Below, piece after piece: positions 1-64,000 of a DNA stretch of 64,000 nucleotides. Under the pieces are notes generated by a model. That model saw only the letters and a list, made by a program, of their open reading frames with translations. It was not told the DNA's origin and did not search any database. Positions within the stretch are counted from its first letter, which is position 1, and each line of letters begins with the position of its first letter. The DNA is from an uncultured Candidatus Saccharibacteria bacterium. GTDB lineage: Bacteria; Patescibacteriota; CAZHWT01. A program made the position numbers and the translations under genes. The stretch covers positions 72,439 to 136,438 of the forward strand of contig CAZKPX010000004.1 in the NCBI GenBank assembly GCA_964554805.1. The letters are read 5' to 3'.

Positions 1-328
1 CAACACAACCCAAAACAATACAGACAACACCGGTAATGGCTAGTGAGATATGAAATTTGCGATTGGTCCAAATTGACCAATACCAGAATTTATACCAGAC
101 AGCTTGGTTGGTGCGCTTAGAGCGGTTGATTAAAGCGGAGGGAGATTTGGCTTTGGGCGTTTTAGGCCTAGCCGAGGATTCAATAGTAATAGTTTTCATA
201 GACATAATTCGACAGGTTTTAGTATACCAAACGAGCAAGCTTATTTATATGGTTAGTGGTCTCGTGTCTCAATATCCGCCAGCCAAGCTGGCTGCATCGG
301 GGTAATGTAGTTCGCTTGATGAGGGGTT

Positions 329-884
329 GGAAAGGCAAAAATCAAAAGGCAAAGGGCAAAAATTAAAGTTAAAAATCAAAGCCCAAAGTTACAAGTAGTG
401 CCAAGTTAGCCAGTATTCGTCATTGTGAGGATCCGCCAGCTGGCGGAGACGTGGCAATCTAGGAGGATTGATGATTGCCTGTTGGCTTAAGAGTGTCATT
501 ATTGTTTGTCCTGGATTGCCGCTCCGCCGGTTGGCGGATCGCAATGACGTTGCAGGGGGGGGCGTCATTGCTTCTGTTCTGGATTGCCGCTCCGCTTGTT
601 GGGGGATGGCAATCTAGCTGTGACTGATATATTTTTCTCAAGTTACATTCGGCCAAAAGCCATTGTTTTTGTATGTCATTTTTTCACCTCAAATAAACAT
701 TTTTTACTAACCTTTGTGTCTATGGGTAGTATTGAATTTGCTTAGGGGCTCTCCCCGTCAAGCTAGGAGACCAGTATTTGAGGTGAAAGAAATGAATACA
801 AGGGTTTTTATTTAAATGCAGAAGACAGTTGCAGCTACTTTGTATTTTTAACTTTAATCTTTGCCTTTTGACTTTTGCCTTTCC
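329..884 (+). repeat. MITE-like composite repeat, copy a (long form). It has terminal inverted arms, internal palindromic GGATTGCCGCTCCGCC..GGCGG and CGTCATTG..CAATGACG modules, and a hairpin core at about 651-810.
   Basis: The left arm aaaggcaaaaatcaaaaggcaaagggcaaaaattaaagttaaaaatcaaag is inverted at the right end as ctttgtatttttaactttaatctttgccttttgacttttgcctttcc. The core ccaaaagccattgtttttgtatgtcattttttcac..ctaggagaccagtatttgaggtgaaagaaatgaataca is shared with the copies at 29.1, 32.5 and 39.9 kb. No ORF is present. Confidence 0.6.
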
Positions 885-964
885 AATACCCCATCAAGTT
901 GACTGGATTGCCGCTCTGCCAGCTGGCGGGTTAGGCTATCTGCTCTTTTTACCTCCCGCCTAGC

Positions 965-993
965 TTGCATGGGTGGTTGATTACCTGTATAAA
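965..993 (+). promoter_or_regulatory. Candidate sigma70 promoter for the 1032 gene: TTGCAT, 17-nt spacer, TATAAA.
   Basis: ttgcat at 965-970, a 17-nt spacer, and tataaa at 988-993, about 40 nt upstream of the ATG at 1032. Confidence 0.3.
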
Positions 994-1031
994 AAGGATA
1001 CTGATATCACCACTCATGCATACAAAGCTTT

Positions 1032-2672
1032 ATGATAGAAAAATTTTCTAGCCGACTGGCAATTATTATCCCCCATCGACTTAAACCAATCCTAAGAAGG
1101 CTGGTTGAGTTTTATAATAGTCACACTAATTGGCTATGGTATCTAGTCTGCCTGATTGCGATTAGCTTGATGCTGCTCAGTGTACATGCAATTCGGCCGT
1201 ATAATTCCGATGATATTGCAGTGCAAGTCATGCTCCGGCAGATTGACTTGTCTCATCCACTCCAAACATGGGTAGGCCCGCAGACCTTTGTTTTTAAATA
1301 CCCTCTTTTCTGGCTGCTCAATGAAGTCTTGCCATCGACTCGTGCCTCTATTTTGTTGACCGCCTGGCTGCAGGTTGTGATTGGTTTTAGCTTGTACTAC
1401 TGGTCAGCCCTCAGCCTGGCTCGAACATTTAAGCTGCATCTACCAATGTTGCGTTTGGCCATAGCGTGGATGCTGACCAGCTCGACGCTACTTTATACAT
1501 ACCTCAGTAATCCTGACTATAGAAATATGGAGATCGGTATTGTATTTGCCTTCTTGGCTTGGGTATTTAGTCGATTAGCACAGGGTTCTTTTGGCAAGAA
1601 TGGATCATGGAAATGGCAAAGCACCCTATGGATACTTGTCTTAAGCTTGGTGTTGGCCAGCGACGCAATGTTCTTGTTTATGGTTATGGTGCCTTTGGGG
1701 TTGTATCTTTGCTTACGATTGTTATTTAGACGGCAGGAACAGTCAAGCCTGATTATGTTAGGTATCATTGCAGGATCAGTGATGGGCATGGTAATAGTTG
1801 GCAAAGTTATGGCCTTATACGGCATTACTGTTTTGAGCAACAGTGACAGTCTCATTGCCCGGTTGGAAGATATACAGCGTCACACTGAGATAGCCATTCA
1901 TTCAAGCCTAGTGCTATTTGATGCCTATATTTTTGGATTATCTGCTTCCGGCTCAAAGCTGCTACTCATACACAATCTTTTGAATGCCTTGACTATAGCT
2001 TTGGGGGTAATAGCGATTCCGCTTTGGTTGATTAAACGTCCGCGCAATTGGAAAATTTTATGGTTAATCGCCCAGCCCTGGCTGATAGCAGCTATTTTTA
2101 TCGTTAGCACTAGAGTCTTTGGTTATTCCGACCAGTCTCGTTATTACAATTCTATTTACCTTATCCTGATTCCTTTCTATATGCCGTTTTTGGTCAGCTA
2201 CACCTACGGCCACCTCCGACAGATTAAACCACGACTGGCTTTTCTTAGCCTGATGCTAGTAGCCATTATAGTTAGTATAGGCTGGCACATCAGAGTCTTT
2301 GATTTTCAAACATTAGGCCAAAATCCCAACCAACTCGAGCTGGACATGATCGAGATAATACGTGAAGAAGGTTTGACTAAGGGCTACGCAGGGTTTTGGG
2401 AGGCTGGGATTGTGTCTTATTTTAGTGATGATACTCCACTAGTTATTCAGGCCGTCTGCCAGGATGCTCATGCTAACCCACACCTGTGGTATCTCAACCG
2501 AAGCAGATTAATCGCACCTGCCAGTGAGTCTTTTATTATCCATAGCGACAGAAGTAATGAATTTAACTGCAGCCAGGCTGATGTCATGGCTCAATTTGGT
2601 CAACCGGAAAAAATAATCCCGATCAATGATCATATTCGAATTATGATCTATGACCGAGATATTTTTATGTGA
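1032..2672 (+). CDS. Polytopic membrane protein, putative GT-C-fold glycosyltransferase (ArnT/PMT-like).
   Basis: 546 aa with many predicted TM helices. An acidic DD motif (RPYNSDDIA) sits in the first extracytoplasmic loop after TM1, and the C-terminal domain is soluble. The gene is adjacent to the glycan locus. Confidence 0.4.
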   Translation: MIEKFSSRLAIIIPHRLKPILRRLVEFYNSHTNWLWYLVCLIAISLMLLSVHAIRPYNSDDIAVQVMLRQIDLSHPLQTWVGPQTFVFKYPLFWLLNEVLPSTRASILLTAWLQVVIGFSLYYWSALSLARTFKLHLPMLRLAIAWMLTSSTLLYTYLSNPDYRNMEIGIVFAFLAWVFSRLAQGSFGKNGSWKWQSTLWILVLSLVLASDAMFLFMVMVPLGLYLCLRLLFRRQEQSSLIMLGIIAGSVMGMVIVGKVMALYGITVLSNSDSLIARLEDIQRHTEIAIHSSLVLFDAYIFGLSASGSKLLLIHNLLNALTIALGVIAIPLWLIKRPRNWKILWLIAQPWLIAAIFIVSTRVFGYSDQSRYYNSIYLILIPFYMPFLVSYTYGHLRQIKPRLAFLSLMLVAIIVSIGWHIRVFDFQTLGQNPNQLELDMIEIIREEGLTKGYAGFWEAGIVSYFSDDTPLVIQAVCQDAHANPHLWYLNRSRLIAPASESFIIHSDRSNEFNCSQADVMAQFGQPEKIIPINDHIRIMIYDRDIFM

Positions 2673-2697
2673 TTTGCTTACATTTTTAAGATGTAGA

Positions 2698-3438
2698 CTA
2701 GCCTGCTGGCTTTTGCGAGACAGAAAGAACAGATGTGCCTAGGGGGAAATTTACCTTGGTGAGGAGCTTTGTTTCCAGATCCAGCATCTTGGCAAAGGCT
2801 GTATTAATAGGCTTTGGCAGCATCACATAACTGGTTTTTTGTTGGCCTTGGGTGGCTTTTTCTACAACTCTATAGCTGACTACCATTGGAAATGAGAACG
2901 CGACAGCATAGGAGCTTTTAAGAATAGTGTAGCCATGCTTTGTGAGTTGATCTGCCAATGGCTTTCGAGTGTAGCGACGGAAGTGGTGGAGACTAATGTC
3001 ATGACCACTCCATAGCCACTGGTGCGCTGGTACTGTAATAATAAGGATGCCACCAGGTCGCAGGACGCGATACCAGTCTTGGAGAGCTTTATCATCTTCG
3101 TCAATATGCTCTAGCACATCCAAGACTACTGCTACATCAAAGCTGTTATCTTTAAAAGGCAGTTTGCTGCCATCAAAGTGAACAGCATTTTCTATACCGC
3201 GCTGCTTGCAATACTCAATGGCCAGATCGGAAGTATCGACATTGGTAATAGTGCCATGTTTGCGCATTGTGGGGACTGTCCCGCCTGTTCCACAACCGAT
3301 GTTTATAATATCTAGGTGATCTTTGCCCAGTTTCTGCCTGGCTTGTTTGAGCTGGGAATCAACTAAAGCTTTTTTGCCAATATGCCACCAGTAACTCTCC
3401 TCCATTTCAGCCATTTTGTGATACTCTTGTAAATCCAT
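2698..3438 (-). CDS. Class I SAM-dependent methyltransferase.
   Basis: Glycine-rich SAM motif INIGCGTGG and acidic motif VLDVLEHIDEDD. The start is refined to M(DLQEY), with an AAGGAG RBS 5 nt upstream on the minus strand. Confidence 0.7.
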   Translation of the reverse strand: MDLQEYHKMAEMEESYWWHIGKKALVDSQLKQARQKLGKDHLDIINIGCGTGGTVPTMRKHGTITNVDTSDLAIEYCKQRGIENAVHFDGSKLPFKDNSFDVAVVLDVLEHIDEDDKALQDWYRVLRPGGILIITVPAHQWLWSGHDISLHHFRRYTRKPLADQLTKHGYTILKSSYAVAFSFPMVVSYRVVEKATQGQQKTSYVMLPKPINTAFAKMLDLETKLLTKVNFPLGTSVLSVSQKPAG

Positions 3439-3463
3439 AAAGCTCCTTAGGTCGGATTTTCTT

Positions 3464-4129
3464 CTACATTGCACCCTTGCCAGCGACGACTGCCAGCGGT
3501 GTCTTGATTAATATTTTTATATCGTAAAAAATTGATTGGCGTTTGGCATATTCAGCGTCCATGGCTACTCGCTCATCAAAAGTTATGCTGCTGCGGCCGC
3601 CAATTTGCCAAGGTCCGGTTATGCCCGGCTTGACGGTTAATAAGGCCTTAATATTGGGCTTAATGGATGGATAAACATCCATTTGAGTTAGCAGTTCTTT
3701 AGCTAAATAAGCTCTGGGTCCGACCAAACTCATGTCTCCCACAAAAACGTTCCAAAACTGCGGCAATTCATCCAAGCTTGTCTTACGCAGGAACTTACCG
3801 ACACGGGTTACTCGCGGATCATCAGTTAGCTTGTAAAACTTCTTAAACTCTTCCTGCTTATTTGGGTCGCTTAATATTTCTTTTAGAAATTCCTCTGCTT
3901 TATCTCCACCATACTTGACTCCGGCCGAATACTCCAGCTTCATGGAGCGGAATTTTAAGATTCGAAACAGCTGCCCTCTGCGCGTTACTCGCTCATGTAT
4001 ATAAAAAATCGGTCCGCGGGAATCTATTTTTACCGCAATTGCTATGATTAAATATAATGGTGAAAAAATAATTAGCGCAACGATCGATCCTGCAATGTCC
4101 AGGATGCGCTTAGAAAGGTCATAAATCAT
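3464..4129 (-). CDS. Polyprenyl-phosphate sugar phosphotransferase (bacterial sugar transferase family, WbaP/WcaJ C-terminal type), the priming enzyme.
   Basis: An N-terminal TM helix and the characteristic [19 protein letters not shown] motifs. Confidence 0.8.
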
Positions 4130-4183
4130 GTTTAGTTTATTATGCAGTAAAGTGGGTGATGGAGCAAGGTACTTGTACGCTTC

Positions 4184-5335
4184 TTATAGTAAGTCGGATA
4201 GCTGCCGACCAACCTTCTTCCAGCTGTGATTTTGCTTAACATACTCTACTCCTAGCTCACCTATTGCTTGGCATCGCTTAGCGTCATGGAGCAAGTCAAT
4301 GACCGCTTGAGCCATATTTTCGGGAATAGCATCGCATAATACGCTAGCCTGCTCAGCATTTGGCCCCAAACCTTCTAGGGCGTGTTTGGTCAACACCACA
4401 GGCACTCCAACTGCCATGGCTTCTATGACTTTATTTTGCATGCCTGACCCTGACAGCATGGGGGCTATTGAAACTTGCGCCGAGGATATCTCCGCAGACA
4501 TATCCGGTGGATTGGCTACAATGTTTATGCCCTCCCATGAAGCCAACTCTGTCACGTCATGCGGTGGCGTCGCTCCAGTAATTTTTAGACTGGCTTGCGG
4601 AATCGCTTGCTTAATCAAAGGAAAAACGTTTATGGCAAACCAAACAATGGCTTCACGATTGGGAAAGTATTGTAGATTACCGCTAAAGACAATCTGATGC
4701 GGGACTTTGGTGACATTTTGAGAGCTGACTTCAACACCGTTATTAATGACGGCAATAGCCTGATTGCCAATTACCCGTTTGTCCCGCTGGGAGATAATCA
4801 TGGTTTTGTCGAACTTTCGGAGTAAGCGTTTTTCATATTTGGCTAAGAGGTGCCATTCCAGCCAGGCCACCCATTTGACCAGGCCTGTTTCGGAGCTGTA
4901 TCTTTTATACATGTTAAGGGAATAGGCATCCTGAAAATCCAGAATTTTGGCAGTTTTTAAGCCTGAAACATAGGGGGCTGTTCTGACCATCTGGCAGATG
5001 ACGGTGTCATACCGGGTCTGAGCCGTTAATCTATTGATCTGGGCCTGCATCTGTTTGTTGTAAAAGTAGGCTACCTGGAAGGGTTGCAGGGTAAAAAGGG
5101 GCTTGATCAGATTTGTGTATCTTTCAAATCTACCATAGCCACAAATGATTACCTTGTTGAGCTGGGGAGGAAAACTGGCCCAATGGCTATCCGGGCTGAC
5201 TAAATCTTCGGTAGAGCAAACAAAGTCGACCTGATGTCCCAGATCGACTAATTGCTGCAGGAAATTGGCCACTCTTAGTTGGTCACCCTTAGTGGTGGGA
5301 TAGGGGTTGCGGGAGGCCAGGAAGAGTATTTTCAT
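4184..5335 (-). CDS. Glycosyltransferase family 4 (GT-B, group 1).
   Basis: The C-terminal half carries the E-x7-E-like motif of GT4 (VIEAMAVGVPVV). It overlaps neighbours in an ATGA arrangement, consistent with an operon. Confidence 0.7.
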   Translation of the reverse strand: MKILFLASRNPYPTTKGDQLRVANFLQQLVDLGHQVDFVCSTEDLVSPDSHWASFPPQLNKVIICGYGRFERYTNLIKPLFTLQPFQVAYFYNKQMQAQINRLTAQTRYDTVICQMVRTAPYVSGLKTAKILDFQDAYSLNMYKRYSSETGLVKWVAWLEWHLLAKYEKRLLRKFDKTMIISQRDKRVIGNQAIAVINNGVEVSSQNVTKVPHQIVFSGNLQYFPNREAIVWFAINVFPLIKQAIPQASLKITGATPPHDVTELASWEGINIVANPPDMSAEISSAQVSIAPMLSGSGMQNKVIEAMAVGVPVVLTKHALEGLGPNAEQASVLCDAIPENMAQAVIDLLHDAKRCQAIGELGVEYVKQNHSWKKVGRQLSDLL

Positions 5336-6456
5336 GTCGACACCTCCCGATACAGCTTGGCATACTGATCGGCCGTCTGTTGCCAGTCGAACTTTTTGAT
5401 TTGCCGCAGACCGGCTTTGACCAGCTGCTGACGGGATTCCAGGTTACCGGCAAGCAGTGTCATTTGCTGAACCAGTTGTTGGTGATGACCGGTGTCGATA
5501 TACAAGGCCGCTGACCCGCCGATTTCAGGTAAGGCTGTGGTGTTGGTGGTTATGACAGGACAATGACAGGCCATGGCCTGGAGCATGGGCAGGCCAAAAC
5601 CTTCGTAGAGAGAGGGGAATAGTAGGGCTTGGGCTGCGGAAAGCAGCTCGATTAGCTCGGACTTGGCGACGAAGCCGACTAATTTTACTGATGATTCCAG
5701 TTGATGTTGCTGGATCAGTTTTTGAAATGATTGGCTGTCTTTGGCGTTTAAACCGGTAACGACCAGCTGATGCTGCCGGCCGGCGTCAGTATTGATAAAC
5801 TGCTTGAATGCCTCAATAGTGAAGGCTGTTTGCTTGCGGGGATCAATGGCGCCGAGATGGATGAAATAGGGTCGGTCAATACTATATTTCTGCAGAGTTT
5901 GATCCGGGGTGGTGGCTGGTTTAAATTCCTGGCCGACTCCTTCATAGATGACTTTGATCCGGTCAGCTGGAATAGAAAAACCTTCGGCGATATCCTGCTG
6001 GGAGAAGTTGGAGATGGTGGTGACCAGGTTGGCCCGCTTGATGATTAGGCTTGAAATGAGAGCATAATATTTGCGGCCCAGGCGCTGATACCAGGAGACG
6101 GCGGTTGGAATGCGCTGTTTGTCTGACAGGAACATGACGTCGTGGATGGTTAGAATTAGTTTTATTTTGGCAGGCAATAGTAGGGGGGCCGTATTGGTGG
6201 TGGCATGGAAAATATCAATCTTGTCACGTCGCAACAGATAGGGCAGAACGATTTGCTCACTAATGACATAGGAGGCAGGAACCAGTCTGATAACGGCTGA
6301 TGAAGGTAGTTTGACGGCTGACCAGTCGGCCTGTTTGTAGGTGTAGATAACATATTGATGCTGGTCGTCATCAGGCAGATGGGCTATCAGCTGATGGGCA
6401 AATTCGCCCAAACCCCTACCCTTGGCCACCAGGCGGGCATCAATACCTATTTTCAA
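5332..6456 (-). CDS. Glycosyltransferase family 4.
   Basis: EGFGLPMLQAMACHCPVITT motif. A 4-nt overlap with both neighbours. Confidence 0.75.
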   Translation of the reverse strand: MKIGIDARLVAKGRGLGEFAHQLIAHLPDDDQHQYVIYTYKQADWSAVKLPSSAVIRLVPASYVISEQIVLPYLLRRDKIDIFHATTNTAPLLLPAKIKLILTIHDVMFLSDKQRIPTAVSWYQRLGRKYYALISSLIIKRANLVTTISNFSQQDIAEGFSIPADRIKVIYEGVGQEFKPATTPDQTLQKYSIDRPYFIHLGAIDPRKQTAFTIEAFKQFINTDAGRQHQLVVTGLNAKDSQSFQKLIQQHQLESSVKLVGFVAKSELIELLSAAQALLFPSLYEGFGLPMLQAMACHCPVITTNTTALPEIGGSAALYIDTGHHQQLVQQMTLLAGNLESRQQLVKAGLRQIKKFDWQQTADQYAKLYREVST

Positions 6457-7907
6457 GGTGTCCTCCTCAATGGCCAGTGCAAAATCAGCATGGCTCCTAA
6501 TAGGGGTGTCAGATCCATCAGGAAGAGAGCGGTATGGCCGGTGAAGTAGCCCCTAATATAAATCATCAAGCCACCGATTGCGGCAGCATAGATGATAGCG
6601 GCCCATCTATTTGTGGTGTTGGCTTGCCAGATAGTGTAGGCAAAGCGAGTTATGATGCCCATCAGGAACGGGACCAAGGCTATGCCAAACCAGCCGAAGT
6701 TCATATAGGCCTCAGCCAGTAGGGATTGCACTCTGGCATAATTCTTACCTTCATTGAAAATATTGTCCTGATTGGGCAGGGTGATTTCGGGTCTTACTGA
6801 GCCTGGAATAGGCTGTAGAGCTGCCTGCAGATAGCCTAGTCCATATTGGTAGCGCAAAATCTGCGGAGTGTTTTCATAGGTCATCATGGTGGTTCTAACT
6901 GAGTCGAAATAATTATCAATATACCTACTAGCTAATAATTCTTTATCGGATGCTACTTTGCCCAGTTCTTGGCCAAATGCATTTATATACTGCTGTCGAT
7001 CAATAGTCGGCGGCTTGATTGGGGCTGCTGAGGCAGTGCTTTGGATAGTGGAATTTTTGTGTCGCAAATACTCCAGACTGGCTTCAGAGGAGTTGGCTTG
7101 GCACAGATCCGGGGCCACCCAGCTAAAGTTCCGAAACTCGCCCAACACTCCGATAATCAACACTCCCACCAGAGCAATAATTCCGGTCAAGATAAAAATG
7201 TTTATCTTTCTGGCCAGGTAATTAATGACCACTAAAACCTCGAAAATAAATATAACTGCTAGTATTCTGGAGCCCATAAAGGCCACTAACATCAGGGCTG
7301 TTACAAGATAGAACCCTGTTATAGTCCACAACCACCAGGGCCTTGTCTTGGCTTTGAGAAGGTAGGCTAATAGGAGGATGGCTGCTGTCTTGAATAAGAG
7401 TATGCCCCACAAAAAGTAGGTGTTGCCGACCATCAGCTCGTTGGTTTGGCCTAAGTGAGTAAAGTAATAACAGGCTCCACCAACTCGCTCCATTAACAAA
7501 GAGAAGCTGGTTATAGAAATAGCGGTGAAGGCTGCGACTAAGGCTGCCAGTCTTTTGGCAGACCAGTCGGATTGAGGCAGTTTAACTTTCCAGGGCAGTT
7601 TTATTCTGTAGCCCAGGTAAAATGCTATCGCTCCAATGATTGCAAAAACCAGAACTATTCGCAGACTATTGTCAAAATCAGTAACATGAGCGAAATTCTT
7701 AGGTGAAAACAGGTAGTAGATTGAAGGGATGCCAAAATAAAGGAAGTAAACCAGTCTGAAGATGTGTTTGGCTTCGAACAGGTCAAAATCTTTTTTGTGC
7801 TTCCACCACTCAACCAACATGGGAGCAAAGAGCACTGAAAACAGTACCAGCCATAAAAATAAGCCGAAGCCTTGGCTTAGCCAGATTGTATTAAAAAATT
7901 CAGTCAT
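6453..7907 (-). CDS. Wzy-like oligosaccharide repeat-unit polymerase / O-antigen-ligase-like membrane protein.
   Basis: 484 aa with at least 10 TM helices and a large extracytoplasmic loop of about 130 aa between the later helices. It is embedded between GT4 genes. Confidence 0.4.
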   Translation of the reverse strand: MTEFFNTIWLSQGFGLFLWLVLFSVLFAPMLVEWWKHKKDFDLFEAKHIFRLVYFLYFGIPSIYYLFSPKNFAHVTDFDNSLRIVLVFAIIGAIAFYLGYRIKLPWKVKLPQSDWSAKRLAALVAAFTAISITSFSLLMERVGGACYYFTHLGQTNELMVGNTYFLWGILLFKTAAILLLAYLLKAKTRPWWLWTITGFYLVTALMLVAFMGSRILAVIFIFEVLVVINYLARKINIFILTGIIALVGVLIIGVLGEFRNFSWVAPDLCQANSSEASLEYLRHKNSTIQSTASAAPIKPPTIDRQQYINAFGQELGKVASDKELLASRYIDNYFDSVRTTMMTYENTPQILRYQYGLGYLQAALQPIPGSVRPEITLPNQDNIFNEGKNYARVQSLLAEAYMNFGWFGIALVPFLMGIITRFAYTIWQANTTNRWAAIIYAAAIGGLMIYIRGYFTGHTALFLMDLTPLLGAMLILHWPLRRTP

Positions 7908-7908
7908 A

Positions 7909-8973
7909 TTATTTGCGATAAACGGCTACTGTTTGCTGGGCAATGGTGGACCACTTAAATTGAGTGGCCAGCCTGGCAGTTTGCTTGATCAGCTGACTCA
8001 TCAGCTGGCGATCCTCTGCCAACCGGTCAATCGATTCAGCTAACTGGTTGATATGGCCAGGCTGGAAGGTCAGGCAATTCTGCGGCGGCTGGAGATAGTC
8101 AGGCAAATGACCGCCGTCACTGACAATTAAAGGCTTGCTGGCCACAATGGCCTCCAGCAGGGTTGAATTCCTTCTGGTAACCCCTTTAGTGAAAGGCATA
8201 ACCACCACATCGACCGCCTGCAGGTAGTCCAGAATCTGCTGGTCGTCCTGCGGATTTATCCATTTTACCATGTCTGAGATGTTGAGTGATTTGACCTGCT
8301 GGTCCAGAGTTGTATGATGGGGATTTTGTTGGGGATCGAATCTCGTCAGGAAGTAGAGGTTGACCTTTGATTTTAACTGAGCTGCGGCTGATAGAAGATC
8401 TTGCTCTCCTTTGCTGCCGTCCATAAAACCTAAAAAGCCGATGGAGAACTTTGGTAGTCGGGGTGGATTGGGCTTTGCTGAAACCAGCGTTGGGCCCAGG
8501 GTGATATGCTGGATGGCTTTTGTTTTGTGCGGCAGCCAGGCGGCATCCTGGGGGTTGGGCAGGATTATTCTGGAGAAGCCGGTGGCGAGGATGATGTTGC
8601 GGATTTTGCCGAATAGGCTGGCTTCTGACAGTTCATGAAGGGTTAGTGTTGCTTTAAAGCCGTAGCATCGCAGTATCCAAGGCAATAATACTACCGAAAT
8701 GCCGCGTCGATTGAGCTTGGTGGGATATTGGAGGTGGACCATGTCAAATTTGCCTTTGTTGGCACGGGCCCACTTAAGATACTGGAATAGGCCGAATTTG
8801 TTTAATGATGGGTCGAGCTTGAACTGACCGGCTAGGCTTTGGTTATTGGTGTCTAAGGTGACAATGGTTACCTTAGACCCAAGTTGCTGCAGGGCATTGG
8901 CCAGGAAGTAGGCGTGCTTGCCGACACCGCAAGGGTATGGGGGAAGAGTCGCGGAGAAAATGGCGATGTTCAT
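7909..8973 (-). CDS. Glycosyltransferase family 4.
   Basis: GT-B architecture. The N-terminus MNIAIFSATLPPYPCGVGKHAYFLA is typical of GT4. It is the first gene of the minus-strand operon running down to 2698. Confidence 0.6.
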   Translation of the reverse strand: MNIAIFSATLPPYPCGVGKHAYFLANALQQLGSKVTIVTLDTNNQSLAGQFKLDPSLNKFGLFQYLKWARANKGKFDMVHLQYPTKLNRRGISVVLLPWILRCYGFKATLTLHELSEASLFGKIRNIILATGFSRIILPNPQDAAWLPHKTKAIQHITLGPTLVSAKPNPPRLPKFSIGFLGFMDGSKGEQDLLSAAAQLKSKVNLYFLTRFDPQQNPHHTTLDQQVKSLNISDMVKWINPQDDQQILDYLQAVDVVVMPFTKGVTRRNSTLLEAIVASKPLIVSDGGHLPDYLQPPQNCLTFQPGHINQLAESIDRLAEDRQLMSQLIKQTARLATQFKWSTIAQQTVAVYRK

Positions 8974-9008
8974 GTTTGGTGATTATACAGTAATTGGTTG
9001 GGTCTGGT

Positions 9009-9040
9009 GACGAGAACGAGTACGGGAACGAGTACGAGGA
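9009..9040 (+). repeat. Short tandem repeat (AACGAGTACG-type) in the leader of the 8973 operon.
   Basis: gacgagaacgagtacgggaacgagtacgagg. It is related to the GCGACGAGTACGAG tract at 63.7 kb. Confidence 0.5.
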
Positions 9041-9106
9041 TGAAAACAGGAGGCATGAGATGTTGGATGCAAGCTAGGTTGTTGGCTGGCAGATTGAGGG
9101 GGGGGC

Positions 9107-9135
9107 TTGACTTTGGTATAGACATTGTATATACT
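9107..9135 (+). promoter_or_regulatory. Sigma70-like promoter of brnTA: TTGACT, 17 nt, TATACT.
   Basis: ttgact at 9107-9112, a 17-nt spacer, and tatact at 9130-9135, 25 nt upstream of the ATG at 9161. An AGGAG RBS lies at 9141-9145. Confidence 0.5.
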
Positions 9136-9160
9136 TCTCCTAGGAGCTGCCTGATAATGC

Positions 9161-9436
9161 ATGAAAAATATTGTCTGGGATGAGGCCAAGAATGGTTGGC
9201 TAAAAGAACATCGGGGCATTTCGTTTGAAGATGTGGCTACCAGAATTGTTCAGGGCGATGTGTTGGATGTTATTACCCACCCGAATCAAAAAAGATACTT
9301 TAACCAGAGGCAGTTCATCTTGTACTTGCATGATTATGTTTACGCAGTACCTTTTGTTGAAGATGACAATAACCTATTTCTAAAAACAATAATTCCAAGT
9401 CGCAAGGCTAAGAAGAAATATCTCAGCAAGGGCTAG
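9161..9436 (+). CDS. brnT: Type II toxin BrnT (DUF497 family ribonuclease toxin).
   Basis: N-terminal IVWDEAKNGWLKEHRGISFEDV and C-terminal IIPSRKAKKKY match the BrnT family pattern (I.WDE.K...L...RGisFe..; ..iiSaRkA.k.E...Y). Confidence 0.7.
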   Translation: MKNIVWDEAKNGWLKEHRGISFEDVATRIVQGDVLDVITHPNQKRYFNQRQFILYLHDYVYAVPFVEDDNNLFLKTIIPSRKAKKKYLSKG

Positions 9437-9439
9437 TCT

Positions 9440-9766
9440 ATGAAAGATCCACAATTAACTCCCTATGAACAAGATTTACTTGATAGCTTTGAAAAAGGAG
9501 AGTGGGTATCTGTTCCTGATCTAGAAGAAGCCAAGAAGCGCTACGCGGCCTACGCAGCTTATGCTATGCAGAAGCGAGCCAAGACTAAGCCTATCAGTAT
9601 TCGTCTGTCCGAAGATGTGCTGGATGGATTGAAAGAGCAGGCTGGCCGGGAAGGTATCCCCTATCAGACGCTGATTAGCTCTATCTTGCATAAATACCTG
9701 GTCAAGGAAAGACAGGCTGAGTATGGTCAGGTGAACGACAAAGAAGAATCAGCGGACAAGGGATAG
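9440..9766 (+). CDS. brnA: BrnA antitoxin (ribbon-helix-helix / CopG-like).
   Basis: The IRLSEDVLDGLKEQAGREGIPYQTLISSILHKYL segment matches the BrnA_antitoxin signature. The gene starts 3 nt after brnT. Confidence 0.7.
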   Translation: MKDPQLTPYEQDLLDSFEKGEWVSVPDLEEAKKRYAAYAAYAMQKRAKTKPISIRLSEDVLDGLKEQAGREGIPYQTLISSILHKYLVKERQAEYGQVNDKEESADKG

Positions 9767-9881
9767 ACTGACCCGCTAAAGATCGGTCAGCAAGACTCTT
9801 TATCACTTACTCGCTTAGACTGATAATTCTTAGCACTCTCTGAGTATATTATTTACTCTTTGTCTGAGATACCTGCTACTG

Positions 9882-11072
9882 CTAGATGTTAGCACTGTCA
9901 GGCTTCGGCTTGGCTTGAAGATGTAGATCGGAACGTAATTTTTGAACAATCAGCTGCCAGGAGTAATGCTGCTCAACCAGAGCGCGGTTATGTTTTTCTA
10001 ATTGCTGACGGTCTGACAGATTCAGTATCCTAAGAACCTGTTCGGCGAAAGCGGCAGGCTGGTCAGCGATGACCACTCCGTCGGATTGATGCAAACCTTC
10101 GGCTCCGATGGTAGTTGAGACAATGACCTTTTCCATGGCCATGGCTTCTAGAATCTTTAATCTGGTACCGGCACCGGATCGCAAGGGAACAATGGCCATG
10201 GTTGATTTGGCCACCCATTCCCGGACATCATCGACTTGGCCAGTGACGGTGATGGATGGGTCTTTGGCCATGGCCTGAATCGATTTGGTGGGGTTGCGGC
10301 CGACTATGTATAACTGGCATTGTGGCCTGTTTTTGTGAATGATTGGCCAGATCTGATCGACAAACCACTCCATAGCATCGACATTGGGGCGATAATCCAT
10401 CAGGCCGCAGAAAACTAAAGACTCCTGCGATGGTGTAGATTGCTTTGGTTTTTTAAAATAGTCGGTGTCCACACCATTGGAGGCTACAACGATCTTGGCT
10501 GATGGACAGAGCTTCTTCCAGTCGGCAGCCTCTTCTTCTGAGACCGCGACTATGGTATCGATATATTTGTCAGCACTGGCTTCGATCTTCTTTAGGAAGT
10601 AGGCGTATAGGTGTTTGTAGGCTTTTAAGGCTGGATTGGTAGCGTTGCTGGCTATTTTGTGGTGTAGTTGATGTTCTATGTTGTGGGCATCAAGGATGAA
10701 TTTGATGTCGGGGAATTTTTGAGCAGCCTGGTAAATCATGGGCAGGGTGTAGGAAAACTCGACAAAGACCAGATCTGGCTTGGAGTTTTCAAGTACTTTG
10801 ACAAAGTCGTTGGACAGTTTCTGATTGTGATAGATGGAGAACCATGGCATTAATTTCTGCCAGATTAATAGGCGAGGAGCTTCAATAGATCTGACCTGAT
10901 CAACTCCAGATTCAGTTTTTATAGTTGAATCTGAGTAGGGATCTGCCTGGCCTAGATATACAACAAAGACCTGATGAGATTTGCTGAACTGCTTGAGTAA
11001 GTTAAAAACCCTCAATCTGCCACCGGAGTTGGCGGGGTATGGTTTATCTGGAGTTAAGAAGAGGATTTTCAT
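9882..11072 (-). CDS. Glycosyltransferase family 4.
   Basis: GT-B with the GT4 C-terminal motif (ILEAMAMEKVIVSTTIGAEG). It is transcribed divergently from the GT2 gene. Confidence 0.7.
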   Translation of the reverse strand: MKILFLTPDKPYPANSGGRLRVFNLLKQFSKSHQVFVVYLGQADPYSDSTIKTESGVDQVRSIEAPRLLIWQKLMPWFSIYHNQKLSNDFVKVLENSKPDLVFVEFSYTLPMIYQAAQKFPDIKFILDAHNIEHQLHHKIASNATNPALKAYKHLYAYFLKKIEASADKYIDTIVAVSEEEAADWKKLCPSAKIVVASNGVDTDYFKKPKQSTPSQESLVFCGLMDYRPNVDAMEWFVDQIWPIIHKNRPQCQLYIVGRNPTKSIQAMAKDPSITVTGQVDDVREWVAKSTMAIVPLRSGAGTRLKILEAMAMEKVIVSTTIGAEGLHQSDGVVIADQPAAFAEQVLRILNLSDRQQLEKHNRALVEQHYSWQLIVQKLRSDLHLQAKPKPDSANI

Positions 11073-11199
11073 ACCGGAAATAGGTGCTGGCCGAATTAGT
11101 ATGCCTATTGTATCAGAAATGGCCTGATTGCATAGAAGTGTTGTGGTATCTATGCGCGCAACTATTTTATATAATATGGGAGAGACAGGAAGTCAAACT

Positions 11200-12168
11200 A
11201 TGTCAAAACCTACAATCAGTGTTATTGTGCCTGTTTATAAAGTTGAAGCGTATTTGGATCGTTGTGTTTCCAGTATATTAAATCAATCGTTGAAAGATTT
11301 TGAGCTACTATTGGTTGATGACAACTCTCCTGACGCCTGTCCTGCTATGTGCGATGAGTATGCCAAACAGGACACCAGGGTTAAGGTAAATCATTTGTCT
11401 AAAAATGTCGGCTTATCAGAGGCTAGAAATCGAGGACTGGCCGCTGCGCAAGGGGAGTTTATTTCTTTTGTCGATTCTGATGATTGGATTGAAAATAACT
11501 TTTTAAAAACCCTTTTGCATAAGGCCCGAGATACAGACAGCGACCTGGTAGCCTGTTATGTGCATAAAACCACTGGCCCTTCTTTTTCCGGTAATAATTC
11601 AGATATGGAAGATAAGGTTTATAGCACAAATGAGGCGCTGGTCAATATCTTTACCTCGTCTGACGAAATTGGCCATGTGGCCTGGAATAAGTTGTATAAG
11701 AAATCATTGTTTGATAAGGGAGTGACTTATCCCAAAGGGCTACTGCATGAGGATATTTTGACAACCTATAAATTGCTAGCCTATGCCAAACGAATCTGCT
11801 ATACCAAAGCCACTGCATACAATTACTTTCAGAATACGGACAGCATTACAGGTGCCAAGTTTAATGCAAAGCGATTGGAGGCACTTGATCGCTTGGATGA
11901 AATCGAAACGTTTTTGAAGGATGCAGATCAGCCCGCCAGAGAAGCGGCGAGATATTTTGAGTATTCTTATATCCGCTACTTTATCGAGCTGCTGGCGAGG
12001 CAACCAGATTTTGCCAATCAGCGACAAGTCTTGCTTCGGCGCCTATCTGCAAGTCGGCATGAGTTATGGTCAAATGCATATATGAATACAAAAGATCGAT
12101 TGATTGTGCAGGCCATGGCCTATCCCCCACTCTTTAATATGCTGCAATTGCTCAGATTCAAGGCTTGA
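11200..12168 (+). CDS. Glycosyltransferase family 2.
   Basis: SVIVPVYKVEAYLDRCVSSILNQS...LLLVDDNSPD is classic GT2 (the DxD is DDN/DSDD). The start is refined to M(SKPTI), with an AGGAAG RBS 7 nt upstream and a TATAAT at 11170-11175. Confidence 0.75.
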   Translation: MSKPTISVIVPVYKVEAYLDRCVSSILNQSLKDFELLLVDDNSPDACPAMCDEYAKQDTRVKVNHLSKNVGLSEARNRGLAAAQGEFISFVDSDDWIENNFLKTLLHKARDTDSDLVACYVHKTTGPSFSGNNSDMEDKVYSTNEALVNIFTSSDEIGHVAWNKLYKKSLFDKGVTYPKGLLHEDILTTYKLLAYAKRICYTKATAYNYFQNTDSITGAKFNAKRLEALDRLDEIETFLKDADQPAREAARYFEYSYIRYFIELLARQPDFANQRQVLLRRLSASRHELWSNAYMNTKDRLIVQAMAYPPLFNMLQLLRFKA

Positions 12169-12217
12169 GGCGGGCGGGCAGATGTGTACTACCTATTTGT
12201 GTTAGAATCATATTGCT

Positions 12218-13294
12218 TTGCCGAAGCTCTTATCACACCATCCCACAATAATTCCCATGAAAGATCGTTTAACTCTGTGGCTGTTTTTTCTTAATTCTGT
12301 CCGATGCACCCTACTAGCTGGCTTTGGGCAGAAAGTTATTCTTCTTGGTGCGCCTTTCCATTGGAATCTGGGCGACCATGCTCAGACCTATTGCACTGTT
12401 GAGTGGATGAAGGATAATTACCCGAATAAGAAGCTGTTGGTTTACGATACCCGCTCTGCAATTAAGTTTAACTATTTGTTGATGCGAGCCTTGAAGTTTT
12501 TTGCGAATGATAAAGACATTTATATATTGCATAGTGGCTATCACTTGACTGACCTTTATCCACTTGAATTAGATCTGCAGCTAAGAACTATCTCAGATTT
12601 CCCGGACTCAAAAATAATTGTTATGCCCCAAACTATCAACTTGACCACAAAGGAGGTGGAGTCGAGGGTGATAGATTGCTTTAACGAGGCCAAGGACTTG
12701 ACGCTGTTGTGCCGGGACGAGACCTCGTATGAGCTAGCCAAGAAGTTTTTCAGCTGCAAACTACTCCTTTTCCCTGATATTGTTACCAGCATGATCGGAC
12801 AGGAAATGCCAAGAGCCACAACACGGACTTCAATCAATCTTTGCTTACGCAATGACAAAGAGTCGTTATATCGCCAATCTGGCGAGGATCTTCGCATGGT
12901 GAATGAATTATCCAAGATTGATAAAGTGGTGGTTACTGATACCGAGGCAGCTGAAAATCCTTTTTATGTCAGACTAAATCTGGCCAAAGTTTTACAGAAA
13001 TCCTGGTTTGATTTTAGCAGCTATAAAGTAACCATAACCGACCGTTATCATGGCACTATCTTCTCTTTGATTGCCGGCACCCCGGTTGTTGTTATTGCTT
13101 CAACAGACCATAAGTTAATCTCAGGAGTAAAATGGTTTCCCAAGAAGTACTTTAAGGATTATGTTTTTTATGCAAAAGATGCCGATGAGGCAATCTTGTT
13201 AGTCGGCAATATTTATCAAAATAACTACACAAACCGACTTGAACCATACTTTAAGAAGAACTACTATAGCTCTCTAAAAAGTAAGCTTATATAA
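12218..13294 (+). CDS. Polysaccharide pyruvyl-transferase-like protein (CsaB/WcaK-like).
   Basis: An N-terminal glycine-rich loop with NLGD (GAPFHWNLGDHAQ), as in the PS_pyruv_trans family. It sits upstream of an F420H2-DH-beta-like gene, a recurrent pairing. Confidence 0.45.
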   Translation: MPKLLSHHPTIIPMKDRLTLWLFFLNSVRCTLLAGFGQKVILLGAPFHWNLGDHAQTYCTVEWMKDNYPNKKLLVYDTRSAIKFNYLLMRALKFFANDKDIYILHSGYHLTDLYPLELDLQLRTISDFPDSKIIVMPQTINLTTKEVESRVIDCFNEAKDLTLLCRDETSYELAKKFFSCKLLLFPDIVTSMIGQEMPRATTRTSINLCLRNDKESLYRQSGEDLRMVNELSKIDKVVVTDTEAAENPFYVRLNLAKVLQKSWFDFSSYKVTITDRYHGTIFSLIAGTPVVVIASTDHKLISGVKWFPKKYFKDYVFYAKDADEAILLVGNIYQNNYTNRLEPYFKKNYYSSLKSKLI

Positions 13295-13311
13295 TACTTA
13301 AGGATAATTCT

Positions 13312-14730
13312 TTGAAAGACTACGCTGATATTTTTAAAACTGAAATTAGAGAAGGTCTCAGTGTGAATAGTGGTTCGTTCGCCGTAGTTGATGAAAACCT
13401 TCAAATGGTTTTGGATGAATATGGCCAATATAAGGCCGTTATTATTGATCCGAGTAAAACTGCTTCAACGCATGACAGAGAGCTTTCTTTAGTCAGTGCA
13501 ATGTCTGACATAAGCCCTGACGAGGATAGTATTGCAAGAGAGCTTTACTCTACTACGCCAAGGATCAAGCACTCTCAGGCAGTCGGCTATTATTTGGATT
13601 TGTACGCAGGCCACGTTACAGAAGGGAACTTCCGAGAAATAGCTAGTTCCGGAGGCTTTGCCACATGGACTTTGTGTAAGCTCCTCGAAGGAGGCTTAAT
13701 TGACGGTGTCATTCATGTTAAAGAGTCAAATGATGACGATGGCACTCTATTTAAGTATGCCATTTCTAGGACCAAAGAAGATATAATCAACGGATCTAAG
13801 TCAAGATACTATCCCGCAGAGTTTTCTAAGACTATTAAGGAAATTAAAAGGACCAAAGGTTCATACGCTATTGTTGGCATCCCCAGTTTTATCATGGAGA
13901 TTAGACTACTAGCCAAAGTTGATCCCGAGGTTAACCGTGCTATTAAATACACCTTAGGATTAATTTGTGGGCACCAGAAAAGCACTAAATATGCCGAGGC
14001 TCTTGCTTGGCAGCATGGTATTCAACCAGGAGACTTGCAAGCTATTGACTTCAGAAAGAAGACTAATGAGGCTGTTTCTTATAAGTATCTGACCGAGTTC
14101 ACTGGGCAAATTAATGGTAAAAAAACTACATTCACTAAGAAGCAAGATGATTTATTCGCTAGTGACTGGGCTCATGGCTTTTTTAAGACTGCTTTTTCGG
14201 ACTTTACCGACGATGCATTGAATGAGACTGCTGATCTGGCGCTTGGAGACGCCTGGCTGGATGAGTACTACTCTGATAGCGGAGGGAATAATGTATTAAT
14301 TGTTCGACATCCCGATATAGCGCAAATAATTAAAGATGGTATTAAGCATAGCCATATCAAAGTCAATGCAATATCTCCAGCAACCGTACTGCGTTCCCAG
14401 CAAGGGCTTATTCACCACACCCAAGATGAAATCTCATATCGGTTAAGTAAGATTAACAAATCTAAGGGCTGGAAGCCTATTAAGCCACGCCACTCCCCCA
14501 ATCGCATCCCATTTCTCCGCCGAAGAGTTCAGGATCTTAGGCGAGAAATGGCAGTGCAGAGCCATATAGCATACCAAGAGGCAGTTGCTTTAAACAATTG
14601 GCAATATTTTGAAAAGAAGATGTCTCCCTATATCAAGCAGTATAAATTTTGGTATAAAGTGATTGAATATAATAACCTTGGATTAGAAGGATTTGCTAAA
14701 AGAGTTCTCAAGAAATTACGAAAGAAATAA
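13312..14730 (+). CDS. Coenzyme-F420-hydrogenase/dehydrogenase-beta-subunit-like protein, a cysteine-less variant.
   Basis: An SSGG motif (ASSGGFATWTLCKLLEGGLIDGVIHV), as in FrhB_FdhB_N, and a C-terminal LALGDAW block. There are no CxxC iron-sulfur motifs. Confidence 0.45.
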   Translation: MKDYADIFKTEIREGLSVNSGSFAVVDENLQMVLDEYGQYKAVIIDPSKTASTHDRELSLVSAMSDISPDEDSIARELYSTTPRIKHSQAVGYYLDLYAGHVTEGNFREIASSGGFATWTLCKLLEGGLIDGVIHVKESNDDDGTLFKYAISRTKEDIINGSKSRYYPAEFSKTIKEIKRTKGSYAIVGIPSFIMEIRLLAKVDPEVNRAIKYTLGLICGHQKSTKYAEALAWQHGIQPGDLQAIDFRKKTNEAVSYKYLTEFTGQINGKKTTFTKKQDDLFASDWAHGFFKTAFSDFTDDALNETADLALGDAWLDEYYSDSGGNNVLIVRHPDIAQIIKDGIKHSHIKVNAISPATVLRSQQGLIHHTQDEISYRLSKINKSKGWKPIKPRHSPNRIPFLRRRVQDLRREMAVQSHIAYQEAVALNNWQYFEKKMSPYIKQYKFWYKVIEYNNLGLEGFAKRVLKKLRKK

Positions 14731-16137
14731 GGCTCGAGTCCTTGCCTTTGCCCGAGAGGCTAGAGGCAGGATCACTCTGTGGGTAAGTAAGACTGCAATA
14801 ACCAACGCAAGCATAATGCTAAGAATGTTTAATATTGGGTCATTGATGTAGAACAGACTGCCTATTAGCAGATAGGCTCCTGCCAGCTTCAAAAAGATAT
14901 GCCCCGTATAGTCAATAGTTACATACTTCTTGACATCATAATGTCTCCATATAGCCATGGCAAAAAAGGCAATTGCCGAAGAAGCAGCCGCAGCATATAG
15001 GCCAAAGGTCTGAATAAAGATTAAGTTCAGGCACAAACTGATAGCCGCTGCACATATAGAAGTGACTAGTATTTCCCTAGTCATCCTCTTTGCCAGATAG
15101 ATAACGCTGTACATAGCAACATAAATTTGAAATAGAACGCTTATGACTACAATAGGTATATATTGATATGCTTCTTGATATTGCTGGCCAATTATTACTT
15201 TAAATAGTACCGGTGTCACCGCTATTAAACATAATCCAATTACTCCGAATACCCTAAAACTGGCATTATGCACTTCAGAGAAATACTTGTCCCTGTCTTT
15301 GCTATTGATATGAGTGGAGGCAGATTCCGTCCAAGCTAAGTCAAAAATTGAATAGATCGCCAGAAAAATTAGAGAGTATTTGCTGGCTGCGGCATAGATA
15401 CCGTTGGCTGCCGCGCCAAGAACTAAGACAATTATAGTTCTGTCTGAAGCTCGAATGAACCACCATGAAATTGCACTTGGTACAAGTGGCCACGAGAAGG
15501 ACAGCAGCTGGCCCTGAACTTTTCTCTTGACGCCTGACACAGAGAGATAGTCTAGCAAATTTAGCTTCCAGAATAAAAAAATGAAGGTTGTCGCATTGGA
15601 AAAGATAAGCGACCATAACACCCCTGCAGCGCCCATCTTCAAAACTACCACCAATACCAAGGTAAGAATTAAAGTGACTCCAGCCGCCATAATGTTTGCT
15701 ATGGCATATAGTTTATTCTGCCCAAATCCCCGCGCAAACTGTGAGGCTAGCATTGATAGGATAGTTGCTAATACAGAGATGGCAATCAGATTGGCATAAG
15801 GAATGCTTAGGAGGTGACTGATCGCTATGAATATAATTCCAGCTAAAACAACGAGAGGTGCAATGATAGCCAGGGCGCTTGAGATGACCTGGGTAATTTT
15901 TTCCTTATCTCCCCTTGCATCAATTAAGTCTCTAAAAACTGCTCTATCCAGTTGAATTATCAGGAGTGGTGAGAGCAATACTATGTATGTTAAGATCAGA
16001 TCAATTAGACCGTATACTTCTGGCTCCAGAAAATAAGTATAAAGTGGTAGTAAGAGAAATGAGATAAATTGTGATGCAATCCTACCCACACTCAGGATTA
16101 TAGTATTTTTGACTAGCTCGTTTTTCTTATCCATCAA
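14716..16137 (-). CDS. Wzx-type oligosaccharide flippase (polysaccharide biosynthesis protein, MOP superfamily).
   Basis: 473 aa with about 12-14 TM helices. The N-terminus LVKNTIILSVGRIASQFISFLLLPLYTYFL is typical of Wzx proteins. Confidence 0.65.
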   Translation of the reverse strand: MMDKKNELVKNTIILSVGRIASQFISFLLLPLYTYFLEPEVYGLIDLILTYIVLLSPLLIIQLDRAVFRDLIDARGDKEKITQVISSALAIIAPLVVLAGIIFIAISHLLSIPYANLIAISVLATILSMLASQFARGFGQNKLYAIANIMAAGVTLILTLVLVVVLKMGAAGVLWSLIFSNATTFIFLFWKLNLLDYLSVSGVKRKVQGQLLSFSWPLVPSAISWWFIRASDRTIIVLVLGAAANGIYAAASKYSLIFLAIYSIFDLAWTESASTHINSKDRDKYFSEVHNASFRVFGVIGLCLIAVTPVLFKVIIGQQYQEAYQYIPIVVISVLFQIYVAMYSVIYLAKRMTREILVTSICAAAISLCLNLIFIQTFGLYAAAASSAIAFFAMAIWRHYDVKKYVTIDYTGHIFLKLAGAYLLIGSLFYINDPILNILSIMLALVIAVLLTHRVILPLASRAKARTRALFLS

Positions 16138-16171
16138 ATACTTCTTCTATCCTGACCGCTATGATTTACCC

Positions 16172-17044
16172 TCACTGGGATATCACCTTGTCTTCAATAA
16201 ACATCTGGGCCAGATTTTTGTAATGATTTATAAAGAAGTTTAAGTGCTCTGAGTCTTTGTGGACCAGCCAGACTTCCCAGTAGATACCTTTTTTGCCCCA
16301 ATCAGACTCGGTAAAGGGTTGGCCGGTGAATTGGAATAGGTGGTAGCCTAATTCTTCAAAATAGGCGAAGAACTGTTGCTTGGTGTATCCGTATATATCC
16401 GCGGCGAATTGCATTCCATTTTCGAATACAACGACTGGCTTGTGCTTGGTGAGGATATCCTTGGCACCGAGAAGTGCGTCAAAATCTCCGCCTTCAACAT
16501 CAACTTTTATAAAAGAGACCCTATTTGCATTCTTGTTCTTGTGGTGGGAAAGTTCTTGATCAATGGTGGTTGTGGCTACGGTGATTTTTTGCCCGATGTC
16601 GTTTACATGGGCTCTGGCTTTTATGCCAGAATAGCCATCCTGCTTCGGATAATAGGTGAACTGGATTTCTTTGGTGCTCTTGACTACTTTAGGACTGGTC
16701 ACGGCTTTGTTGATTAGTTCGATATTGTCTATGGTTGAGCTTTGCTGGATATCTGAGGCATGGGCTGCTACGGCCTCAAAGGCCACCACCTTGCCCTGAC
16801 TACCCGCCAGCCTGCTCAAGGGGCCGGTATGAATACCATGATTGGCGCCGACATCAATCACCCAGTCCCCTTCTTTAACCAACAAACTGTAGACGTATTT
16901 CATGAATATTTCAGATTCATTGCTGTTAGCCGAAAAAAAGCTATACAAATCATCATAATTGCCTTGGGCTGACGGGCGCAATCTTCTGATACTAAAGCCT
17001 GACTTTCTGACCGTACTTTTTACTATATTTTTTAGTGCAGACAT
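16172..17044 (-). CDS. FkbM-family methyltransferase.
   Basis: The VIDVGANHGIHT motif is characteristic of the FkbM family of SAM methyltransferases. Confidence 0.65.
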   Translation of the reverse strand: MSALKNIVKSTVRKSGFSIRRLRPSAQGNYDDLYSFFSANSNESEIFMKYVYSLLVKEGDWVIDVGANHGIHTGPLSRLAGSQGKVVAFEAVAAHASDIQQSSTIDNIELINKAVTSPKVVKSTKEIQFTYYPKQDGYSGIKARAHVNDIGQKITVATTTIDQELSHHKNKNANRVSFIKVDVEGGDFDALLGAKDILTKHKPVVVFENGMQFAADIYGYTKQQFFAYFEELGYHLFQFTGQPFTESDWGKKGIYWEVWLVHKDSEHLNFFINHYKNLAQMFIEDKVISQ

Positions 17045-17307
17045 GGATTAATCCTTACCGGTATTTATTTTGTAATACTTCTACGCCTATATGATGAACC
17101 ATAGTCACTATATATTTCATCCGAGCCATTCTGGCTTGATCCAGGATTTTGCGATGGAGATATCTCTAGAAATTATACAGAAGGTGGTAGTCTAAATCTA
17201 CTGGACATTCGAAAGAAATATGCTAACCAATGGCGATGATTAGCTCAAAACTATTGTTGATTGCAGCGGCTAAAGGCTTGAATAGTCCTCAGACAATTGT
17301 AATGTGT

Positions 17308-18930
17308 TTACATGCCTGCGGCAGGCTGATGGTACAAGCGGTCAGTAATATCTACTAGATCGAATAGCTTTTTAGAATCTTTGAAGCCATAGACCTTTGT
17401 CTCCAGCGGCGACATGGGGATGTTGAAATATTGATCAAAAACGGTGCGGAAAGCATTAATGGATGACATATCATCTGATAGCCGAGCATAGTCCTGGTCG
17501 GGGAAATAGTAGGCGGTTAAGACGTTGGCCCGCTCGTGCAAGGCTTGATCTGAAGTGCTGACCCAGTTGTTACTCTTTTTGACTTGACTGTACTTTGAAG
17601 AACTGGCTCCCTCATCGGCTACCATCACTATAATGGCATTACCTTGGGTAGAGGCTTTTATGTACGAGATGATTTCCTGGGCTGTCCTGGTGGCACATTT
17701 AAGATGTTCGAGATACCCTTGATCATTACTCAGTCTGTCCAACTGAGTCGGGTCATATTGACAATCCTGGTTGAATATATAAGGCCCATGTGGCAATAGG
17801 ATGTGAGCCATAACGAACTTAGGGCTGGGCATATCTACGACAGTTTTGTAGGTGCTTAATTGATACTGGGTGTAGACCTTGTGGGCAATAAGGCTGTCGG
17901 CGGTGTTATCAGCAGTAAACAGGCTGACGATCGGCATGGCCATGGTGGCGGAAATTATTTCACGGACATAAGGATCCTTCAACCAGAACATTGGCGCATA
18001 CTGAAAAACCCGGTTATTACCTCCCTCTTGAGCTGTGGGCCAATACCAAGATGCTAATGAATAGTTTTTGTATCCTAGATCATGAAAGGTCTGTTGAGTA
18101 GCATTGTTTTTAAAAAGCGGAATAATATCAGACCCCTCAGTCGGCTGGCGGCCTTGCCAATCCTGGCTGTCATGATACTGCATATTAAGAGTGGCAGACA
18201 TGGAAAATGAGGTTTTAAGATAGTTCGACAGCGCATTTTCCGCTACAAAAAAGTTTTCGCTCCTTAACCAACTATAAAACTGACTGTTGTCGTATCCGTA
18301 GCTATCGAGCAATACATTGTTGGCAGCATAGCGATCAAACACCAGATAGTAGACATCTGGTTTGGATGCGGTGTAGTCGGGCAGATCGGTGGAGGCTAAG
18401 ACATTGCTGGCTGATGACAGGCTGGTATCTGCAACCTGCTCAACTCCCAGTTTGCCGCGCTCCGCCAAGCCTACCTGCCAAACTACCATGACTACTAATA
18501 TAATTGATACAACATTCATTATGGGTGTCAATATTCGACCAGAGTGAGAGGATCTTTTCCAATACCAGAATCCAGCCATCAGCAAAAGACTAACTACAGG
18601 AAAGACTGCTTTATCCGGGCCAATTATAAAATTGCCAACTCTGGCAAGCTCGTCAGGCAATGGATTTACCAAGGACCCATAGAGAGAAAACACAATAACA
18701 AATAAGCCCAGAGCTGCGGCAGCTTTGGGCCAGGACTTGTATATAAAATTGGAGATAAAGAAGAGCAGGCAGGTGACGATTATAACAAGTAGTAGTGGAA
18801 TATATACTACATCGAGGGTCAATTCCTGGACGTTGTGACTGTAGATAAAAATGACGGGATAAATGGCCAGCAATAACGGGTAAAATGGTTCACTACCGAC
18901 TTTGCTGAAAAATTGCCTAGCTTTATTCAT
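17308..18930 (-). CDS. Membrane-anchored alkaline-phosphatase-superfamily protein (LtaS/sulfatase/phosphotransferase-like), paralog 1.
   Basis: Five N-terminal TM helices, then a roughly 400-aa ectodomain. Conserved blocks are shared with the next gene (YYLVFDRYA, LLPHGPY, AYYFPDQ-Y, N-FRTVFDQYFN). Confidence 0.4.
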   Translation of the reverse strand: MNKARQFFSKVGSEPFYPLLLAIYPVIFIYSHNVQELTLDVVYIPLLLVIIVTCLLFFISNFIYKSWPKAAAALGLFVIVFSLYGSLVNPLPDELARVGNFIIGPDKAVFPVVSLLLMAGFWYWKRSSHSGRILTPIMNVVSIILVVMVVWQVGLAERGKLGVEQVADTSLSSASNVLASTDLPDYTASKPDVYYLVFDRYAANNVLLDSYGYDNSQFYSWLRSENFFVAENALSNYLKTSFSMSATLNMQYHDSQDWQGRQPTEGSDIIPLFKNNATQQTFHDLGYKNYSLASWYWPTAQEGGNNRVFQYAPMFWLKDPYVREIISATMAMPIVSLFTADNTADSLIAHKVYTQYQLSTYKTVVDMPSPKFVMAHILLPHGPYIFNQDCQYDPTQLDRLSNDQGYLEHLKCATRTAQEIISYIKASTQGNAIIVMVADEGASSSKYSQVKKSNNWVSTSDQALHERANVLTAYYFPDQDYARLSDDMSSINAFRTVFDQYFNIPMSPLETKVYGFKDSKKLFDLVDITDRLYHQPAAGM

Positions 18931-19001
18931 TGGCCTTATCTTTCAGGTATGCTACTAGAGTAACGTCTCAATTTAAAACGGTCAAGCCTCATAGATCAGC
19001 C

Positions 19002-20600
19002 CTATGGCGCGAGATAAAAATCGAACAAATGATCCTTGTCGGGCCAGAGGTAGGTTTGGTCTTCTAGGTTGGGGAGGTCGTAGTTGAAGTATTGGCGGAA
19101 GACGGTGCGGAAGGAGTTGACGGGGGTGATGGTGGGGTAGAGTTGGCTGTAGTTCTGGTCGGGGAAGTAGTAGGCGTTGAGGATTTGAGTGCGTTCTTGG
19201 ATAGCAGTGTCGGAGGCACCATCAAATTTCCAGTGGTGGCCGGTGGGGCTGATCATGGCTTCGGGGCCCTCATCGCTCTGGAGAATGATAATGGGTGGTT
19301 GGGTTGAGTTGGCTAGAATAGTGTCGATGGCCTGCATGGCCCTACTGTTGGCGCATTTGACCTGTTCGATGTAATTGGCCGGGCTGATTTCCCAGCGCTG
19401 CAGAGGTTGCTGGAGTAGATTGCAATCAGCATCATAGACGTAGGGGTCATGAGGCATAAGCAGGTGGGTCATGACAAATTTTTGCCCTGTTTGCTTGGTT
19501 GCTTGCAGGAGTTGCTGCTGGCCGAAGTCTGCCCAGCGATAATGCTGATCAAAGCCTAGCCCGAGTGGGTAATTAGTGGTTAATCCAGCTAATTCTGGAT
19601 AGTAGGATGTCTCGAGGAGTTGCCTGGTGAAGCTACTGGTGGTTATAAAATCTGACCAGTTGGCCATGATGTTGGTGTCGGCTACCTCGATGTTGCTGGC
19701 TAGCTCGTAATAATTGCCAACGTGGAAATAGGTGTAGCCAAGCGACTTGAAGATTTGGCCGGCCTTGTGATTTCTCATTAAGACTGAAGCGGTATCGGTG
19801 TCAGAGACACCGTCGGCCTGAGTATCGACCAGGCTTTGCAGATAATCTAGATTGAGGGTTGAGGAAAGTGAAAACAGGGTTTTGGGGTAGTTGGTGTTGG
19901 AATCAGTGGCTAGATAGAACTGCTTTTGAGCCAGATAATCGATTAGCTGTTGGTTATCATAGTCATAGTATTCAGCTTGAGTTTTGGGTGAGGCGTAACG
20001 ATCGAGGACGATGTAATAGATATCGGGTTGACTTGCAGCGACAAGCGATGAGTGATGAGCGACAGGGAGGACTTGGGTGGCCTGAAGTGCTTGCTGTCTG
20101 GCCTCGGAGCTGGCAAATAAGCCTGGAACAATTTGGATGAGAGGGCCGACAAGAAGAATAATGCCGACGAGGCTAATTAGTTTAATAAAACGTATCGATG
20201 GCCAGGTAGTCTGCCGACCGGCAGATTTCATAGCCATGACGACCAGCACTATTGCCACAAGTATATACAATAGCCAGACAGCGACTTTGGCTTGATCGGC
20301 TTCCAGCCACTGACCAAAAATCACAGTCAGGCTATTGAAGCTAAAGAATGTGACAACCAGCGTCAGGCTGATTAGAGCGGCAAAGGTTGGTTTTTTGGTT
20401 AAGAATGCCAAACCTATTTGGATAACTACGACGACAAAGGTTGTAAAAAGGAGCGGTTCAATCACCTGGTTTATAGTGGTGCCGTGAATATTGGTGGCGA
20501 ACAAGCTGAGAATTGCGAACCAGCTGAAGAGAATGGCTGGGGCTAGGCTTAGGAGCGACGAGCGACGAGCGACGAGCGACGAGGTGAATCGGTTGAGCAT
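19002..20600 (-). CDS. Membrane-anchored alkaline-phosphatase-superfamily protein, paralog 2. It carries a heptamer SSR in codons 7-17.
   Basis: Same architecture as 17308-18930 (IYYIVLDRYA, LLMPHDPY, AYYFPDQNY, NSFRTVFRQYFN). The N-terminal SSLVARRSSLL is encoded by (GAGCGAC)x4. Confidence 0.4.
   Translation of the reverse strand: MLNRFTSSLVARRSSLLSLAPAILFSWFAILSLFATNIHGTTINQVIEPLLFTTFVVVVIQIGLAFLTKKPTFAALISLTLVVTFFSFNSLTVIFGQWLEADQAKVAVWLLYILVAIVLVVMAMKSAGRQTTWPSIRFIKLISLVGIILLVGPLIQIVPGLFASSEARQQALQATQVLPVAHHSSLVAASQPDIYYIVLDRYASPKTQAEYYDYDNQQLIDYLAQKQFYLATDSNTNYPKTLFSLSSTLNLDYLQSLVDTQADGVSDTDTASVLMRNHKAGQIFKSLGYTYFHVGNYYELASNIEVADTNIMANWSDFITTSSFTRQLLETSYYPELAGLTTNYPLGLGFDQHYRWADFGQQQLLQATKQTGQKFVMTHLLMPHDPYVYDADCNLLQQPLQRWEISPANYIEQVKCANSRAMQAIDTILANSTQPPIIILQSDEGPEAMISPTGHHWKFDGASDTAIQERTQILNAYYFPDQNYSQLYPTITPVNSFRTVFRQYFNYDLPNLEDQTYLWPDKDHLFDFYLAP
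20553..20583 (+). repeat. Heptamer microsatellite (GAGCGAC)x4 inside the N-terminal coding region of the 19002-20600 gene.
   Basis: gagcgacgagcgacgagcgacgagcgacgag. A 7-nt unit in an ORF means a gain or loss of one unit shifts the frame. Confidence 0.8.
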
Positions 20601-20603
20601 AAC

Positions 20604-22046
20604 TTACTTCTTTTCTAGTAGGTATAGGATCCGGTGGCTATCTTTGATTGGGGTGGCTTTGGTAATTTTGAAATATTGACCAAAAGCAGCCTCAAATCCC
20701 TCCTTGGTGTAGTCAGTGAAAATATCCTGCCGGGTAGCTAACAGAATCTGGACTTGGGAATCCTGTTTGGGGATGAATTCAACGATGGCTCCCTTATGCG
20801 ACAACTGGTGGAACAACAGGGCAATCTTGGCTAAGGGGATGTTGAGAGGGATAGCCAGGTGATGGACGACCGCCAGTCCCATAATGGCATCGGCTTGAAT
20901 ACGATCCAGAATAGCCCGACGCTCGGTATTGTGCCAGCCAATGCCTGGGCTGGGGTTGGCAATGTCTGACACCAAAGGCAGGATACTGCCTTTGGTGGAG
21001 CGACTAGCGACGGGCGACGAGCGACGAGCTTCTGATTTGAGGTATTGGTAGAGGCTGTCGACTGCTAAGGGGTCGATGTCGAGGGCGATGGTTTGGATGC
21101 CTTGATCTGCCGCAACCATGCTAAATAAGCCGGTATTGGCACCGATGTCTGTGGCTGATTTTGCTTTGAGTTGCTTGAGATAGTCCCCCACTAATTGCTG
21201 CTTGTGTTGGAGGGCTTGGTCGACATAGTTGTTGTTATTGATGTAATAGCTGGCCCACTCGGTGTTTTGGCCTTTGGCTTTGAGCTTTTTGACTGCTGAC
21301 TCTAGACTATCCAACATGCCCAGCAATGATTGCAGACTGACTTGACCAACAGATGTAGATTGAGAAGCGGCTTGGAGATTTTTTGAGGCATCGGAAGCAT
21401 GACTGACTTGGTTCTTACCGTGAAGATGGATATGGATTAGCAGGCCGGGTCGGAGACGAGAAGCTGGGGGCAGGAGACGGGAGGCTAGGTCTAGAGGGAT
21501 GCCGTCAATATTCGTCTGGAGTAATTGCTGCAGGCGGAGATCGGTATGGGCCATTAAGGCTAGCGGGGCCAGGAAATGTTGGCAGAATTGTTTGTAGGCA
21601 ACCCAGGGCTTTGGCTGGTAGGCTTCAAAAGACAAGGTGTCAATTAAAACTGGCTGATTGGCCACAAATTGGATATTGTAAGCCGTTGCATCTTTGAGAC
21701 TCATGCCATGTTTGAGGGCTGTTTTTTGAAGATGAAGGGTTAGGAGCGCCGCATCTTGCAGCTGGCTAAATGACCATTCATACGGATAGGATATGACCGG
21801 AATATGCTCAGGTTTAATAATTTTATAGGCCTGCTGAAAGGGGTGGTTTGTTAACTTGACCTCTTGATGAGCTACCATAGCTTGCTGGTCAACAAGAGTC
21901 TGATATAGGCCGGAGCTGTGTAGCAGGTCATAGTTTTTCTGGTATGAATCAGAAACTGCCCGATAGATGGTGTCGTCTTGGTAAAAGACAGTGCCGCTGG
22001 GATCGCGGAAGGATGAAGATTCAAGCTTGGTAGTGTCTTTAGGCAT
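20604..22046 (-). CDS. Two-domain protein with a C-terminal class I SAM-dependent methyltransferase. It carries a GCGACGR heptamer tract in the coding sequence.
   Basis: DIGANTGLFSMVAADQG..ALDIDPLAVD is a SAM-binding fold. EARRSSPVASRSTKG is encoded by the gcgactagcgacgggcgacgagcgacgag tract at 21000-21028. Confidence 0.5.
   Translation of the reverse strand: MPKDTTKLESSSFRDPSGTVFYQDDTIYRAVSDSYQKNYDLLHSSGLYQTLVDQQAMVAHQEVKLTNHPFQQAYKIIKPEHIPVISYPYEWSFSQLQDAALLTLHLQKTALKHGMSLKDATAYNIQFVANQPVLIDTLSFEAYQPKPWVAYKQFCQHFLAPLALMAHTDLRLQQLLQTNIDGIPLDLASRLLPPASRLRPGLLIHIHLHGKNQVSHASDASKNLQAASQSTSVGQVSLQSLLGMLDSLESAVKKLKAKGQNTEWASYYINNNNYVDQALQHKQQLVGDYLKQLKAKSATDIGANTGLFSMVAADQGIQTIALDIDPLAVDSLYQYLKSEARRSSPVASRSTKGSILPLVSDIANPSPGIGWHNTERRAILDRIQADAIMGLAVVHHLAIPLNIPLAKIALLFHQLSHKGAIVEFIPKQDSQVQILLATRQDIFTDYTKEGFEAAFGQYFKITKATPIKDSHRILYLLEKK
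21000..21028 (+). repeat. Heptamer microsatellite (GCGACKR)x4 inside the methyltransferase-domain gene.
   Basis: gcgactagcgacgggcgacgagcgacgag. Confidence 0.7.
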
Positions 22047-22287
22047 CTTTTTTCTCCTGAGATTGGTCAGGAGTAGGCGAAGATTTACCTAGTAACTTAA
22101 GCACAAATGTCTTAACTTGCAGCCAGTATATCTTGAGGGCAAATAAGGCACCAAACAATCCGGCTAAGGCCATTTGAAAGAGATAGCTGCCGGTTCCTGG
22201 ATCGAGATAGGCATAAGCGGGTTGAGTGGCTGCGGACCAAATAGCGGCAAATGCTAGCATAATTGCTAATAGTGAGAAACGGTTCAT
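22039..22287 (-). CDS. Small membrane protein with a signal peptide and one TM helix.
   Basis: 82 aa with a hydrophobic N-terminus, AYAYLDPGTGSYLFQ, and a second hydrophobic helix. It overlaps the upstream gene by 8 nt. Confidence 0.3.
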   Translation of the reverse strand: MNRFSLLAIMLAFAAIWSAATQPAYAYLDPGTGSYLFQMALAGLFGALFALKIYWLQVKTFVLKLLGKSSPTPDQSQEKKDA

Positions 22288-22377
22288 GTAAAATAACTCC
22301 GATTGTGGGATTTGAGGTTGACGCTACCTAGTTTAGACTAGTTTTTAGGATAGGTCAAAATCTTTCTATGAAATACC

Positions 22378-23913
22378 TTAGATTTTGTCTTTGAGCTTCT
22401 GCGGTAATGGTAGTAGGCTGAGTGAGTGTTCGATGATGTCTGATGGAAGAATTTTGGCCCAGTAAATGAGAATACCGTAGATGATCAGGGCCAAGGCGGC
22501 AATAAGGCTGAGGTCTAAAAAATTGCTGACTAAACTGGTGTCAGTCGCGAGTTGATTAAGATTGCTTAGGCCCAATAAAACCAGAACTACCGCAGCCAAG
22601 CCCATACTCTTGGCCGCCGTGCTTAAATTCAGTTTCATGCTGAAACGATACCAGATGATGATGAGGAGGCTCACCAGGATAATGGTTTCTGTGACAGCTG
22701 CTGCGATGGCTGGGGCAAAATAGCTAAGGTTGCCCAAGAGTCCGAGGTTAAGGAAAATATTGATAGCTATGGCTGCAACTAGTGTGTAGACAACGAGTCG
22801 CTGTTGCCTGGTAGCAACTAGGTATGATTGGAATAATCCATAAATGAAACTACTAAATATCGCCACCGTTAATACTTGTAGGACTGCAATTGACTGAGGA
22901 TATTGGCTATTACCGAAGATGGAGATGATCTGCGGGGCGCCATAAAAGGTAATAACACAGATAATAGCGGCTGTCATGACGAGGAAGTTGAAGGATTTTT
23001 GGATGGCCTGGCTGAGACGAGCTGGCTCGGTGGCGGCATATCGACTCAATAAAGGGTAGACGGAGGCCAGGAATAGAGGGGGGAGGGTAATGATAACCTC
23101 CATAAAACGTCGGGATAGAGCAAAAACAGCCACATCTTCTTCGGATTTAAAATGACTTAGCATGATGTAGCCAATTTGGGTGTGTATAACTATTAAGATA
23201 CCCATAACCCACAGCGGCCAAGAATCGCGAGCCAATTCAATCAGTGTTGCCCGGTTGGGCCTGAGATCTATCCGAACTTTCATATATTTGGTGGCCCAAT
23301 ATACAAAACAAATCAGGATAATTACGGCGGGGAGAATGGTTGCGACGAGAGCCAAGGCGGAAGTGGTGGCAGTGACATGAAGTTGGCCGGTAGTAAATAG
23401 CCAAACCAGAATTATGGTCAGAACGGTGGTGACGACTTTGGCAATAACTTCGGCTGCGGTTAGCAAATAGGCTTTCAGATTGTACTGAATGGCTGAGTAA
23501 AAACCTGACTGGGCAGCGCTGAAGAAGACGCCGATTAATGAAATATAGGCTGTCGTTTTGACTATGGCCGAGTAATCGCCAAGCCAAATCCAGATAGACA
23601 CACCGACAACTACCATTAGCGACACTAGCATTTTGAGAATTGTCGATTGATTGATTAGTAAATTGTATCTTTGCTCATCTTCGGCAATATCACGAACAGC
23701 CACCTGCTCGACTTTAATCTCGGTTAAACTAACGGCGGTGATAAAAATAATACTGAAAATAATGCTGAATTCGCCAAACTGGGCTTTTGGCAAACTGCCG
23801 GCCACCATAGCTAATGAAACCATTGATAAGGCCATGGTTATCGCTTTGCCTATAAATTGATACATGGTGTTGCGGGCCACTATAGCGGTGGTACTTGGGG
23901 TGGATTGATTCAT
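22378..23913 (-). CDS. Second Wzx/MOP-type polysaccharide flippase.
   Basis: 511 aa with at least 12 TM helices, in the polysaccharide biosynthesis protein family style. Confidence 0.6.
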   Translation of the reverse strand: MNQSTPSTTAIVARNTMYQFIGKAITMALSMVSLAMVAGSLPKAQFGEFSIIFSIIFITAVSLTEIKVEQVAVRDIAEDEQRYNLLINQSTILKMLVSLMVVVGVSIWIWLGDYSAIVKTTAYISLIGVFFSAAQSGFYSAIQYNLKAYLLTAAEVIAKVVTTVLTIILVWLFTTGQLHVTATTSALALVATILPAVIILICFVYWATKYMKVRIDLRPNRATLIELARDSWPLWVMGILIVIHTQIGYIMLSHFKSEEDVAVFALSRRFMEVIITLPPLFLASVYPLLSRYAATEPARLSQAIQKSFNFLVMTAAIICVITFYGAPQIISIFGNSQYPQSIAVLQVLTVAIFSSFIYGLFQSYLVATRQQRLVVYTLVAAIAINIFLNLGLLGNLSYFAPAIAAAVTETIILVSLLIIIWYRFSMKLNLSTAAKSMGLAAVVLVLLGLSNLNQLATDTSLVSNFLDLSLIAALALIIYGILIYWAKILPSDIIEHSLSLLPLPQKLKDKI

Positions 23914-24000
23914 TATTAAAGCTGCTTATACTACAGAGATATTATACGCTATTGCACCATAGATCATGGCCAAGGCGCTGTTTTTGCTATCAACTACGTC

Positions 24001-24792
24001 TCATGATTGCAACGAGCCGGGTGGTGGGATTAATCGGTTGCGCCATTTACTGGCCGTGGCAAAGATGGCTAAATAGAGTCGGTGAGACCAACGATTGTAA
24101 AGAGCTGAGTGACGACTGTGTAATAGCACTTCCAATTCAGCGCGATGCTGAAGGGCTGGGCCATTGCGACCATCACCATGGAGACGGTAGAAAAATAAAA
24201 CCTGAGGTACATAGACGCCCGTCCAGCCTTGCTCAGCCAGGGATAACCACAGATCCCAGTCTTCAAAGCTAGCTGTCTGATTTACCTCAGTTGAAAATCC
24301 ACCAACACTATCAAAGGCTTGTTTGGTCATGATAGATGTGATTGATAGATAGTTTCGATAGAGCAACTTGGGGACATTCCAGGAGCAGGCCGGAATAATG
24401 GCTTGGCTATGACCAACATATTGCTGATCGCAATAGGCGATGGCGGCCTGAGGATTGGTTTGTTGAGCCTGGATCAAGGCCGATATAAGTTGTTCGACAA
24501 ACTGCGGATGTATATAGTCATCAGCATCAAGGAAGAATATGTAGTCTGAGGTTGAACGCTTGGCGCCAGCGTTGCGGGCCACCACTACCCCGCTATTGGT
24601 TTGCTGCACAAAGGCGACTTGGTCACGGTAGGGCTTAACTATTTGAGCTGAGTCATCAGTAGACCCATCATCAATAACAATTACCTCAATATTGGGGTAG
24701 GTTTGGTGTAAGACACTATCGATAGCTTGATCTAAAAAATGGCCATAATTATAATTTGTAATTATGCAGCTCACAAATGGTTGACTGGGCAT
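24001..24792 (-). CDS. Glycosyltransferase family 2.
   Basis: SCIITNYNYGHFLDQAIDSVLHQTYPNIEVIVIDDGSTDDS, with a DAD/DxD motif in FLDADDY. Confidence 0.75.
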   Translation of the reverse strand: MPSQPFVSCIITNYNYGHFLDQAIDSVLHQTYPNIEVIVIDDGSTDDSAQIVKPYRDQVAFVQQTNSGVVVARNAGAKRSTSDYIFFLDADDYIHPQFVEQLISALIQAQQTNPQAAIAYCDQQYVGHSQAIIPACSWNVPKLLYRNYLSITSIMTKQAFDSVGGFSTEVNQTASFEDWDLWLSLAEQGWTGVYVPQVLFFYRLHGDGRNGPALQHRAELEVLLHSRHSALYNRWSHRLYLAIFATASKWRNRLIPPPGSLQS

Positions 24793-24798
24793 AGGAAT

Positions 24799-25830
24799 TT
24801 AAAGACTGAAGATATCATCATCCAGTGATGGTTGGTCGGGTAATTGGGCGAAAGGTTGTTGGAGTTTTTCCCACCACTGCGGGTTATCTTCGTACCATTT
24901 GACAGCGCTGGCAATACCTTTATGAAAATCTACAGCCGGCTGCCAACCCAAGCGATTGAGCTTGGATGTATCCACTGCCTGTTGTCCAGGCATGCCTGAT
25001 TCTATAACTGATAGTAGTTCTCGCGGCCTATCCAGGAAATGCAGCAGCAAGTCTACAACTTCTATCTCTGACCGAACATGTCCGCTACCAAGATTATAGG
25101 TCTGCGCATCAACATCGCCAGCTCGGGCATGGATGAGGGTATCGATGGCAGTGCAAAAATCATCGACATGCAGCCAATCGTGCTCTACTCTGCCTGCCAG
25201 TTCCAATTCTACCGGTTGTCGCTGGATTGCTTTGGTGATCCAGGAGGCCATTAGCTGATTGGGGTATTGGTGAGGTCCATAGATAGACGATGGACGAACC
25301 ATGGTGATGGGTAAGTTGGCTGAGGTGGTGTAAGAGTAAGCCAGACGTTCGGCGCCTATTTTGGAAGCAGCTTGCGGAGAGGCTGGCTGAAGCTCGTCGC
25401 CTTCGTAGACCGGGCGTTTTTGCAAGCCTTGGGTTGAGGCGGGACCATAGCCTGCTGCCGTAGAGATATGCAAGAATCGAGAAACGCGATAGGCTTTGGC
25501 AGCTTCACATAAGACATAGGTGCCGTAGAGGTCTGTCCTAATAAAGCGCGAGGGGTCTACTTCTTCAGGATTCGGGTATGGTTCTGAGGCTAGGTGAATG
25601 ACAGTATCTATACCTTGACTCATCAGGGCATCCACTTCAACTTCATTGCAGATATCACCTTGGACAAAGTGGTAGGTGGGGAGATGAGCCAGGTCGGTTA
25701 AATTTTCGAGGTTGCCGGAATAGGTCAGTCGATCCAGATTAATGATTGTATAACCTGGATATTTCTTCAGCAGGTAGCGGATAAGATTGGAGCCAATAAA
25801 ACCAGCGCCACCGGTGACTAGGATTTTCAT
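24799..25830 (-). CDS. rfbB: dTDP-glucose 4,6-dehydratase.
   Basis: The MKILVTGGAGFIGSN Rossmann motif, DRLTYSGNLENL (as in RmlB DKLTYAGNLESL), and a catalytic YxxxK region (YSYTTSA..). Confidence 0.7.
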   Translation of the reverse strand: MKILVTGGAGFIGSNLIRYLLKKYPGYTIINLDRLTYSGNLENLTDLAHLPTYHFVQGDICNEVEVDALMSQGIDTVIHLASEPYPNPEEVDPSRFIRTDLYGTYVLCEAAKAYRVSRFLHISTAAGYGPASTQGLQKRPVYEGDELQPASPQAASKIGAERLAYSYTTSANLPITMVRPSSIYGPHQYPNQLMASWITKAIQRQPVELELAGRVEHDWLHVDDFCTAIDTLIHARAGDVDAQTYNLGSGHVRSEIEVVDLLLHFLDRPRELLSVIESGMPGQQAVDTSKLNRLGWQPAVDFHKGIASAVKWYEDNPQWWEKLQQPFAQLPDQPSLDDDIFSL

Positions 25831-25868
25831 ACACTATTTAGGTTACAGGGGTAATAGGCAAGCGTCAA

Positions 25869-25887
25869 GCGTCAAGCATAGGAGGAA
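25869..25887 (+). repeat. GCGTCAA heptamer repeat in the leader of the rfbB operon.
   Basis: ggcaagcgtcaagcgtcaagc. Confidence 0.6.
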
Positions 25888-25963
25888 GGGGTTACTGGTC
25901 GTTTCGAATCACCGGTGCTTCGCGCCTTACTATCTTGAACCTATCGCATGAATTTTTAGAACA

Positions 25964-25984
25964 GGCGACGGGCGACGGGCGACA
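25964..25984 (+). repeat. GGCGACG heptamer x3 in the leader of the rfbB operon.
   Basis: ggcgacgggcgacgggcgaca. Confidence 0.7.
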
Positions 25985-26050
25985 TGTGGAGACCAGTTCG
26001 ATGGGAAAGGAATGAATGAAGGAGACTGAGGCACCTTTGGTGGCGGATAT

Positions 26051-26156
26051 CGAGACAGGAGACGCGGGACAGGAGGATTGTCAGTAATCTTTGATTTTTG
26101 ATTTTAATTTTTGCCTTTTGCCCTTTGCCTTTTTCCTTTTGCCCTTTGCCCTTTGC
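26051..26156 (+). repeat. Solo right arm of the MITE-like element (copy b): GGAGACAGGA tract plus TIR.
   Basis: cgagacaggagacgcgggacaggaggattgtcagtaatctttgatttttgattttaatttttgccttttgccctttgcc.. The last about 50 nt are read as the C-terminus of the Mur-ligase ORF (..[17 protein letters not shown]). Confidence 0.6.
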
Positions 26157-27411
26157 CGAGCGCTTTCTCTACAGCTGTTTGGTCTGACCAGGGGATTTCT
26201 TGGCCTTGGATGGCTAGGCTTTGTTCGTGGCCTTTGCCGGTAATTAATACTACGTCTCCCTTTTGAGCCATGGCGATGGCTTGGTTTATGGCTTGTTGTC
26301 GATCGTCGAGGCGCTGCCACTGTTTGCCCTGTACTCTACCCTGTTGAGTAAGACCATCGATGATCATTGATTGTATTGTATCCAAAGACTCAAAGCGGGG
26401 GTCCTCCATGGTGAGGATGGAGAAATCTGCCCATTGGCCGGACAGCTGACCGAAGGTTGAGCGCTTGGATTGATCACGTTGAGCTGCTGAGCCAAAAACA
26501 TGAATTAATGCGCCGTTGCCTGTGACTAATTTTTTAGCTTGAGGCAGTACTTGAGCTAAGGATTGTGGCGTATGGGCGAAGTCAATAATGATGGTGTATG
26601 GTGTAGTTTGGACTACCTGCCAGCGACCATCGACCGCTTTGACCGCTGCCAAGCCTTGTCTAATGGCTGACTCAGAAACTTCGAGGCATACCGCGATAGC
26701 GGTTGCTGCTAAGGCATTTGAAACATTGTATTCACCCGGTAAGAAGACTTGCAAGTCTTGGATCGACTTGGTTTTGCTTAATTTGGGAGAAATTTTACTA
26801 TTGAAAGTCGTTGATTGATCGGTTTGCTGCGTAATCGTGCCGAGTAAATCGGCTGGCTGAGACTGGCTAATAGTCAGGAGCGAGGGGTGGGTGGATATAA
26901 GCTGGGTCAATGGTGGACTGTCTATATTTATGATTGTGTGCTGCGACTGCTTGATAATCATGGCTTTGGCTTGAAGGTATTTATCCATAGTGCGGTGATA
27001 ATCGAGATGTTCCGGGCTCAGGTTGGTAATTAGTCCAACCCTAAAATTAAGACCAAAGGTTCGATATTGGTCCAGGCCATGTGAGGTAGTCTCAATAACG
27101 ACATGGCTGACACCTGCCTGTTTCATCTGATGCAACATAGCATATATTTCGGTTGGACCGGGTGTTGAGGTATGAAGGCCAGTTTGGAGATGTTGGCCGT
27201 TGATCTGCGCACCTAGGGTTGAGATGTGGCCGACTGTATGACCAGCCTGCTCCAATATGCTGGAGACAAGATGGGTGGTGGTGGTTTTGCCATCGGTGCC
27301 GGTAATACCAATCAAAATTAAATGTTTGTGTGGCTGGCGGAAGCGAATCATTGCTGCTGCGCTTAAGAGTATATTGATCAGTCGACGGGCAAGAATTCTG
27401 AGATGAATCAT
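26104..27411 (-). CDS. Mur-ligase-family protein (MurT/MurE-like central and C-terminal domains).
   Basis: P-loop GITGTDGKTTT and a Mur ligase middle-domain block, TSHGLDQYRTFGLNFRVGLITNLSPEHLDYHRTMDKYLQAKAMI. The N-terminus MIHLRILARRL resembles the MurT N-terminus. There is no Zn-ribbon. The C-terminal about 16 aa derive from the repeat. Confidence 0.55.
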   Translation of the reverse strand: MIHLRILARRLINILLSAAAMIRFRQPHKHLILIGITGTDGKTTTTHLVSSILEQAGHTVGHISTLGAQINGQHLQTGLHTSTPGPTEIYAMLHQMKQAGVSHVVIETTSHGLDQYRTFGLNFRVGLITNLSPEHLDYHRTMDKYLQAKAMIIKQSQHTIINIDSPPLTQLISTHPSLLTISQSQPADLLGTITQQTDQSTTFNSKISPKLSKTKSIQDLQVFLPGEYNVSNALAATAIAVCLEVSESAIRQGLAAVKAVDGRWQVVQTTPYTIIIDFAHTPQSLAQVLPQAKKLVTGNGALIHVFGSAAQRDQSKRSTFGQLSGQWADFSILTMEDPRFESLDTIQSMIIDGLTQQGRVQGKQWQRLDDRQQAINQAIAMAQKGDVVLITGKGHEQSLAIQGQEIPWSDQTAVEKALGKGQRAKGKRQRAKGKN

Positions 27412-27986
27412 GTGCTTGGAAATAACTCAGGGAATTTTCGCTGAGCCATCAGTATAGCTGTGATGGCCTGGCCGTTGGTCAATTGGCCCGATTCAATAAG
27501 CTGATTGATTTGTTTTAGGGTGAATTTTTTAACTTGCGATACCTCATTGGTATCGGTGTGAGGCTGTTGCTGCACCTGTTGTGCCACAAAATAGATGGCC
27601 TGTTCATCTGAGACGGAGGGGCATGGATGAATACGAGCCAATTTGGACCATTGTTGCGCTTTGAGTCCAGCCTCTTCCAATAACTCACGCTGGGCTGCTA
27701 CTAAGGGCGATTCGTCTGCTGATTCTATGCCTCCCATTGGAATTTCCCAGGCAAAGCGCTGTATGGGATAACGCCAGACTTCGACTAGATAGATACCGCC
27801 ATCCCGATCGACCGGCACAATTGCGACCGACTTGGATAAGGATCTATAAGAATAGACACCTGGCCGACCATCAGGATGAATAATCTGATCTTCGACAATG
27901 GTCATAAATTGGTTTTGGTACGCTATCTTGCTATCGACAGTGGTATACGGTGAGTCAGGTGCTGGCTTAGTCATGATTATAGCCAT
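27408..27986 (-). CDS. NUDIX hydrolase (ADP-ribose/nucleotide-sugar pyrophosphatase-like).
   Basis: NUDIX box GGIESADESPLVAAQRELLEEAGL. The start is refined to an internal Met so that it overlaps the galE stop by only a few nt. Confidence 0.7.
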   Translation of the reverse strand: MAIIMTKPAPDSPYTTVDSKIAYQNQFMTIVEDQIIHPDGRPGVYSYRSLSKSVAIVPVDRDGGIYLVEVWRYPIQRFAWEIPMGGIESADESPLVAAQRELLEEAGLKAQQWSKLARIHPCPSVSDEQAIYFVAQQVQQQPHTDTNEVSQVKKFTLKQINQLIESGQLTNGQAITAILMAQRKFPELFPST

Positions 27987-28959
27987 TTGGATGTGCTGCA
28001 TGCCATTGCCAAGCTGATTTAATAATATCTTCGAGTTGACTATGCTGGGGTTGCCAGTTGAGTTTTTGCTGCAGTTTTTCTGATGAGGCAATCAGCTGAT
28101 CGGGGTCGCCCGGGCGGCGCTGACCATACTCAACTGTAAAATCTTTGGCGGTGACTTGTTTGACCATATCCACTACCTGTTGATTGGAGTATCCTTGGCC
28201 GGTTCCGACATTGAATTGATCAGAAACTCCGCCGGCGACTAAATATTCCATGGCTTTGAGATGAGCGCTCGCTAGATCGGCGATGTGAATATAATCTCTG
28301 ACACAAGTACCATCGGGAGTATTGTAGTCTTGACCAAAGATAGTAATATGTGGACGTTGGCCTGTGGCTGCCTGAATAACTAATGGAATAAGGTGTGATT
28401 CGGGCTGATGAGCTTCGCCGCGACTACCGTCTAGCGCTGCACCGGAGGCGTTGAAATAACGGAGGCAGACACTGGTCAGGCCGTGAGCTTGATCCATCCA
28501 TTTCAGCATGTCTTCCATCATTAATTTGCTTGCACCATAGGGATTGGTGGGGACTTTGGGATCGTCTTCTTGGATTGGCACTTGGACTGGATTGCCGTAG
28601 ACTGCAGCGGTCGAGGAGAAGACGACATGTTTGATGCCATGATCATGGATGGCCTTGAACAGAACCAGCGAGCCCGCTACATTGTTTGAAAAATACTTGG
28701 CTGGCTGCTCGACAGATTCGCCGACTTGAATGTAGGCTGCAAAATGGATTAAACCATCAAATGCTTGGTCTGTTAAAAGACTGTCTAATAATTGTCGATC
28801 ATCGATTCGACCTGTGACTAATGTAACCGAGTCAGGCAAGGCCTGAGCATGGCCGAATTCTAACGAGTCTAAAACGGTCACTTGATGACCGGATTCCACT
28901 AAGTGGTTGACTGTTTCTGAGCCAATATAACCTGCTCCACCGGTGACGAGAATATTCAT
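27967..28959 (-). CDS. galE: UDP-glucose 4-epimerase.
   Basis: MNILVTGGAGYIGSETVNHL, a YxxxK motif (YGASKLMMEDMLKW), 330 aa, and a GalE-like C-terminus. Confidence 0.8.
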   Translation of the reverse strand: MNILVTGGAGYIGSETVNHLVESGHQVTVLDSLEFGHAQALPDSVTLVTGRIDDRQLLDSLLTDQAFDGLIHFAAYIQVGESVEQPAKYFSNNVAGSLVLFKAIHDHGIKHVVFSSTAAVYGNPVQVPIQEDDPKVPTNPYGASKLMMEDMLKWMDQAHGLTSVCLRYFNASGAALDGSRGEAHQPESHLIPLVIQAATGQRPHITIFGQDYNTPDGTCVRDYIHIADLASAHLKAMEYLVAGGVSDQFNVGTGQGYSNQQVVDMVKQVTAKDFTVEYGQRRPGDPDQLIASSEKLQQKLNWQPQHSQLEDIIKSAWQWHAAHPNGYNHD

Positions 28960-28994
28960 GTCTTTAGCTTAAATGTCTGGAGACGTAGCGTCAA

Positions 28995-29395
28995 GGGGAA
29001 GGGGGAGGCAAAAGGCAAAGGTCAAAAGGCAGAAATTAAAGTTAAAAATCAAAGGTTGCTTACGACTATGACATTGCGATCTGACGGCAAACGAAGTCAT
29101 AGCGGCAATCTTGTTTGATTATATTGCTGGCCCGGCAAAATGCATTCGGCCAAAAGCCACGTTTTTGTATGTCATTTTTTCACATCAAATAAACATGCCC
29201 TAGTATGGATAGATAATTTGGGTGAGGATATACTTATTTACTAGCTCTCCTTGGTCAGGCTAGGAGACCAGTATTTAATGTGAAAGAAATGAATACAGGG
29301 GGTTTATTAAATGCAGAAGGCAGAAGGCAGTCGCAGTTACTTTGTATTTTTGACTTTAATTTCTGCCTTTTGATTTTTGCCTTTTAACTTTAATT
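28995..29395 (+). repeat. MITE-like composite element, full copy c (TIR arms plus hairpin core at about 29148-29310).
   Basis: The left arm ggcaaaaggcaaaggtcaaaaggcagaaattaaagttaaaaatcaaag is inverted at the right as ctttgtatttttgactttaatttctgccttttgatttttgcc. The core ccaaaagccacgtttttgtatgtcattttttcacatcaaataaaca..ctaggagaccagtatttaatgtgaaagaaatgaataca is present. Confidence 0.65.
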
Positions 29396-30073
29396 GACTG
29401 GCCTAGCTGAAGGGGTAGCTGATTGGGTTGACTGGGGGGTGGGGGTAGGTCGGATTTTGTGTTCGCCAAGAATAACTCTATCGGCTTGTTTCTGAAACGC
29501 TACAACTTGGGTTGGTTGAACTTGCAAGAGCGAGGTGACTCGACTGCGGATATCGGCATCTGTAACCTTTTGTTCAACAAAGTCTTCTAAGGCTTTTTGG
29601 ATGCCTATTTGCTGTTCAAGCTTATCCAGATAGGGCTGCATGTCAACATTATCAAGCTGAAGAGTGTTGAGATAATCAGACAACTCCTGCTGTTGTTGTT
29701 GATATTTAGTTAGGGCATCGACAGCCGCCTGAGGATTGTTGTCTTGAATAGCCTGATAGCCTTCGGCTAGTCGCTGCTGACTAAAATCAAGCAGCAGCTG
29801 AGTGCGACTCTCTGGAGTTGAGGCTAATATATATTGAATCTGCTCAATGATGCTTTTGAACCAGTAGGTAAAGCTGCCGGGGATAGCATAAACTGAAGGG
29901 AGTTGAATGAGAGCAGAAGCAGATGACTGAGAGGGGTCGACGGCCACTTCGATACCCAGCGACTGAAGAGTCTCCTCGGCAGTAACAGCAAGGATTGTTG
30001 CTGGCTTGAGCGCCAAGCAGGCAATAAGGCCAAAGACAATGAGACAGGATTTTACCATATGTCTAGGGTACAC
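29390..30073 (-). CDS. Secreted or lipoprotein-like hypothetical protein (signal peptide, Q-rich helical region).
   Basis: An N-terminal hydrophobic signal (SCLIVFGLIACLALKPATILA). No recognisable catalytic motif. Confidence 0.35.
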   Translation of the reverse strand: MYPRHMVKSCLIVFGLIACLALKPATILAVTAEETLQSLGIEVAVDPSQSSASALIQLPSVYAIPGSFTYWFKSIIEQIQYILASTPESRTQLLLDFSQQRLAEGYQAIQDNNPQAAVDALTKYQQQQQELSDYLNTLQLDNVDMQPYLDKLEQQIGIQKALEDFVEQKVTDADIRSRVTSLLQVQPTQVVAFQKQADRVILGEHKIRPTPTPQSTQSATPSARPVN

Positions 30074-30197
30074 CTGTTGCCTGCTTCTAGTCCAGCCTTG
30101 CTACCTGGACCATGTATGACGAACCTCGGAGGTTCTCTGGGATGAGAACCTCCGAGGTTGGAATAGGTCGATTGTTTTTTTGGGCTGGTTTTTTGGC

Positions 30198-31235
30198 TTA
30201 CTTGATTGACTCTGTCTTTAGAGAGTCAGTCATTGATTGGGCTGCTTTGGCCAGGTTGTCGCCTGCGCGAAGGCGGCCGAAGGACAATTTGAAATATGAA
30301 ATTGCACCAATAATAGTTACTGGCACAACCTGAGTGATGTGGAGTATGACGGCATAAGCGGCTGCTTGATTAGTGTCAACGCCAAGCAGGCCCAAACAGA
30401 TGACAACAATGCCATGGAACGTGCCAATACCAGCTGGGCCCGAGGGGATGCTGGTGCCTAGATTGGACAAAGAAACCAGGAATAACCATTCCATCGGTGA
30501 AAGTACCAAGCCAAAAGCTTGGCCAACTAGGAAATAGACTAGACTCTCGCATAGCCATATGAAGATACTATTAGTGATCGTAATGGCTAATAAGCGCTTT
30601 GAGCGCAGTGGCAACAACCCCTCACGAAACCGTTGCAATTGAGTTATGCCCCATGCAATAGCCTTATCGGCCCAAGCAGGTGCCAGATTTTCCAGAAATC
30701 GTCGGACCTGAGATAAATGCTCATCTTTGCCGATAACAAGCCAAATGAGCGCTGCCATAACCAGGCCGAAAACAACAAATCCGATGGTTAGAATTTGGAT
30801 TACCCAACTAGGAAAAGGCAGGAACGAGATTGTGAGCAGTAGTATGCTGAGCAGGACTAACCCATCTATAACTCTGCCCAAGAGAGTCACCGCTAGCGAC
30901 GAGCTAACTGGAATACCTTCGTTTTGTCGAACCACATATGATAACAAAACCTCACCTGCTCGGGCAGGCAAGACATTGTTGGCCATGTAGTTAATAGTAA
31001 TATATTGATAACTTCGGCCCAGTGAGAAGGCTTTTAATGAGGCTAAAATCTTCCGGAATCTTTGGGCCCTAAATACGAAACTGAACAGAGAAACGGCTAT
31101 GGCTGGAACAAGCCACCAATAGGCAGCCTCGGATAGTGCTTTGAGGACATTTTCCAGATGAAGCGAGCTGGCCAATAAAATTATAAAGGCTACGCTTAGC
31201 GCCATGCCGAGGATAGGAGTAATTTTCGATTTCAT
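30198..31235 (-). CDS. Lysylphosphatidylglycerol-synthase-TM-region family protein (flippase-like domain protein).
   Basis: 345 aa with about 8 TM helices. The basic motif FRAQRFRKIL after TM2 is typical of the LPG_synthase_TM / UPF0104 family. Confidence 0.5.
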   Translation of the reverse strand: MKSKITPILGMALSVAFIILLASSLHLENVLKALSEAAYWWLVPAIAVSLFSFVFRAQRFRKILASLKAFSLGRSYQYITINYMANNVLPARAGEVLLSYVVRQNEGIPVSSSLAVTLLGRVIDGLVLLSILLLTISFLPFPSWVIQILTIGFVVFGLVMAALIWLVIGKDEHLSQVRRFLENLAPAWADKAIAWGITQLQRFREGLLPLRSKRLLAITITNSIFIWLCESLVYFLVGQAFGLVLSPMEWLFLVSLSNLGTSIPSGPAGIGTFHGIVVICLGLLGVDTNQAAAYAVILHITQVVPVTIIGAISYFKLSFGRLRAGDNLAKAAQSMTDSLKTESIK

Positions 31236-31332
31236 ACTTGATAAGGATACAGGAAATTATTGAACGATTCTAGATTCCAGAATCCAGACTATAGCTAAGA
31301 CTCATATGTATATGCTATCAATCGTTATAGGC

Positions 31333-31635
31333 TTACAGAACCTTGCCTTGACTGTCTGCAGGGAGTTGCTGGCGCAGTATTTGAGCTGGCCCCGAAGCTT
31401 GGGGGTGAGTAATAAAATCTTCAACTGCTAATGGTGTAGTGGATGGAATAAGCGGGTTGAGTTGACGCTGTTGCTGTTCTTCTATCTGGCGCAAATCATT
31501 ATGACGAAAATCCCAAGTCTCTTGCAGGCTCAAGACTGTAGGCTGATTTATAAATAAATAAATTATGATGGCGTCAAAGACAAGCAGGCCGAAGGTAATG
31601 GCCCACATGCGCAGCGGCGTAAAGAAAGTACCCAT
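31333..31635 (-). CDS. Small membrane protein.
   Basis: 100 aa with an N-terminal TM helix. No homology recognised. Confidence 0.3.
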   Translation of the reverse strand: MGTFFTPLRMWAITFGLLVFDAIIIYLFINQPTVLSLQETWDFRHNDLRQIEEQQQRQLNPLIPSTTPLAVEDFITHPQASGPAQILRQQLPADSQGKVL

Positions 31636-31690
31636 ATAGTCTATTATATCATACTATGGGCTACTTGTCAAGATTGTGGGATGCGGATGG

Positions 31691-31938
31691 GAAGGCAAAG
31701 GGCAAAGGGCAAAAGGTAAAAATTAAAGTAGAAAATCAAAAATTACATATGCGCCACTGTGAGCCCTGATTGGATCGGGATAAACTCCGTGCGGCAATCG
31801 GGGAGATATCCTAGATTGCCACGTCATTTCATTCCTCGCAATGACGAATACTGGCTAACTTAGCACTACAGCACTACTTGTAACTTTGGGTTTTAACTTT
31901 TAACTGTAATTTTGCCTTTTGCCTTTTGATTTTTGCCT
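31691..31938 (+). repeat. MITE-like element, short symmetric copy d (TIR arms plus a central palindromic module, no hairpin core).
   Basis: ggcaaagggcaaagggcaaaaggtaaaaattaaagtagaaaatcaaa ... tcctcgcaatgacgaatactggctaacttagcactacagcactacttgtaactttggg (the reverse complement of the 383-433 module of copy a) ... ttttgccttttgccttttgatttttgcc. Confidence 0.6.
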
Positions 31939-31942
31939 TGGT

Positions 31943-32278
31943 CTACCCGATGTTGGGTGGGGAGCTGTAGATTGGTTCTACGGATTGACCGATGGGCAGA
32001 CTGTTGACTGGTAGTTGTAAAGCCAGGCCAAGTGCATTGGCTACGGCAACGCCAACTCTTGTGCCAGTGAATGAACCAGGGCCAGGATTGACTTCGATGG
32101 CTTGCAGATTATCCATTGATAAATCTTGGCTGCCTAGTAATTCTTCAATGGACGGCAAGAGGATTTGCGCATGATTGCGCGTTTCCATTTTTGTTAATTC
32201 GGCAACAAGTTGGCCATCGGGCTGCTGTAAGCGAAGAACGAGTTGTTGTCTATCAGTGGTGTTTATATAAAGTATCAT
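31943..32278 (-). CDS. tsaB: TsaB/YeaZ N-terminal domain only (truncated t6A protein).
   Basis: The conserved motif EVNPGPGSFTGTRVGVAVANALGLAL is present. Only about 112 aa run from the plausible Met to the stop, against about 230 aa for the canonical protein. The ORF is flanked on both sides by MITE-like copies. Confidence 0.5.
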   Translation of the reverse strand: MILYINTTDRQQLVLRLQQPDGQLVAELTKMETRNHAQILLPSIEELLGSQDLSMDNLQAIEVNPGPGSFTGTRVGVAVANALGLALQLPVNSLPIGQSVEPIYSSPPNIG

Positions 32279-32420
32279 ATGCAGATGGCTACCATTCAGC
32301 TGGCTATGACCTTTATTATACAACCAACACATGGGCAAAACTACAAGCAAGCATAGGGGAAGGGTGAGAGGCTGAAGGCAGGGGGATTGTGTATCTTTAT
32401 CTGGCATAGCTGTAAGTGTA

Positions 32421-32745
32421 GGGCGGCAATCTAGTATGGGTTTATTATTCACACACAAGAATGCAATCGACCAAAAGCCATTGTTTTTGTATGTCATTTT
32501 TTCTTGCCAAATAAACACGACTTACTAGCTAATGAATGCCGGGATGAGTTTTTACATGATCTACTAGATCTTCTTGCCTAGGCTAGGAGACCAGTATTTA
32601 GCAAGAAACAAATGAATACAGGGTTATATAAAATGCAGGAGACAAGAGACAGGAGGCAGGAGACGCGGGACGCGACGGCGGGGATTGTCAGTAATCTTTG
32701 ATTTTTGACTTTAATTTTTACCTTTTGCCTTTTGATTTTTGCCTT
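32421..32745 (+). repeat. MITE-like element copy e (hairpin core at about 32470-32640, GACAAGA/GGCAGGA heptamer tract, right TIR arm).
   Basis: ccaaaagccattgtttttgtatgtcattttttcttgccaaataaaca ... ctaggagaccagtatttagcaagaaacaaatgaataca ... gacaagagacaggaggcaggagacgcgggacgcg ... ttgtcagtaatctttgatttttgactttaatttttaccttttgccttttgatttttgcc. The right arm supplies the cmk C-terminal tail. Confidence 0.65.
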
Positions 32746-33460
32746 GTCTTTCCAAGTACTTATCAATATAGCGAGATATTTGCTCGACCGTCTGGTTGAT
32801 GGTGTTGTTTGTACTGTCGATAACAACTGCCCCTTCGGCCAGACGTAGGGCTGAATAAGCCCGTTCAGTATCGCGTCGATCTCGCTCAGCTATCTCTGAA
32901 TAGACTTGCTCAAACGAAATATCCTGACCCGCGTCGATATAATCAACATGGCGCCTCTGGGCTCTGACCTCTACTGATGAAGTCAGAAAAAACTTCATAT
33001 CAGCTTCGGGATACACCGTAGAACCAGTATCGCGCCCTTCCAAGACTGCTCCGTTTTTAGTCTGCTTTACCAATTGGCGCTGATAGTCTTTCATTAGCTG
33101 TCGGACTGGCAGCAATGTGCCGGCCAAGGAAGCTGCTTCTGCAACTTGAGAGTTGCGGATATGGTCGGTAACATCCTGATCCCCTACTTTAATATAACTT
33201 TTTGGGCCAGTGTCTTGAGGATTGGCAGTGAAGGTGATGGGGAACTTGTTTAACAGTTCAACAAGTTGGGCAACAGATTGTTCGTTTAAACGTATATTGT
33301 GCTGCAAGGCTAGCCAGGCTACAGCCCGGTAGCAGGCACCGCTGTCGATATTATCTAAACCATACCTTCGAGCTACCAGATATGAAATAGTTCCTTTGCC
33401 CGAGCCGGCTGGACCATCTATCGTAATGACTAAGCGTCGCTGAGTCATTGCGAGGGACAT
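32711..33460 (-). CDS. cmk: Cytidylate kinase.
   Basis: ITIDGPAGSGKGT P-loop and YLVARRYGLDNIDSGACYRAVAW. The start is set at M(TQRRLV). The last about 12 aa (GKNQKAKGKN) are encoded by the repeat arm. Confidence 0.8.
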   Translation of the reverse strand: MSLAMTQRRLVITIDGPAGSGKGTISYLVARRYGLDNIDSGACYRAVAWLALQHNIRLNEQSVAQLVELLNKFPITFTANPQDTGPKSYIKVGDQDVTDHIRNSQVAEAASLAGTLLPVRQLMKDYQRQLVKQTKNGAVLEGRDTGSTVYPEADMKFFLTSSVEVRAQRRHVDYIDAGQDISFEQVYSEIAERDRRDTERAYSALRLAEGAVVIDSTNNTINQTVEQISRYIDKYLERQGKNQKAKGKN

Positions 33461-33512
33461 AGGAGATGGGATATTGGATATAGTTTTGTTGTTGTTAGCC
33501 ATATTCAATATT

Positions 33513-35180
33513 CTATCTTTTATCCCCACCAGCTTGGCTGGCGGCGGCGATAAAGTCGCGGAATAGCGGATGGGCTTGGGTGGGCCGGGACAGAAACTCG
33601 GGATGGAATTGGACTCCGATAAAGAAGGGGTGATTGGGTATTTCGACCATTTCAACAAGCTGACCATCTGGCGAGGTGCCGCTAATTATCATGCCGGCTT
33701 CTTCTAATGGCTGTCTGTAGACATTATTAAACTCATAGCGATGGCGATGGCGCTCATGAATAGCACTTTGTTGGTACGCTTGATACGCCAACGTGCTGGG
33801 CTTAACTTTGCAGGCCCAATCTCCCAAACGCATACTACCACCGTACTCCTGCTTGAGCAGCTTCTTTTGTTGGTCGGGCATGATGTGAACAATGGGATGC
33901 TTGGTTTTTGGGTCTACCTCGGTTGAATTGGCATTTTTGAGACCTGCTACATTTCTGGCAAACTCGATGGTGGCCATCTGCATGCCGTAGCATAACCCAA
34001 GATATGGCTTATTGTGCTGACGAGCGAATTTGACTGCAGCTATCATGCCTTCAATGCCCCGAGAACCGAAGCCTCCCGGCACGCAAATACCATCCATTTC
34101 GGCCAGTTTGTCAGTCCCTTCTTGTTCAATCTTTTCGGCATCCACCCAAAATAACTGGGGATCTAGGCCATGATGCCAGGCAGCATGCTTCAGGGCTTCG
34201 ATAACCGATACATAAACATCTTCCAGAACGAAATCTCCGGTAGCAAAGTATTTGCCGATTAGCCCGATTTTGACTGGCTTTTTGGCTTTGGCGATCGTTT
34301 TGTTGAGGGCAACCCAATCATCTAAGTTCTTGTCTTTGACCGGTAAGCCCATCTTTTCCAGTAACCGCTCGGCGACGTGCTGTTTGTCTAGAATTAGCGG
34401 CACCTGATAAATGCTATCGACATCGGGATTAGAAATGACATCTTCTGCCTGAACATTGGTGAAAAGTGAAATCTTCTCACGGCGGGTTTTATCGATACTG
34501 GCCGTTGATCGACCAACGATCATATCTGGCTGAATACCCATTGAATTGAGGGCGCGAACCGACTGCTGAATTGGCTTGGATTTCATTTCTCCCAAGGTAC
34601 CAGGAATGGGCAAATAGCCAAGATGAAGCTGGAAGACATCATGCGGATTCTTGAGCTTCATAATGCGCGAAGCTTCTAAAAATAACACATTCTCATAATC
34701 CCCTACTGTGCCACCCAGCTCGATGATAACGACATCGGCTTTATGACGACGGCCGGCCGCTTTGACTCTGTCGATAATTTCATTAGTAATGTGAGGGATG
34801 GGCTGGACCGTTATGCCTTGATATTCAAAGGCTCGCTCTTTTTTGAGAACAGTGTCGTAGAGCATGCCATTGGTGAGATAGTTGGCTCTGTCGAGGTCCA
34901 TGCCAAGGAAACGTTCGTAATTACCAAGATCTTGATCTGTCTCTAAGCCGTCTTGGGTAACAAAGACTTCGCCGTGCTCTTGGGGTCGCAAGGTGCCAGC
35001 GTCCATGTTGAAGTACATATCTATCTTCATGGGCGAGACTGTATAGCCCGAGGCTTTTAGTAATAAGCCGATTGAAGCCGAGGTTATTCCTTTGCCAATT
35101 CCTGAGATAACACCACCGGTAACGAATAAATACTTTGTTGGCATAGTTCCCCCTTTATAGTGACGAGCGACAAGCGACAA
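33513..35180 (-). CDS. pyrG: CTP synthase.
   Basis: KYLFVTGGVISGIGKGI at the N-terminus and a glutamine amidotransferase domain (GLCYGMQ, HPEF). 555 aa. Confidence 0.95.
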   Translation of the reverse strand: MSLVARHYKGGTMPTKYLFVTGGVISGIGKGITSASIGLLLKASGYTVSPMKIDMYFNMDAGTLRPQEHGEVFVTQDGLETDQDLGNYERFLGMDLDRANYLTNGMLYDTVLKKERAFEYQGITVQPIPHITNEIIDRVKAAGRRHKADVVIIELGGTVGDYENVLFLEASRIMKLKNPHDVFQLHLGYLPIPGTLGEMKSKPIQQSVRALNSMGIQPDMIVGRSTASIDKTRREKISLFTNVQAEDVISNPDVDSIYQVPLILDKQHVAERLLEKMGLPVKDKNLDDWVALNKTIAKAKKPVKIGLIGKYFATGDFVLEDVYVSVIEALKHAAWHHGLDPQLFWVDAEKIEQEGTDKLAEMDGICVPGGFGSRGIEGMIAAVKFARQHNKPYLGLCYGMQMATIEFARNVAGLKNANSTEVDPKTKHPIVHIMPDQQKKLLKQEYGGSMRLGDWACKVKPSTLAYQAYQQSAIHERHRHRYEFNNVYRQPLEEAGMIISGTSPDGQLVEMVEIPNHPFFIGVQFHPEFLSRPTQAHPLFRDFIAAASQAGGDKR

Positions 35181-35187
35181 GAACGAG
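35161..35187 (+). repeat. GCGACAA-type heptamer repeat at the pyrG start.
   Basis: tgacgagcgacaagcgacaagaacgagc. Confidence 0.6.
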
Positions 35188-35332
35188 CATATGCAATGAT
35201 AAGCACGAAATGATAGAGGCCCGTTCAGGCCCGAAAGCTAGATTATGTTTTTTTGAGGGGATTAAAGAGAAGTTAATAGAGTGCCCTTCTAAGAATACTG
35301 GCTTAACGGCTGCGCCGTCAAGCGCGACGGGC

Positions 35333-35430
35333 GACAAGCGACAGGCGACCAGCATTTGTTCAGTATTCAATTTGAACTGAATTTCCTCGTCGCACGTCGC
35401 TTGTCGCTTGTCACTATCGCTAAGCGATAA
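35333..35430. repeat. Inverted arrays of GCGACRR heptamers in the tsaC-pyrG intergenic leader, a large palindrome.
   Basis: gcgcgacgggcgacaagcgacaggcgacc .. ttcagtattcaatttgaactgaa .. gtcgcacgtcgcttgtcgcttgtc, followed by the palindrome ctatcgctaagcgatag. Confidence 0.7.
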
Positions 35431-36052
35431 CGCGTTCAATATCAAACATGGGCACTGCGCCGGCCCGGAGGATGCGAGGGCGATCTCCTTGAGTAAGATC
35501 AATAACTGTTGAGCCGACTTCTCCACCAGCTTCACCTGCCACTACTCCACCAGTATGACTAATAAAGGCGCCATCGATAGCCTCAAACGTTGACGGGGCA
35601 AGTTCGCCACTAAAACAGGCCGACGACTGAATTAGCGGGCCGGTATGGCGAATCAGTTCCATGGCAATAGGATGATTGGGAATCCGGACACTAATAGTCG
35701 GCTCAGGCCATAAACAATGGAGTGGCTTGTTGGGCCAAGGCAGGACTAGGCTGACACTGCCGGGCCAGAAAGACTTTATTAGTTTGACCATGGCTCGGTG
35801 CTGTTGAGGATGAAGTGCATCAAAATCAATGCCTAGCTCTTCTAAATCGCTGAGCGTTGCAATAAGAATACCTAAGGGCTCTTCGACTGGGCGTTGTTTG
35901 GCTTGGTAGAGTGCGCCGACAGCTTTGGCATTTTTCCAACGAGCTCCGACTCCCCAGACCGTGTCTGTGGGGAAGATGACGGCTCCACCAGCTAGAAGGC
36001 GGGCCTTGCCTTCAACGATTGATAGTAATTTTTCGCGTTTGTTGATCAACAT
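35420..36052 (-). CDS. tsaC: L-threonylcarbamoyladenylate synthase (YrdC/Sua5 family).
   Basis: LLAGGAVIFPTDTVWGVGA is the classic YrdC motif. About 210 aa from M(LINKRE). Confidence 0.7.
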   Translation of the reverse strand: MLINKREKLLSIVEGKARLLAGGAVIFPTDTVWGVGARWKNAKAVGALYQAKQRPVEEPLGILIATLSDLEELGIDFDALHPQQHRAMVKLIKSFWPGSVSLVLPWPNKPLHCLWPEPTISVRIPNHPIAMELIRHTGPLIQSSACFSGELAPSTFEAIDGAFISHTGGVVAGEAGGEVGSTVIDLTQGDRPRILRAGAVPMFDIERVIA

Positions 36053-36845
36053 AGTCGAGATAAAGATGCATTGTTTGGTCTGGTAATAGTTCAGGGGCTC
36101 GGTCGGGCCATTCAATAATGATTATACCATCTGCGCGTTCAATTACCTCGGTTATGCCGAGTTGCTCTACTTCGCGACTGTCCGATAAACGATACCAATC
36201 GTAGTGATAGAGTGTCTGACCACTTGGTAGTGGATATTGCTTTGAAATGGTGTAGGTAGGGCTAGAAATCTTTTTAGGTATACCAAACGCCTTGGCCAGA
36301 TGAGAAACTAATGTGGTTTTGCCTGCCCCAAGATCGCCATGCAGAGCCAGCACTTGTCCAGGTTGTAGAGTTTGAGCAAGTCGGGTTGTGAAATACGGCA
36401 ATTGACTCAGTGTAACAAAAACCTCACCGCCCTGCCAGATTTGCTCGTATTGAGGAGGTTTGGTAACCTGGCGCCACCATTCCAACCATCCGACAACTGC
36501 CAGTCCTAGTCCTATGCCCAGGCTATTAATGGCAACGTCAGTAACTACTCCGTGCCGGGTGGGCACCATAGACTGGTGGACTTCATCGAAGATGGCGTAG
36601 AGCAGGCTTATTAGGAACGCCCTGATGGCTACGGGTCGACTCAAGGTTAAGCGGGTTGTTTGTTGAAGCCCCAAAAATACCGTTACACACAGGACCATAT
36701 AGACCAAAACATGAGAGATCTTACGTAGGAAAAAATCTGCTGACCCATAGGTAAAAGCCAGATTGGGGATGGATGACAGAAGAAAGATTACGGATGCCCA
36801 GACCAAGGCTGGCAGCCAATACAGGAGACGGATAACGACGGACAT
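36012..36845 (-). CDS. tsaE: Fusion protein: an N-terminal VanZ-like membrane domain and a C-terminal TsaE (YjeE) P-loop ATPase.
   Basis: The VanZ signature FDEVHQSMVPTRHGVVTDVAINSLGIGLG lies in a 4-TM region. The TsaE motifs LALHGDLGAGKTT...YHYDWYRL follow. Confidence 0.6.
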   Translation of the reverse strand: MSVVIRLLYWLPALVWASVIFLLSSIPNLAFTYGSADFFLRKISHVLVYMVLCVTVFLGLQQTTRLTLSRPVAIRAFLISLLYAIFDEVHQSMVPTRHGVVTDVAINSLGIGLGLAVVGWLEWWRQVTKPPQYEQIWQGGEVFVTLSQLPYFTTRLAQTLQPGQVLALHGDLGAGKTTLVSHLAKAFGIPKKISSPTYTISKQYPLPSGQTLYHYDWYRLSDSREVEQLGITEVIERADGIIIIEWPDRAPELLPDQTMHLYLDYVDQQTRKITINR

Positions 36846-36937
36846 AAAGATATTATAGCAGAGGATAGTATGACATATAGCCCACTTACTGCTGGGTTAT
36901 CTATATCTATACATCACACCGAGAAGAGTCGGATGTT

Positions 36938-38137
36938 TTATTTAGAAACTGCTCCATTTACATGAGCAAAGACTGTCATTGTGCCATCATTGTGGTAGAC
37001 CCAGACCTCTTTTTGATCAGTCTTTGCATAAACTTTAACCCATTGACCATTATCATTAGTGTAACCGCACCATCCTTGAGAATTTATCACTGATTTTGGT
37101 ATAACTTTCAATTTTGCATTGCCTGCCTTAGCATTGTACAAAGGCCTGTTTTCGGCCACTCCTATATCTAACCCGTTATGAGCACCACCATACCATTGGG
37201 TAACTATTCGAGACCCTGAATCACCAGGCCAGCCGATTGCACCGCTTTGTATGAGAGGCCAGGGATTAATATCTGATCGTGTATTGCTTGCTGATTGATA
37301 GTACCCAAAATGAACATGTGGGCCAGTTGAGCAGCCTGTGCCACCAGCATAAGCTATTAAATCTCCTCTGTTAAAATACCCTAGATTCTGTCCATTAACC
37401 CCAGATAAATAAAGCATTGCGGCGACACGAGCCTCATTGCCCGCTAAAAGTCGCCCATACCTTGATTCTTCATTCTTAGATTGACTTAATAAAGATGCTC
37501 GCTGTTCCATATTGCTGCTTAATTCATCTTGTTTGACCTGAATTGAATTATTTTTTTCAACTAATTGTTTCTGTAGCGACTCTTTTTCATTTTTTAGATT
37601 CTCTAGATTAGCTTTTTGTGATTCATAATTCTTTTTTGCTGTAACCATTTCTGCTAAAATTCGATCGTCTTCTTCTTTAGCTTTTTTTAGATATTCAAGG
37701 TTGCGCATCATAGCCTGGAAGTCTTCTGCAGTAAGCACGCTAACTATATTTGAGGTGCGACTATTTTTATACGACTGACGCAATCGAGCATTGGCAGAGG
37801 CCTGAGTTTGATCCATAACTTGAGCAAGATTTGAAAGCTTTTGGTTAACATCGCTAATCTGACCGTTAGTTTGAATAATATGAGCTTGAGTGCTTTGGAT
37901 TTGTCCTTGAATATCTTGAACTTCTAGCTCATTGAGCCGGACCTGATTATCAAGCCTAGCAACTTCTTCATTCAAGGTTCGAGTCTGATTTTTGGTTTCA
38001 TTTAACTTTTTTCTCAGTTCTTGCTGCTCATTTAATAATTCTTGAACAGACTGGGCCTTAGCTCCTGGCAAAGGGATAGCAAAGGCTAGCCCTAAAGAGA
38101 CGACCAATAATAAACAGATTATTATTCTAAATTTCAT
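36938..38137 (-). CDS. M23 (LytM-type) peptidoglycan metalloendopeptidase with an N-terminal coiled-coil, an EnvC-like FtsEX-associated activator.
   Basis: A signal peptide and about 230 aa of coiled-coil. The M23 domain has HxH (GCSTGPHVHFGYY) and HNGLDIG motifs. The gene is immediately downstream of ftsEX. Confidence 0.75.
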   Translation of the reverse strand: MKFRIIICLLLVVSLGLAFAIPLPGAKAQSVQELLNEQQELRKKLNETKNQTRTLNEEVARLDNQVRLNELEVQDIQGQIQSTQAHIIQTNGQISDVNQKLSNLAQVMDQTQASANARLRQSYKNSRTSNIVSVLTAEDFQAMMRNLEYLKKAKEEDDRILAEMVTAKKNYESQKANLENLKNEKESLQKQLVEKNNSIQVKQDELSSNMEQRASLLSQSKNEESRYGRLLAGNEARVAAMLYLSGVNGQNLGYFNRGDLIAYAGGTGCSTGPHVHFGYYQSASNTRSDINPWPLIQSGAIGWPGDSGSRIVTQWYGGAHNGLDIGVAENRPLYNAKAGNAKLKVIPKSVINSQGWCGYTNDNGQWVKVYAKTDQKEVWVYHNDGTMTVFAHVNGAVSK

Positions 38138-38153
38138 GACTACCTCCTGAACC

Positions 38154-47506: not shown

Positions 47507-47807
47507 TTTCTAGATAGCGTTGGCGAAAATCAATTAATGATTTCTGAGTCAGTTGATCCAGATGGGGAATTTTTTGTTGTAAAAATTGTTGTACTTGGAC
47601 TACTTCAGGATTTGTTTGGGTTAAAGATTGATACTGATCAAGATCTTCTTCAGAAAGCTGCTCAATGGCTTGCGAAACCAAATAGGCATTGAGTTGTTCC
47701 GCCAAAATTTCTAACATCTTTTGGTGCAGCTCTGGAGTCATATCCTGCTGATCAGATTGCTGGATAATTGTTTCAAGATAGGCTGCGATTTCTGGAGAAA
47801 TATTCAT
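47499..47807 (-). CDS. Small acidic hypothetical protein.
   Basis: 102 aa, with a start overlapping the giant gene's start region. No homology recognised. Confidence 0.3.
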   Translation of the reverse strand: MNISPEIAAYLETIIQQSDQQDMTPELHQKMLEILAEQLNAYLVSQAIEQLSEEDLDQYQSLTQTNPEVVQVQQFLQQKIPHLDQLTQKSLIDFRQRYLENE

Positions 47808-48076
47808 AAGATATATGTAATAGACTTAATAGTAATGGTTGTCTGATTATAAAGTCAACCCATGTTGGGCTATACTCCTTTAACACCCCTTCCGGGTGTG
47901 CATCTCGGAACACCTCTGCTTGCCAGGTCAATGCAATTAATTTTCCACAGACTGCTAACAATCCTATCTGAGATAAAGCGGTCAGAAGTATGAGAGAGTG
48001 CTAATGTGGAAAGTGAGCCGGATGCCATTTTGCTCGAACACCCGCCAGAGGGCTGGAGGATTTAGGAATAAAACTG

Positions 48077-48111
48077 AAAAAAAATTACCCGCAGTTTGTG
48101 GCTGCGGGTAA
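48077..48111 (-). terminator. Rho-independent terminator of the FKBP gene.
   Basis: A perfect 10-bp stem ttacccgcag / ctgcgggtaa with a 7-nt loop, preceded on the plus strand by A8 (T8 on the minus strand after the stem). Confidence 0.7.
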
Positions 48112-48126
48112 TTAGGGGGGGGGATG

Positions 48127-48453
48127 TTAACCTACCTTAATCAATTCGACTTCAAAGAGAAGGTCTGAATTGGCGGGGATTGAGCCGACGCTGCGGCTGC
48201 CATAGCCTTTGGCGGCAGGGATGGTGAGCTTGCGCTTGCCGCCTTCTTTCATGCCAGGGATGCCTTCGATCCAACCATCGATCAGTGAGCCAGGATTAAG
48301 AGCAAAGGCAATTGGTTCGCCACGATCGTAGGAGGAATCGAACTTTGTTCCATCCGTAAGCGTGCCGAGATAGTGGACCGTTATGGATGAGCCGACAGTA
48401 GCTTCTGCGCCTTGTCCGACATTTACTTCTTCAATACTTACTTGATCATTCAT
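48127..48453 (-). CDS. FKBP-type peptidyl-prolyl cis-trans isomerase (soluble).
   Basis: FKBP domain blocks VHYLGTLTDGTKFDSSYDRGEPIAF and GWIEGIPGMKEGGKRKLTIPAAKGYG. Confidence 0.8.
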   Translation of the reverse strand: MNDQVSIEEVNVGQGAEATVGSSITVHYLGTLTDGTKFDSSYDRGEPIAFALNPGSLIDGWIEGIPGMKEGGKRKLTIPAAKGYGSRSVGSIPANSDLLFEVELIKVG

Positions 48454-48515
48454 AATACTTCTCCTTTATTTGTGTTGTCTGATTTACTATACCTTTTGAT
48501 GATCGCTTCGAAGGG

Positions 48516-48983
48516 CTACGGAATGCTGATCAGCTCAATCTCAAATACCAAGTCGGCATTGGGAGGTATGGATCCACTACCTGAAGCGCCATAGCCTTTG
48601 GCGGCAGGGATGGTGAGCTTGCGCTTGCCGCCAACCTTCATGCCAGGAATACCTTCAACCCAACCATCAATAAGCTGACCCTTGGCCAATACGAAGGTAG
48701 CTGGCTGCCCTTTGTCATAGGAGGATTCAAACTGTGTGCCATCTGCCAAACTCCCGATGTAGTGAACGGTGATGGTGTCTCCTTCTTTGGCCTCAGTGCC
48801 TGTACCGACGACAATATCTTCAATCCCAACAGGCTCATTGGTTGTTGTTTGCTCAGTAGTTGTACTGCTGCTCTGATCGCCTTTGCTGAGATTGCTGCCT
48901 GCCTGCTGTTTGGCAACAATGACCACAACGACGCAGATAATTATTATGCCCACGACTAGGGCTACGATGGTATTTTTGTTCAT
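48516..48983 (-). CDS. FKBP-type peptidyl-prolyl isomerase with an N-terminal membrane anchor.
   Basis: An N-terminal TM helix (IVALVVGIIIICVVVVIVA), an S/T-rich linker and an FKBP domain paralogous to the downstream gene. Confidence 0.8.
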   Translation of the reverse strand: MNKNTIVALVVGIIIICVVVVIVAKQQAGSNLSKGDQSSSTTTEQTTTNEPVGIEDIVVGTGTEAKEGDTITVHYIGSLADGTQFESSYDKGQPATFVLAKGQLIDGWVEGIPGMKVGGKRKLTIPAAKGYGASGSGSIPPNADLVFEIELISIP

Positions 48984-49066
48984 GTGAGGTAGTTTACAGA
49001 GAATGTCTATTGGGTGTCAAACTGCAACAACCAAGCTTATTGACACTTTGAAGCTGCCGCGATACC

Positions 49067-49378
49067 ATGAATACAGTATATATATCTGAACTGCCCATGC
49101 CCGAAATTCCATATACCCCAGGCCAAACCCACGAAGCGTTTGCTTTCAGCAGAGCGAATACTCCAGGAACGATTGAAAGCCCCGGGGCTAGTGCGCCGAG
49201 CGAGTCGCAATTTGATTTAACACCTGAGGCAGCGCAAAATTTGCTAGATAATCGAGGTTACATTCTGCATTTGGATCAACAATATCCAATTGGATCTGAG
49301 ACCACCGTTATTCCAAACTATGCCGCCACCATACAGGAAGACAGAGTACAAATACCACACCTACCAAAACTAACCTAG
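49067..49378 (+). CDS. Hypothetical protein.
   Basis: 103 aa. Its start context ctgcccatgcccgaa is duplicated at the next gene (ctgcccatgcctgaa). Confidence 0.3.
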   Translation: MNTVYISELPMPEIPYTPGQTHEAFAFSRANTPGTIESPGASAPSESQFDLTPEAAQNLLDNRGYILHLDQQYPIGSETTVIPNYAATIQEDRVQIPHLPKLT

Positions 49379-49386
49379 GACTGCCC

Positions 49387-50730
49387 ATGCCTGAATCATC
49401 CGCCACACAATTTAAACTAACTGATGTTGTTTATCAGCAGCAAGATGCAACCGTCTTTAATGGGGCCGTCATTCCTTCCATTGCCGGCAGTGCTGAAGCA
49501 TTTATTATTTTCTATCTGTCTCGAGAAGACGAGCAGAATGGCTATGGGACCGTTATTCAATTGGATAATGAGACTAAGCAGGCTGCAATTTTTGCAGATC
49601 TTAATCCAGAATATAGCTATTTATTTTTCAAAGATGAACAAGGCGCACTCCAAACTTTGTTGTGGTGCATCGAATTTGCTACTCGGACTGCTGACGGGCT
49701 ATTTGTAACTCAAGCAAAAGTTTACGGTCGAGGAATCAGTGAGCAGGAGCTCAAAAATCTAGCTCAACCTGCTGCTCAGCAGCCGTATGAATTACGCGAG
49801 CCGGTATCCCCGATTGCTCAGGCTCCAACGACTGCTCCTCCACCCCAGATGCCAGCTCAACAACCTGCGGTATCGCCTCGCCCGCAACCAACACCGACAC
49901 CTGCCGCGCCTCCTCTGCAAACGCCTTCTACGCCGCATTCTTCGCCACAACCTCCTCAATCAGTTGCACCGATGGCTGAACCAGCGCGCCAAACCTCAAC
50001 TCCTCAGCCGTTACCTTCAACTCAAGCGCTACCAATGGAGTCGGCGGCGGCTTGGTCAGAACCTGTCGTGAGCCAGCAACCTAAGCCCCAATCATCAGCT
50101 AGCCAAACGGCCAATGCCGGAGAGTTAAATCTACCTCATCTTCCAGAACTACCGTCTTTGCCAGCTATGCCTGCTTCTAATTGGTCGCCCGCCGCAACAA
50201 GCACTACGCCAGCCCCAACAATAGATCCATCGTCGCAGAATTCACGGCTCGAATTGCCGCCTCTGCCAGCCCTGCCGGATTTACCACAGGTTCCACCAGT
50301 CCAACCAGCTATGCCTCAGCAGCCTAGCCAGCCCTCAGCATCCGCGCCTGCAGCTCAACCTGCGGCTGAATCTAGCGCACCAGTCAATCAATCTCCTCGC
50401 CAGCCAGTTGGTCGTCCTCCAAAACCGTTGATCCAAGATCGCTTATGGATGATATCGGCCGAAGATTTTACATGGCTCAAGACTATCAGCCGTGATCCTA
50501 TTGATGCTAATAAAGAATTGCTTCGCCAGAAGATAATTGGCCAAATTCGACTTAACCAACCAAACTTAATTGAGGACTGGCAATTCTTGGGACAGTTCGA
50601 GCAAGCCTTCGCAGCTATATGCATGACTTATGATTTGGTGCCTGGTTTACGCCATGATCTTCTAAAATCACTCCTAAATGGCCGGGTTGTTGATGGTGTA
50701 GTTAAGCAACATCAACACCGCGGTCGCTAG
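49387..50730 (+). CDS. Proline-rich hypothetical protein with N- and C-terminal globular regions.
   Basis: 447 aa. The central P/Q/S/A-rich low-complexity region contains LPxLPxxP repeats. The C-terminus is an approximately 100-aa folded domain. Confidence 0.4.
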   Translation: MPESSATQFKLTDVVYQQQDATVFNGAVIPSIAGSAEAFIIFYLSREDEQNGYGTVIQLDNETKQAAIFADLNPEYSYLFFKDEQGALQTLLWCIEFATRTADGLFVTQAKVYGRGISEQELKNLAQPAAQQPYELREPVSPIAQAPTTAPPPQMPAQQPAVSPRPQPTPTPAAPPLQTPSTPHSSPQPPQSVAPMAEPARQTSTPQPLPSTQALPMESAAAWSEPVVSQQPKPQSSASQTANAGELNLPHLPELPSLPAMPASNWSPAATSTTPAPTIDPSSQNSRLELPPLPALPDLPQVPPVQPAMPQQPSQPSASAPAAQPAAESSAPVNQSPRQPVGRPPKPLIQDRLWMISAEDFTWLKTISRDPIDANKELLRQKIIGQIRLNQPNLIEDWQFLGQFEQAFAAICMTYDLVPGLRHDLLKSLLNGRVVDGVVKQHQHRGR

Positions 50731-50795
50731 GCAGCAACCAGCTTTGCGCCTCATTGTGGGGCAATATCTGGCTATATTAGTCTATCTTTGTTACC

Positions 50796-51275
50796 ATGGC
50801 TGCTATGGATGAAATCATAAATCTATCCCCCCAACAACCAAAATCTTCCAAAAAGGGCTCGATCCTTGTCGTTAGTTTGGTTGCGCTCATCGGTATTTGT
50901 GTAATGGTGATTGCATTTTTTGGACTTGGCCCTATGCTGGCTAAGCCGGTAAGCCCCATTACCACAAAAAACCAAGATGTCAGTGATGTGCTTGGTCTGA
51001 ATAAGCCCTCAGAAGCCATATCCGGAGCTCAAGTCCTGACCAAAGAGCAGACCGAACAATTGTTGCAGGCAATTTCTCAGCAGGTTGAGTTGCCACAGAA
51101 AAACAGCGTCTTGGCCTATCAAATAACTGACATTAGTTCGTTTCAATCATCTGATTTTTTTAGCAAAGCGGTGATAGGTGATATTTTTATTACCTTTGAG
51201 CCATCAAAAATGGCTCTGCTGTATAGCAGGCTGCAAGGGCAGATAATTAATCAAGGACAGATGAGCGGGAAATAG
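50796..51275 (+). CDS. Membrane-anchored hypothetical protein.
   Basis: 159 aa with one N-terminal TM helix. Confidence 0.35.
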   Translation: MAAMDEIINLSPQQPKSSKKGSILVVSLVALIGICVMVIAFFGLGPMLAKPVSPITTKNQDVSDVLGLNKPSEAISGAQVLTKEQTEQLLQAISQQVELPQKNSVLAYQITDISSFQSSDFFSKAVIGDIFITFEPSKMALLYSRLQGQIINQGQMSGK

Positions 51276-51363
51276 CTGCCTGGGGTAGCGGATATCTGTC
51301 CTGCAGCCAGGGATTCGAGACTCGGATATTGGATATTGTAAAATATATAGGCAGAGCTTCATT

Positions 51364-51388
51364 AAAAAGGAGGGTTGCGCCCTCCTTT

Positions 51389-51390
<2 letters not shown>
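51364..51390. terminator. Bidirectional rho-independent terminator between the convergent 50796-51275 gene and secA.
   Basis: aaaaaggaggg ttgcg ccctccttttt is a perfect 11-bp stem flanked by A5 and T5. It overlaps the secA stop. Confidence 0.7.
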
Positions 51391-54133
<2,743 letters not shown>

Positions 54134-54249
54134 CATAACCTCGATTCTGTACATTTATCCAGGGCAGATTATATACCACTTCGGAAGCCATATCAAACCA
54201 CCTAGGCTATATAACGACTATTGACAGGCCAGACTGCCACCGATACTCT

Positions 54250-55638
54250 TTGAATATGCATCGTATTTTACACATATCTCGCCAGTGGCTGGCTCGTTTG
54301 GGGCAATGGGTAATTGCTCATAAATACACAGTGGCTATTTTTGGCCTAGCATTGTTGTCTTATGTATGGATTTCTGTGTATCGCCATTTGTCTTATTCGT
54401 CGAATGCCTTTGATTTGGCAATATTCTCCCAAACTTCCTACTTATTAAGTCACTGGCAAGAGCCGTACTCTACCGTGCGTATGATCTTTGCTCCGGCTGA
54501 TCACTTTGGGCCAACCTATTATTTGTTGTCGCTTGGATACGGTCTGTTTGATTCGCCTGTTTATTTACTGTTATGCCAAATCGCTTCGGCTTTATTTGGT
54601 GGTGTTGCAGTCTGGCTGCTATCAAGGGAGGTTTTGTCTTCAAAGACGGCTGCCAATTTTTTGCTGATTGGCTTTTTCTTTCAATTGGCATTGGTGCGGT
54701 CGATTAATTTTGATTTTTCTACAACTGCTTTGAGTGTCGGCTTCACTGCTTGGGCGATTTACTTTTGGTATAAACAACGCTTCTGGCCGTATGTGGCAAT
54801 GATGGTGCTGGCTATTGGTTGCAAAGAAGATATGCCGGTATTATTTGGGGCATTCTCGCTGTATATGGCGTACAAACGCCAATGGAAGTGGTTCTTGGTG
54901 ACACTGCTCTACTCTATGGCTTGGTATGTTGGGGTGATTTATATGTTGGTGCCGCATGTATTTAATGAGTCGTACAGTTACGCAAAACTAGCTAATCCTC
55001 TGAAAGATTTGGGGATGAAGCAGACTGGCTTGCAGGAGATTATGATTCAAAATCTTGGCCTCGCTTTGGCCAATCCGCTGGGCTTGCTTTTTGCAGGGGC
55101 TAATTATGTGACTCGCTTCTTCAAGAATGGCCAGGGGTATTGGTTGAATGAATTTCATTACGGGGCCAATATTGCTGCACCGCTGATCATGTCGACGGCC
55201 TTTAGTATTCGCTATTTTGTCAGTCGAACCAACATCGATAAGCGAACCGCCACCATTCTGCTGAGCATGGCCGTAGCGGTGGTGACGCTATATACGACCG
55301 GACCGGTACTCGGTTATACTCCAAGACCGGTTTTGGAGCGATCGGTGGTTGACTCTTTCTTGCGTCAAATACCTGAGAACGCTTCGGTATCGGCCCAGAA
55401 TAATTTGGTGCCGCATTTGACTAATCGCAAAGATATTTATCTTTTCCCTCGCACCAGCCTCAGGTGTTCTGATGGCCAAACCTGCGGTCAGGTTGACTAT
55501 GTTGTTTTATCTCTAGCCCATAACGCCTGGCCACTGACTAGGGCTGAATTTGCTGAGCGACTGGAGGCGTTGCGCAGTGACAGTGGTTATGAGCAGGTCG
55601 CTGAAAAAGATGGTTTGCTGCTGTTTAAGAAACTGTAG
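54250..55638 (+). CDS. Polytopic membrane protein, DUF2079-like (GT-C-like).
   Basis: 462 aa with at least 10 TM helices. The conserved FDLAIF and PADHFGP blocks lie near the N-terminus. Confidence 0.35.
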   Translation: MNMHRILHISRQWLARLGQWVIAHKYTVAIFGLALLSYVWISVYRHLSYSSNAFDLAIFSQTSYLLSHWQEPYSTVRMIFAPADHFGPTYYLLSLGYGLFDSPVYLLLCQIASALFGGVAVWLLSREVLSSKTAANFLLIGFFFQLALVRSINFDFSTTALSVGFTAWAIYFWYKQRFWPYVAMMVLAIGCKEDMPVLFGAFSLYMAYKRQWKWFLVTLLYSMAWYVGVIYMLVPHVFNESYSYAKLANPLKDLGMKQTGLQEIMIQNLGLALANPLGLLFAGANYVTRFFKNGQGYWLNEFHYGANIAAPLIMSTAFSIRYFVSRTNIDKRTATILLSMAVAVVTLYTTGPVLGYTPRPVLERSVVDSFLRQIPENASVSAQNNLVPHLTNRKDIYLFPRTSLRCSDGQTCGQVDYVVLSLAHNAWPLTRAEFAERLEALRSDSGYEQVAEKDGLLLFKKL

Positions 55639-55642
55639 GTGA

Positions 55643-57187
55643 CTAGTGCACATTAAAATTGTGATTGTCGTCATTAGCATCGCTGTGCCCTGTCAGTGAA
55701 TGCAGTCCGTAATAGTCAGCCATGCACCGATTGAGCCAGTGACGAGGATCATCAGTTGCATCTTCCAGGCCATAGATCTTGCCGAAACTATATACTGACA
55801 CTTGCTCATGTCCCAGATTGCGCTGGTTGATTAGATAGTTGTGCCGGTGATCCTGTTGTTGTGCATATGATTGTAGACGAGGCAGCTGTTGTTGCAGCTG
55901 TTTGCTGACTGGGATGGCTTGATTTGCGACTAAATGAACAAAAACTACAAGAACTATTGCAACGCCAGCGGTTTGATGCGAGACTCGATTTGACAGCAGG
56001 CGATGATCTATATAATGGCGCGCAAATATATAGCCAAGGTATATGGCTAAGGCAGATAAGGTGAAGGGTATAGAAGAAATTATGCGTTGACCGGGTGGAA
56101 AATGCTGCATGTAAAAAGACGGTATGTGCACCACTACGCAAAGACCATAGGCAGTTATAATGGCTGCTATGACAGCGCGAAATAGGCTAGCAGTCGTTGA
56201 GGAATTTGTTTTTGCAGCATTTGGCCATACTAGTAAATAAAAAGCGGCTGTGGCTAGAAAAAGGTAGACAAACCAAATATATTGCTGTGATTGCAATATA
56301 TACTCGTTGGTGGCTGTTATAGCAAATTGAAGCGTCTCGACAAGACTGGGGTGAGGCGGGTAGTTGCTGGCCCTGACAGTATTGCCCGGCGCAAGATACA
56401 TGATGGTTGTCGATAGTAGGCTCGCCATGATGAGCACACTCATGGCTGCTAGGTATATTTTGGAATACCTGCTTTTCTTAAAAAATCTATACAGCAAGCC
56501 CAATAAGCCAGCTAGGAGAAGCATAACCAGCTGATATAGAGCGAAGGTTTCGTTTAATGCAGCCGCCACAAACACTGTTATTGCGGCAGCTATCAGCCAT
56601 GCCAGAGAAGGTGTAGGCCAAAGCCGAATGTCTTTAGTTGGCAATTGTTTCACGGCGGTTAGATATTTTAAGACAAAATAGATACTCCAAGACAGCAATA
56701 CTAGCGGCAAGGTATAGGTAATATTGCCGGTTAGCCAGTAAAAGCTTTGACTTGAGCCTGGATTTGCCATCACAAACGCAACTGCCGTACCGATAGCTAA
56801 AAATATGGCTGGAGTCAATGCGTGAAGAGAGATGCCAACCAGCTTAGCCAGAGCTTTATACAGAAGGGTCAGACCGACTATCCACACGAGAAGGATGGCC
56901 GGCCCAATGATCTGAGCTACTATTAGGCCCAGTGTTTCCAGAGCAGTAATTGCAGCCGTAAAACTGAATCGACCACTCCAGTTGCTGTACCAGTATTGCT
57001 GAGCTTGCCACCAACCAAGATCATATAGACTGGCCGTGGTGCAGTAATCATCGGCTACATAGCGAGTGTGCCAACTTACTGTCACGATATAGGCAACAAT
57101 AGGCATGACCGCCAAAATACCGACCAGACTCAGCCAGTTGCTGGGACGGTAGAGATACTGGCGAATAAGCAGCATTGGATGAGACAT
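55643..57187 (-). CDS. Polytopic membrane protein, putative GT-C-fold glycosyltransferase.
   Basis: At least 12 TM helices, and a DD motif (YVADDYC) in the first extracytoplasmic loop. The start is set at an internal Met. Confidence 0.35.
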   Translation of the reverse strand: MSHPMLLIRQYLYRPSNWLSLVGILAVMPIVAYIVTVSWHTRYVADDYCTTASLYDLGWWQAQQYWYSNWSGRFSFTAAITALETLGLIVAQIIGPAILLVWIVGLTLLYKALAKLVGISLHALTPAIFLAIGTAVAFVMANPGSSQSFYWLTGNITYTLPLVLLSWSIYFVLKYLTAVKQLPTKDIRLWPTPSLAWLIAAAITVFVAAALNETFALYQLVMLLLAGLLGLLYRFFKKSRYSKIYLAAMSVLIMASLLSTTIMYLAPGNTVRASNYPPHPSLVETLQFAITATNEYILQSQQYIWFVYLFLATAAFYLLVWPNAAKTNSSTTASLFRAVIAAIITAYGLCVVVHIPSFYMQHFPPGQRIISSIPFTLSALAIYLGYIFARHYIDHRLLSNRVSHQTAGVAIVLVVFVHLVANQAIPVSKQLQQQLPRLQSYAQQQDHRHNYLINQRNLGHEQVSVYSFGKIYGLEDATDDPRHWLNRCMADYYGLHSLTGHSDANDDNHNFNVH

Positions 57188-57484
57188 TAGTTGATTATGC
57201 CACAGGGTTAGCTTGACTGGCCAGACATAAGCCAGCCTTGCTGGCGGATATGGAGCATTGGATATCGAGGCGAAGGATACCAGGCGGCAGGCGGGAGGAA
57301 TATTTTCTTCTTCTGCCAATTCGAGCGCAGCCGAGAAAATCTTCTAGACCCCTAGAGCCCCAAGATCTCTCCGCTGTGGTCGAGATGACCAGGGTAACGG
57401 CTGCAGGCTTGGCTTTTGTGAATGAATCAGAATGGTATTACCTATATTTGCCAATTAGCGAGTTGCTTGCATGCTGCTGGTACA

Positions 57485-58366
57485 ATGAAGGCTATGGAAA
57501 TTACGTATGTACATAAGTTTTTAGCTGATGCTGGTATGGGTTCACGGCGCAAGATGGTCGAAGCCATGAAAGAGGGTAAGGTTAAGGTGAATGGCAAAAC
57601 TACCCAAGATCCTCGATTTACCATTGATCCAGCTCAGGATGAAGTTAAATTATTAAATCAGATTGTTGTCGTTCGGCCTGCAAAAATTTATTTAATGCTC
57701 CATAAGCCAGTCGGCGTAATTACTACGGCTGACGATGAGCAAAATCGAAAGACTGTTGTTGATTTGCTGCCTTCTCGCTATAAAGAATTGCGGTTATTCC
57801 CGATTGGCCGGCTGGATCAGGATACTGAAGGACTTTTGATATTAACCAATGACGGAGAATTGGCTTATAAATTAACTCACCCTAAATTTGAGCATGAAAA
57901 AGAGTACGAGGTGACAATTGGGGCAGCTTTGACTACTCAACAGCTAAAGGATGTTCGCATTGGGATGTTGCTGGAAGATGGGAGAACCGCTCCTGCTCGC
58001 ATCAAACAGATTCATGTTTCACAGCATGTAACCTATTCAATGACCATCCACGAGGGGCGCAAGCGTCAAATTCGACGGATGTTTGAGCGGCTCGGCTTTA
58101 GGGTTATTCGACTTAAGCGTATTCGGATCGGCGGCTTGATACTCGATCGGAATCTTAAGGCCGGCTGGGTGCGTGAATTATCCGCAACCGAGCTAGAGCA
58201 ACTTCAGCAAATTAATGGCAAGAAGCGCACCCTTAAAAAGGCTGACAAAAAGCTGCCTGTTCAATCAAGCCGACAAGCCATCAAAAGTGGCAAGTTGAAA
58301 GTAGCTAGCAAAACCGGCAAAACAACTGCTCGGCGCAAAGTTAGCTACAAAGCACGAGCTAAATAG
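57485..58366 (+). CDS. rluB: RsuA/RluB-family 23S rRNA pseudouridine synthase (S4 domain plus catalytic domain plus K-rich tail).
   Basis: S4 domain FLADAGMGSRRKMVEAMKEGKVKVNG. The catalytic motif GRLDQDTEGLLILTNDGEL contains the catalytic Asp. Confidence 0.75.
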   Translation: MKAMEITYVHKFLADAGMGSRRKMVEAMKEGKVKVNGKTTQDPRFTIDPAQDEVKLLNQIVVVRPAKIYLMLHKPVGVITTADDEQNRKTVVDLLPSRYKELRLFPIGRLDQDTEGLLILTNDGELAYKLTHPKFEHEKEYEVTIGAALTTQQLKDVRIGMLLEDGRTAPARIKQIHVSQHVTYSMTIHEGRKRQIRRMFERLGFRVIRLKRIRIGGLILDRNLKAGWVRELSATELEQLQQINGKKRTLKKADKKLPVQSSRQAIKSGKLKVASKTGKTTARRKVSYKARAK

Positions 58367-58424
58367 CTCCTTAGCTCGTGCACCTAAAGCCCCACTATAA
58401 CCGCTATCTGCGAGATTGCACTCA

Positions 58425-58460
58425 CCCCTCCGGACAGGTGTCTGACGGGGTTATTTTTTC
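58425..58460 (+). terminator. Probable rho-independent terminator of rluB.
   Basis: The GC-rich imperfect stem cccctccggacagg..tctgacgggg is followed by ttatttttt. Confidence 0.4.
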
Positions 58461-58478
58461 TAGTAACGACAATTAATA

Positions 58479-58679
58479 TTATTCGGGCGCAACCTCATCG
58501 TCTTCAATCAAACCTTCATCGAGTTGGCTTTCTGCAGGATCATCTTCGGAGTCCTCGGGTAATCCGGCTATATCCTCTTTAGAAATCTGCCCCGAGCCAG
58601 GATAGCGTTTGATACCGATCTCCTCGTCCTCTACCCCACCGACAACTTCTAGTTCTGTGTCAAAATCTTGTGGATTCAT
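58479..58679 (-). CDS. Small highly acidic hypothetical protein.
   Basis: 66 aa, D/E-rich and likely disordered. Confidence 0.3.
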   Translation of the reverse strand: MNPQDFDTELEVVGGVEDEEIGIKRYPGSGQISKEDIAGLPEDSEDDPAESQLDEGLIEDDEVAPE

Positions 58680-58823
58680 CAGGACCCTCCTTCGATTATT
58701 GATTATGTCTCTATACTATATTGTTATACTCTTACTGTCAATATATGTGCCATGTCATTCCTCACAATGACACTAAGGGGAGATGTCTCGTGTCTTCGGT
58801 TTTGTGTCTTGAGTGCGAGATGA

Positions 58824-60152
58824 TTAGGCTAGTTTGTTGGGAGTGAGGGTGTTCTGGCCAATCCAAGGTCGGAGGGCTTCGGGAACGGTGACTGTGCCGT
58901 CTGGTTGCTGATAGTTATCAAGAATGGCTGCCACCATACGACCTAGAGCCACACCAGTGTCATTGACCGTATGAGCTAGTTGTTTGGTTTGTCCATCATC
59001 GACTTTAATATTTAAGCGACGAGACTGGTAATCGGTGGCGTGGGTATCGGTCATTGTTTCCATATACTGTTGCTGCGAGGGCATCCAAACTTCTACATCA
59101 AACTGATCATAGGTAGCTAGATATCCGCAGTCGCCAGTGCATTTATGGATAATATGGTACGACAATCCAAGTTGCTGCAACAGCCATTCGTTATAGTCGA
59201 GCAGTTGAGCAAAGATGGCGTCGGACTGGTCAGGAGTCGCGATGACATCCATTTCTAACTTCGTGAACTGATGAACTCTCTTGATGCCTCGAACGTCCTT
59301 GCCCCATGAACCAACTTCACTGCGGAAGCATGGCGTGACCGCAAACATCTTGAGTGGTAACTGGTCGGCGGTAAATGTCCTATCCATGCCGAAGGCGAAC
59401 AGCGAAGGCTCGCTAGACCCCACCAGGAAAAGTTGCTGACCTTCTTCAACATTGTCGCCTTTTATCTCATAGACCTGATCGCGCTGTTCTGGAAAATGAC
59501 TGGTACCATAGAGGGCCGGTTCTTTGACTAAAACTGGTGGGTCAACCCACATAAAGCCATCCTGACGTAATTTTTGACTGAGCAGTTGGGTAATGGCGTT
59601 TTCAAGGACGGCTGCACCATCAACTAGATAGGCGAAACGGCTGCCGGATACTTTGGCGGCTTGCTTCATATCAACGATTCCTAAGCCTTCGGCTACATCG
59701 AGGTGGTGCTTGGCTTCAAAGGACGGCTTTGGCATAAATTGGGCCGAGTGAGCGTTTTGGCCCAGCTTATCTTGCGACAAATAGCCTTGTCCGGCAATCC
59801 AGGCTTTGGTTTCGACATTATCTTCTTCGCCCTGGCCAATTGGCATATTGGGGGATGATTGATTAGGTAAAAAATCTGTCTGAGATTTTAGGTCAGCTTC
59901 GATTTGGGTCAGCTGCTGCTCTTTGTCTTTGATATCTTGGCCGAGTTGACGAAGCTGAACAATTGTATCAGCATCAGGTTTTTGCTTAGAAGCAGCATTG
60001 AGTTGCTGGCGCATCGCCTCGACTTGACCACTTACATCCAGGCGCTGATCATCCAGCTGAATAAGTAATGGCAGGTCAACTTTGGCTTTACGATTCATAA
60101 TATTGGCCGCAACTTCATCTTGGTTTTGTCGTACATATTTTAGGTCAAGCAT
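58824..60152 (-). CDS. serS: Seryl-tRNA synthetase.
   Basis: An N-terminal coiled-coil arm and class II motifs (FRSEVGSWGKDVRGIKRVHQFTKLE; GVALGRMVAAILDNYQ). The start is set at M(LDLKYV). Confidence 0.9.
   Translation of the reverse strand: MLDLKYVRQNQDEVAANIMNRKAKVDLPLLIQLDDQRLDVSGQVEAMRQQLNAASKQKPDADTIVQLRQLGQDIKDKEQQLTQIEADLKSQTDFLPNQSSPNMPIGQGEEDNVETKAWIAGQGYLSQDKLGQNAHSAQFMPKPSFEAKHHLDVAEGLGIVDMKQAAKVSGSRFAYLVDGAAVLENAITQLLSQKLRQDGFMWVDPPVLVKEPALYGTSHFPEQRDQVYEIKGDNVEEGQQLFLVGSSEPSLFAFGMDRTFTADQLPLKMFAVTPCFRSEVGSWGKDVRGIKRVHQFTKLEMDVIATPDQSDAIFAQLLDYNEWLLQQLGLSYHIIHKCTGDCGYLATYDQFDVEVWMPSQQQYMETMTDTHATDYQSRRLNIKVDDGQTKQLAHTVNDTGVALGRMVAAILDNYQQPDGTVTVPEALRPWIGQNTLTPNKLA

Positions 60153-64000: not shown

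What the first reader, a model, noticed from the sequence alone, without database searches (positions are those of the whole stretch)
1032..28959. A 28-kb surface-glycan locus with two flippases, a polymerase and an unusually large set of modification enzymes.
The gene content indicates a Wzx/Wzy-type pathway: a priming phosphotransferase at 3464-4129, five GT4 and two GT2 genes, and a Wzy-like protein at 6453-7907. It has two separate Wzx-like flippases (14716-16137 and 22378-23913). The decoration enzymes are a pyruvyl transferase, three SAM methyltransferases including FkbM, two LtaS/sulfatase-like ectoenzymes, and nucleotide-sugar enzymes (RmlB, GalE). Two GT-C-fold membrane proteins flank it (1032-2672, and further away 55643-57187).

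Two flippases suggest two distinct lipid-linked products, or a branched assembly. This is consistent with a heavily modified, possibly phase-variable surface polysaccharide or S-layer glycan.
Basis: partly seen in the sequence, partly recalled or inferred. Interest (0 to 1): 0.55.

Follow-up and report, generated by a model that had tools for sequence, protein, structure and literature searches.

The report
Patescibacterial surface-glycan locus with unknown module
This is a real but largely ordinary flippase/polymerase-type surface-sugar gene cluster in an ultrasmall (Patescibacteria) bacterium, and its most interesting part is an overlooked three-gene unit (tiny membrane protein, kinase-methyltransferase fusion, membrane phosphotransferase) that recurs in hundreds of bacterial and archaeal species and that I could not find described.

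Summary
Window 1032-28959 is a Wzx/Wzy-type glycan locus. It has a priming phosphotransferase, four GT4 (not five), two GT2, one Wzy, two unrelated Wzx, a pyruvyl transferase with an FrhB-like partner, two plain methyltransferases, GalE and an RmlB-like SDR. It also holds a housekeeping short-form murE, a Nudix gene and a BrnT/BrnA pair.

The two "LtaS/sulfatase-like" proteins are alkaline-phosphatase-superfamily membrane enzymes with a Thr, not a sulfatase Cys/Ser motif. They miss Pfam themselves; their orthologs hit it. The "third methyltransferase" is a protein-kinase-like plus SAM-methyltransferase fusion, the WbdD domain pair in reverse order.

Four related loci share the frame but not the GT/Wzy block. 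Wzx2 is the lineage's resident flippase. Wzx1 occurs only in the two loci that also carry a pyruvyl transferase.

An 82-aa membrane protein (22039-22287), the kinase-methyltransferase and the phosphotransferase form a module. At least 591 GTDB species genomes encode the kinase-methyltransferase. Among the 82 loci examined, the small ORF lies upstream in 65 of 77 and the phosphotransferase directly downstream in about 45 of 82.

The GT-C fold of 1032-2672 rests on one motif only. Phase variation has only a four-copy heptamer repeat behind it. An S-layer link is untestable here.

The parts
1032..2672 (+). 546-aa multi-pass membrane protein with a C-terminal soluble domain. It is a conserved flank gene of the locus and a possible GT-C-type enzyme.
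   Evidence: No Pfam, NCBIfam or PDB hit. The family has 383 representatives. S59-D60 after TM1 is near-invariant, and C476 and C513 are invariant. Its best homolog P0247 (35% identity) is the gene at the same end of L085, next to the ortholog of 2698-3474.
2698..3474 (-). Class I SAM methyltransferase (Methyltransf_11)
   Evidence: PF08241 at 84.5 bits. 70% identical ortholog at the matching position in L085.
3464..4129 (-). Small polyprenyl-phosphate sugar-1-phosphate transferase (initiating enzyme)
   Evidence: PF02397 at 211.6 bits. It matches the catalytic C-terminal part of the WbaP/WcaJ/EPS_sugtrans models. One hydrophobic segment.
4184..5335 (-). GT4 glycosyltransferase
   Evidence: PF13692 and PF13439
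5332..6456 (-). GT4 glycosyltransferase
   Evidence: PF00534 at 94.5 bits
6453..7907 (-). Wzy-type repeat-unit polymerase
   Evidence: TIGR04370 at 47.5 bits (cut-off 40) and PF14296 at 27.6 bits (cut-off 26.6). At least 9 hydrophobic segments.
7909..8973 (-). GT4 glycosyltransferase
   Evidence: PF00534 at 61.8 bits
9161..9766 (+). BrnT-like toxin (9161-9436) and BrnA antitoxin (9440-9766). This is an insertion on the opposite strand, not glycan machinery.
   Evidence: PF04365 at E = 7.8e-7, below its cut-off. PF14384 at E = 5.4e-8.
9882..11072 (-). GT4 glycosyltransferase
   Evidence: PF13692 at 101 bits
11128..12168 (+). GT2 glycosyltransferase
   Evidence: PF00535 at 130 bits
12218..13294 (+). 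Polysaccharide (ketal) pyruvyl transferase
   Evidence: PF04230 at 92.9 bits. It does not reach the CsaB equivalog: TIGR03609 at 33 bits against 213.
13312..14730 (+). FrhB/FdhB-like flavin/FeS protein paired with the pyruvyl transferase
   Evidence: PF04432 and PF04422. L083 has a nitroreductase-like protein in the same block.
14716..16137 (-). Wzx flippase, clade B (accessory)
   Evidence: PF01943 at 68.9 bits. 41-43% identical to the downstream Wzx of L083 and unrelated to Wzx2. It lies in the low-GC stretch at 11-19 kb.
16172..17044 (-). FkbM-family methyltransferase
   Evidence: PF05050 at 62.8 bits and TIGR01444 at 86 bits
17308..18930 (-). Membrane-anchored alkaline-phosphatase-superfamily (LtaS/EptA-like) enzyme, divergent paralog
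   Evidence: 26% identical to 19002-20600 and 31% to P0005, which carries PF00884. 4-5 N-terminal TM segments.
19002..20600 (-). Membrane-anchored alkaline-phosphatase-superfamily (LtaS/EptA-like) enzyme
   Evidence: At least 816 relatives, about half of the top 120 with PF00884. Five TM segments, then an ectodomain. Conserved D200, T241 (NYPKT), H379, H384 and D443-E444, with no C/S-x-P-x-R motif. The start is 3 nt after the stop of the upstream gene.
20553..20583 (.). Perfect heptamer tandem repeat (GAGCGAC)x4.4 within codons ~6-16 of 19002-20600
   Evidence: A second, imperfect array at 20998-21029 encodes a loop insertion found only in this copy of the kinase-methyltransferase.
20604..22046 (-). 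Protein-kinase-like domain (residues ~1-260) fused to a class I SAM methyltransferase (residues ~265-480)
   Evidence: AF2 pLDDT 87.8, pTM 0.90. The methyltransferase domain matches ChlM, WbdD, Hen1 and others. The N-terminal domain modelled alone matches only protein kinases in the top 50, at E ~1e-4 and TMq 0.31-0.43. D119-x4-N124 and D136 are invariant.
22039..22287 (-). 82-aa membrane protein: signal-peptide-like N-terminus ending A-Y-A, then YLDPGTGS, one TM helix, and a basic then acidic tail
   Evidence: It overlaps the start of the next gene by 8 nt. Orthologs are 58-62% identical in L085 and L083. The same type of ORF is upstream of the kinase-methyltransferase in 65 of 77 loci. No Pfam hit.
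22378..23913 (-). Wzx flippase, clade A (resident)
   Evidence: PF01943 at 56.3 bits plus MatE. 36% identical to the only Wzx of L085 and 30% to that of L087.
24001..24792 (-). GT2 glycosyltransferase
   Evidence: PF00535 at 116 bits. 54% identical ortholog in L083.
24799..25830 (-). NDP-sugar 4,6-dehydratase-like SDR (RmlB-like)
   Evidence: PF01370 at 179.8 bits. TIGR01181 at 270 bits is below the 365 cut-off. 65-75% identical orthologs in L083 and L085.
26104..27411 (-). Short-form MurE. This is housekeeping peptidoglycan synthesis, not part of the glycan pathway.
   Evidence: TIGR01085 at 365.8 bits. Homologs of 390-440 aa without PF01225 are annotated MurE across Patescibacteria. It is absent from this position in L083, L085 and L086.
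27408..28091 (-). Nudix hydrolase. The maximal ORF is given; the real start is probably downstream.
   Evidence: PF00293 at 61 bits. A Nudix gene sits between GalE and the SDR in L086 as well.
27967..28959 (-). UDP-glucose 4-epimerase GalE
   Evidence: TIGR01179 at 423 bits. 76% identical ortholog in L083.

Best explanation
The region is the main cell-surface heteropolysaccharide locus of a Patescibacteria (CPR) bacterium. It works by the Wzx/Wzy route.

**Proposed pathway**
1. GalE and an RmlB-like SDR supply nucleotide sugars.
2. A small phosphoglycosyl transferase primes a polyprenyl phosphate.
3. Four GT4 and two GT2 enzymes build the repeat unit.
4. Cytoplasmic enzymes decorate the lipid-linked unit: two methyltransferases, and a pyruvyl transferase with a flavoprotein partner.
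5. A Wzx flips the unit and Wzy polymerises it.
6. Two membrane-anchored alkaline-phosphatase-superfamily enzymes add phospho-substituents outside the membrane.

**Mosaic structure**
- A frame is conserved in the lineage: SDR, GalE, resident flippase Wzx2, the three-gene module, the methyltransferase at 2698-3474 and the 546-aa membrane protein.
- A glycosyltransferase/Wzy block differs between relatives.
- An accessory block (GT2, pyruvyl transferase, FrhB-like protein, FkbM) carries its own flippase, Wzx1. I propose Wzx1 handles the pyruvylated or methylated form of the unit.

**The embedded module**
The module is the 82-aa membrane protein, the kinase-like/methyltransferase fusion, and one or two phosphotransferases. 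I propose it is a self-contained modification device. The cytoplasmic fusion would phosphorylate and methylate a hydroxyl, as WbdD does. The ectoenzyme would transfer a phospho-group from a lipid donor. The small protein would tether the two across the membrane.

**Shown versus inferred**
- Shown: family and fold assignments, gene order, conservation and co-occurrence.
- Inferred: every substrate, the order of steps, and the coupling within the module.
For: - **Gene families:**
- **Tight packing:** genes on one strand overlap by 4-8 nt or sit a few nt apart.
- **Frame conserved in four relatives:** SDR 65-75% identical, kinase-methyltransferase 63-70%, small protein 58-62%, methyltransferase 2698-3474 70%. 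The GT4s, Wzy, priming transferase, pyruvyl transferase and FkbM have no ortholog at E <= 1e-5, or only 22-30% matches.
- **Flippases:** Wzx2 groups with the single Wzx of L085 and L087 at 30-37% identity. Wzx1 groups with the second Wzx of L083 at 41-43%. Only the window and L083 carry a pyruvyl transferase, an extra methyltransferase and a redox protein.
- **Composition:** GC falls to 0.39-0.43 across 11-19 kb, against 0.47-0.50 on either side.
- **Module partners:** the small ORF is upstream in 65 of 77 loci. An A2-family enzyme is directly downstream on the same strand, at a gap of -3 to +40 nt, in about 45 of 82 loci. Other PF00884 proteins take that place in further loci.
- **Kinase-like fold and invariant D-x4-N...D:**
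- **WbdD precedent:** a kinase plus methyltransferase makes a sugar methyl phosphate (PMC3482155).
- **Literature on lipid-linked units:** pyruvylation acts on lipid-linked units before flipping, and a model with separately flipped units exists for the B. anthracis SCWP (PMC6801904). Wzx proteins prefer their cognate unit (PMC6436433 abstract).
- **Taxonomy:** named relatives of MurE, the kinase-methyltransferase and the phosphotransferase are Woykebacteria, Levybacteria, Microgenomates, Dojkabacteria and 'Patescibacteria group'.
Against: - No chain-length regulator, LCP or WaaL ligase, or export component was found in the window. The fate of the polymer is therefore unknown.
- Only one priming enzyme and one Wzy accompany the two flippases.
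- The link between Wzx1 and pyruvylation rests on two loci out of five. The two pyruvyl transferases are not close homologs.
- The window's own phosphotransferase-like proteins miss Pfam. No structure was predicted for them, so the Thr nucleophile and metal ligands are read from an alignment and from remembered LtaS/EptA residue spacing.
- The kinase-like match has modest TM-scores (0.31-0.43). An arginine (R29) sits where the ATP-binding lysine is expected.
- Among 14 distant loci the module's neighbours are very varied. Glycan genes are only the largest minority. Its target may not be this polysaccharide.
Confidence: 0.7

Rival explanations
1. There are two separate products encoded side by side. 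One is a Wzy-dependent heteropolysaccharide made by the priming transferase, the GT4s, Wzy, the pyruvyl transferase and Wzx1. The other is a teichoic-acid-like or phospho-decorated glycolipid. It would be made from a GT2-built anchor that Wzx2 flips and the two LtaS-like enzymes extend, acting as primase and polymerase.
For: Wzx2 is adjacent to the module in the window and in L085, and a Wzx lies next to or a few genes from it in L083, L086 and L087. GT2 24001-24792 lies beside Wzx2, and its 54% ortholog in L083 lies next to the module. Two LtaS-like paralogs recall two-enzyme LTA systems (my own knowledge). LTA assembly needs a flippase for the anchor plus LtaS (PMC8892547).
Against: L085 and L087 have only a clade-A Wzx and still carry Wzy and GT4 genes. 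There, that flippase must serve the Wzy pathway. No glycolipid-anchor synthase was identified. Most genomes have a single LtaS-like gene. The family shows no specific similarity to LtaS in the PDB search.
Confidence: 0.17
2. One flippase moves a polyprenyl-phosphate monosaccharide. A GT-C-type membrane protein (1032-2672) then adds it to the glycan outside the membrane. This would be a three-component side-branch system, like GtrABC or archaeal AglD/AglR/AglS.
For: The 546-aa protein is a conserved flank gene. It has a near-invariant acidic pair after TM1 and a C-terminal ectodomain with two invariant cysteines. GT87, a GT-C family (per my recollection of the Pfam clan), is among the module's neighbours elsewhere. 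The role of a Wzx-like AglR in flipping a Dol-P-sugar is from my own knowledge.
Against: Nothing identifies either GT2 as a polyprenyl-phosphate sugar synthase; the ArnC-type model scores only E ~5e-6. The GT-C assignment has no family, profile or structural support.
Confidence: 0.08
3. The locus is phase-variable. Expression of some decorations switches on and off through repeat slippage.
For: A perfect (GAGCGAC)x4.4 repeat lies in codons ~6-16 of 19002-20600, and its unit length is not a multiple of three. Heptamer arrays sit in the promoter region of the module in L083.
Against: Four copies is few for frequent slippage. Heptamer arrays occur in at least seven other places across the window, several of them intergenic, so they are not a locus-specific switch. 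No inverted repeats bracket a promoter. L085 has no such arrays.
Confidence: 0.1
4. The three-gene module is an anti-phage or conflict system that happens to sit in the glycan locus.
For: It is very widely spread at a flat ~50% identity across phyla and domains, which suggests horizontal transfer. A toxin-antitoxin pair lies in the same locus.
Against: PADLOC gives no hit apart from a weak methyltransferase-domain match at E = 4e-4. Neighbours are mainly sugar-metabolism genes, not defence genes. It is a stable core gene set in five related glycan loci.
Confidence: 0.03

Closest known systems
Wzx/Wzy-dependent O-antigen, capsule and EPS gene clusters (for example B. fragilis PSA, xanthan gum, succinoglycan exo)
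   Same: A priming phosphotransferase, several GT2/GT4 enzymes, a MOP-family flippase, a Wzy polymerase, pyruvyl and methyl decorations, and nucleotide-sugar genes. Conserved flanks surround a hypervariable glycosyltransferase block.
   Different: The host is a Patescibacteria bacterium. There are two unrelated flippases. No chain-length regulator, export or ligase gene is in view. A kinase-methyltransferase/phosphotransferase module is embedded.
WbdD of E. coli O9a (bifunctional kinase-methyltransferase that caps polymannan with methyl phosphate; PMC3482155)
   Same: A eukaryotic-type protein-kinase fold and a class I SAM methyltransferase in one cytoplasmic polypeptide, encoded in a glycan locus.
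   Different: The domain order is reversed. There is no C-terminal coiled coil. No significant sequence similarity (E 0.4-0.55). The context is Wzx/Wzy rather than ABC transporter. A membrane phosphotransferase and a small membrane protein are obligate partners.
GacH/SccH, LtaS, EptA-C, OpgB and BcsG: membrane-anchored alkaline-phosphatase-superfamily transferases that move glycerol phosphate or phosphoethanolamine from phospholipids to envelope glycans (10.1101/337519; PMC8892547)
   Same: An N-terminal TM bundle followed by an extracytoplasmic PF00884-type domain, a Thr at the expected nucleophile position, and a gene inside a cell-wall glycan locus.
   Different: A distinct family. The window proteins miss PF00884. 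The only PDB sequence hits are weak ones to arylsulfatases. Asp-Glu sits where LtaS and EptA have Asp-His (residues from memory). Donor and acceptor are unknown.
BcsE-BcsF-BcsG of E. coli-type cellulose systems (PMC8892547)
   Same: The same three-part layout: a cytosolic protein, a very small single-pass membrane protein that recruits it, and a membrane phosphotransferase with a periplasmic domain.
   Different: No sequence relationship. BcsE is a c-di-GMP sensor, not a kinase-methyltransferase. Here the tethering role of the small protein is only an inference.
CsaA/CsaB-type pairing of a Wzx-like transporter with a pyruvyl transferase in SCWP synthesis of Bacillus and Paenibacillus (PMC6801904; the csaA role is from my own knowledge)
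   Same: A flippase sits next to a PF04230 pyruvyl transferase, and pyruvylation is expected on the lipid-linked unit.
   Different: The CsaB equivalog threshold is not reached (33 against 213 bits). No SLH-domain protein was found in the window.

Membership tests
Wzx/Wzy-dependent polysaccharide assembly locus | Polyprenyl-phosphate sugar-1-phosphate transferase that initiates the unit | tested here: met
   3464-4129, PF02397 at 211.6 bits
Wzx/Wzy-dependent polysaccharide assembly locus | MOP-superfamily Wzx flippase | tested here: met
   Two genes, PF01943 at 68.9 and 56.3 bits against a cut-off of 28.2
Wzx/Wzy-dependent polysaccharide assembly locus | Wzy repeat-unit polymerase | tested here: met
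   6453-7907, TIGR04370 at 47.5 (cut-off 40) and PF14296 at 27.6 (cut-off 26.6). Both are partial, C-terminal matches.
Wzx/Wzy-dependent polysaccharide assembly locus | Chain-length regulator (PCP/Wzz), and an export or ligation component (OPX, WaaL, LCP) | tested here: not met
   No such Pfam family among the main ORFs scanned. They may lie elsewhere in the genome.
LtaS/EptA-type alkaline-phosphatase-superfamily phosphotransferases | PF00884 (Sulfatase) catalytic domain | tested here: inconclusive
   The window proteins have no hit even at E <= 10. Ortholog P0005 scores 39.4 bits against a cut-off of 25, and about half of the top 120 relatives carry PF00884.
LtaS/EptA-type alkaline-phosphatase-superfamily phosphotransferases | N-terminal transmembrane bundle followed by an extracytoplasmic domain | tested here: met
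   Five (19002-20600) and four to five (17308-18930) hydrophobic segments in the first ~160 residues
LtaS/EptA-type alkaline-phosphatase-superfamily phosphotransferases | Thr nucleophile and acidic/His metal ligands, rather than the sulfatase C/S-x-P-x-R motif | tested here: inconclusive
   D200, T241, H379, H384 and D443-E444 are conserved and no C/S-x-P-x-R is present. Their assignment to catalytic roles rests on spacing remembered from LtaS and EptA, not on a structure.
LtaS/EptA-type alkaline-phosphatase-superfamily phosphotransferases | Alkaline-phosphatase fold of the ectodomain | not tested
WbdD-type bifunctional kinase-methyltransferase | Class I SAM methyltransferase domain | tested here: met
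   Foldseek of the full-length model finds 375 hits at E <= 1e-3. All of the top 50 are SAM-dependent methyltransferase-fold proteins, WbdD among them.
WbdD-type bifunctional kinase-methyltransferase | Protein-kinase-like domain with catalytic Asp, Asn and DFG-type Asp | tested here: met
   The N-terminal model matches only protein kinases in the top 50 (E ~1e-4, TMq 0.31-0.43). D119, N124 and D136 are invariant.
WbdD-type bifunctional kinase-methyltransferase | Domain order methyltransferase then kinase, followed by a C-terminal coiled coil | tested here: not met
   The order is kinase-like then methyltransferase, and the protein ends at the methyltransferase domain. WbdD architecture is from PMC3482155.
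WbdD-type bifunctional kinase-methyltransferase | Detectable sequence homology to WbdD | tested here: not met
   Profile against PDB gives WbdD at E = 0.39-0.55, over the methyltransferase region only
WbdD-type bifunctional kinase-methyltransferase | Phosphorylates a sugar hydroxyl and methylates the phosphate | not testable with these tools
   Needs biochemistry.
GT-C glycosyltransferases (claim for 1032-2672) | Similarity to a GT-C family or structure | tested here: not met
   No Pfam hit in 41 family members. No PDB hit. hhalign against the window's DUF6056 and DUF2079 proteins gives E = 0.2-0.3.
GT-C glycosyltransferases (claim for 1032-2672) | Acidic motif in the first extracytoplasmic loop of a multi-pass protein | tested here: met
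   S59-D60 (Y-x-S-D-D) is near-invariant just after TM1. This is suggestive only.
GT-C glycosyltransferases (claim for 55643-57319) | Membership of a family placed in the GT-C clan | tested here: inconclusive
   PF19528 (DUF6056) at 68.8 bits. That this family belongs to the GT-C clan is from memory, not checked here.
CsaB-type SCWP pyruvyl transferase | Reaches the CsaB equivalog model | tested here: not met
   TIGR03609 at 33.3 bits against a cut-off of 213. Only the general PF04230 family is met.

The most novel reading that the evidence does not exclude
The trio is the small membrane protein (mature N-terminus YLDPG[TS]GS), the protein-kinase-like/SAM-methyltransferase fusion, and the membrane alkaline-phosphatase-superfamily enzyme. 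It may be an undescribed, horizontally mobile envelope-modification machine shared by bacteria of many phyla and by archaea. In it, a cytoplasmic kinase-methyltransferase and an extracytoplasmic phosphotransferase would be coupled across the membrane by the small protein. One possible chemistry is that the fusion makes or recycles a methylated phospholipid donor, whose head group the ectoenzyme then transfers to a glycan or to the small protein itself.
Probability: 0.35. Interest if true: 0.7.

Novelty: new variant of a known kind. Interest (0 to 1): 0.5.

Why it matters
Surface structures of Patescibacteria decide how these ultrasmall bacteria attach to their hosts, and their glycans are almost uncharacterised. 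The one Tn-seq study I read notes only that predicted EPS genes matter for growth (PMC10633639). This locus gives a concrete, comparable gene set for a lineage-wide surface polymer. It separates a fixed frame from a variable, serotype-like block.

The wider point is the embedded module. A family of more than 8000 protein clusters is annotated only as 'SAM-dependent methyltransferase' or 'PrmA'. It turns out to be a kinase-like/methyltransferase fusion with two fixed membrane partners, present from Chloroflexota to methanogens and Nitrosopumilaceae. If the three proteins act together, they define a new way of placing phospho-substituents on prokaryotic envelopes. The prediction is directly testable by expressing three genes.

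Tried and rejected
- **RNA genes.** The tRNA scan and the Rfam gathering scan of the window found nothing.
- **PDB sequence searches.** 19002-20600 alone gave no hit. Its family profile gave only weak arylsulfatase hits. The N-terminal kinase-like profile gave none. Only the fold search revealed the kinase fold.
- **Mur-ligase gene as an amino-acid ligase for the glycan.** Rejected. The short form is the standard MurE of Patescibacteria, and it is absent from this position in relatives.
- **Repeats at 333-882 and 29006-29384 as island boundaries.** Rejected as locus-specific. The same element recurs at 32.5 kb and 39.9 kb.
- **An apparent 1092-aa fusion of the kinase-methyltransferase in L052.** This is a spurious long open frame in a GC-rich genome.
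- **Defence-system reading.** PADLOC found nothing meaningful.
- **GT-C assignment of 1032-2672.** Family, PDB and profile-profile tests all failed.
- **Organism name.** Exact-match look-ups returned no names.
- **Literature.** Searches for the trio found no description.

Full report
**1. What is in the interval**

ORF listing and family scans account for every ORF of 100 aa or more between 1032 and 28959.

Read along the minus strand from the right, the genes are:
- GalE (27967-28959)
- a Nudix hydrolase (27408-28091)
- a short-form MurE (26104-27411)
- an RmlB-like SDR (24799-25830)
- a GT2 (24001-24792)
- Wzx2 (22378-23913)
- an 82-aa membrane protein (22039-22287)
- a 480-aa protein (20604-22046)
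- two paralogous ~535-aa membrane proteins (19002-20600 and 17308-18930)
- an FkbM methyltransferase (16172-17044)
- Wzx1 (14716-16137)

A plus-strand block follows: GT2 (11128-12168), pyruvyl transferase (12218-13294) and an FrhB-like protein (13312-14730).

The minus strand then resumes:
- GT4 (9882-11072)
- GT4 (7909-8973)
- Wzy (6453-7907)
- two GT4 (5332-6456 and 4184-5335)
- the priming phosphotransferase (3464-4129)
- a Methyltransf_11 protein (2698-3474)

A BrnT/BrnA-like pair (9161-9766, plus strand) sits between the first two GT4 genes. The 546-aa membrane protein (1032-2672, plus strand) converges on the last gene.

So there are four GT4 genes, not five.

**2. Host and boundaries**

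No tRNA or Rfam family is present.

Flanking genes are housekeeping:
- Cmk, PyrG, Sua5 and a VanZ-TsaE fusion
- FtsE and FtsX, RF2, SecA
- two tRNA synthetases and GreA

Named relatives of MurE, of the 480-aa protein and of the membrane enzymes are Woykebacteria, Levybacteria, Microgenomates, Dojkabacteria and 'Patescibacteria group'. The window matches a 137.8-kb NCBI contig. The host is therefore a Patescibacteria bacterium, probably Microgenomatia-like, with no close named relative.

MurE homologs of 390-440 aa that lack the N-terminal Mur-ligase domain are the rule in this group. This gene is housekeeping that happens to lie inside the interval.

**3. The 'LtaS/sulfatase-like' pair**

Neither window protein hits Pfam, NCBIfam or PDB by sequence. 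Even so, 19002-20600 has at least 816 relatives. About half of the top 120 carry PF00884, and ortholog P0005 scores 39.4 bits against a cut-off of 25.

Each protein has four to five TM segments in the first ~160 residues, then a soluble domain.

The family alignment conserves D200, T241 (in N-Y-P-K-T), H379, H384 and D443-E444. It has no C/S-x-P-x-R sulfatase motif. That pattern fits a Thr-nucleophile phosphotransferase of the LtaS/EptA/GacH kind.

Three caveats apply:
- The residue roles are inferred from spacing I remember for LtaS and EptA.
- The fold was not modelled.
- The family profile finds only weak arylsulfatase matches in the PDB.

**4. The 'third methyltransferase'**

The 480-aa protein belongs to a very large, strongly conserved family. 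More than 8000 clusters were found, all about 50% identical, including archaeal ones.

The results for this protein are:
- A full-length AlphaFold model is confident (pLDDT 87.8, pTM 0.90).
- Its C-terminal half matches class I methyltransferases, WbdD among them.
- Residues 1-262 modelled alone (pLDDT 88) match only protein kinases in the top 50 Foldseek hits: CK2, DYRK2, PAK1 and PknG. The values are E ~1e-4, probability 1.0, TMq 0.31-0.43 and about 157 aligned columns.
- D119-x4-N124 and D136 are invariant. Their spacing is that of the kinase catalytic loop and the DFG aspartate.
- No sequence method sees this N-terminal domain.

The protein thus has the two catalytic folds of WbdD, which phosphorylates a terminal mannose and then methylates the phosphate (PMC3482155). 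It differs in three ways: the domain order is reversed, there is no coiled coil, and there is no significant sequence similarity.

**5. A conserved three-gene module**

The 80 loci kept span many phyla:
- Chloroflexota, Omnitrophota and Aminicenantes
- Actinomycetota and Clostridia
- Planctomycetota and Pseudomonadota
- Patescibacteria
- the archaeal groups Methanobacteriota, Methanomicrobia and Nitrosopumilaceae

In about 45 of 82 loci examined, the next gene on the same strand is a member of the membrane-enzyme family, at a gap of -3 to +40 nt. In other loci, different PF00884 proteins occupy that place.

In 65 of 77 loci with enough upstream sequence, a small ORF ends at or overlaps the start of the fusion gene. 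It encodes [YF][LI]DPG[TS]GS, one TM helix, and a basic then acidic tail.

The window's copy is 22039-22287. It has a signal-peptide-like N-terminus ending A-Y-A before YLDPGTGS. The Anaerolineae versions start directly at the motif. By the positive-inside rule the motif would lie outside and the tail inside; this topology is inferred. The small protein has no Pfam family.

Neighbours of the module in 14 distant loci are very varied. Sugar-metabolism genes are the commonest class among 104 proteins:
- Epimerase, 5
- GT1, 5
- GT2, 3
- GT87, 3
- sulfotransferase, 3
- Wzt_C, 2

PADLOC gives nothing. I found no description of this trio in the literature.

The layout recalls BcsE-BcsF-BcsG: a cytosolic protein, a tiny membrane protein and a phosphoethanolamine transferase (PMC8892547). 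GacH shows that an LtaS-type ectoenzyme inside a cell-wall glycan locus can decorate that glycan with glycerol phosphate (10.1101/337519).

**6. The two flippases and the mosaic**

Four related loci were recovered: L085 and L087 (Logan), L083 (NCBI) and L086 (JGI).

All four share these genes with the window:
- SDR and GalE, usually with DUF5667 and an LPG_synthase_TM protein nearby
- the small protein, the fusion and one or two membrane enzymes
- a methyltransferase, a Wzx, glycosyltransferases and, where the fetched locus extends far enough (L085, L086, L087), Wzy

Identities to the window are high for the frame:
- SDR, 65-75%
- kinase-methyltransferase fusion, 63-70%
- small protein, 58-62%
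- methyltransferase 2698-3474, 70%

The 546-aa protein's best homolog, P0247, is the gene next to that methyltransferase in L085.

By contrast, these genes have no ortholog in L083 or L085 at E <= 1e-5, or only 22-30% matches:
- the GT4s
- Wzy
- the priming transferase
- the pyruvyl transferase
- the FrhB-like protein
- FkbM

The flippases fall into two groups:
- Wzx2 groups with the single Wzx of L085 and L087 at 30-37% identity.
- Wzx1 groups only with the second Wzx of L083 at 41-43%.

The window and L083 are also the only loci with a pyruvyl transferase, an extra methyltransferase and a redox protein. GC drops to 0.39-0.43 across 11-19 kb.

My reading is a resident flippase plus an accessory one linked to the pyruvylated or methylated form of the unit. 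Two literature points fit this:
- Pyruvylation acts on lipid-linked units before flipping. In the B. anthracis SCWP model, differently finished units are flipped separately (PMC6801904).
- Wzx proteins prefer their cognate unit (PMC6436433 abstract).

This rests on five loci, and the two pyruvyl transferases are not close homologs.

**7. Other claims**

The GT-C claims are only partly checkable:
- 55643-57319 is a DUF6056 protein and 54250-55638 is a DUF2079 protein. That these families are GT-C is my recollection, not tested here.
- 1032-2672 has no family, PDB or profile-profile support. Only a near-invariant S-D-D after TM1 and a cysteine-containing C-terminal ectodomain point that way.

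For phase variation, a perfect (GAGCGAC)x4.4 repeat lies in codons ~6-16 of 19002-20600. A related imperfect array encodes a loop insertion found only in this copy of the fusion. Heptamer arrays occur across the window and in L083. The copy number is low, so this remains a weak possibility.

No SLH, LCP, WaaL or Wzz family was found in the main ORFs scanned. The polymer's attachment and any S-layer link remain open.

**8. Verdict**

The locus is a genuine Wzx/Wzy-type surface-glycan cluster. As such it is a new member of a well-known kind, in an unusual host.

Its distinctive content is the conserved small-protein / kinase-methyltransferase / phosphotransferase module. Its fold assignments and co-occurrence are shown here. 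Its chemistry is inferred.

Noticed in passing
window 646-882, 29143-29384, 32464-32644, 39930-40103 (flanking arrays e.g. 331-361, 844-882, 29010-29056, 29339-29385, 39837-39883, 40180-40237; partial copy 26065-26157): A dispersed intergenic element of about 180-250 nt, 71-88% identical between copies. Each copy is bracketed by inverted arrays of heptamers, (AAAGGCA)n and (TTTTGCC)n. Its core holds an inverted pair of Shine-Dalgarno-plus-ATG-like arms (669-695 and 775-801). There are at least four copies in 64 kb. Two of them bracket the glycan locus in direct orientation. There is no Rfam match.
   Followed up: partly
window 20553-20583, 20998-21029, 25964-25983, 35324-35353, 63690-63709; L083 2883-2933, 9378-9662: A second heptamer family, (GAGCGAC)/(GGCGACG), occurs in tandem arrays inside coding regions and between genes. 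One array adds a nine-residue loop to the kinase-methyltransferase. A relative has long heptamer and octamer arrays just upstream of its module. Heptamer microsatellites may be a trait of this lineage; they are present in the window and L083 but absent from L085.
   Followed up: partly
window 9161-9766 (+): A BrnT-like toxin and BrnA antitoxin pair is inserted on the opposite strand between two GT4 genes of the glycan locus.
   Followed up: partly
window 26104-27411: MurE lacks the N-terminal Mur-ligase domain (435 aa; matches positions 70-471 of TIGR01085). Such short forms are the norm among Patescibacteria homologs, which raises the question of how they bind the UDP-MurNAc substrate.
   Followed up: partly
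window 41438-47506 (-), repeat at 43528-44056: A 2022-aa ORF with no Pfam hit contains a perfect 255-nt tandem duplication (2.1 copies, 100% identical). It lies in a stretch with unusual composition: GC 0.54, GC skew 0.26, AT skew -0.39. It may be a large surface protein.
   Followed up: no
window 29390-31235; L085 1812-4499; L086 945-2668: A DUF5667 protein and an LPG_synthase_TM (MprF flippase-like) membrane protein stay next to GalE and the glycan locus in relatives. The latter could be a third lipid-translocating protein linked to the locus.
   Followed up: no
window 13312-14730; L083 19190-20209: The pyruvyl transferase is accompanied by a flavin/FeS-type protein in both loci that have one. 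It is FrhB-like in the window and nitroreductase-like in L083. The role of a redox partner in pyruvylation is unexplained.
   Followed up: no
window 36012-36845 and 31943-32518: There is a VanZ-TsaE fusion protein. There is also a 191-aa ORF that matches only positions 26-84 of the TsaD profile, possibly a TsaB-like protein or a fragment.
   Followed up: no
window 40161-41396 (+): The called RF2 ORF starts at a TTG, and its first ~75 nt are a (TTTGCCC)n heptamer array (40180-40237). The real start is probably further downstream. I did not check for the usual RF2 frameshift site.
   Followed up: no

Follow-up and report, generated by a model that had tools for sequence, protein, structure and literature searches.

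Two open reading frames on the plus strand make up a small cassette in the window, i.e. the whole stretch of 64,000 nucleotides that was analysed. The first (9161-9436, 91 aa, ATG start) ends with the stop codon TAG at 9434-9436 and the second (9440-9766, 108 aa, ATG start) begins at 9440, which leaves the gap of 3 nt that the earlier note had reported. Between 2698 and 11127 there was no other coding unit on the plus strand; this had been noted before, but the stretch measures 8.4 kb and not the 10 kb then given. The neighbouring GT4 genes (7909-8973 and 9882-11072) were both located on the minus strand, so the cassette diverges from one of them and converges on the other. The earlier description of a site between divergent glycosyltransferase operons was therefore incorrect, the true divergence point being at 11072/11128. 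The features of the locus were as follows.

9010-9038, no strand assigned: period-6/12 repeat with 4.8 copies of ACGAGA/ACGAGT, located in the shared spacer and not demonstrably belonging to the module
9107-9135, plus strand: sigma-70-type promoter match TTGACT-17-TATACT, 10/12, with the -10 hexamer ending 25 nt before the toxin ATG
9116-9146, no strand assigned: candidate operator region, containing GTATA-N9-TATAC and the 8-bp and 10-bp palindromes, its role suggested by analogy
9116-9134, no strand assigned: GTATA-N9-TATAC, inside the candidate operator region
9127-9134, no strand assigned: 8-bp palindrome GTATATAC, overlapping the -10 hexamer
9137-9146, no strand assigned: perfect 10-bp palindrome CTCCTAGGAG, which overlaps the predicted start of transcription as well as the Shine-Dalgarno sequence, its right half being AGGAG
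9142-9146, plus strand: AGGAG, Shine-Dalgarno sequence for the toxin gene as read from the sequence, 14 nt before the ATG
9161-9436, plus strand: toxin gene, 91 aa, DUF497/COG2929 (BrnT-like), RelE-fold, with the clade motif FLKTIIPSRKATKxY
9428-9432, plus strand: AAGGG, Shine-Dalgarno-like, within the 3' end of the toxin gene and 7 nt before the ATG at 9440, with a putative role in translation of the antitoxin gene
9440-9766, plus strand: antitoxin gene, 108 aa, COG5304/PF12441-type with ribbon-helix-helix

The repeat tract had been listed earlier as heptameric at 9009-9040, and its unit proved to be hexameric. Its minus strand would be translated as LVLVPVLVLV, within a 51-aa ORF that was not called. 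No non-coding RNAs were detected over the whole window by Rfam at gathering thresholds and ARAGORN.

Family and fold of the two proteins

Over positions 1-76 of its 77, the profile PF04365 (BrnT_toxin) matched the window toxin with 29.8 bits (E 7.8e-7), which is less than Pfam's curated cut-off of 34.5. The antitoxin scored 33.6 bits against BrnA_antitoxin (PF14384, cut-off 26.1) and 33.3 bits against CopG_antitoxin (PF12441, cut-off 28). Thus the Pfam search with BrnT_toxin and BrnA_antitoxin, which had been proposed as a check, gave two significant matches, and only that of the toxin fell short of its curated threshold. PF04365 was also matched by all 36 clade members tested (E <= 1e-3, best E 3e-9), most relatives carried a precomputed PF04365 label, and some were named “BrnT family toxin” by NCBI. 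No NCBIfam model matched the window toxin, which belongs to a distinct clade of DUF497. Among the relatives of the antitoxin, PF12441 was matched by 29/29 and PF14384 by 6/29, and the NCBIfam BrnA equivalog gave 23.1 bits with the window protein against a cut-off of 60. These values indicated a relative of BrnA and not a BrnA equivalog; judged by its profile matches, the antitoxin is better called a protein of the CopG_antitoxin type (DUF3680, PF12441/COG5304) than BrnA proper (DUF4415, PF14384/COG3514).

The AF2 model of the toxin (pLDDT 93.9) contained the elements E3-5, H8-18, H22-30, E36-39, E50-56, E59-67, E71-74 and H81-88, that is, the N-terminal helices on a four-stranded antiparallel sheet expected of a RelE-like fold. 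In the Foldseek search the best match of this model was 7vd7_A (probability 1.00, TM 0.61), followed by YafQ, YoeB and RelE. Profiles were needed to reach solved structures, since phmmer searches of the PDB with single sequences found nothing for the toxin and only a marginal CopG match (E 0.38) for the antitoxin. The toxin clade profile reached 7vd7_A at E 0.0017, with an hhalign probability of 91%, and Brucella BrnT (3U97) and the 7VD7 toxin were both reached by one BrnT-like query, the former at E 3.5e-24 and the latter at E 1.4e-5. The AF2 model of the antitoxin consisted of helices at residues 8-48, presumed to be the toxin-binding part, a ribbon-helix-helix at about 49-95 and a disordered tail at 96-108. 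Its clade profile matched the CopG repressor (E 0.006) over CopG's whole length through the C-terminal domain, and Foldseek retrieved 6iya (the DNA-binding domain of the CopA_SO antitoxin), CopG and Arc.

All 18 invariant and 12 near-invariant residues of the toxin clade were present in the window toxin, the invariant polar ones including K10, R18, S21, E23, N42, Q49, K75 and R81. The residues invariant or near-invariant in the antitoxin clade were likewise present in the window antitoxin, which indicated that the pair is intact. Among 185,579 species genomes, at least 580 stretches contained the motif HPN...FLKTIIPSRKATKxY, and the clade also occurred on plasmids of Piscirickettsia and Calothrix. 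The toxin-then-antitoxin order was kept in 77/77 complete loci from other genomes of many phyla, each with the antitoxin homologue 3-53 nt downstream of the toxin homologue on the same strand. A DUF497 toxin gene followed directly by a ribbon-helix-helix antitoxin gene of COG3514 or COG5304 is the arrangement described in PMC2701414 and PMC4963859, and it was found here with a gap of 3 nt. The other contigs that carried the cassette were 100% identical to the window and came from the same strain only. In the literature searched, no experimental test of any member of the toxin clade was found.

With the family matches of both proteins, the RelE-like toxin model, the ribbon-helix-helix of the antitoxin and the invariable pairing, the identification of a BrnT/BrnA-type toxin-antitoxin cassette was borne out. 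We consider, at a probability of roughly 0.8, that the cassette forms a type II toxin-antitoxin operon, intact and self-contained, with a DUF497/COG2929 toxin and a COG5304/PF12441 ribbon-helix-helix antitoxin. Established in this explanation are the two paired genes, the families and folds to which they were assigned, their conserved linkage and order in other genomes, and the promoter match described below. Counted against it are the toxin's Pfam score under the curated threshold and its lack of an NCBIfam match, the poor profile alignment with B. abortus BrnT, the incomplete set of BrnT RNase residues, the lack of published experiments on the clade in the literature searched, the distant Shine-Dalgarno sequence at the predicted transcription start, and the lack of an intrinsic terminator.

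Promoter, candidate operator and proposed regulation

The promoter match at 9107-9135 agreed with the consensus at 10 of 12 positions, and transcription is predicted to start near 9142. Window-wide, 14 sites with a 17-nt spacer reached 10/12 or more, compared with 6.75 +/- 2.25 in shuffles, and by our own arithmetic the chance of one right-strand match in the 187-bp spacer was about 1%. Two perfect consensus promoters were found in the same window, from which it follows that a sigma-70-type promoter is in use here. In the upstream 120-mers of 79 related toxin-antitoxin loci, 29% reached at least 10/12, compared with 1.8% of control 120-mers. The near-consensus promoter of its own that the earlier note had assigned to the cassette was supported by this match and by the enrichment upstream of the clade. 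The AGGAG ribosome-binding site was present as had been reported, but its spacing of 14 nt to the ATG is longer than the usual 5-9 nt. It coincides with the predicted start of transcription and forms the right half of the 10-bp palindrome.

An operator role of 9116-9146 is suggested because ribbon-helix-helix antitoxins autoregulate, BrnTA for instance by binding to the promoter of its operon (PMC5086665). Some 0.7 palindromes of 8 bp are expected in a spacer of 187 bp, so GTATATAC could have arisen by chance. In other clade members another inverted repeat, GTGTGCC-N4-6-GGCACAC, was conserved about 40 nt before the start codon. Downstream of the antitoxin gene, no intrinsic terminator was detected in 9767-9881 by pattern scan, and the RNA fold of 9755-9900 was no better than that of shuffles (z -0.46).

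A toxin-antitoxin function had been predicted for COG2929 in combination with COG5304 or COG3514 (PMC2701414). BrnT has RNase activity, and the BrnTA operon is autoregulated (PMC5086665, PMC11980606). For the present pair we infer RNase activity, neutralisation, autoregulation and antitoxin lability, and the operon would work as follows. A bicistronic toxin-then-antitoxin mRNA would be transcribed from the one promoter at 9107-9135. The free 91-aa RelE-fold toxin would act as a small endoribonuclease that arrests translation, and it would be neutralised by the N-terminal helices of the 108-aa antitoxin. The antitoxin dimer, alone or with the toxin, could use its ribbon-helix-helix to bind the palindromes over the -10 hexamer and the transcription start, and would thereby repress the operon. 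When the labile antitoxin is not replenished, the toxin would be set free.

Catalytic positions, genomic setting and alternative readings

The RNase activity of Brucella abortus BrnT needs Asp6, Glu7, Lys9, Arg41 and Glu78 (PMC5086665), and this set was only partly kept in the window toxin. D7, E8 and K10 were present as counterparts of Asp6, Glu7 and Lys9, although the Asp6/Glu7 positions varied across the clade (D in 31 and N in 57, with the E position variable). Glu78 aligned with Tyr87, a Tyr being found here in 112/117 clade members, and Arg41 had no secure equivalent, with R50 nearby. The missing residues lower the claim that the toxin works exactly like BrnT, but not its membership of the wider DUF497 family. 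With Glu78 changed to Tyr and the Asp6/Glu7 positions relaxed, the clade might be a mechanistically distinct DUF497 branch that cleaves RNA by a RelE/YafQ-like, possibly ribosome-dependent chemistry instead of BrnT's, and in this genome the cassette might also mark a recombination junction in a modular glycan locus, but this reading is rather improbable. No DUF497 toxin has a settled ribosome dependence (PMC11980606), and this abundant clade with Tyr in place of BrnT Glu78 is a reasonable target for asking that question.

The cassette sits in a Wzx/Wzy-type polysaccharide cluster and breaks a same-strand run of glycosyltransferase genes. Because of this interruption the downstream GT4-Wzy-GT4-GT4 block needs either its own promoter or antisense read-through across the cassette, which could affect the expression of the polysaccharide genes. 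Such a position raises the alternative that the cassette is kept for stabilising the accessory polysaccharide locus against deletion, or that a horizontally acquired segment has its junction here. Plasmids and genomic islands are known to be stabilised by toxin-antitoxin modules (PMC4963859), and synteny with the nearest related loci ended exactly at the cassette, with a shared GT4-Wzy-GT4-GT4 block of 41-46% identity. The GT4_354 homologue of these loci overlapped by 4 nt with another upstream GT4 that is not an orthologue, and a toxin-antitoxin pair was absent there. For the two flanking GT4 proteins, the closest relatives reached only 44% and 35% identity; at 44% identity or less the comparators were too distant for an insertion event to be defined, and elsewhere the cassette was found at 100% identity in the same strain only. 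The host is a poorly sampled bacterium.

Against this alternative, homologues of 15 polysaccharide genes lay within 6 kb of none of the 80 clade toxin-antitoxin loci, and the cassette was missing from all 66 loci that are related to one or the other flanking GT4. A literature search for toxin-antitoxin modules in polysaccharide clusters returned nothing pertinent. GC, GC3 and skew around the cassette showed nothing distinctive, the GC3 of the two genes (0.45 and 0.47) being inside the window's range of 0.30-0.60. The direct and inverted repeat search of 8900-9950 returned only short chance-level matches, with no target-site duplication and no terminal inverted repeats. The boundary of a horizontally acquired segment that had been suggested earlier is thus weakly favoured by the end of synteny, while composition and repeats give no sign of recent acquisition, and stabilisation or a junction is improbable as the explanation of the cassette. 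Most likely, its position in the polysaccharide cluster is the incidental landing site of a mobile selfish module and not a functional partnership.

Surface-glycan loci are phage-receptor determinants, and like defence genes, glycan loci belong to the variable parts of genomes that are exposed to phages. The setting would therefore be meaningful if the pair were a phage-defence (abortive infection) module in which infection frees the toxin, and some toxin-antitoxin modules of the RelE/ParE superfamily do act in defence (PMC11980606). However, neither protein matched a PADLOC-DB 2.0 model at E <= 0.01, the toxin was absent from the phage records of the phage collection, no other defence genes were recognised beside the cassette, and the clade had no recurrent glycan-locus context, which makes this role quite improbable. 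A catalytically dead or repurposed toxin, the pair now being only a small transcription-factor complex, would fit the Tyr at the Glu78 position, the insecure Arg41 equivalent and the Pfam score under the curated threshold, but it is very improbable because the clade-wide Tyr (112/117) and the 18 invariant residues, many of them polar, point to a conserved active surface and not to decay, and the pairing in 77/77 loci is what a live toxin would enforce.

The reading as an intact toxin-antitoxin operon adds the cassette, as a further chromosomal copy, to a family that is very widespread and already catalogued, and it is of little importance beyond annotation.

Comparison with known systems

The reference system is BrnT/BrnA of B. 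abortus (PDB 3U97, PF04365 and PF14384; Heaton et al. 2012 as summarised in PMC5086665 and PMC11980606). As in that system, the toxin gene comes first and encodes a small DUF497 toxin with a RelE-like alpha/beta fold, the N-terminal W-D-E-x-K is shared (W6, D7, E8 and K10 here; W5, D6, E7 and K9 in BrnT), and the antitoxin has a C-terminal ribbon-helix-helix, by analogy with which autoregulation from its own promoter would be expected here. In contrast, the two toxins are only about 22% identical in the MAFFT alignment, and the clade profile aligns with BrnT over 25 N-terminal residues only, at 12% probability. Glu78 of BrnT is replaced by the clade-conserved Tyr, the clade here has its own invariant motifs HPN and KTIIPSRK, and the antitoxin belongs to the PF12441/COG5304 clade whereas BrnA belongs to PF14384/COG3514.

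The best match in both the sequence-profile and the structural comparison was the DUF497-type 94-aa toxin from a toxin-antitoxin complex of Salmonella Typhimurium (PDB 7VD7, chain A). Its C-terminal IISARKA corresponds to IIPSRKA of the window toxin; the identity is about 18-28%, and it has the canonical C-terminal Glu (RKER) where the clade here has Tyr. A literature search for 7VD7 found no relevant paper. The ribosome-dependent mRNA interferases RelE, YafQ and YoeB share the overall fold (Foldseek ranks 2-34), and RelE and YafQ also share a conserved aromatic or basic C-terminal residue, which is Tyr87 in the window toxin. E. coli RelE uses its C-terminal Tyr87 and YafQ uses His87. Unlike the window toxin, whose gene comes first, these toxins are encoded behind their antitoxin genes, and no sequence-level family match to them was obtained.

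COG2929-COG5304 (DUF497-DUF3680) pairs were predicted by Makarova et al. 2009 (PMC2701414), and such pairs of Synechocystis, e.g. sll1651/sll1652, are catalogued in PMC4963859. The pairs are bioinformatic predictions, and they are described as widespread, as occurring on plasmids, and as having short or absent mRNA leaders. The Synechocystis pair is leaderless, whereas the mRNA of the cassette is predicted to have a leader of about 19 nt that includes a Shine-Dalgarno sequence. In architecture and in family pairing, the cassette and these COG2929-COG5304 pairs agree exactly.

Identity and conservation of the gene pair

The cassette and its surroundings contained the following features:

7909-8973, minus strand: GT4 gene adjoining the cassette
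8974-9160: spacer of 187 bp, 5' of the toxin gene
9010-9038: repeat ACGAGA/ACGAGT with a period of 6/12
9107-9135, plus strand: sigma-70-type promoter match TTGACT-17-TATACT, 10/12 to consensus
9142-9146, plus strand: AGGAG, 14 nt upstream of the toxin ATG
9161-9436, plus strand: toxin ORF, 91 codons, ATG start, TAG stop at 9434-9436
9440-9766, plus strand: antitoxin ORF, 108 codons, ATG start, beginning three bases past the toxin stop
9882-11072, minus strand: GT4 gene adjoining the cassette on the other side

The toxin matched BrnT_toxin (PF04365) in Pfam with an E of 7.8e-7 over nearly the whole profile, at 29.8 bits, which is below the curated 34.5 bits, and no NCBIfam model was matched. 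In a search of 5.8 billion clusters, the closest non-identical relative shared 64% identity, and the next 120 relatives (49-60% identity) came from many phyla, some of them named "BrnT family toxin" or "DUF497 family protein" at source. These relatives formed a tight clade in which 18 positions were invariant, the C-terminal block FLKTIIPSRKATKxY included, and all 36 clade members tested matched PF04365. The AlphaFold model built from the clade alignment was confident (pLDDT 93.9), and its top structural match in the PDB was 7VD7 chain A, the toxin of a Salmonella Typhimurium toxin-antitoxin complex, with YafQ, YoeB, RelE, HigB and ParE ranking below. The same chain was retrieved by sequence with the clade profile (E 0.0017; hhalign 91%), and also, at E 1.4e-5, by a BrnT-like query that retrieved Brucella abortus BrnT (3U97) at E 3.5e-24. 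Based on these family, structure and profile matches, the product of 9161-9436 is a DUF497/COG2929 toxin with a RelE fold.

The antitoxin passed the Pfam cut-offs of both BrnA_antitoxin (33.6 bits, cut-off 26.1) and CopG_antitoxin (33.3 bits, cut-off 28), and scored far under the threshold of the NCBIfam BrnA equivalog. Among its relatives, PF12441 was found in 29/29 and PF14384 in only 6/29. The C-terminal 42 residues of the antitoxin-clade profile aligned with the whole CopG repressor (E 0.006). From the N-terminus, the model showed two helices, then an extended segment, a further pair of helices and finally a disordered tail, and its C-terminal part resembled the ribbon-helix-helix domains of antitoxins and repressors. 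Compared to its relatives, the antitoxin had a 3-residue insertion ahead of the ribbon strand, and its tail was somewhat longer; these differences fall in variable regions. The BrnT/BrnA-type identity, which the earlier note had proposed for checking by HMM search, was upheld by significant family matches of both proteins. The cassette combines COG2929 with COG5304, an arrangement for which a toxin-antitoxin role was predicted in 2009 (PMC2701414) and of which Synechocystis examples have been catalogued (PMC4963859).

The most conserved peptide of the toxin clade was used to scan 185,579 species genomes, in which at least 580 stretches coding for a toxin relative were detected, and 80 loci were kept. 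In 77 of the 80 loci the toxin homologue was followed, after 3-53 nt, by an antitoxin homologue in the same orientation, and in the remaining three the sequence ended immediately past the toxin gene. The clade was present in plasmid records (35 Piscirickettsia, 3 Candidatus and one Calothrix); none was found in phage records, and neither protein matched the PADLOC defence models.

Promoter and upstream spacer

The promoter, the AGGAG ribosome-binding sequence and the 3-nt gap between the ORFs were all present as the earlier note had described, and its heptamer repeat tract proved to be the period-6/12 repeat. A simple scan found 4 promoter-like sites in the 1.5 kb around the cassette against 2.4 expected, a count uninformative alone. 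The whole window held 14 sites with a 17-nt spacer that matched the consensus at 10/12 or better, compared with 6.75 ± 2.25 in shuffles. Two of the 14 were perfect consensus promoters, TTGACA-17-TATAAT at 31643-31671 and 63626-63654, both on the minus strand, and therefore the organism uses this promoter type. By our arithmetic, the chance of such a match on the correct strand within the 187-bp spacer was about 1%. The AGGAG forms half of the perfect palindrome CTCCTAGGAG at 9137-9146, and another palindrome, GTATATAC at 9127-9134, shares bases with the -10 hexamer. No terminator was found 3' of the operon, so transcripts may continue into the GT4 gene 9882-11072, antisense to its 3' end.

An uncalled 51-aa ORF, MSIPKSSPPLNLPANNLACIQHLMPPVFILVLVPVLVLVTRPNQLLYNHQT, lies at 8970-9125 on the minus strand upstream of the GT4 gene 7909-8973, whose ATG its stop codon overlaps as ATGA. 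Its own ATG is 11 nt past an AGGAG, which is the palindrome CTCCTAGGAG read on the minus strand, and the hexamer repeat codes for its LVLVPVLVLV stretch. This ORF could encode a small membrane or leader peptide, or could be due to chance.

In the related loci, matches of at least 10/12 were found in 29% of the 120-mers upstream of toxin genes, compared with 1.8% of random 120-mers from the same loci. The -10 hexamer was often only 5-7 nt ahead of the toxin start codon, and the best promoter match ended at this distance in scan loci L003, L004, L009, L014, L017, L021 and L024. Leaderless mRNAs are thereby implied, and the short distance fits the DUF497 operons of Synechocystis, which were reported to be leaderless (PMC4963859). 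About 40 nt ahead of the start codon, many acidobacterial clade members had in common the inverted repeat GTGTGCC-N4-6-GGCACAC. In the form (A)TGTGTGCC-N4-6-GGCACACA(T), a likely candidate for a conserved operator, it was found in loci L005, L012, L013, L015, L016, L019, L020, L022 and L023, and was absent from the window. Thus the module typically brings its own promoter and palindromic element. The palindromes of the window differ from those of related loci, and would act as operators by inference.

Relation to the polysaccharide cluster

The cassette lies within a Wzx/Wzy-type polysaccharide cluster comprising a priming sugar transferase, methyltransferases, four GT4 enzymes, GT2 enzymes, a Wzy-like polymerase, a pyruvyl transferase with an FrhB-like partner, and flippases. 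The same chromosome stretch codes for SecA, RF2, PyrG, Cmk, FtsEX, TsaE, SerRS, a class II synthetase and GreA. The earlier note had placed the cassette between divergent operons; both adjoining GT4 genes are on the minus strand, so it interrupts a same-strand gene series, and the divergence, to a GT2 gene on the plus strand, falls at 11072/11128. In the public annotation GT4 9882-11072 is called as 322 aa, starting at 10850; its relatives align from residue 1 of the longer ORF, and therefore the 396-aa form is probably correct.

Several other features of the stretch were recorded. A pyruvyl transferase gene precedes an FrhB/FdhB-like gene at 12218-14730 (plus), which suggests that the polymer is pyruvylated. 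Pfam matches were lacking for three consecutive large cluster ORFs at 17308-22046 (minus; 540, 532 and 480 aa), for the large ORFs 1032-2672 and 49387-50730 (both plus), and, at an E of 1e-3 or better, for a 2022-aa ORF at 41438-47506 (minus). TsaE at 36012-36845 (minus) carries a fused N-terminal VanZ-like domain. The perfect promoter at 63626-63654 falls within the GreA ORF (63076-63732; 218 aa). The Pfam match of this ORF starts at residue 70, so the GreA start is probably further downstream.

No close relatives of the window genome were found in sequence collections. The two other contigs with the cassette (runs SRR16798008 and SRR16798009) were 100% identical to the window, and clustering of about 15 billion proteins at 90% left its housekeeping proteins as singletons, which points to a poorly sampled lineage. 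The closest relatives of the flanking GT4 proteins shared 44% and 35% identity. In the loci of 41-44% relatives, a GT4-Wzy-GT4-GT4 block was syntenic with the window from 8973 down to 4184, a different GT4 overlapped the block by 4 nt upstream, and no toxin-antitoxin pair was present; synteny therefore stops exactly at the cassette. This hints at a module junction, and is no proof of insertion. The segment boundary suggested in the earlier note is weakly favoured by the synteny end; against it, composition around the cassette was unremarkable and flanking repeats were not found. Homologues of 15 polysaccharide genes were found within 6 kb of the pair in 0/80 loci, and the cassette in 0/66 GT4-related loci. 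Together with the plain composition and lack of flanking repeats, these counts argue against a functional link to the glycan locus, and the roles proposed for the cassette there are unsupported or only weakly supported.

Proposed mechanism and comparison with BrnT

Upon the observed gene pair, folds, families, conserved pairing and promoter match, a mechanism can be proposed in which toxin activity, neutralisation, repression and antitoxin lability are taken by analogy from BrnTA and type II toxin-antitoxin systems generally (PMC5086665, PMC11980606). From a single promoter, both genes would be transcribed into one mRNA whose leader is about 19 nt long, and the antitoxin would probably be translated from its own AAGGG, 7 nt ahead of its ATG. 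The RelE-fold toxin would cleave RNA and stop translation unless wrapped by the N-terminal helices of the antitoxin. Antitoxin dimers would repress the operon by binding, via the ribbon-helix-helix, to the two palindromes that overlap the -10 hexamer and the transcription start, and loss of antitoxin would free the toxin.

The RNase activity of BrnT is reported to require Asp6, Glu7, Lys9, Arg41 and Glu78 (PMC5086665). The window toxin has D7, E8 and K10 for the first three, although the Asp and Glu positions vary among clade members, whereas Arg41 has no secure placement and Glu78 aligns with Tyr87, a Tyr in 112/117 clade members. The toxin is no close copy of BrnT, and this clade-wide Tyr is the one slightly unusual feature of the cassette; the DUF497 branch that carries it is abundant and apparently unstudied. 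The cassette is one more example of a toxin-antitoxin type that is already known and very common.

What the first reader, a model, noticed from the sequence alone, without database searches (positions are those of the whole stretch)
17308..22287. Tandem LtaS/sulfatase-like membrane paralogs, an SSR-bearing methyltransferase and a mini membrane protein form a repeat-regulated sub-operon.
The two 530-540-aa proteins share architecture and motifs but are diverged, indicating an old duplication. The second paralog and the adjacent methyltransferase each carry the frameshift-prone heptamer tract, whereas the first paralog does not. That is what one would expect if one modification (for example phosphoglycerol or phosphoethanolamine addition plus methylation) is switchable while a basal copy is constitutive.
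Basis: inference. Interest (0 to 1): 0.6.

Follow-up and report, generated by a model that had tools for sequence, protein, structure and literature searches.

The report
Conserved glycan-decoration gene module with heptamer repeats
Four co-oriented genes in a surface-polysaccharide cluster of an uncultured CPR-like bacterium form an uncharacterised module found across bacteria and archaea (mini membrane protein, two-domain methyltransferase, membrane EptA/LtaS-like transferases); the heptamer tracts are real, but they belong to a genome-wide repeat class and are not shown to act as switches.

Summary
On the minus strand lie an 82-aa membrane protein (22039-22287), a 480-aa methyltransferase (20604-22046) and two 532/540-aa paralogs (28% identical, E=5e-58).

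Pfam does not recognise either paralog. An AlphaFold model (pLDDT 91.7) best matches EptA, EptC and MCR-1, and hhalign links the family to canonical PF00884 proteins (98.3%). The family conserves D200, T241, H379, H384 and D443-E444 and has no Cys/Ser-x-P-x-R motif. It is therefore a Thr-nucleophile transferase type, not a sulfatase.

The main new result is conservation of the module. The mini gene abuts the methyltransferase in 74 of 76 genomes. A membrane alkaline-phosphatase-superfamily gene is adjacent in 53 of 73. All the genomes are uncultured.

(TCGTCGC)4 occupies codons 7-16 of paralog 2, and a change of one or two units truncates the protein. The methyltransferase tract is decayed and is an in-frame insertion in a loop. 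Period-7 repeats are enriched window-wide and are mostly intergenic. Switching is possible for paralog 2 but untested. "Repeat-regulated operon" is not supported.

The parts
22039..22287 (-). Mini membrane protein, 82 aa. It has a signal-peptide-like N-terminus ending A-Y-A, a near-invariant A-Y-L-D-P-G-T/S-G-S motif, one TM helix and a basic C-tail. It overlaps the MT start by 8 nt.
   Evidence: ORF. No Pfam or NCBIfam hit. Jackhmmer and alignment of 78 homologues show the conserved motif. It is adjacent to the MT gene in 74 of 76 evaluable genome loci. Signal-peptide cleavage is inferred from the AxA rule and was not tested.
20604..22046 (-). Two-domain cytoplasmic protein, 480 aa. The N-terminal domain (residues 1 to about 260, nt 21270-22046) has no detectable homologue of known function. 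The C-terminal domain (about 276-480) is a class I SAM-dependent methyltransferase.
   Evidence: Weak Pfam/NCBIfam methyltransferase hits cover residues 285-400 only. AF2 model: pLDDT 89.4. Foldseek PDB top hits are class I MTases (ChlM, NodS, the WbdD MT domain), aligning about 220-250 columns. The N-domain alone gives 0 Pfam and 0 PDB sequence hits. More than 8000 homologues at about 52% identity. The N-domain family has 3862 clusters at 50% identity, nearly all about 455-470 aa.
20998..21029 (-). Degenerate heptamer tract (GCTCGTC GCTCGTC GCCCGTC GCTAGTC GCTC) inside the MT gene. It encodes ARRSSPVASRS at codons of about 340-352.
   Evidence: TRF: 4.6 copies, 84% match. It aligns as a 6-11 residue insertion in a length-variable loop relative to 16 homologues. 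pLDDT is about 60 in that block.
19002..20600 (-). Paralog 2, 532 aa: 5 TM helices plus an extracytoplasmic alkaline-phosphatase-superfamily domain. Putative catalytic set: D200, T241 (nucleophile), H379, H384, D443, E444. It is the orthologue of the copy that follows the MT gene in other genomes.
   Evidence: AF2 pLDDT 91.7, pTM 0.90, helices 20-36, 44-68, 71-96, 101-128 and 133-174. Foldseek PDB top hits: EptA 5fgn E=3e-9, EptC 6a82, MCR-1 9nww, then S1 sulfatases and PbgA. Invariant residues from alignment A1. hhalign against canonical PF00884 neighbours gives 98.3% probability, E=1.8e-14, with D, T, H..H and D-E/H columns aligned. Orthologues: L001 48%, L004 40%.
20553..20583 (-). Perfect heptamer tract (TCGTCGC)x4 within 31 nt of pure period 7, at codons 7-16 of paralog 2 (SSLVARRSSL). 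It is currently in frame (ON).
   Evidence: TRF: 4.4 copies, 100% match. In-silico changes of +/-1 or +/-2 units give stops at aa 14-49, while +/-3 keep the frame. No usable in-frame restart exists before codon 33. The N-terminal alignment shows the query is about 7-10 residues longer than most homologues here. The copy number is identical in two Logan assemblies.
17308..18930 (-). Paralog 1, 540 aa. It has the same architecture and the same D/T/H/H/D-E residues as paralog 2, carries no heptamer tract, and is deeply diverged (at most 33% to any homologue sampled).
   Evidence: BLASTP against paralog 2 shows FDRYA, KTSFS, HILLPHGPY and VADEG conserved. Best hits are 27-33%. No tandem repeat in the gene.
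22330..22358 (-). Promoter-like site TTGACC-17-TAAACT in the 90-nt gap upstream of the mini gene. This is weak evidence.
   Evidence: Consensus scan. The number of such sites in the region is not above the shuffles, so it is only compatible with a sub-operon start.
17222..17244 (-). Terminator-like hairpin plus T-rich tail, 64 nt downstream of the paralog 1 stop codon. This is weak evidence.
   Evidence: Consensus scan: 8-bp stem, 7-nt loop, tail ATATTTCTTT.

Best explanation
The region is a four-gene unit (mini membrane protein, two-domain methyltransferase, two membrane transferases). It sits inside a Wzx/Wzy-type surface-polysaccharide cluster of an uncultured CPR/Patescibacteria-like bacterium. 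It is one instance of a widespread, uncharacterised three-component module.

Shown:
- The two large proteins are 5-TM, N-in/C-out enzymes. Their outer domain has the alkaline-phosphatase-superfamily fold with a conserved Asp, a Thr nucleophile, two His and an Asp-Glu pair. It is most similar to the phosphoethanolamine transferases EptA, EptC and MCR-1 and to LtaS-type enzymes.
- The methyltransferase is soluble and fused to a conserved, enzyme-like N-domain of unknown fold class.
- The mini protein is almost always encoded next to the methyltransferase.

Inferred:
- Each paralog takes a phospho-alcohol head group (phosphoglycerol or phosphoethanolamine type) from a membrane phospholipid onto Thr241. 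It then passes the group to the flipped glycan on the outer face. The two diverged copies would serve different acceptor positions or donors.
- The methyltransferase, held at the membrane by the mini protein, methylates the donor or the acceptor on the cytoplasmic face.

The heptamer tracts are local members of a genome-wide family of period-7 arrays that are otherwise intergenic. Two of them survive in coding DNA because they are in frame and lie in tolerant places: the cytoplasmic N-tail of paralog 2 and a surface loop of the methyltransferase. The paralog 2 tract could switch the gene off by slippage, but nothing yet shows that it does.
For: Gene order and overlaps.
Paralogy.
AP-superfamily fold and residues. 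Many homologues carry PF00884.
Active-site comparison for EptA (Thr280, Glu240, His383, His453, His465) and LtaS (Thr300, Glu255, Asp475, His476): PMC7576196.
MT domain.
Module conservation: the same order (mini, ~470-aa MT, sulfatase-like genes) occurs in L001, L003 and L087 inside glycan clusters. Across 80 GTDB genomes from many phyla, including a Nitrosopumilus archaeon, the mini gene is adjacent in 74 of 76. An A1-type gene lies directly downstream in 45 of 73, a canonical PF00884 membrane protein is adjacent in 8 more, and another lies within 6 kb in 9.
Glycan-cluster context: two Wzx, GT2/GT4, Wzy, pyruvyl transferase, FkbM MT and an epimerase.
Heptamers as a genome-wide class. The other arrays lie upstream of the true starts of greA, prf, an ABC ATPase and pyrG.
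MT tract as a loop insertion.
Against: No biochemical or glycan-composition data exist, so the donor, the acceptor and the methylation target are all inferred.
The metal-site His of the D-H pair is replaced by an invariant Glu. Chemistry may therefore differ from EptA and LtaS.
The mini+MT pair also occurs alone, outside glycan clusters (L086; 11 of 73 loci lack an AP-type neighbour). Its function is therefore not strictly tied to the transferase or to a polysaccharide.
The methyltransferase is cytoplasmic whereas the transferase domain is outside, so a direct sequential reaction on one substrate needs a lipid-linked intermediate.
Foldseek TM-scores to solved structures are modest (0.34-0.57).
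Two k=31 Logan contigs both break exactly at the paralog 2 tract. This could reflect length heterogeneity.
Confidence: 0.6

Rival explanations
1. The heptamer tracts are contingency loci. Slipped-strand mispairing switches paralog 2 (and the methyltransferase) ON and OFF, giving a phase-variable surface modification, while paralog 1 is constitutive.
For: A perfect (TCGTCGC)4 lies 18 nt after the start codon, and +/-1 or +/-2 units truncate the protein at aa 14-49 with no rescue start. It is the longest perfect heptamer run in the window. The gene encodes a surface-modifying enzyme, the classic target class. Heptanucleotide SSRs do mediate phase variation in Haemophilus, and 4 copies passes that study's screening threshold of 3 (PMC2651432). 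Two Logan unitigs break exactly at the pure-repeat 31-mer.
Against: Four copies is far below the proven heptamer switches, which have 13-38 copies, or 14 within an ORF.
The MT tract is decayed, with 2 substitutions in 32 nt, and is an in-frame loop insertion.
The same repeat class is mainly intergenic and genome-wide, and also occurs in the nearest relative.
All three assemblies show 4 copies.
The other end of Logan contig L084 also stops inside a heptamer array (26130). The breaks are therefore explained by repeated k-mers without any variation.
No phase variation is on record for this lineage (0 papers).
Confidence: 0.2
2. The module does not decorate the polysaccharide made by this cluster. 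Instead it remodels membrane lipids or modifies a protein, for example by head-group methylation and turnover. Its position in the glycan cluster is incidental.
For: The mini+MT pair occurs without glycan genes and without an AP-type neighbour in some genomes (L086; 11 of 73). The structural neighbours also include PbgA/YejM, a lipid-handling protein.
Against: In the window, L001, L003 and L087 the module is embedded between flippases, glycosyltransferases and a polymerase. Anaerolineaceae loci carry 5-6 tandem A1-like copies. Such paralog expansion is typical of enzymes with diversifying acceptor specificity.
Confidence: 0.15
3. The two large proteins are hydrolases (sulfatases or phosphatases), or catalytically inactive PbgA-like lipid-binding regulators, rather than transferases.
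For: S1 sulfatases are the best sequence-level PDB hits to the family profile, although weakly (E=0.045-0.7), and they fill most of the Foldseek list. The D-H pair is altered to D-E.
Against: The nucleophile position is a nearly invariant Thr in N-Y-P-K-T-x-x-S, with no C/S-x-P-x-R motif. The best structural matches are the 5-TM transferases EptA, EptC and MCR-1. The 5-TM anchor and full conservation of six active-site residues in both paralogs argue against loss of catalysis.
Confidence: 0.07

Closest known systems
Phosphoethanolamine transferases EptA, EptC and MCR-1 (membrane alkaline-phosphatase-superfamily enzymes)
   Same: They share the overall architecture of 5 N-terminal TM helices plus an outer catalytic domain, and they are the best Foldseek matches (5fgn E=3e-9, 6a82, 9nww). 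The acidic metal ligand lies about 40 residues before a Thr nucleophile (D200/T241 against Glu240/Thr280), followed by His residues and a late Asp.
   Different: Sequence identity is about 12%. The window proteins have no Pfam PF00884 hit. The His of the Asp-His pair is an invariant Glu (D443-E444). The proteins sit in a Wzx/Wzy glycan cluster of a CPR-like organism, not in an LPS lipid A/core context. They are always partnered with a mini protein and a two-domain methyltransferase, which EptA-type enzymes lack.
LtaS/LtaP lipoteichoic acid synthases and GacH-type glycerol-phosphate transferases
   Same: They also have 5 or more TM helices plus an extracellular AP-superfamily domain, a Thr nucleophile and a phospholipid head-group donor. 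GacH is likewise encoded inside a cell-wall polysaccharide cluster and decorates the glycan outside the membrane (bioRxiv 10.1101/337519, listed; LtaS residues from PMC7576196).
   Different: LtaS and GacH were not among the top 50 Foldseek hits. LtaS substrate-binding residues (Trp354, Arg356) were not checked. No methyltransferase or mini-protein partner is described for these enzymes (my own knowledge).
BcsG (pEtN-cellulose) and OpgB/OpgE-type head-group transferases
   Same: These are membrane-anchored AP-superfamily members that move phospholipid head groups onto an extracytoplasmic glycan (bioRxiv 10.64898/2026.09.23.753746, abstract).
   Different: They were not compared directly here, and their partner proteins and cluster context differ.
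WbdD, the bifunctional kinase-methyltransferase of E. coli O9a O-antigen
   Same: It is a two-domain cytoplasmic glycan-modifying enzyme with a class I SAM methyltransferase domain. That domain matches structurally (4azt, 4azs E=1e-5, about 217 columns) and weakly by sequence (E=0.2-0.3).
   Different: Only the MT domain matches. The domain order is reversed: here the unknown domain is N-terminal. The N-domain gave no Pfam, PDB or hhalign signal to kinases. A K-D-x4-N...D motif resemblance is only my reading of the sequence. There is no coiled-coil region. WbdD works in an ABC-transporter pathway, whereas this cluster has Wzx and Wzy.
SSR contingency loci of Haemophilus and Neisseria
   Same: A repeat unit not divisible by three lies at the 5' end of a surface-modification gene, and changes in unit number shift the frame (PMC2651432).
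   Different: There are only 4 units here, no observed length variation, and the repeat class is mostly intergenic and genome-wide.
Cyanobacterial STRR heptamer repeats (my own knowledge, not tested here)
   Same: Many different tandem heptamers are dispersed through intergenic DNA of one genome, and period 7 is specifically enriched.
   Different: The host is CPR-like, not a cyanobacterium. Here the A/T-rich arrays form the terminal inverted repeats of a MITE-like element.

Membership tests
Alkaline phosphatase superfamily (Pfam clan of PF00884 Sulfatase) | Alpha/beta core fold superimposable on solved members | tested here: met
   The AF2 model (pLDDT 91.7) gives 154 PDB matches with E<=0.001, all of the top 50 AP-superfamily members, probability 1.00. 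TM-scores are only 0.34-0.57.
Alkaline phosphatase superfamily (Pfam clan of PF00884 Sulfatase) | Significant match to the PF00884 profile | tested here: inconclusive
   Neither window paralog has a hit at E<=0.1. About half of the listed homologues carry precomputed PF00884 hits. hhalign of the family against canonical PF00884 proteins found at the same genomic position gives 98.3% probability, E=1.8e-14.
Alkaline phosphatase superfamily (Pfam clan of PF00884 Sulfatase) | Conserved metal ligands: an N-terminal Asp/Glu, the nucleophile, and a late Asp-His pair | tested here: inconclusive
   D200, T241 and D443 are conserved and align with D202, T242 and D460 of canonical neighbours. The His (H461) is replaced by an invariant Glu444.
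Formylglycine-dependent (S1) sulfatases | Cys/Ser-x-Pro-x-Arg motif at the nucleophile position | tested here: not met
   The nucleophile column is Thr within N-Y-P-K-T-[LF]-x-S in 90% or more of 40 sequences. No CxPxR or SxPxR motif is present.
EptA/MCR-1/LtaS-type membrane head-group transferases | N-terminal bundle of about 5 TM helices followed by an extracytoplasmic catalytic domain | tested here: met
   AF2 helices 20-36, 44-68, 71-96, 101-128 and 133-174 precede the catalytic domain from about residue 190. The full-length EptA and MCR-1 structures are the top and fourth hits over 570-594 columns.
EptA/MCR-1/LtaS-type membrane head-group transferases | Catalytic Thr nucleophile next to the metal site | tested here: met
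   T241 is nearly invariant and aligns with the Thr of canonical PF00884 neighbours. For reference, Thr280 in EptA and Thr300 in LtaS (PMC7576196). The position is inferred from alignment, not from a residue-level superposition.
EptA/MCR-1/LtaS-type membrane head-group transferases | Transfer of pEtN or glycerol phosphate from a phospholipid to an acceptor | not testable with these tools
   This needs an enzyme assay or glycan chemistry.
Class I SAM-dependent methyltransferases | Rossmann-like MT fold with a Gly-rich motif I and an acidic motif II | tested here: met
   Foldseek matches ChlM, NodS, UbiG and the WbdD MT domain at E of 3e-7 to 5e-5. D300-x-G302-x-N-x-G306 and D323 are invariant. 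Pfam hits are below threshold.
WbdD-like kinase-methyltransferases | A protein-kinase-like domain fused to the MT domain | tested here: inconclusive
SSR-mediated phase-variable (contingency) genes | Uninterrupted repeat with a unit not divisible by 3, inside the ORF, where unit changes abolish the product | tested here: met
   This holds for paralog 2 only. The MT tract is interrupted.
SSR-mediated phase-variable (contingency) genes | Observed repeat-number variation between cells, strains or reads | not testable with these tools
   The only material is three assemblies of the same population, all with 4 copies. No closer relative than 48-50% identity is known.

The most novel reading that the evidence does not exclude
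The mini protein, the unknown-domain/methyltransferase fusion and the D-T-H-H-D-E membrane transferase together form a new, pan-prokaryotic surface-decoration system found in bacteria and archaea, almost entirely in uncultured lineages. It would install a methylated phospho-head-group, or another so far undescribed substituent, using a lipid donor tailored on the cytoplasmic face. In this CPR-like lineage its transferase would additionally be under heptamer-slippage ON/OFF control. That would be the first contingency locus described in the Candidate Phyla Radiation.
Probability: 0.12. Interest if true: 0.75.

Novelty: new variant of a known kind. Interest (0 to 1): 0.45.

Why it matters
Membrane alkaline-phosphatase-superfamily transferases (EptA/MCR-1, LtaS, GacH, BcsG) set surface charge, antibiotic resistance and phage or host recognition. 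This work defines a diverged branch of them that Pfam largely misses and that has an Asp-Glu metal pair.

More importantly, that branch is genetically locked to two partners with no known function. One is an approximately 80-aa AYLDPGTGS membrane peptide. The other is a fusion of an unknown domain with a methyltransferase, whose N-domain family comprises 3862 clusters at 50% identity. The module is seen in Patescibacteria, Chloroflexota, Armatimonadota, Planctomycetota, Bacteroidota, Proteobacteria and archaea, and every one of the 80 best-matching genomes retrieved is a metagenome-assembled one. This gives a concrete three-gene target for working out how episymbiotic CPR cells and many other uncultured organisms decorate their envelopes.

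The heptamer question matters less. If slippage were shown, it would be the first evidence of contingency loci in CPR bacteria.

Tried and rejected
1. Pfam and NCBIfam on the two paralogs and the mini protein gave nothing usable. A single-sequence PDB search gave nothing. The family profile against PDB gave only weak sulfatase hits, E=0.045.
2. I first suspected a cyanobacterial origin because of the STRR-like heptamers. I rejected this: the closest named SecA relatives are Daviesbacteria, Woykebacteria and Berkelbacteria at 51-54%, and the closest MT locus is a Saccharibacteria-labelled MAG.
4. The Logan contig breaks at the tract were considered as evidence of length heterogeneity. I rejected them as evidence because the other end of the same contig also stops in a heptamer array, and both flanks show 4 copies.
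5. An exact look-up of paralog 2 in assemblies found nothing on record. No close orthologue (above 50% identity) exists for an SSR comparison.
6. Rfam and tRNA scans of the window found nothing. Promoter and terminator scans were not above shuffles.
7. I did not scan JGI metagenomes for tract alleles. Exact-protein look-ups show the species only in NCBI and Logan.

Full report
OBSERVATION. The minus strand of 17308-22287 carries four co-oriented ORFs.
- An 82-aa protein lies at 22039-22287.
- A 480-aa protein lies at 20604-22046 and overlaps the first by 8 nt.
- A 532-aa protein (paralog 2) lies at 19002-20600, starting 3 nt after the previous stop.
- A 540-aa protein (paralog 1) lies at 17308-18930, after a 71-nt gap.

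The two large proteins align over 519 columns at 28% identity, E=5e-58. They are real but old paralogs. TRF finds GAGCGAC x4.4 at 100% match at 20553-20583 and x4.6 at 84% match at 20998-21029. The 14-mer with up to 2 mismatches occurs 18 times in the window against 0.08 expected. The caveat is that the second tract is decayed.

WHAT THE LARGE PROTEINS ARE. Pfam, NCBIfam and a single-sequence PDB search give nothing for either paralog. About half of the 120 best homologues of paralog 2 carry precomputed PF00884 (Sulfatase) hits.

A 40-sequence alignment shows invariant or nearly invariant D200, R201, T241, H379, H384, D443, E444 and G445. The AlphaFold model is confident (pLDDT 91.7, pTM 0.90). 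It shows five long helices (20-36, 44-68, 71-96, 101-128, 133-174) followed by an alpha/beta domain.

Foldseek against the PDB puts full-length EptA (5fgn, E=3e-9) first, followed by EptC and MCR-1. S1 sulfatases and PbgA come next. TM-scores are modest, 0.34-0.57.

In genomes where this family is missing next to the methyltransferase, a canonical PF00884 membrane protein sits there instead. An hhalign of the two families gives 98.3% probability (E=1.8e-14). It lines up D200/D202, T241/T242, H379-H384/H395-H400 and D443-E444/D460-H461.

The nucleophile is therefore Thr, as in EptA (Thr280) and LtaS (Thr300) (PMC7576196). The sulfatase C/S-x-P-x-R motif is absent. The family is a diverged, Pfam-missed branch of the membrane head-group transferases, with Glu replacing the His of the Asp-His pair. 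Paralog 1 keeps all of these residues.

THE METHYLTRANSFERASE AND THE MINI PROTEIN. Residues of about 276-480 of the 480-aa protein are a class I SAM methyltransferase. The evidence is sub-threshold Pfam/NCBIfam hits, invariant motif I/II residues, and Foldseek hits to ChlM, NodS, UbiG and the WbdD MT domain.

Residues 1 to about 260 form a well-predicted domain with many invariant polar residues: R14, D15, R29, H60, E90, K118, D119, N124, D136, C155, H157, H205, H209. This domain has no Pfam or PDB sequence relative. Its fold class could not be determined because the domain-level structure libraries were unavailable. I treat it as an enzyme-like domain of unknown activity. The N-domain family has 3862 clusters at 50% identity (E<=1e-3), almost all in proteins of about 455-470 aa, so the fusion is the rule.

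The 82-aa protein has a signal-peptide-like N-terminus ending in A-x-A. This is followed directly by a near-invariant Y-L-D-P-G-T/S-G-S, one TM helix and a basic tail. Cleavage and topology are inferred.

A CONSERVED MODULE. The order mini, ~470-aa MT, sulfatase-like gene(s) recurs in metagenomic contigs L001, L003 and L087 inside Wzx/Wzy glycan clusters. A scan of 185,579 species genomes returned 398 relatives of the MT. The 80 best are all MAGs from many phyla: Patescibacteria, Chloroflexota, Armatimonadota, Planctomycetota, Bacteroidota, Proteobacteria and a Nitrosopumilus archaeon.

HMM searches of their ORFs give these counts:
- The mini gene is adjacent to the MT in 74 of 76 evaluable loci, usually overlapping it.
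- The A1-type transferase lies directly downstream in 45 of 73.
- A canonical PF00884 membrane protein is adjacent in 8 more.
- An AP-type gene lies within 6 kb in another 9.
- Eleven loci have none.

Tandem or multiple transferase copies are common (L001, L004, L005, L008, L066, L087; 5-6 copies in L045 and L052). Paralog 2 is the orthologue of the MT-adjacent copy (48% to L001, 40% to L004). Paralog 1 is at most 33% identical to anything sampled. The mini+MT pair can also stand alone outside glycan clusters (L086).

CONTEXT AND HOST. Around the unit lie two Wzx-type flippases, GT2 and GT4 glycosyltransferases, a Wzy-like polymerase, a pyruvyl transferase with an FrhB-like partner, an FkbM methyltransferase and an epimerase. 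The closest named SecA relatives are CPR lineages at 51-54%. The closest MT locus is a Saccharibacteria-labelled MAG. A promoter-like site upstream of the mini gene and a terminator-like hairpin after paralog 1 are compatible with a four-gene transcript, but neither is statistically notable.

THE HEPTAMERS. Period 7 is the only enriched repeat period in the window: 12 perfect runs of at least 2.7 copies against 0 in shuffles, while periods 5, 6 and 8-11 are near nil. Most arrays are intergenic. The A/T-rich ones (AAAGGCA/TTTGCCY) form the inverted termini of a repeated MITE-like element. The GC-rich GTCGCYY ones occur upstream of pyrG, greA and the epimerase gene. The nearest relative, L004, also has five perfect heptamer arrays in 21 kb, two of them just upstream of its mini gene.

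The MT tract encodes ARRSSPVASRS. It aligns as a 6-11 residue insertion in a length-variable loop with pLDDT of about 60, and it is interrupted by two substitutions. It is a fixed relic, not a plausible switch.

The paralog 2 tract is different. (TCGTCGC)4 is perfect and is the longest such run in the window. It spans codons 7-16. Changes of +/-1 or +/-2 units give stops at aa 14-49, and no in-frame restart exists before codon 33, which would remove conserved TM1. It is therefore formally an ON/OFF-capable SSR, currently ON.

Against its use as a switch:
- Proven heptanucleotide switches have 13-38 units (PMC2651432).
- The NCBI contig and two Logan assemblies all show 4 units and are 100% identical elsewhere.
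- The Logan contig breaks at the tract are matched by a break in another heptamer array at the contig's other end. They therefore reflect repeated k-mers rather than demonstrated heterogeneity.

MECHANISM (shown versus inferred). Shown: gene organisation, paralogy, the AP-superfamily fold with a Thr nucleophile and a 5-TM anchor, the class I MT domain, strong cross-phylum linkage of the three components, and the frame consequences of repeat changes.

Inferred:
- The paralogs move a phospho-alcohol head group from a phospholipid, via phospho-Thr241, to the flipped glycan outside the membrane.
- The two copies differ in donor or acceptor.
- The MT, tethered by the mini protein, methylates the donor lipid or the lipid-linked acceptor on the cytoplasmic side.
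- The heptamers are by-products of a genome-wide repeat process, tolerated where they are in frame.

VERDICT. The regulatory reading is unsupported for the methyltransferase and untested for paralog 2. The most valuable outcome is the recognition of a widespread, uncharacterised three-gene module. I rate it a new variant of a known kind, with interest 0.45.

Noticed in passing
window 294-919, 29006-29395, 31692-31939, 39837-40237: A repeated MITE-like intergenic element. Its terminal inverted repeats are built from A/T-rich heptamer arrays (AAAGGCA/AAAGGGC ... TTTGCCY) plus AAATTAAAGTTAAAAATCAAA. Two copies share an internal inverted repeat (TTGTATGTCATTTTTTCAC.TCAAATA / TATTT.A.GTGAAAGAAATGAATACAA).
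   Followed up: partly
window 35157-35178, 35326-35352, 35386-35417: GC-rich GTCGCYY heptamer arrays lie in inverted orientation (up to 95% complementary, 33-217 nt apart) just upstream of pyrG. The NCBIfam match for pyrG begins at ORF residue 15. This could be a structured leader or a second MITE-like element.
   Followed up: partly
whole window; L004 1433-9644; L017 1-55; L049: Period-7 tandem repeats are specifically enriched in this genome (12 perfect runs against 0 expected). They also occur in a Saccharibacteria-labelled MAG and a Chthonomonadaceae MAG, but are rare in the other ~1.3 Mb of loci sampled. The phenomenon resembles STRR repeats but lies outside cyanobacteria.
   Followed up: partly
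window 43528-44056 (inside the 2022-aa ORF 41438-47506): A perfect 255-bp tandem duplication (2.1 copies, 100% match) lies in a very large ORF. It sits in the one G+C-rich (54%), strongly GC- and AT-skewed stretch of the window, and several 15-18-bp repeats lie nearby at 42493-43210.
   Followed up: no
window 9161-9766: A BrnT/BrnA-type toxin-antitoxin pair is embedded on the opposite strand inside the glycosyltransferase cluster (Pfam labels from the Logan locus L085).
   Followed up: no
window 26104-27411 and 26109-26157: The murE ORF matches its NCBIfam profile only from position 70 onward, so its N-terminus is short or the gene is interrupted upstream. Its last codons run into a (TTTTGCC)7 array. 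Logan contig L084 also ends inside this array, at 26130.
   Followed up: no
L045 1157-12917; L052 1791-12916: Anaerolineaceae MAGs carry five to six tandem, distantly related A1-like transferase genes around the mini-MT pair. This is a striking paralog expansion.
   Followed up: no
L004-L083 (record titles): All 80 best genome loci encoding the methyltransferase family come from metagenome-assembled genomes, with no cultured isolate among them. This probably explains why the module is unstudied.
   Followed up: no
window 12218-14730: A polysaccharide pyruvyl transferase is followed by an FrhB/FdhB-like (F420 hydrogenase beta-type) protein in a CPR-like genome. This suggests a pyruvylated glycan.
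   Followed up: no

What the first reader, a model, noticed from the sequence alone, without database searches (positions are those of the whole stretch)
20553..21028. Heptanucleotide microsatellites inside the first 20 codons of two adjacent glycan-modification genes: candidate slipped-strand phase variation.
(GAGCGAC)x4 at 20553-20583 encodes SSLVARRSSLL at residues 7-17 of the second alkaline-phosphatase-superfamily paralog. GCGACTA-GCGACGG-GCGACGA-GCGACGA at 21000-21028 lies in the methyltransferase-domain gene immediately upstream.

A 7-nt unit cannot change copy number without shifting the frame. This is the hallmark of contingency loci that switch surface-structure genes on and off. The same heptamer recurs in the leaders of four operons (see the next finding), so it is a genome-wide repeat that has been recruited into coding sequence here.
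Basis: partly seen in the sequence, partly recalled or inferred. Interest (0 to 1): 0.8.

Follow-up and report, generated by a model that had tools for sequence, protein, structure and literature searches.

The report
Short heptamer repeats inside two genes
Two short 7-base tandem repeats sit inside neighbouring cell-surface sugar genes of an uncultured Patescibacteria-type bacterium. They look like in-frame spill-over from a genome-wide burst of such repeats rather than a proven on/off switch, although one could still act as a weak switch.

Summary
Tract 1 is real: a perfect (GAGCGAC)x4.4 at 20553-20583, read as (TCGTCGC)4 in codons 7-17 of a 532-aa sulfatase-like membrane protein. Tract 2 (20998-21029) is real but degenerate (84% matches). 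It lies at codons 340-351 of a 480-aa methyltransferase-like gene, not in its first 20 codons.

Both tracts are net in-frame additions at poorly conserved sites. Tract 1 adds 7 aa to the N-terminal tail compared with the closest homolog. Tract 2 adds 6-11 aa to an indel-prone loop compared with about 80 homologs.

The window is packed with heptamer arrays (0.44 per kb against 0.06 per kb in comparison loci), nearly all intergenic. Arrays also supply the C-terminal tails of Cmk and a Mur-ligase ORF. A closer relative (PrfB 85% identical) has few arrays in the matching region, so the burst is lineage-specific.

Tract 1 has the geometry of a NeuO-type frameshift switch: the gene is ON at 1, 4 or 7 copies. 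But four copies is below the usual cutoff of five, and no length polymorphism could be tested. The same unit does vary in copy number in metagenomes, mostly at 9 or more copies.

Verdict: tolerated spill-over from genome-wide repeats. Phase variation is possible for tract 1 (about 0.25) and unlikely for tract 2.

The parts
20553..20583 (-). Tract 1: a perfect heptamer array, (TCGTCGC)4 plus flanking partial units on the coding strand. It encodes SSLVARRSSLL, residues 7-17 of the 532-aa protein.
   Evidence: TRF gives 4.4 copies at 100% matches. The frame is open only at 1, 4 or 7 copies.
19002..20600 (-). Gene for a 532-aa multi-pass membrane protein of a sulfatase-like (alkaline-phosphatase superfamily) family. 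Its non-conserved N-terminal tail carries tract 1.
   Evidence: 816 homologs were found, many with PF00884. 22 of 35 aligned members hit PF00884. The invariant Asn is at position 37 here and at position 30 in the closest homolog P0002; a 1-copy version of the tract gives N30.
20998..21029 (-). Tract 2: a degenerate heptamer array (GCTCGTC GCTCGTC GCCCGTC GCTAGTC GCTCCAC on the coding strand). It encodes ARRSSPVASRS, about residues 340-351 of the 480-aa protein.
   Evidence: TRF gives 4.6 copies at 84% matches. It coincides with an 11-aa insertion relative to most of about 80 homologs and a 6-aa insertion relative to the two closest, which are about 70% identical.
20604..22046 (-). Gene for a 480-aa protein with a C-terminal class-I-methyltransferase-like region (DIGANTG ... 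ALDID). Tract 2 lies in the loop just after the second motif.
   Evidence: Only sub-threshold methyltransferase hits. The family is conserved across many phyla. The Logan contig L001 is identical over this gene.
25964..25983 (-). Array of the same GCGAC-core family, (CGTCGCC)x2.9 on the sense strand. It lies 134 nt upstream of the epimerase gene (24799..25830), apparently the first gene of this run of minus-strand genes.
17308..18930 (-). Downstream 540-aa paralog of the 532-aa gene. It has no heptamer tract and serves as an internal control for a normal N-terminal tail.
   Evidence: The precomputed PF00884 hit belongs to the 541-aa gene at the matching position in the syntenic locus L002; the window's own 540-aa protein has no Pfam hit.

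Best explanation
Both tracts are coding-region members of a lineage-specific, genome-wide proliferation of tandem heptamer arrays. These are slippage-born simple sequence repeats with two main unit families, GCGAC-RR and GGCAAA-R. In this Patescibacteria-type genome the arrays arise and grow mostly between genes. Where they overlap genes, only versions whose net length is a multiple of three, at structurally tolerant positions, have survived.

Tract 1 is a young, still perfect expansion of three extra units (21 nt, 7 aa). It sits in the non-conserved cytoplasmic N-tail ahead of the first transmembrane helix of a sulfatase-like surface-polymer enzyme. Tract 2 is an older array that is decaying by point mutation. 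It lengthened a surface loop after motif II of a methyltransferase-like protein by 6-11 aa.

Neither is a dedicated switch. Tract 1 keeps a latent, probably low-rate ability to knock the gene out by gaining or losing one unit.

Shown: the anatomy, the in-frame insertions, the genome-wide distribution, the lineage specificity, and the length-dependent instability of this unit elsewhere. Inferred: slippage as the mechanism of origin, neutrality, and a low switching rate at 4 copies.
For: 1. Heptamer arrays dominate the window. 28 of 61 TRF rows have period 7, or 0.44 per kb, against 0.06 per kb in 1.28 Mb of homologous loci from other genomes.
2. About 20 of 27 merged arrays are intergenic or lie at ORF edges, although about 92% of the window is ORF.
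3. Arrays flank housekeeping genes. (TTTGCCC)8 lies upstream of prfB. A GCGAC-family array lies upstream of a consensus TTGACA-17-TATAAT promoter of greA. Another lies just before the pyrG ribosome-binding site.
4. Wherever arrays enter ORFs they sit at tolerant sites with in-frame net length. The Cmk C-tail is 7 aa longer than in two relatives. The Mur-ligase ORF ends in an array-coded tail...[17 protein letters not shown]. Tract 1 adds 7 aa (N37 against N30). Tract 2 adds 6-11 aa in the most indel-prone segment of an otherwise conserved region.
5. In the two closest relatives the tract-2 site reads CCAGTCGTTAGCCCTCG, a plausible proto-repeat.
6. A syntenic closer relative (L207, PrfB 85% identical) has only two period-7 arrays in 11 kb. 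It has none of the GCGAC or TTTGCCC arrays at the matching intergenic sites. The burst is therefore recent.
7. The same unit forms 5-43-copy arrays in more than 120 metagenome contigs. Among 13 sets of contigs with matching flanks, 7 differ by whole 7-nt units. Every set reaching 9 or more copies varies, and 6 of the 7 sets with 7.7 copies or fewer are invariant. Instability is real but depends on length, and 4 copies is at the low end.
8. From the literature: heptamer repeats are over-represented in many bacteria, mostly intergenic, often as inverted pairs (PMC4692102). Enrichment of repeats at protein termini is often explained by structural tolerance alone (PMC3315296).
Against: - Tract 1 is the only perfect array of 4 or more copies in the window. 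It sits in exactly the kind of place (5' coding region, surface-glycan gene) where selection for switching is known to put such repeats.
- Two Logan contigs from two runs end and start exactly at tract 1. This would also be expected if length variants coexist.
- The 50%-identical ortholog in L002 also carries a degenerate period-7 array in its N-tail. It is the only period-7 array in 19 kb, hinting at recurrent or retained repeats at this position.
- Neutrality and a low switching rate are inferred, not measured.
Confidence: 0.6

Rival explanations
1. Tract 1 is a genuine contingency locus. Slipped-strand mispairing adds or removes 7-nt units and switches the sulfatase-like surface-polymer enzyme ON (1, 4 or 7 copies) or OFF (all other numbers), as in E. 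coli K1 neuO. This would vary the cell surface of a host-attached or phage-exposed Patescibacteria cell. Tract 2 would at most be a decayed former switch.
For: - The unit length is not a multiple of 3, the array is perfect, and it sits at codons 7-17. Adding or removing one or two units gives stops after 14-56 codons.
- The gene lies in a polysaccharide cluster with a flippase, glycosyltransferases and epimerases.
- The present array equals 1 + 3 units, as expected if only ON alleles are seen in a consensus.
- The same unit is length-polymorphic in nature.
- Contigs break at the tract in two runs.
- The genome clearly generates heptamer arrays rapidly.
- NeuO is a precedent: 3-53 copies seen in genomes (PMC13001214).
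Against: - There are only 4 copies. The published cutoff is 5 or more (PMC6321876), and the known heptamer switches cited here usually carry 6-53 copies (PMC2651432, PMC13001214).
- Orthologous sets with 7.7 copies or fewer are mostly invariant.
- All assemblies show 4 copies.
- The contig breaks are explained by pure-repeat 31-mers from other loci or organisms, because this unit is widespread. Logan contigs of this organism also break at non-repeat sites.
- Arrays occur equally at housekeeping genes.
Confidence: 0.25
2. The arrays, tract 1 included, are functional cis-elements recognised at the DNA or RNA level. They could be binding arrays for a regulator of GCGAC-marked transcription units, or a device that keeps the translation-initiation region unstructured. 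Coding capacity would then be incidental.
For: - GCGAC-core arrays in the same sense orientation occur upstream of the epimerase gene that heads this gene run, before pyrG and upstream of the greA promoter.
- Inverted GCGAC arrays between yrdC and pyrG fold into a hairpin of -53.5 kcal/mol, z = -5.6.
- The mRNA around the 532-aa start, including tract 1, is less structured than 195 of 200 shuffles, z = +2.1.
Against: - No promoter-like site follows tract 1 or tract 2.
- Units differ between loci in 2 of 7 positions.
- A closer relative lacks the arrays at the orthologous sites, which argues against a conserved regulatory role.
- Tract 2 is mid-gene.
- No candidate binding protein was identified.
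Confidence: 0.08
3. The tracts are assembly or sequencing artefacts, such as a collapsed or chimeric repeat.
For: The window appears to come from a metagenome-assembled genome, and short-read assemblers break at tract 1.
Against: - Three assemblies (the NCBI contig and Logan contigs from two runs) agree base for base across 18.8 kb. This includes all of tract 2 and 29-30 nt of tract 1 from each side.
- Both ORFs are intact and full length relative to homologs.
Confidence: 0.02

Closest known systems
neuO of E. coli K1 (CUS-3 prophage O-acetyltransferase): a heptanucleotide (AAGACTC)n tract in the 5' coding region
   Same: Both have a 7-nt unit inside the first codons of a surface-glycan-modifying gene. 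The full-length protein is made only in one of three copy-number classes. In-frame copies add a heptapeptide repeat to the N-terminus (PMC13001214).
   Different: neuO carries 3-53 copies, commonly about 20, with measured mixed populations (93% / 2% / 5%). Here there are 4 copies and no polymorphism data. The host is an uncultured Patescibacteria-type bacterium, and the protein is a membrane sulfatase-like enzyme rather than an acetyltransferase.
Genome-wide heptamer repeats: cyanobacterial STRR (Calothrix/Nostoc) and the GGGAATC / GGGGAYT repeats of Xanthomonas and Nostoc
   Same: Many tandem heptamer arrays per genome, a few unit families, a strong intergenic bias, frequent inverted pairs, and length and sequence variation between close relatives (PMC4692102).
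   Different: The phylum is different: the named relatives are Patescibacteria MAGs, and the cyanobacterial HIP1 octamer is absent. The units are different and not G-quadruplex-forming. Here arrays also reach into coding ends and one internal loop.
Haemophilus influenzae heptanucleotide repeats (hmw1A/hmw2A promoters; AACAACC in TonB-dependent receptor genes)
   Same: Heptamer repeats upstream of, or inside, surface-protein genes whose copy number changes expression or frame (PMC2651432).
   Different: Those tracts have 6-38 copies and are documented as variable between strains. They are confined to contingency genes rather than spread over housekeeping intergenic regions.
C-terminal sequence switching by simple sequence repeats (Helicobacter canadensis)
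   Same: Repeats at the 3' ends of ORFs alter the C-terminal tail rather than abolishing the protein, as in the array-coded tails of Cmk and the Mur-ligase ORF here. The comparison rests on the title and abstract of PMC2823697.
   Different: Those are homopolymeric tracts. Variation of the tails here is not shown.

Membership tests
Repeat-mediated translational phase-variable (contingency) gene, NeuO type | Tandem repeat whose unit is not a multiple of 3, located inside the coding sequence | tested here: met
   Both tracts have a 7-nt unit inside intact ORFs.
Repeat-mediated translational phase-variable (contingency) gene, NeuO type | Repeat near the 5' end, so that a frameshift abolishes essentially the whole protein | tested here: inconclusive
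   Met for tract 1: codons 7-17, and off-frame alleles stop after 14-56 codons. Not met for tract 2: it starts at codon 340 of 480.
Repeat-mediated translational phase-variable (contingency) gene, NeuO type | Uninterrupted tract long enough for high-rate slippage (at least 5 units for units of 4 nt or more in PhasomeIt; known heptamer switches usually 6-53) | tested here: not met
   Tract 1 has 4.4 perfect copies. Tract 2 has at most 2 consecutive perfect units at 84% matches. The cutoff is from PMC6321876.
Repeat-mediated translational phase-variable (contingency) gene, NeuO type | Copy-number polymorphism within a population or between strains, including OFF alleles | tested here: inconclusive
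   The NCBI contig and Logan contigs from SRR16798008/9 all carry 4 copies, but they are probably the same population. No closer relative than 50% identity exists in 5.8 billion proteins, the GTDB genomes or the JGI contigs.
Repeat-mediated translational phase-variable (contingency) gene, NeuO type | Gene product acts on a surface structure | tested here: met
   By context and family only. The cluster holds a Wzx-like flippase, a GT2 glycosyltransferase, epimerases and an FkbM methyltransferase. The protein belongs to a sulfatase-like membrane family. No biochemical evidence.
Genome-wide heptamer repeat families (STRR-like / heptamer over-representation) | Many tandem heptamer arrays per genome, far above other periods | tested here: met
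   28 of 61 TRF rows have period 7, with 10 more at periods 14, 21 or 28. The density is 0.44 per kb against 0.06 per kb in other loci.
Genome-wide heptamer repeat families (STRR-like / heptamer over-representation) | Predominantly intergenic, often as inverted pairs | tested here: met
   About 20 of 27 arrays lie outside or at the edge of ORFs, with about 92% ORF coverage. One inverted pair folds with z = -5.6. Further inverted pairs lie at 39837/40180, 29006/29346 and 31692/31910.
Genome-wide heptamer repeat families (STRR-like / heptamer over-representation) | The tracts in question share their unit with other arrays of the genome | tested here: met
   GCGAC-core arrays occur at 6 further places in the window: 18 matches against 0.11 expected.
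Cyanobacterial STRR in the strict sense | Cyanobacterial genome with STRR units (CCCCAGT, TTGGTCA or CAACAGT, recalled from Mazel et al. 1990) | tested here: not met
   There are no HIP1 sites. Housekeeping PrfB is closest to Patescibacteria MAGs. The units differ.
Alkaline-phosphatase superfamily / Sulfatase (PF00884), for the 532-aa protein | Significant match to the PF00884 profile | tested here: inconclusive
   The protein itself has no Pfam or NCBIfam hit. 22 of 35 aligned homologs hit PF00884, best E-value 3e-11. A profile search against PDB sequences gave no hit.
Class I SAM-dependent methyltransferase, for the 480-aa protein | Profile match above threshold, with motif I (GxGxG-like) and an acidic residue at the end of beta-2 | tested here: inconclusive
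   There are only sub-threshold hits over residues 285-336 (Methyltransf_12 at 17 bits against a cutoff of 30; NCBIfam and PDB hits are weak). The motifs DIGANTG and ALDID are visible and conserved in about 80 homologs.

The most novel reading that the evidence does not exclude
In an ultra-small Patescibacteria (CPR) bacterium, a hyperactive heptamer-slippage process could serve as a genome-wide mutational engine. Tract 1 would then be a working NeuO-like ON/OFF switch for a surface-polymer-modifying enzyme. To my knowledge this would be the first repeat-based contingency locus described in this radiation. The promoter-proximal and C-terminal arrays would act as tunable expression and tail-switching elements.
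Probability: 0.2. Interest if true: 0.65.

Novelty: new member of a known kind. Interest (0 to 1): 0.3.

Why it matters
If tract 1 really switches, it would show that host-dependent, genome-reduced Patescibacteria vary their surface by the same repeat-based bet-hedging used by pathogens. That is relevant to host attachment and phage escape in organisms that cannot be cultured alone.

As the evidence stands, the more solid and modest point is different. This lineage has undergone a recent burst of heptamer arrays that reshapes intergenic regions and adds short peptides to protein termini and loops. That is a clean natural example of how repeats are born, tolerated and decay. It is also a caution that a frame-breaking repeat in a surface gene is not by itself a contingency locus.

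Tried and rejected
- **Close strains.** I looked for close strains to compare copy number. An exact-protein look-up found only Logan contigs from SRR16798008/9. A homolog search found nothing closer than 50% identity. The GTDB genome scan found nothing closer than 63% for the neighbouring gene. The JGI metagenome scan found no relative. Strain comparison is therefore impossible with these data.
- **Contig breaks.** I considered the Logan contig breaks at tract 1 as evidence of length heterogeneity. I set this aside as not decisive for two reasons. The tract is exactly k = 31 long and pure (GAGCGAC)n 31-mers are common in metagenomes. Contigs of this organism also break at non-repeat sites.
- **Cyanobacterial origin.** I considered a cyanobacterial STRR origin. 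It is rejected: there are no HIP1 sites and the housekeeping genes are of Patescibacteria type.
- **Alternative start codon.** I checked whether a downstream start would place tract 1 in a leader. There is no in-frame start before the conserved TM1 motif.
- **Internal promoter or terminator.** None is predicted near either tract.
- **mRNA structure.** There is no structure around the start codon; the region is unusually unstructured.
- **Recombination between the tracts.** The two tracts are direct repeats 445 nt apart, and an in-register, in-frame fusion is possible on paper. It would delete the conserved C-terminal third of the methyltransferase-like protein, and there is no evidence for it.
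- **Run accessions.** A literature search for the two SRR accessions found nothing. One malformed literature query failed.
- **Solved structures.** No relative of the 532-aa protein was found in PDB sequences, either by single sequence or by profile.
- **ORF context of metagenome arrays.** I classified the (GAGCGAC)n arrays in the metagenome contigs by the open frames around them. I judged this unreliable because most of those contigs are GC-rich and have long spurious open frames.
Full report
**Observation**

TRF finds a perfect (GAGCGAC)x4.4 array at 20553-20583 and an imperfect one (84% matches, 4.6 copies) at 20998-21029 (sequence). All genes in this region run on the minus strand.

Tract 1 reads ACC TCG TCG CTC GTC GCT CGT CGC TCG TCG CTC CTA.

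Tract 2 lies in the 480-aa ORF 20604..22046, but at codons 340-351, which is 1017 nt from the start. The title's 'first 20 codons of two genes' is therefore wrong for the second gene.

The repeats are far above chance. The 14-mer GAGCGACGAGCGAC with up to 2 mismatches occurs 18 times, against 0.11 expected.

ATG 20600 is the only possible start for the 532-aa gene. It follows the upstream stop by 3 nt, and no other in-frame start precedes the conserved first transmembrane motif. Tract 1 is therefore translated.

**The genes**

The 532-aa protein and its 540-aa downstream paralog belong to a large family of roughly 530-aa multi-pass membrane proteins (816 hits). The window protein itself has no Pfam or NCBIfam hit, but 22 of 35 aligned members hit PF00884 Sulfatase.

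The 480-aa protein shows only sub-threshold class-I methyltransferase matches over residues 285-336.

The neighbours are an epimerase, a GT2 glycosyltransferase, a Wzx-like flippase and an FkbM methyltransferase. 'Glycan-modification genes' is thus a reasonable inference from context.

**The organism**

The source genome is not among the GTDB representatives. The nearest genome hit for the 480-aa gene is a MAG labelled Candidatus Saccharibacteria (63% identity).

PrfB from the window is 74% identical to a protein on a contig of the same length as that MAG contig. Named relatives at 54-59% identity are Levybacteria, Daviesbacteria and 'Patescibacteria group'.

There are no HIP1 sites. I take the organism to be a Patescibacteria (CPR) bacterium; this is an inference.

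**Both tracts are in-frame insertions at tolerant sites**

Tract 2:
- In about 80 homologs, the segment between DIDPxAVE and ILPLxxDxxNPSP is 11 residues shorter than in the window protein.
- In the two closest relatives (L002 and L004, about 70% identical) it is 6 residues shorter.
- The extra residues are the heptamer tract.
- In those two relatives the site reads CCAGTCGTTAGCCCTCG, against CCCGTCGCTAGTCGCTC in the window. This is a plausible proto-repeat from which the array grew.

Tract 1:
- The family's invariant Asn is at position 37 here and at position 30 in the closest homolog, P0002.
- A one-copy version of the tract gives exactly N30.
- The tract therefore equals three extra units, or 21 nt and 7 aa, in a tail that is not conserved in length or sequence across the family.

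**Genome-wide context**

Period 7 accounts for 28 of 61 TRF rows in the window, with 10 more rows at periods 14, 21 or 28. That is 0.44 arrays per kb, against 0.06 per kb in 1.28 Mb of homologous loci from other genomes.

There are two dominant unit families, GGCAAA-R (TTTGCC-Y on the other strand) and GCGAC-RR. About 20 of 27 merged arrays are intergenic or lie at ORF edges, although ORFs cover about 92% of the window.

Arrays sit next to housekeeping genes:
- upstream of prfB, as (TTTGCCC)8;
- upstream of a consensus TTGACA-17-TATAAT promoter of greA;
- immediately before the pyrG ribosome-binding site, and as an inverted pair between yrdC and pyrG that folds to -53.5 kcal/mol, z = -5.6.

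Arrays also supply coding sequence at protein ends:
- The Cmk ORF ends in an array-coded ...RQGKNQKAKGKN tail, 7 residues longer than in two relatives.
- The Mur-ligase ORF ends in ...[17 protein letters not shown].

In this window, arrays therefore enter ORFs at one N-tail, one loop and two C-tails, all structurally tolerant places. This matches the published finding that repeat enrichment at protein termini often follows from structural tolerance alone (PMC3315296).

**The burst is recent**

A syntenic Logan contig from a closer relative (L207, PrfB 85% identical) has only two period-7 arrays in 11 kb. It has none of the GCGAC or TTTGCCC arrays at the orthologous intergenic sites.

The more distant syntenic relative L002 has a single period-7 array in 19 kb. 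Other Patescibacteria loci (L005, L018) and an Armatimonadota locus (L050) carry heptamer arrays with entirely different units.

**Could tract 1 still be a switch?**

Geometrically it could. Only 1, 4 or 7 copies keep the frame, and every other number gives a stop after 14-56 codons. This is the logic of neuO in E. coli K1, where a 5' heptanucleotide tract gives full-length protein only when the copy number is divisible by three (PMC13001214).

The unit itself is slippage-prone.

I grouped those contigs by matching flanks into 13 orthologous sets:
- 7 sets differ by whole 7-nt units. For example, L097, L126 and L179 carry 10.7, 9.7 and 13.7 copies with near-identical flanks.
- Every set that reaches 9 or more copies varies.
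- 6 of the 7 sets with 7.7 copies or fewer are invariant.
- Caveat: the scan required at least 5 copies, so shorter alleles could not be seen.

Four copies is below the cutoff of 5 used for units of 4 nt or more (PMC6321876). It is also below the usual 6-53 copies of the known heptamer switches cited here (PMC2651432, PMC13001214).

**Direct evidence on polymorphism**

There is none either way. The NCBI contig and Logan contigs from two runs are identical over 18.8 kb, including tract 2 and both edges of tract 1.

L001 ends at 20554 and L085 starts at 20582, so both break at the tract. This implies a de Bruijn branch, meaning that 31-mers of pure repeat exist in the reads. Because the tract is exactly 31 nt long and this unit is widespread, other loci or organisms can explain the branch. 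Contigs of this organism also break at ordinary sequence (L086).

No closer strain exists in any searchable collection.

**Other checks**

- There is no promoter- or terminator-like site near either tract.
- The mRNA around the start codon and tract 1 is unusually unstructured, z = +2.1.
- The L002 ortholog has a degenerate period-7 array (CCTCCCG x3.7) in its own, longer N-tail. My rough estimate of the chance of this, from the background array density, is about 0.005. It could mean that this tail is a recurrent landing site for arrays. I leave it unexplained.

**Verdict**

The best explanation (confidence about 0.6) is that both tracts are tolerated, in-frame spill-over from a lineage-specific, genome-wide heptamer-array proliferation. 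Tract 1 is young and perfect; tract 2 is old and decaying.

A true NeuO-like switch at tract 1 remains possible (about 0.25) and is directly testable on the existing reads. For tract 2 the phase-variation reading is not supported.

In kind, both readings fall within known phenomena: heptamer repeat over-representation and heptanucleotide phase variation. Here they appear in a new host lineage.

Noticed in passing
window 35310-35425 (minus strand): Inverted pair of GCGAC-family heptamer arrays between the yrdC/Sua5 stop and pyrG. It folds into a long hairpin (-53.5 kcal/mol, z = -5.6, 0 of 200 shuffles as stable). A third array (35162-35181) abuts the pyrG ribosome-binding site.
   Followed up: partly
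window 39837-39883 and 40179-40237; also 331/860, 29006/29346, 31692/31910: Arrays of the GGCAAA-R / TTTGCC-Y family occur as inverted pairs flanking intergenic regions. In each case the TTTGCC-Y version lies on the sense strand upstream of the downstream gene, for example (TTTGCCC)8 upstream of prfB. They may be promoter-proximal elements. Their function is unknown.
   Followed up: partly
window 63626-63709 (minus strand): A GCGAC-family array (63681-63709) lies about 30 nt upstream of a perfect TTGACA-17-TATAAT promoter (63654-63626) ahead of greA. The long ORF 63076..63732 is an artefactual 5' extension through the array.
   Followed up: partly
window 32711-32745 and 26104-26157: Heptamer arrays run into the 3' ends of the cmk and Mur-ligase ORFs and encode Lys-rich C-terminal tails (...RQGKNQKAKGKN and ...[17 protein letters not shown]). 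The Cmk tail is 7 aa longer than in two relatives.
   Followed up: yes
window 43528-44056, within ORF 41438..47506 (2022 aa): A perfect 255-nt (85-codon) tandem duplication, 100% identical, lies inside a giant ORF. The same ORF also carries 18-nt and 6-nt repeats at 42493-42533 and 42815-42864. L208 has a 2027-aa ORF at the matching position next to prfB.
   Followed up: no
L097 969-1038, L126 450-512, L179 (reverse complement 6003-6093): The same (GTCGCTC)n locus, with near-identical flanks, appears in three contigs of the metagenome collection with 10.7, 9.7 and 13.7 copies. In total, 7 of 13 orthologous sets of (GAGCGAC)n arrays vary by whole units.
   Followed up: partly
L005 9329-9644: In the Candidatus Saccharibacteria-labelled MAG, the 400-nt region upstream of the orthologous small-ORF / methyltransferase-like / sulfatase-like operon is filled with four different perfect arrays: ATGTAGG x3.7, GGACTGCT x5, CGAAATA x7.4 and TCCAAAG x5.6. 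These are long enough to be plausible expression-tuning repeats.
   Followed up: no
L002 7451-7476: The 50%-identical ortholog of the 532-aa gene carries a degenerate period-7 array (CCTCCCG x3.7) in its own N-terminal tail. It is the only period-7 array in 19 kb of that contig.
   Followed up: partly
L050 4039-4142, 7123-7248, 8248-8367: A Chthonomonadaceae (Armatimonadota) MAG locus has three inverted pairs of perfect 4.4-copy heptamer arrays, 50-70 nt apart, each pair with its own unit. The architecture matches the window but occurs in an unrelated phylum.
   Followed up: no
L085 10817-11422 (roughly window 9160-9770): A BrnT/BrnA-like toxin-antitoxin pair is embedded in the glycosyltransferase cluster.
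   Followed up: no

What the first reader, a model, noticed from the sequence alone, without database searches (positions are those of the whole stretch)
26104..26156. Repeat arms are translated as KAKGKN-type C-terminal tails on Mur ligase and Cmk.
The Mur-ligase-family ORF (26104-27411) ends ..[17 protein letters not shown]. cmk (32711-33460) ends ..RQGKNQKAKGKN. In both cases the last 12-17 codons are the GCAAAGG/CCTTTGC arm of a MITE-like copy (26104-26156 and 32711-32745), read in the frame that gives K/A/G/Q/R.

Either the insertions removed the native stops and appended basic tails, or the true proteins end earlier and the element supplies the terminator. The prfB upstream ORF is similarly extended by 51 codons through a CCCTTTG tract (40161-40313).
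Basis: seen in the sequence. Interest (0 to 1): 0.55.

Follow-up and report, generated by a model that had tools for sequence, protein, structure and literature searches.

The report
Repeat-element arms encode two protein tails
Copies of a small inverted-repeat element landed on the ends of two housekeeping genes (murE-like and cmk), so each protein now ends in a short lysine-rich tail and a stop codon supplied by the element; this kind of by-product of selfish DNA is already known.

Summary
The murE-like ORF (26104-27411, -) ends ...AVEKAL|[17 protein letters not shown]. cmk (32711-33460, -) ends ...YIDKYLER|QGKNQKAKGKN*. Both tails and both TAA stops lie in the right arm of a six-copy nested inverted-repeat element of about 250-670 bp. 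Its arms are degenerate heptanucleotide arrays, (GGCAAAG)n followed by AAATTAAAGTYAAAAATCAAAG.

Family profiles and solved structures stop matching at the junctions. A syntenic contig from a relative (Cmk 75% identical) and an outgroup both lack the element. There Cmk ends ...EYLSQKSSA* or ...EYLAKPRRG*, and only 37-53 bp separate it from tsaB. So the insertion replaced about the last six codons and the stop of cmk. The same is inferred for murE.

No earlier in-frame stop exists, so "the proteins end earlier" does not hold. The 51-codon prfB "extension" is an ORF-calling artefact: the conserved MEDF start is at 40314.

MITE overlaps that give basic C-terminal peptides are documented (Coxiella QMITEs, Rickettsia RPEs). 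This is therefore a new member of a known kind. The element family itself matched nothing in the collections I searched, and its heptamer-built arms are unusual. Transposition, translation of the tails and any function were not tested.

The parts
26104..26157 (-). Last 17 codons ([17 protein letters not shown]) plus the TAA of the murE-like ORF. This stretch is the heptamer part of the right arm of element copy F.
   Evidence: TIGR01085 ends at residue 418 of 435. PDB MurE chains align only to residue 418-420.
26104..27411 (-). murE-like Mur ligase gene (middle and C-terminal domains; no N-terminal domain, as in its closest homologues).
   Evidence: TIGR01085 365.8 bits against a cut-off of 257.3; PF08245 and PF02875. 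The 120 listed homologues are 377-521 aa long.
25964..26157 (+). Element copy F. It has a (GGCGACG)n array, a degenerate core (GTGGAGACCAG..GGAATGAATGAAGG) and the right arm at 26075-26157. No left arm is present.
   Evidence: As RNA it does not fold better than shuffles (z = 0.35).
32711..32746 (-). Last 11 codons (QGKNQKAKGKN) plus the TAA of cmk. This is the right arm of copy E; by comparison with the left arm of copy A the similarity reaches TTGGAAAG at 32748-32755 (codons L-E-R).
   Evidence: cmk models end at residues 298-308 of the 318-aa ORF. PDB chains align to residue 233-236 of 249.
32711..33460 (-). cmk, (d)CMP kinase.
   Evidence: TIGR00017 202 bits against a cut-off of 135.55. 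The exact 249-aa product is in the protein collection.
32400..32755 (+). Element copy E: core, inner inverted repeat, (CAGGAGA)n array and right arm. The left arm is degenerate or absent.
   Evidence: The orthologous spacer is 37 bp in L080 and 53 bp in L081.
272..939 (+). Element copy A, the longest full copy, with arms at 272-381 and 838-939. It carries nested small CCGCCAGCTGGCGG-type palindromes and sits between divergent genes.
29006..29387 (+). Element copy B, a full copy between the DUF5667 gene stop (29390) and the galE promoter. Arms at 29010-29083 and 29314-29385.
   Evidence: It folds as one long hairpin (-120.4 kcal/mol, z = -8.3).
31692..31941 (+). Element copy C, which has arms only and no core. 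Its right arm ends 1-3 nt from the tsaB stop (31943-31945).
39810..40243 (+). Element copy D, a full copy in the divergent ftsE/prfB promoter region. Inner inverted repeat at about 39945-39974 and 40054-40082.
40161..40313 (+). Open frame through the right arm of copy D, upstream of prfB. It is an ORF-calling artefact, not an N-terminal extension.
   Evidence: TIGR00020 aligns from residue 61. The MEDF start at 40314 is conserved in L080.
40314..41396 (+). prfB (release factor 2) with its supported start codon.
   Evidence: (the exact 360-aa product is in the collection).
39757..39867 (-). Open frame through the left arm of copy D, upstream of ftsE. It is an artefact; the real start is MIHYK at 39756.
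   Evidence: TIGR02673 aligns from residue 38. The L080 FtsE starts MIHYKDVS.

Best explanation
A lineage-specific, non-coding, MITE-like element fills the short gaps between genes in this compact genome. It consists of outer inverted arms of about 50-110 nt built from degenerate heptanucleotide units, a conserved core with its own roughly 28-bp inverted repeat, and variable internal heptamer arrays. At two sites the right arm overlaps the 3' end of the upstream gene. The native last few codons and stop are gone. The ORF reads 11-17 codons into the arm as the K/G/Q/R/A heptad and stops at the TAA inside the arm's conserved AAAAATTAAAG motif. This works because (GGCAAAG)n has no stop codon in any frame and, since 7 is coprime to 3, encodes the same heptad in every frame. 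The conserved inner part of the arm then supplies a stop within 9-28 codons in two of the three frames. The tails lie beyond the conserved folded domains and are most likely tolerated by-products rather than adaptations. What is shown: the anatomy, the junctions, the absence of the element at orthologous sites, and the replacement of the cmk end. What is inferred: that the copies spread by transposition, that the murE end was replaced in the same way, and that the tails are translated and neutral.
For: There are six copies with a shared architecture, all in the same orientation. Profiles and PDB chains end at the junctions. The relative L080 and the outgroup L081 are syntenic but give no blastn hit to any copy. 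Their Cmk proteins have their own short tails and stops, with 37-53-bp spacers. Native 'CCCCTTGAC' -35 boxes lie directly beside the left arms and are conserved in L080. The elements therefore occupy exactly the space from one gene's stop codon to the next gene's promoter. Read inward, the arms are open across the heptamers in all frames, and two of the three frames reach a stop after 9-28 codons in five of the six right arms (copy B's outermost base already lies in a stop in one frame). The closest MurE homologues have unrelated hydrophilic tails of up to about 13 residues, so this position tolerates variable sequence. Independent assemblies confirm the junctions. Heptamer arrays are a general feature here: 12 exact period-7 runs against 0-3 for each other period from 4 to 12. 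They also occur in frame elsewhere: in a methyltransferase-like loop, in an N-terminal segment, and in the PyrG tail of the relative. Precedent: Coxiella QMITE1/2 overlap gene 3' ends by 1-50 bp, confer basic peptides and extend EnhC by 33 residues (PMC5896051). In-frame MITE fusions are described as not unusual (PMC10969869).
Against: No target-site duplication could be defined. No transposase or autonomous partner lies among the window ORFs scanned, which cover most but not all of the larger ones. The family was not found in GTDB representative genomes, JGI metagenomes or viral contigs, so mobility rests only on copy number and presence/absence. No element-free orthologous murE locus was available: the closest homologue is 55% identical and sits in a different context, and murE is absent from the syntenic position in L080. 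Both tails use the same frame (...KGKN*) and sharply raise the computed charge (Cmk pI 6.3 to 8.85; MurE net charge +4 to +12). AlphaFold2 models the Cmk tail as a continuation of the last helix (helix 221-247, last block pLDDT 88). A selected role is therefore not excluded. Translation of the tails is not demonstrated.
Confidence: 0.72

Rival explanations
1. The arms are not ends of a transposable element. They are locally generated heptanucleotide microsatellites, spread or homogenised by slippage, recombination or gene conversion. The tails arose when arrays expanded across the stop codons.
For: The arms are degenerate heptamer arrays with variable unit number. Other, unrelated heptamer arrays lie at promoters and inside coding regions of this genome and its relative: a (GCTTGAC)n array at the epimerase promoter conserved in L080, a PyrG tail in L080, and a (GAGCGAC)n array in two ORFs. 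A second heptamer-armed hairpin lies upstream of pyrG. No target-site duplication and no transposase were found.
Against: Copies share 150-400 bp of non-repetitive core and a conserved arm-proximal motif at unlinked sites. Slippage cannot create these. The elements are absent as whole units from orthologous spacers of 37-67 bp.
Confidence: 0.15
2. The basic tails are functional and selected, for example for binding nucleic acid or membrane, or for stability.
For: Both genes use the same frame and end ...KGKN*. The charge shifts are large. The Cmk tail is modelled as a confident helical extension. The closest MurE homologues also have hydrophilic, often Lys-rich tails.
Against: The same peptide arises in any frame from the DNA repeat. 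There are only two cases. Relatives at 75% and 58% identity lack it. The tail sequence matches non-coding copies of the arm at other sites, which points to recent, unselected origin.
Confidence: 0.08
3. The proteins effectively end earlier. Transcripts are terminated or cleaved within the arm before the TAA, for example by RNase III on an arm hairpin, giving non-stop mRNAs that are rescued by tmRNA.
For: Full copies fold into long hairpins (z = -8.3). This mechanism was proposed for the Coxiella enhC-QMITE2 overlap (PMC5896051).
Against: The two copies that overlap genes (E and F) lack a left arm and do not fold better than shuffles (z = -0.25 and 0.35). No intrinsic-terminator-like site was found in the arms. 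Constitutive non-stop decay would be costly for murE and cmk, which are normally essential (my own knowledge).
Confidence: 0.05
4. Assembly artefact: the gene-arm junctions are chimeric joins made at a repeat.
For: Independent Logan contigs break inside the arms, so the repeats are difficult to assemble.
Against: The stop lies only 33-51 nt past the junction, which is within a single read. L001 contains the complete MurE tail up to the TAA, and P0122 contains the Cmk tail, both from separate assemblies.
Confidence: 0.03

Closest known systems
Coxiella burnetii QMITE1 / QMITE2 (PMC5896051)
   Same: These are non-autonomous inverted-repeat elements in intergenic gaps that overlap the 3' ends of functional genes. 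The overlaps are 1-50 bp (pntAA, mutT, nagZ, ruvB and others). They supply the final residues and/or the stop, encode basic peptides and change the pI. One strain has a 33-residue EnhC extension from an in-frame QMITE2.
   Different: There is no sequence relationship. The host is a gammaproteobacterial pathogen. QMITE arms are not built from heptanucleotide arrays. QMITE2 is linked to IS1111, whereas no insertion sequence partner is known here.
Rickettsia palindromic elements, RPEs (Ogata et al. 2000/2002, as summarised in PMC10969869)
   Same: Palindromic selfish DNA that is translated as part of host proteins and tolerated because it lies outside the functional core.
   Different: RPEs insert in frame into the interior of ORFs, and the downstream frame is kept. 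Here only the extreme 3' end is replaced and the element supplies the stop.
Neisseria Correia repeat-enclosed elements and enterobacterial ERIC/REP elements
   Same: Abundant small inverted-repeat elements at gene boundaries. They are co-transcribed, form hairpins, and sometimes alter gene ends or expression.
   Different: They have different sequences, sizes and hosts. Correia elements have defined TA duplications and 26-nt terminal repeats. No such features could be defined here.
Heptanucleotide tandem repeats of cyanobacteria (STRR) and related (GGGCAAA)n arrays; TAACTGA repeats of Beggiatoaceae (PMC4679880)
   Same: Period-7 arrays dominate the tandem repeats here. The same (GGGCAAA)n unit exists as arrays that are miscalled as small ORFs in Nostoc/Cyanobacteriota and in many metagenomes.
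   Different: Those are simple direct arrays, not paired inverted arms around a conserved core. The labelled homologues of the proteins encoded here are Patescibacteria or Chloroflexota (MurE) or assorted other phyla (Cmk), none cyanobacterial.
Porphyromonas gingivalis MITE containing a minisatellite (PMC4596501; title and abstract only)
   Same: A bacterial MITE that carries tandem repeats as part of its structure.
   Different: There the tandem array is internal. Here the arrays form the terminal arms as well as lying inside the element.

Membership tests
MITE (miniature inverted-repeat transposable element) | Short element (under about 700 bp) without a transposase gene | tested here: met
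   Copies are about 250-670 bp. The only candidate ORF, starting ATGAATACAGGG in the core, ends after 5, 7, 28, 29 or 32 codons in different frames in different copies (read), so it is not coding.
MITE (miniature inverted-repeat transposable element) | Terminal inverted repeats | tested here: met
   Arms of 47-110 nt in copies A-D, 73-87% complementary where repeat finder reports the same-copy pair (A, B and D). Copies E and F keep only the right arm.
MITE (miniature inverted-repeat transposable element) | Multiple dispersed copies in one genome | tested here: met
   Six copies between positions 272 and 40243 of the window. The rest of the genome was not available.
MITE (miniature inverted-repeat transposable element) | Target-site duplication flanking the terminal repeats | tested here: inconclusive
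   The outer ends are heptamer arrays of variable length. No consistent direct repeat was seen beside the arms. The relatives are too diverged in spacer DNA to define the breakpoints.
MITE (miniature inverted-repeat transposable element) | Presence/absence at orthologous sites | tested here: met
   L080 and L081 are syntenic and have no hit to any copy. The cmk-tsaB spacer is 37 or 53 bp there against about 430 bp here.
MITE (miniature inverted-repeat transposable element) | A cognate autonomous insertion sequence with the same termini | not testable with these tools
   No transposase domain in the window ORFs that were scanned.
Rickettsia palindromic element type of coding insertion | In-frame insertion inside an ORF, with the native downstream sequence retained | tested here: not met
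   Both ORFs terminate inside the arm, and no native C-terminal sequence follows.
Cyanobacterial STRR repeats | Tandem heptanucleotide arrays | tested here: met
   TRF rows are dominated by period 7/14/21/28. There are 12 exact period-7 runs against 0-3 for each other period.
Cyanobacterial STRR repeats | Heterocystous cyanobacterial host and the STRR consensus units (my own knowledge) | tested here: not met
   The units here are GGCAAAG, GAGCGAC, AGACAAG and similar. Labelled homologues of MurE are Patescibacteria or Chloroflexota.
REP / REPIN | G+C-rich palindromes of 20-40 nt, mobilised by a RAYT (Y1 transposase) | tested here: not met
   The arms are 50-110 nt and A+T-rich. No Y1_Tnp domain was found in the scanned window ORFs. 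A Y1_Tnp gene was seen only on the contig of a distant relative, L002.
MurE (TIGR01085), Cmk (TIGR00017), RF2 (TIGR00020) | Score above the curated cut-off, with coverage of the profile to its C-terminal end | tested here: met
   MurE 365.8 against 257.3 (profile 70-471 of 472). Cmk 202 against 135.55 (3-214 of 217). RF2 442.4 against 370 (3-352 of 353).

The most novel reading that the evidence does not exclude
The heptamer-armed elements could be a previously undescribed class of mobile or self-propagating repeat in a compact, Patescibacteria-like genome. Their arms would be 'frame-blind' coding microsatellites: any frame gives the same K/G/Q/R/A heptad, followed by a built-in stop. That would let them land on gene ends without destroying the gene. 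Slippage by one 7-nt unit would then switch the tail between three lengths (about 10-28 or more than 50 residues), giving phase-variable C-termini on housekeeping enzymes.
Probability: 0.1. Interest if true: 0.55.

Novelty: new member of a known kind. Interest (0 to 1): 0.3.

Why it matters
For annotation, the finding marks three kinds of open frame that run through the arms, and they need different treatment. Two are real C-terminal replacements (murE-like and cmk). Two are false N-terminal extensions (prfB and ftsE). Several are spurious small ORFs.

For biology, it adds an example from an uncultured lineage with a compact genome to the known cases in Coxiella and Rickettsia. In those cases too, selfish repeats rewrite protein termini and supply stop codons.

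It also shows how a repeat made of 7-nt units can be tolerated in coding DNA: such a repeat has no stop codon and gives the same peptide in every frame. If the heptamer copy number varies in populations, these sites would be natural experiments on how far enzyme C-termini tolerate change.

Tried and rejected
- **Rfam and tRNA scans of the window:** no match and no tRNA gene.
- **Genome-collection scan with an arm pattern:** 74 single hits, nearly all the start of a conserved gene beginning MAKIKVKNP in A+T-rich genomes (I take it to be icd; my own recognition, not tested). The source genome is not among the representatives.
- **Metagenome scan with a stricter arm pattern:** 101 single hits without flanking heptamers, which are chance matches.
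- **Viral contigs, with core and arm patterns:** nothing found.
- **Protein search with a synthetic (GKGQRAK)n query, to find other proteins with such tails:** only short spurious ORFs on heptamer arrays, some from Nostoc. Tails of 17 residues or fewer fall below detection, since MurE itself was not recovered.
- **A small protein encoded in the core (good RBS plus ATGAATACAGGG):** rejected, because frame and length are not conserved between copies.
- **The (CAAGCGT)n array at 25859-25877 as the left arm of copy F:** rejected. It is the native epimerase promoter (iterated TTGAC), conserved in the element-free relative.
- **GTCAAGG beside the left arms as part of the terminal repeat:** rejected. 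It is the reverse complement of the native 'CCCCTTGAC' -35 boxes.
- **Target-site duplications:** none could be defined.
- **Intrinsic terminators in the arms:** none found.
- **Expectation that the Cmk tail would be modelled as disordered:** not borne out. AlphaFold2 extends the last helix through it.
- **Extending beyond the window through edge genes:** only short Logan contigs that break at the repeats were returned.

Full report
**The observation**

The + strand at 26104-26157 reads TTAATTTTTGCCTTTTGCCCTTTGCCTTTTTCCTTTTGCCCTTTGCCCTTTGCC. On the - strand this is the end of a 435-aa ORF (26104..27411)...[23 protein letters not shown]. A second - strand ORF (32711..33667; annotated start 33460) ends ...YIDKYLERQGKNQKAKGKN*. 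Both ends are made of the same DNA. The 27-mer GGATTGTCAGTAATCTTTGATTTTTGA occurs at 26075, 32682 and, with one mismatch, at 40145, against none expected. CCTTTGCC occurs 23 times against 3.08 expected.

The first matches murE TIGR01085 at 365.8 bits against a cut-off of 257.3. The second matches cmk TIGR00017 at 202 bits against 135.55.

Separate Logan assemblies of runs SRR16798008/9 contain the same junctions. L001 runs through the MurE tail and ends at its TAA. A second Cmk call (P0122) has the same tail. L184 begins inside an arm.

**The repeat**

The window holds six copies, all in the same orientation:

| Copy | Coordinates | State |
|---|---|---|
| A | 272-939 | full |
| B | 29006-29387 | full |
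| C | 31692-31941 | arms only, no core |
| D | 39810-40243 | full |
| E | about 32400-32755 | core and right arm; left arm degenerate or absent |
| F | about 25964-26157 | degenerate core and right arm only |

A full copy has five parts, from left to right:

- A left arm, (GGCAAAG)n-AAATTAAAGTTAAAAATCAAAG.
- A variable stretch with small GGCAATC/GATTGCC and CGTCATT/AATGACG hairpins.
- A conserved core. It has its own inverted repeat, TGTATGTCATTTTTTCACATCAAATA ... TATTTGAGGTGAAAGAAATGAATACA, around GCTAGGAGACCAG.
- A variable (AGACAAG)n or (CAGGAGA)n array.
- A right arm, TTGTCAGTAATCTTTGATTTTTGACTTTAATTTTTGCC(CTTTGCC)n.

Four base pairs of the inner repeat change on both sides in copy E (CACATC/GAGGTG becomes CTTGCC/AGCAAG). 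The inner palindrome is therefore maintained, although with four sequences this is one event.

As RNA, full copy B folds into one long hairpin (-120.4 kcal/mol, z = -8.3). The two gene-overlapping copies lack a left arm and fold no better than shuffled sequence. Rfam has no match. The core has a good ribosome-binding site plus ATG, but the frame ends after 5 to 32 codons in different frames in different copies, so I do not regard it as coding.

**Where the proteins should end**

MurE profiles and all solved MurE chains stop aligning at residue 418-420 of 435. Cmk profiles and chains stop at residue 233-236 of the 249-aa protein.

The decisive comparison is a syntenic 17.4-kb contig from a relative (L080; Cmk 75% identical) with the order prfB-ftsE-ftsX-M23-tsaE-sua5-pyrG-cmk-tsaB-.... 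There Cmk ends ...YIDEYLSQKSSA*, and 37 bp later the next gene begins. An outgroup (L081; Cmk 58% identical) has the same gene order and orientation as the window. Its Cmk ends ...YVDEYLAKPRRG*, with a 53-bp spacer to tsaB. Neither contig has any blastn similarity to the six copies.

Homology therefore runs through ...Y(I/V)D(K/E)YL. The native tail was about six residues. In the window lineage an insertion of roughly 350-380 bp replaced it together with the stop.

For murE no empty site is available. The best homologue is 55% identical and in another context, and murE is missing from the syntenic position in L080. However, its closest homologues carry unrelated hydrophilic tails of up to about 13 residues after the conserved PWSD...AL motif (for example SKPKENHHEKS, KKSKSTEEKHEEH and RKRGKTHDKQV). 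None has the GKGQRAK periodicity. Lys-rich variable tails are nevertheless normal at this position in MurE.

**How the tails arise**

Because 7 and 3 share no factor, an array of GGCAAAG units encodes the same heptad (G-K-G-Q-R-A-K) in all three frames. It contains no stop codon in any frame (seen directly in the sequence). The conserved inner part of the arm then supplies TAA (AAAAATTAAAG) in one frame and TGA (TTACTGAC) in another.

Read inward, two of the three frames reach a stop after 9-28 codons in five of the six right arms. In copy B the outermost base already lies in a stop in one frame. The remaining frame runs 54-71 codons in the four copies that have the core, and 16-21 in B and C. 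Both genes use the ...KGKN* frame.

There is no in-frame stop before the arm.

The computed effect is a marked gain of positive charge:

| Protein | Without tail | With tail | Relatives |
|---|---|---|---|
| Cmk | pI 6.33 | pI 8.85 | pI 5.8 and 6.5 |
| MurE | net charge +4 | net charge +12 | not compared |

AlphaFold2, run with 42 aligned homologues, models the Cmk tail as a continuation of the last helix (helix 221-247; mean pLDDT 88 for the last block). This is not evidence of function, but it does not show disorder either.

**Why gene ends are hit**

The left arms sit directly against 'CCCCTTGAC' -35 boxes of the next gene. These boxes are conserved in the element-free relative, upstream of ftsE and galE. 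The epimerase promoter, with its iterated GCTTGAC, is likewise conserved there. A perfect TTGACA-17-TATAAT site lies beside copy C.

The right arms end as follows:

- Copy C: 1-3 nt past the tsaB stop.
- Copy B: 8 nt past the DUF5667 gene stop.
- Copy E: 33-42 nt inside cmk.
- Copy F: 51 nt inside murE.

In relatives these gaps are only 37-67 bp long. Any surviving insertion must therefore lie between a stop codon and the next promoter, and some will clip the last codons. I infer that no special targeting is needed.

**The prfB claim**

The ORF from TTG 40161 is open through the right arm of copy D. However, TIGR00020 aligns only from residue 61. The start MEDF(R/N)KYFQSH at ATG 40314 is conserved in L080, which has no element. 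The 51 codons are an artefact of taking the first start codon after a stop. The same artefact adds 37 codons to ftsE through the left arm (39757-39867). Its real start, MIHYK, is conserved.

**Comparison with what is known**

MITE overlaps with gene 3' ends are documented in detail for Coxiella burnetii. QMITE1 and QMITE2 overlap pntAA, mutT, nagZ, ruvB and other genes by 1-50 bp. They confer basic residues or the stop codon, and in one strain they extend EnhC by 33 residues (PMC5896051). A 2024 review states that in-frame fusions between MITE ORFs and genomic ORFs are not unusual, with Rickettsia RPEs as the extreme case (PMC10969869). The mechanism here is the same.

As for membership of the MITE class:

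- Met: small size, inverted termini, multiple copies, and presence/absence at orthologous sites.
- Inconclusive: target-site duplication.
- Not testable: an autonomous partner.

The element is not an RPE-type insertion, because the gene's downstream part is not retained. It is not REP-like either.

The heptamer construction recalls cyanobacterial heptanucleotide repeats. A search with the heptad peptide found only short spurious ORFs on (GGGCAAA)n arrays, some of them from Nostoc. The host here is not a cyanobacterium. The labelled MurE homologues are Patescibacteria or Chloroflexota at about 40% identity. I could not name the organism.

**Limits**

The family was not found outside this genome: the genome, metagenome and viral scans gave only chance hits or none. 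Only 64 kb of the genome could be examined. Transposition, translation of the tails and their neutrality are all inferred.

**Verdict**

The phenomenon is an ordinary, already known consequence of small repeats in compact genomes, carried here by an undescribed element family with unusual heptamer-built arms.

Noticed in passing
whole window; e.g. 20553-20583, 25859-25877, 25964-25983, 29313-29330, 40099-40117, 63690-63709: Heptanucleotide arrays are the dominant tandem repeat. There are 12 exact period-7 runs against 0-3 for each other period from 4 to 12. Several unit families occur: GGCAAAG, GAGCGAC/GCGACGG, AGACAAG/CAGGAGA and GCTTGAC.
   Followed up: partly
20998-21029 and 20553-20583: A (GAGCGAC)n array lies in frame inside two ORFs. 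In the methyltransferase-like protein 20604..22046 it encodes EARRSSPVASRS in a loop that is 6 residues shorter in the L081 homologue. It also encodes SSLVARRSSLL near the N-terminus of ORF 19002..20600.
   Followed up: partly
L080 7417-7450: In the relative, the PyrG C-terminus (...HQGQEGERQKAGGGE*) is encoded by a period-7 array (AGGCNGN)n. The window's PyrG (...SQAGGDKR*) lacks this array. It is an independent case of a heptamer array forming a protein tail.
   Followed up: partly
35324-35412: A second kind of heptamer-armed inverted repeat lies upstream of the pyrG promoter. On the - strand, (GACAAGC)n and (GCTTGTC)n arms flank a TTCAGTTCAAATTGAATACTGAA centre, directly next to a CTTGACGG -35-like box.
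   Followed up: no
25859-25877; L080 12733-12751: A (GCTTGAC)x2.7 array, which is an iterated TTGAC -35 box, lies upstream of the epimerase gene. It is conserved between the window and the element-free relative.
   Followed up: partly
31943-32278 versus L080 8256-8591 and L081 1017-1352: tsaB is inverted in L080 relative to both the window and the outgroup, so the inversion happened in the L080 lineage (the DUF5667 gene also differs in orientation between the window and L080). murE is absent between the NUDIX and epimerase genes in L080.
   Followed up: partly
417-616 and 899-937 (inside and beside copy A): There is a further small repeat family built on the perfect palindrome CCGCCAGCTGGCGG, flanked by GGATTGCC / GGCAATC and CGTCATTG / CAATGACG. 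Three to five units are nested in copy A, and related hairpins occur in copies B, C and D.
   Followed up: no
43528-44056: A perfect 255-bp tandem duplication (2.1 copies, 100% identical, in frame) lies inside a 2022-aa ORF (41438..47506). That ORF has no Pfam match and many degenerate GGTTCTGG-type repeats.
   Followed up: no
L046 7571-7616 (JAKAFD010000013.1, 'bacterium isolate WY1.bin77'): An unrelated MAG carries GCAAAAGGCAAAAGGCAAAAATTAAAGTTAAAAAT, 87-95% identical to the arms. By my reading of the sequence it lies just upstream of a Mur-ligase-like gene start, followed by a small hairpin. This may be chance or a distant relative of the arm.
   Followed up: no
31671-31643 (- strand): A perfect consensus promoter (TTGACA, 17 nt, TGnTATAAT) lies immediately outside the left arm of copy C, upstream of the 100-aa gene 31333..31635.
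   Followed up: no
48127-48983: Two adjacent paralogous genes (108 and 155 aa) share an 87-nt stretch at 90% identity. They look like FKBP-type isomerases by their sequence motifs, which I did not test.
   Followed up: no
40314-41396: prfB is read in a single frame from start to stop (profile positions 3-352 of 353). It therefore lacks the programmed +1 frameshift found in many bacteria (the comparison rests on my own knowledge).
   Followed up: no
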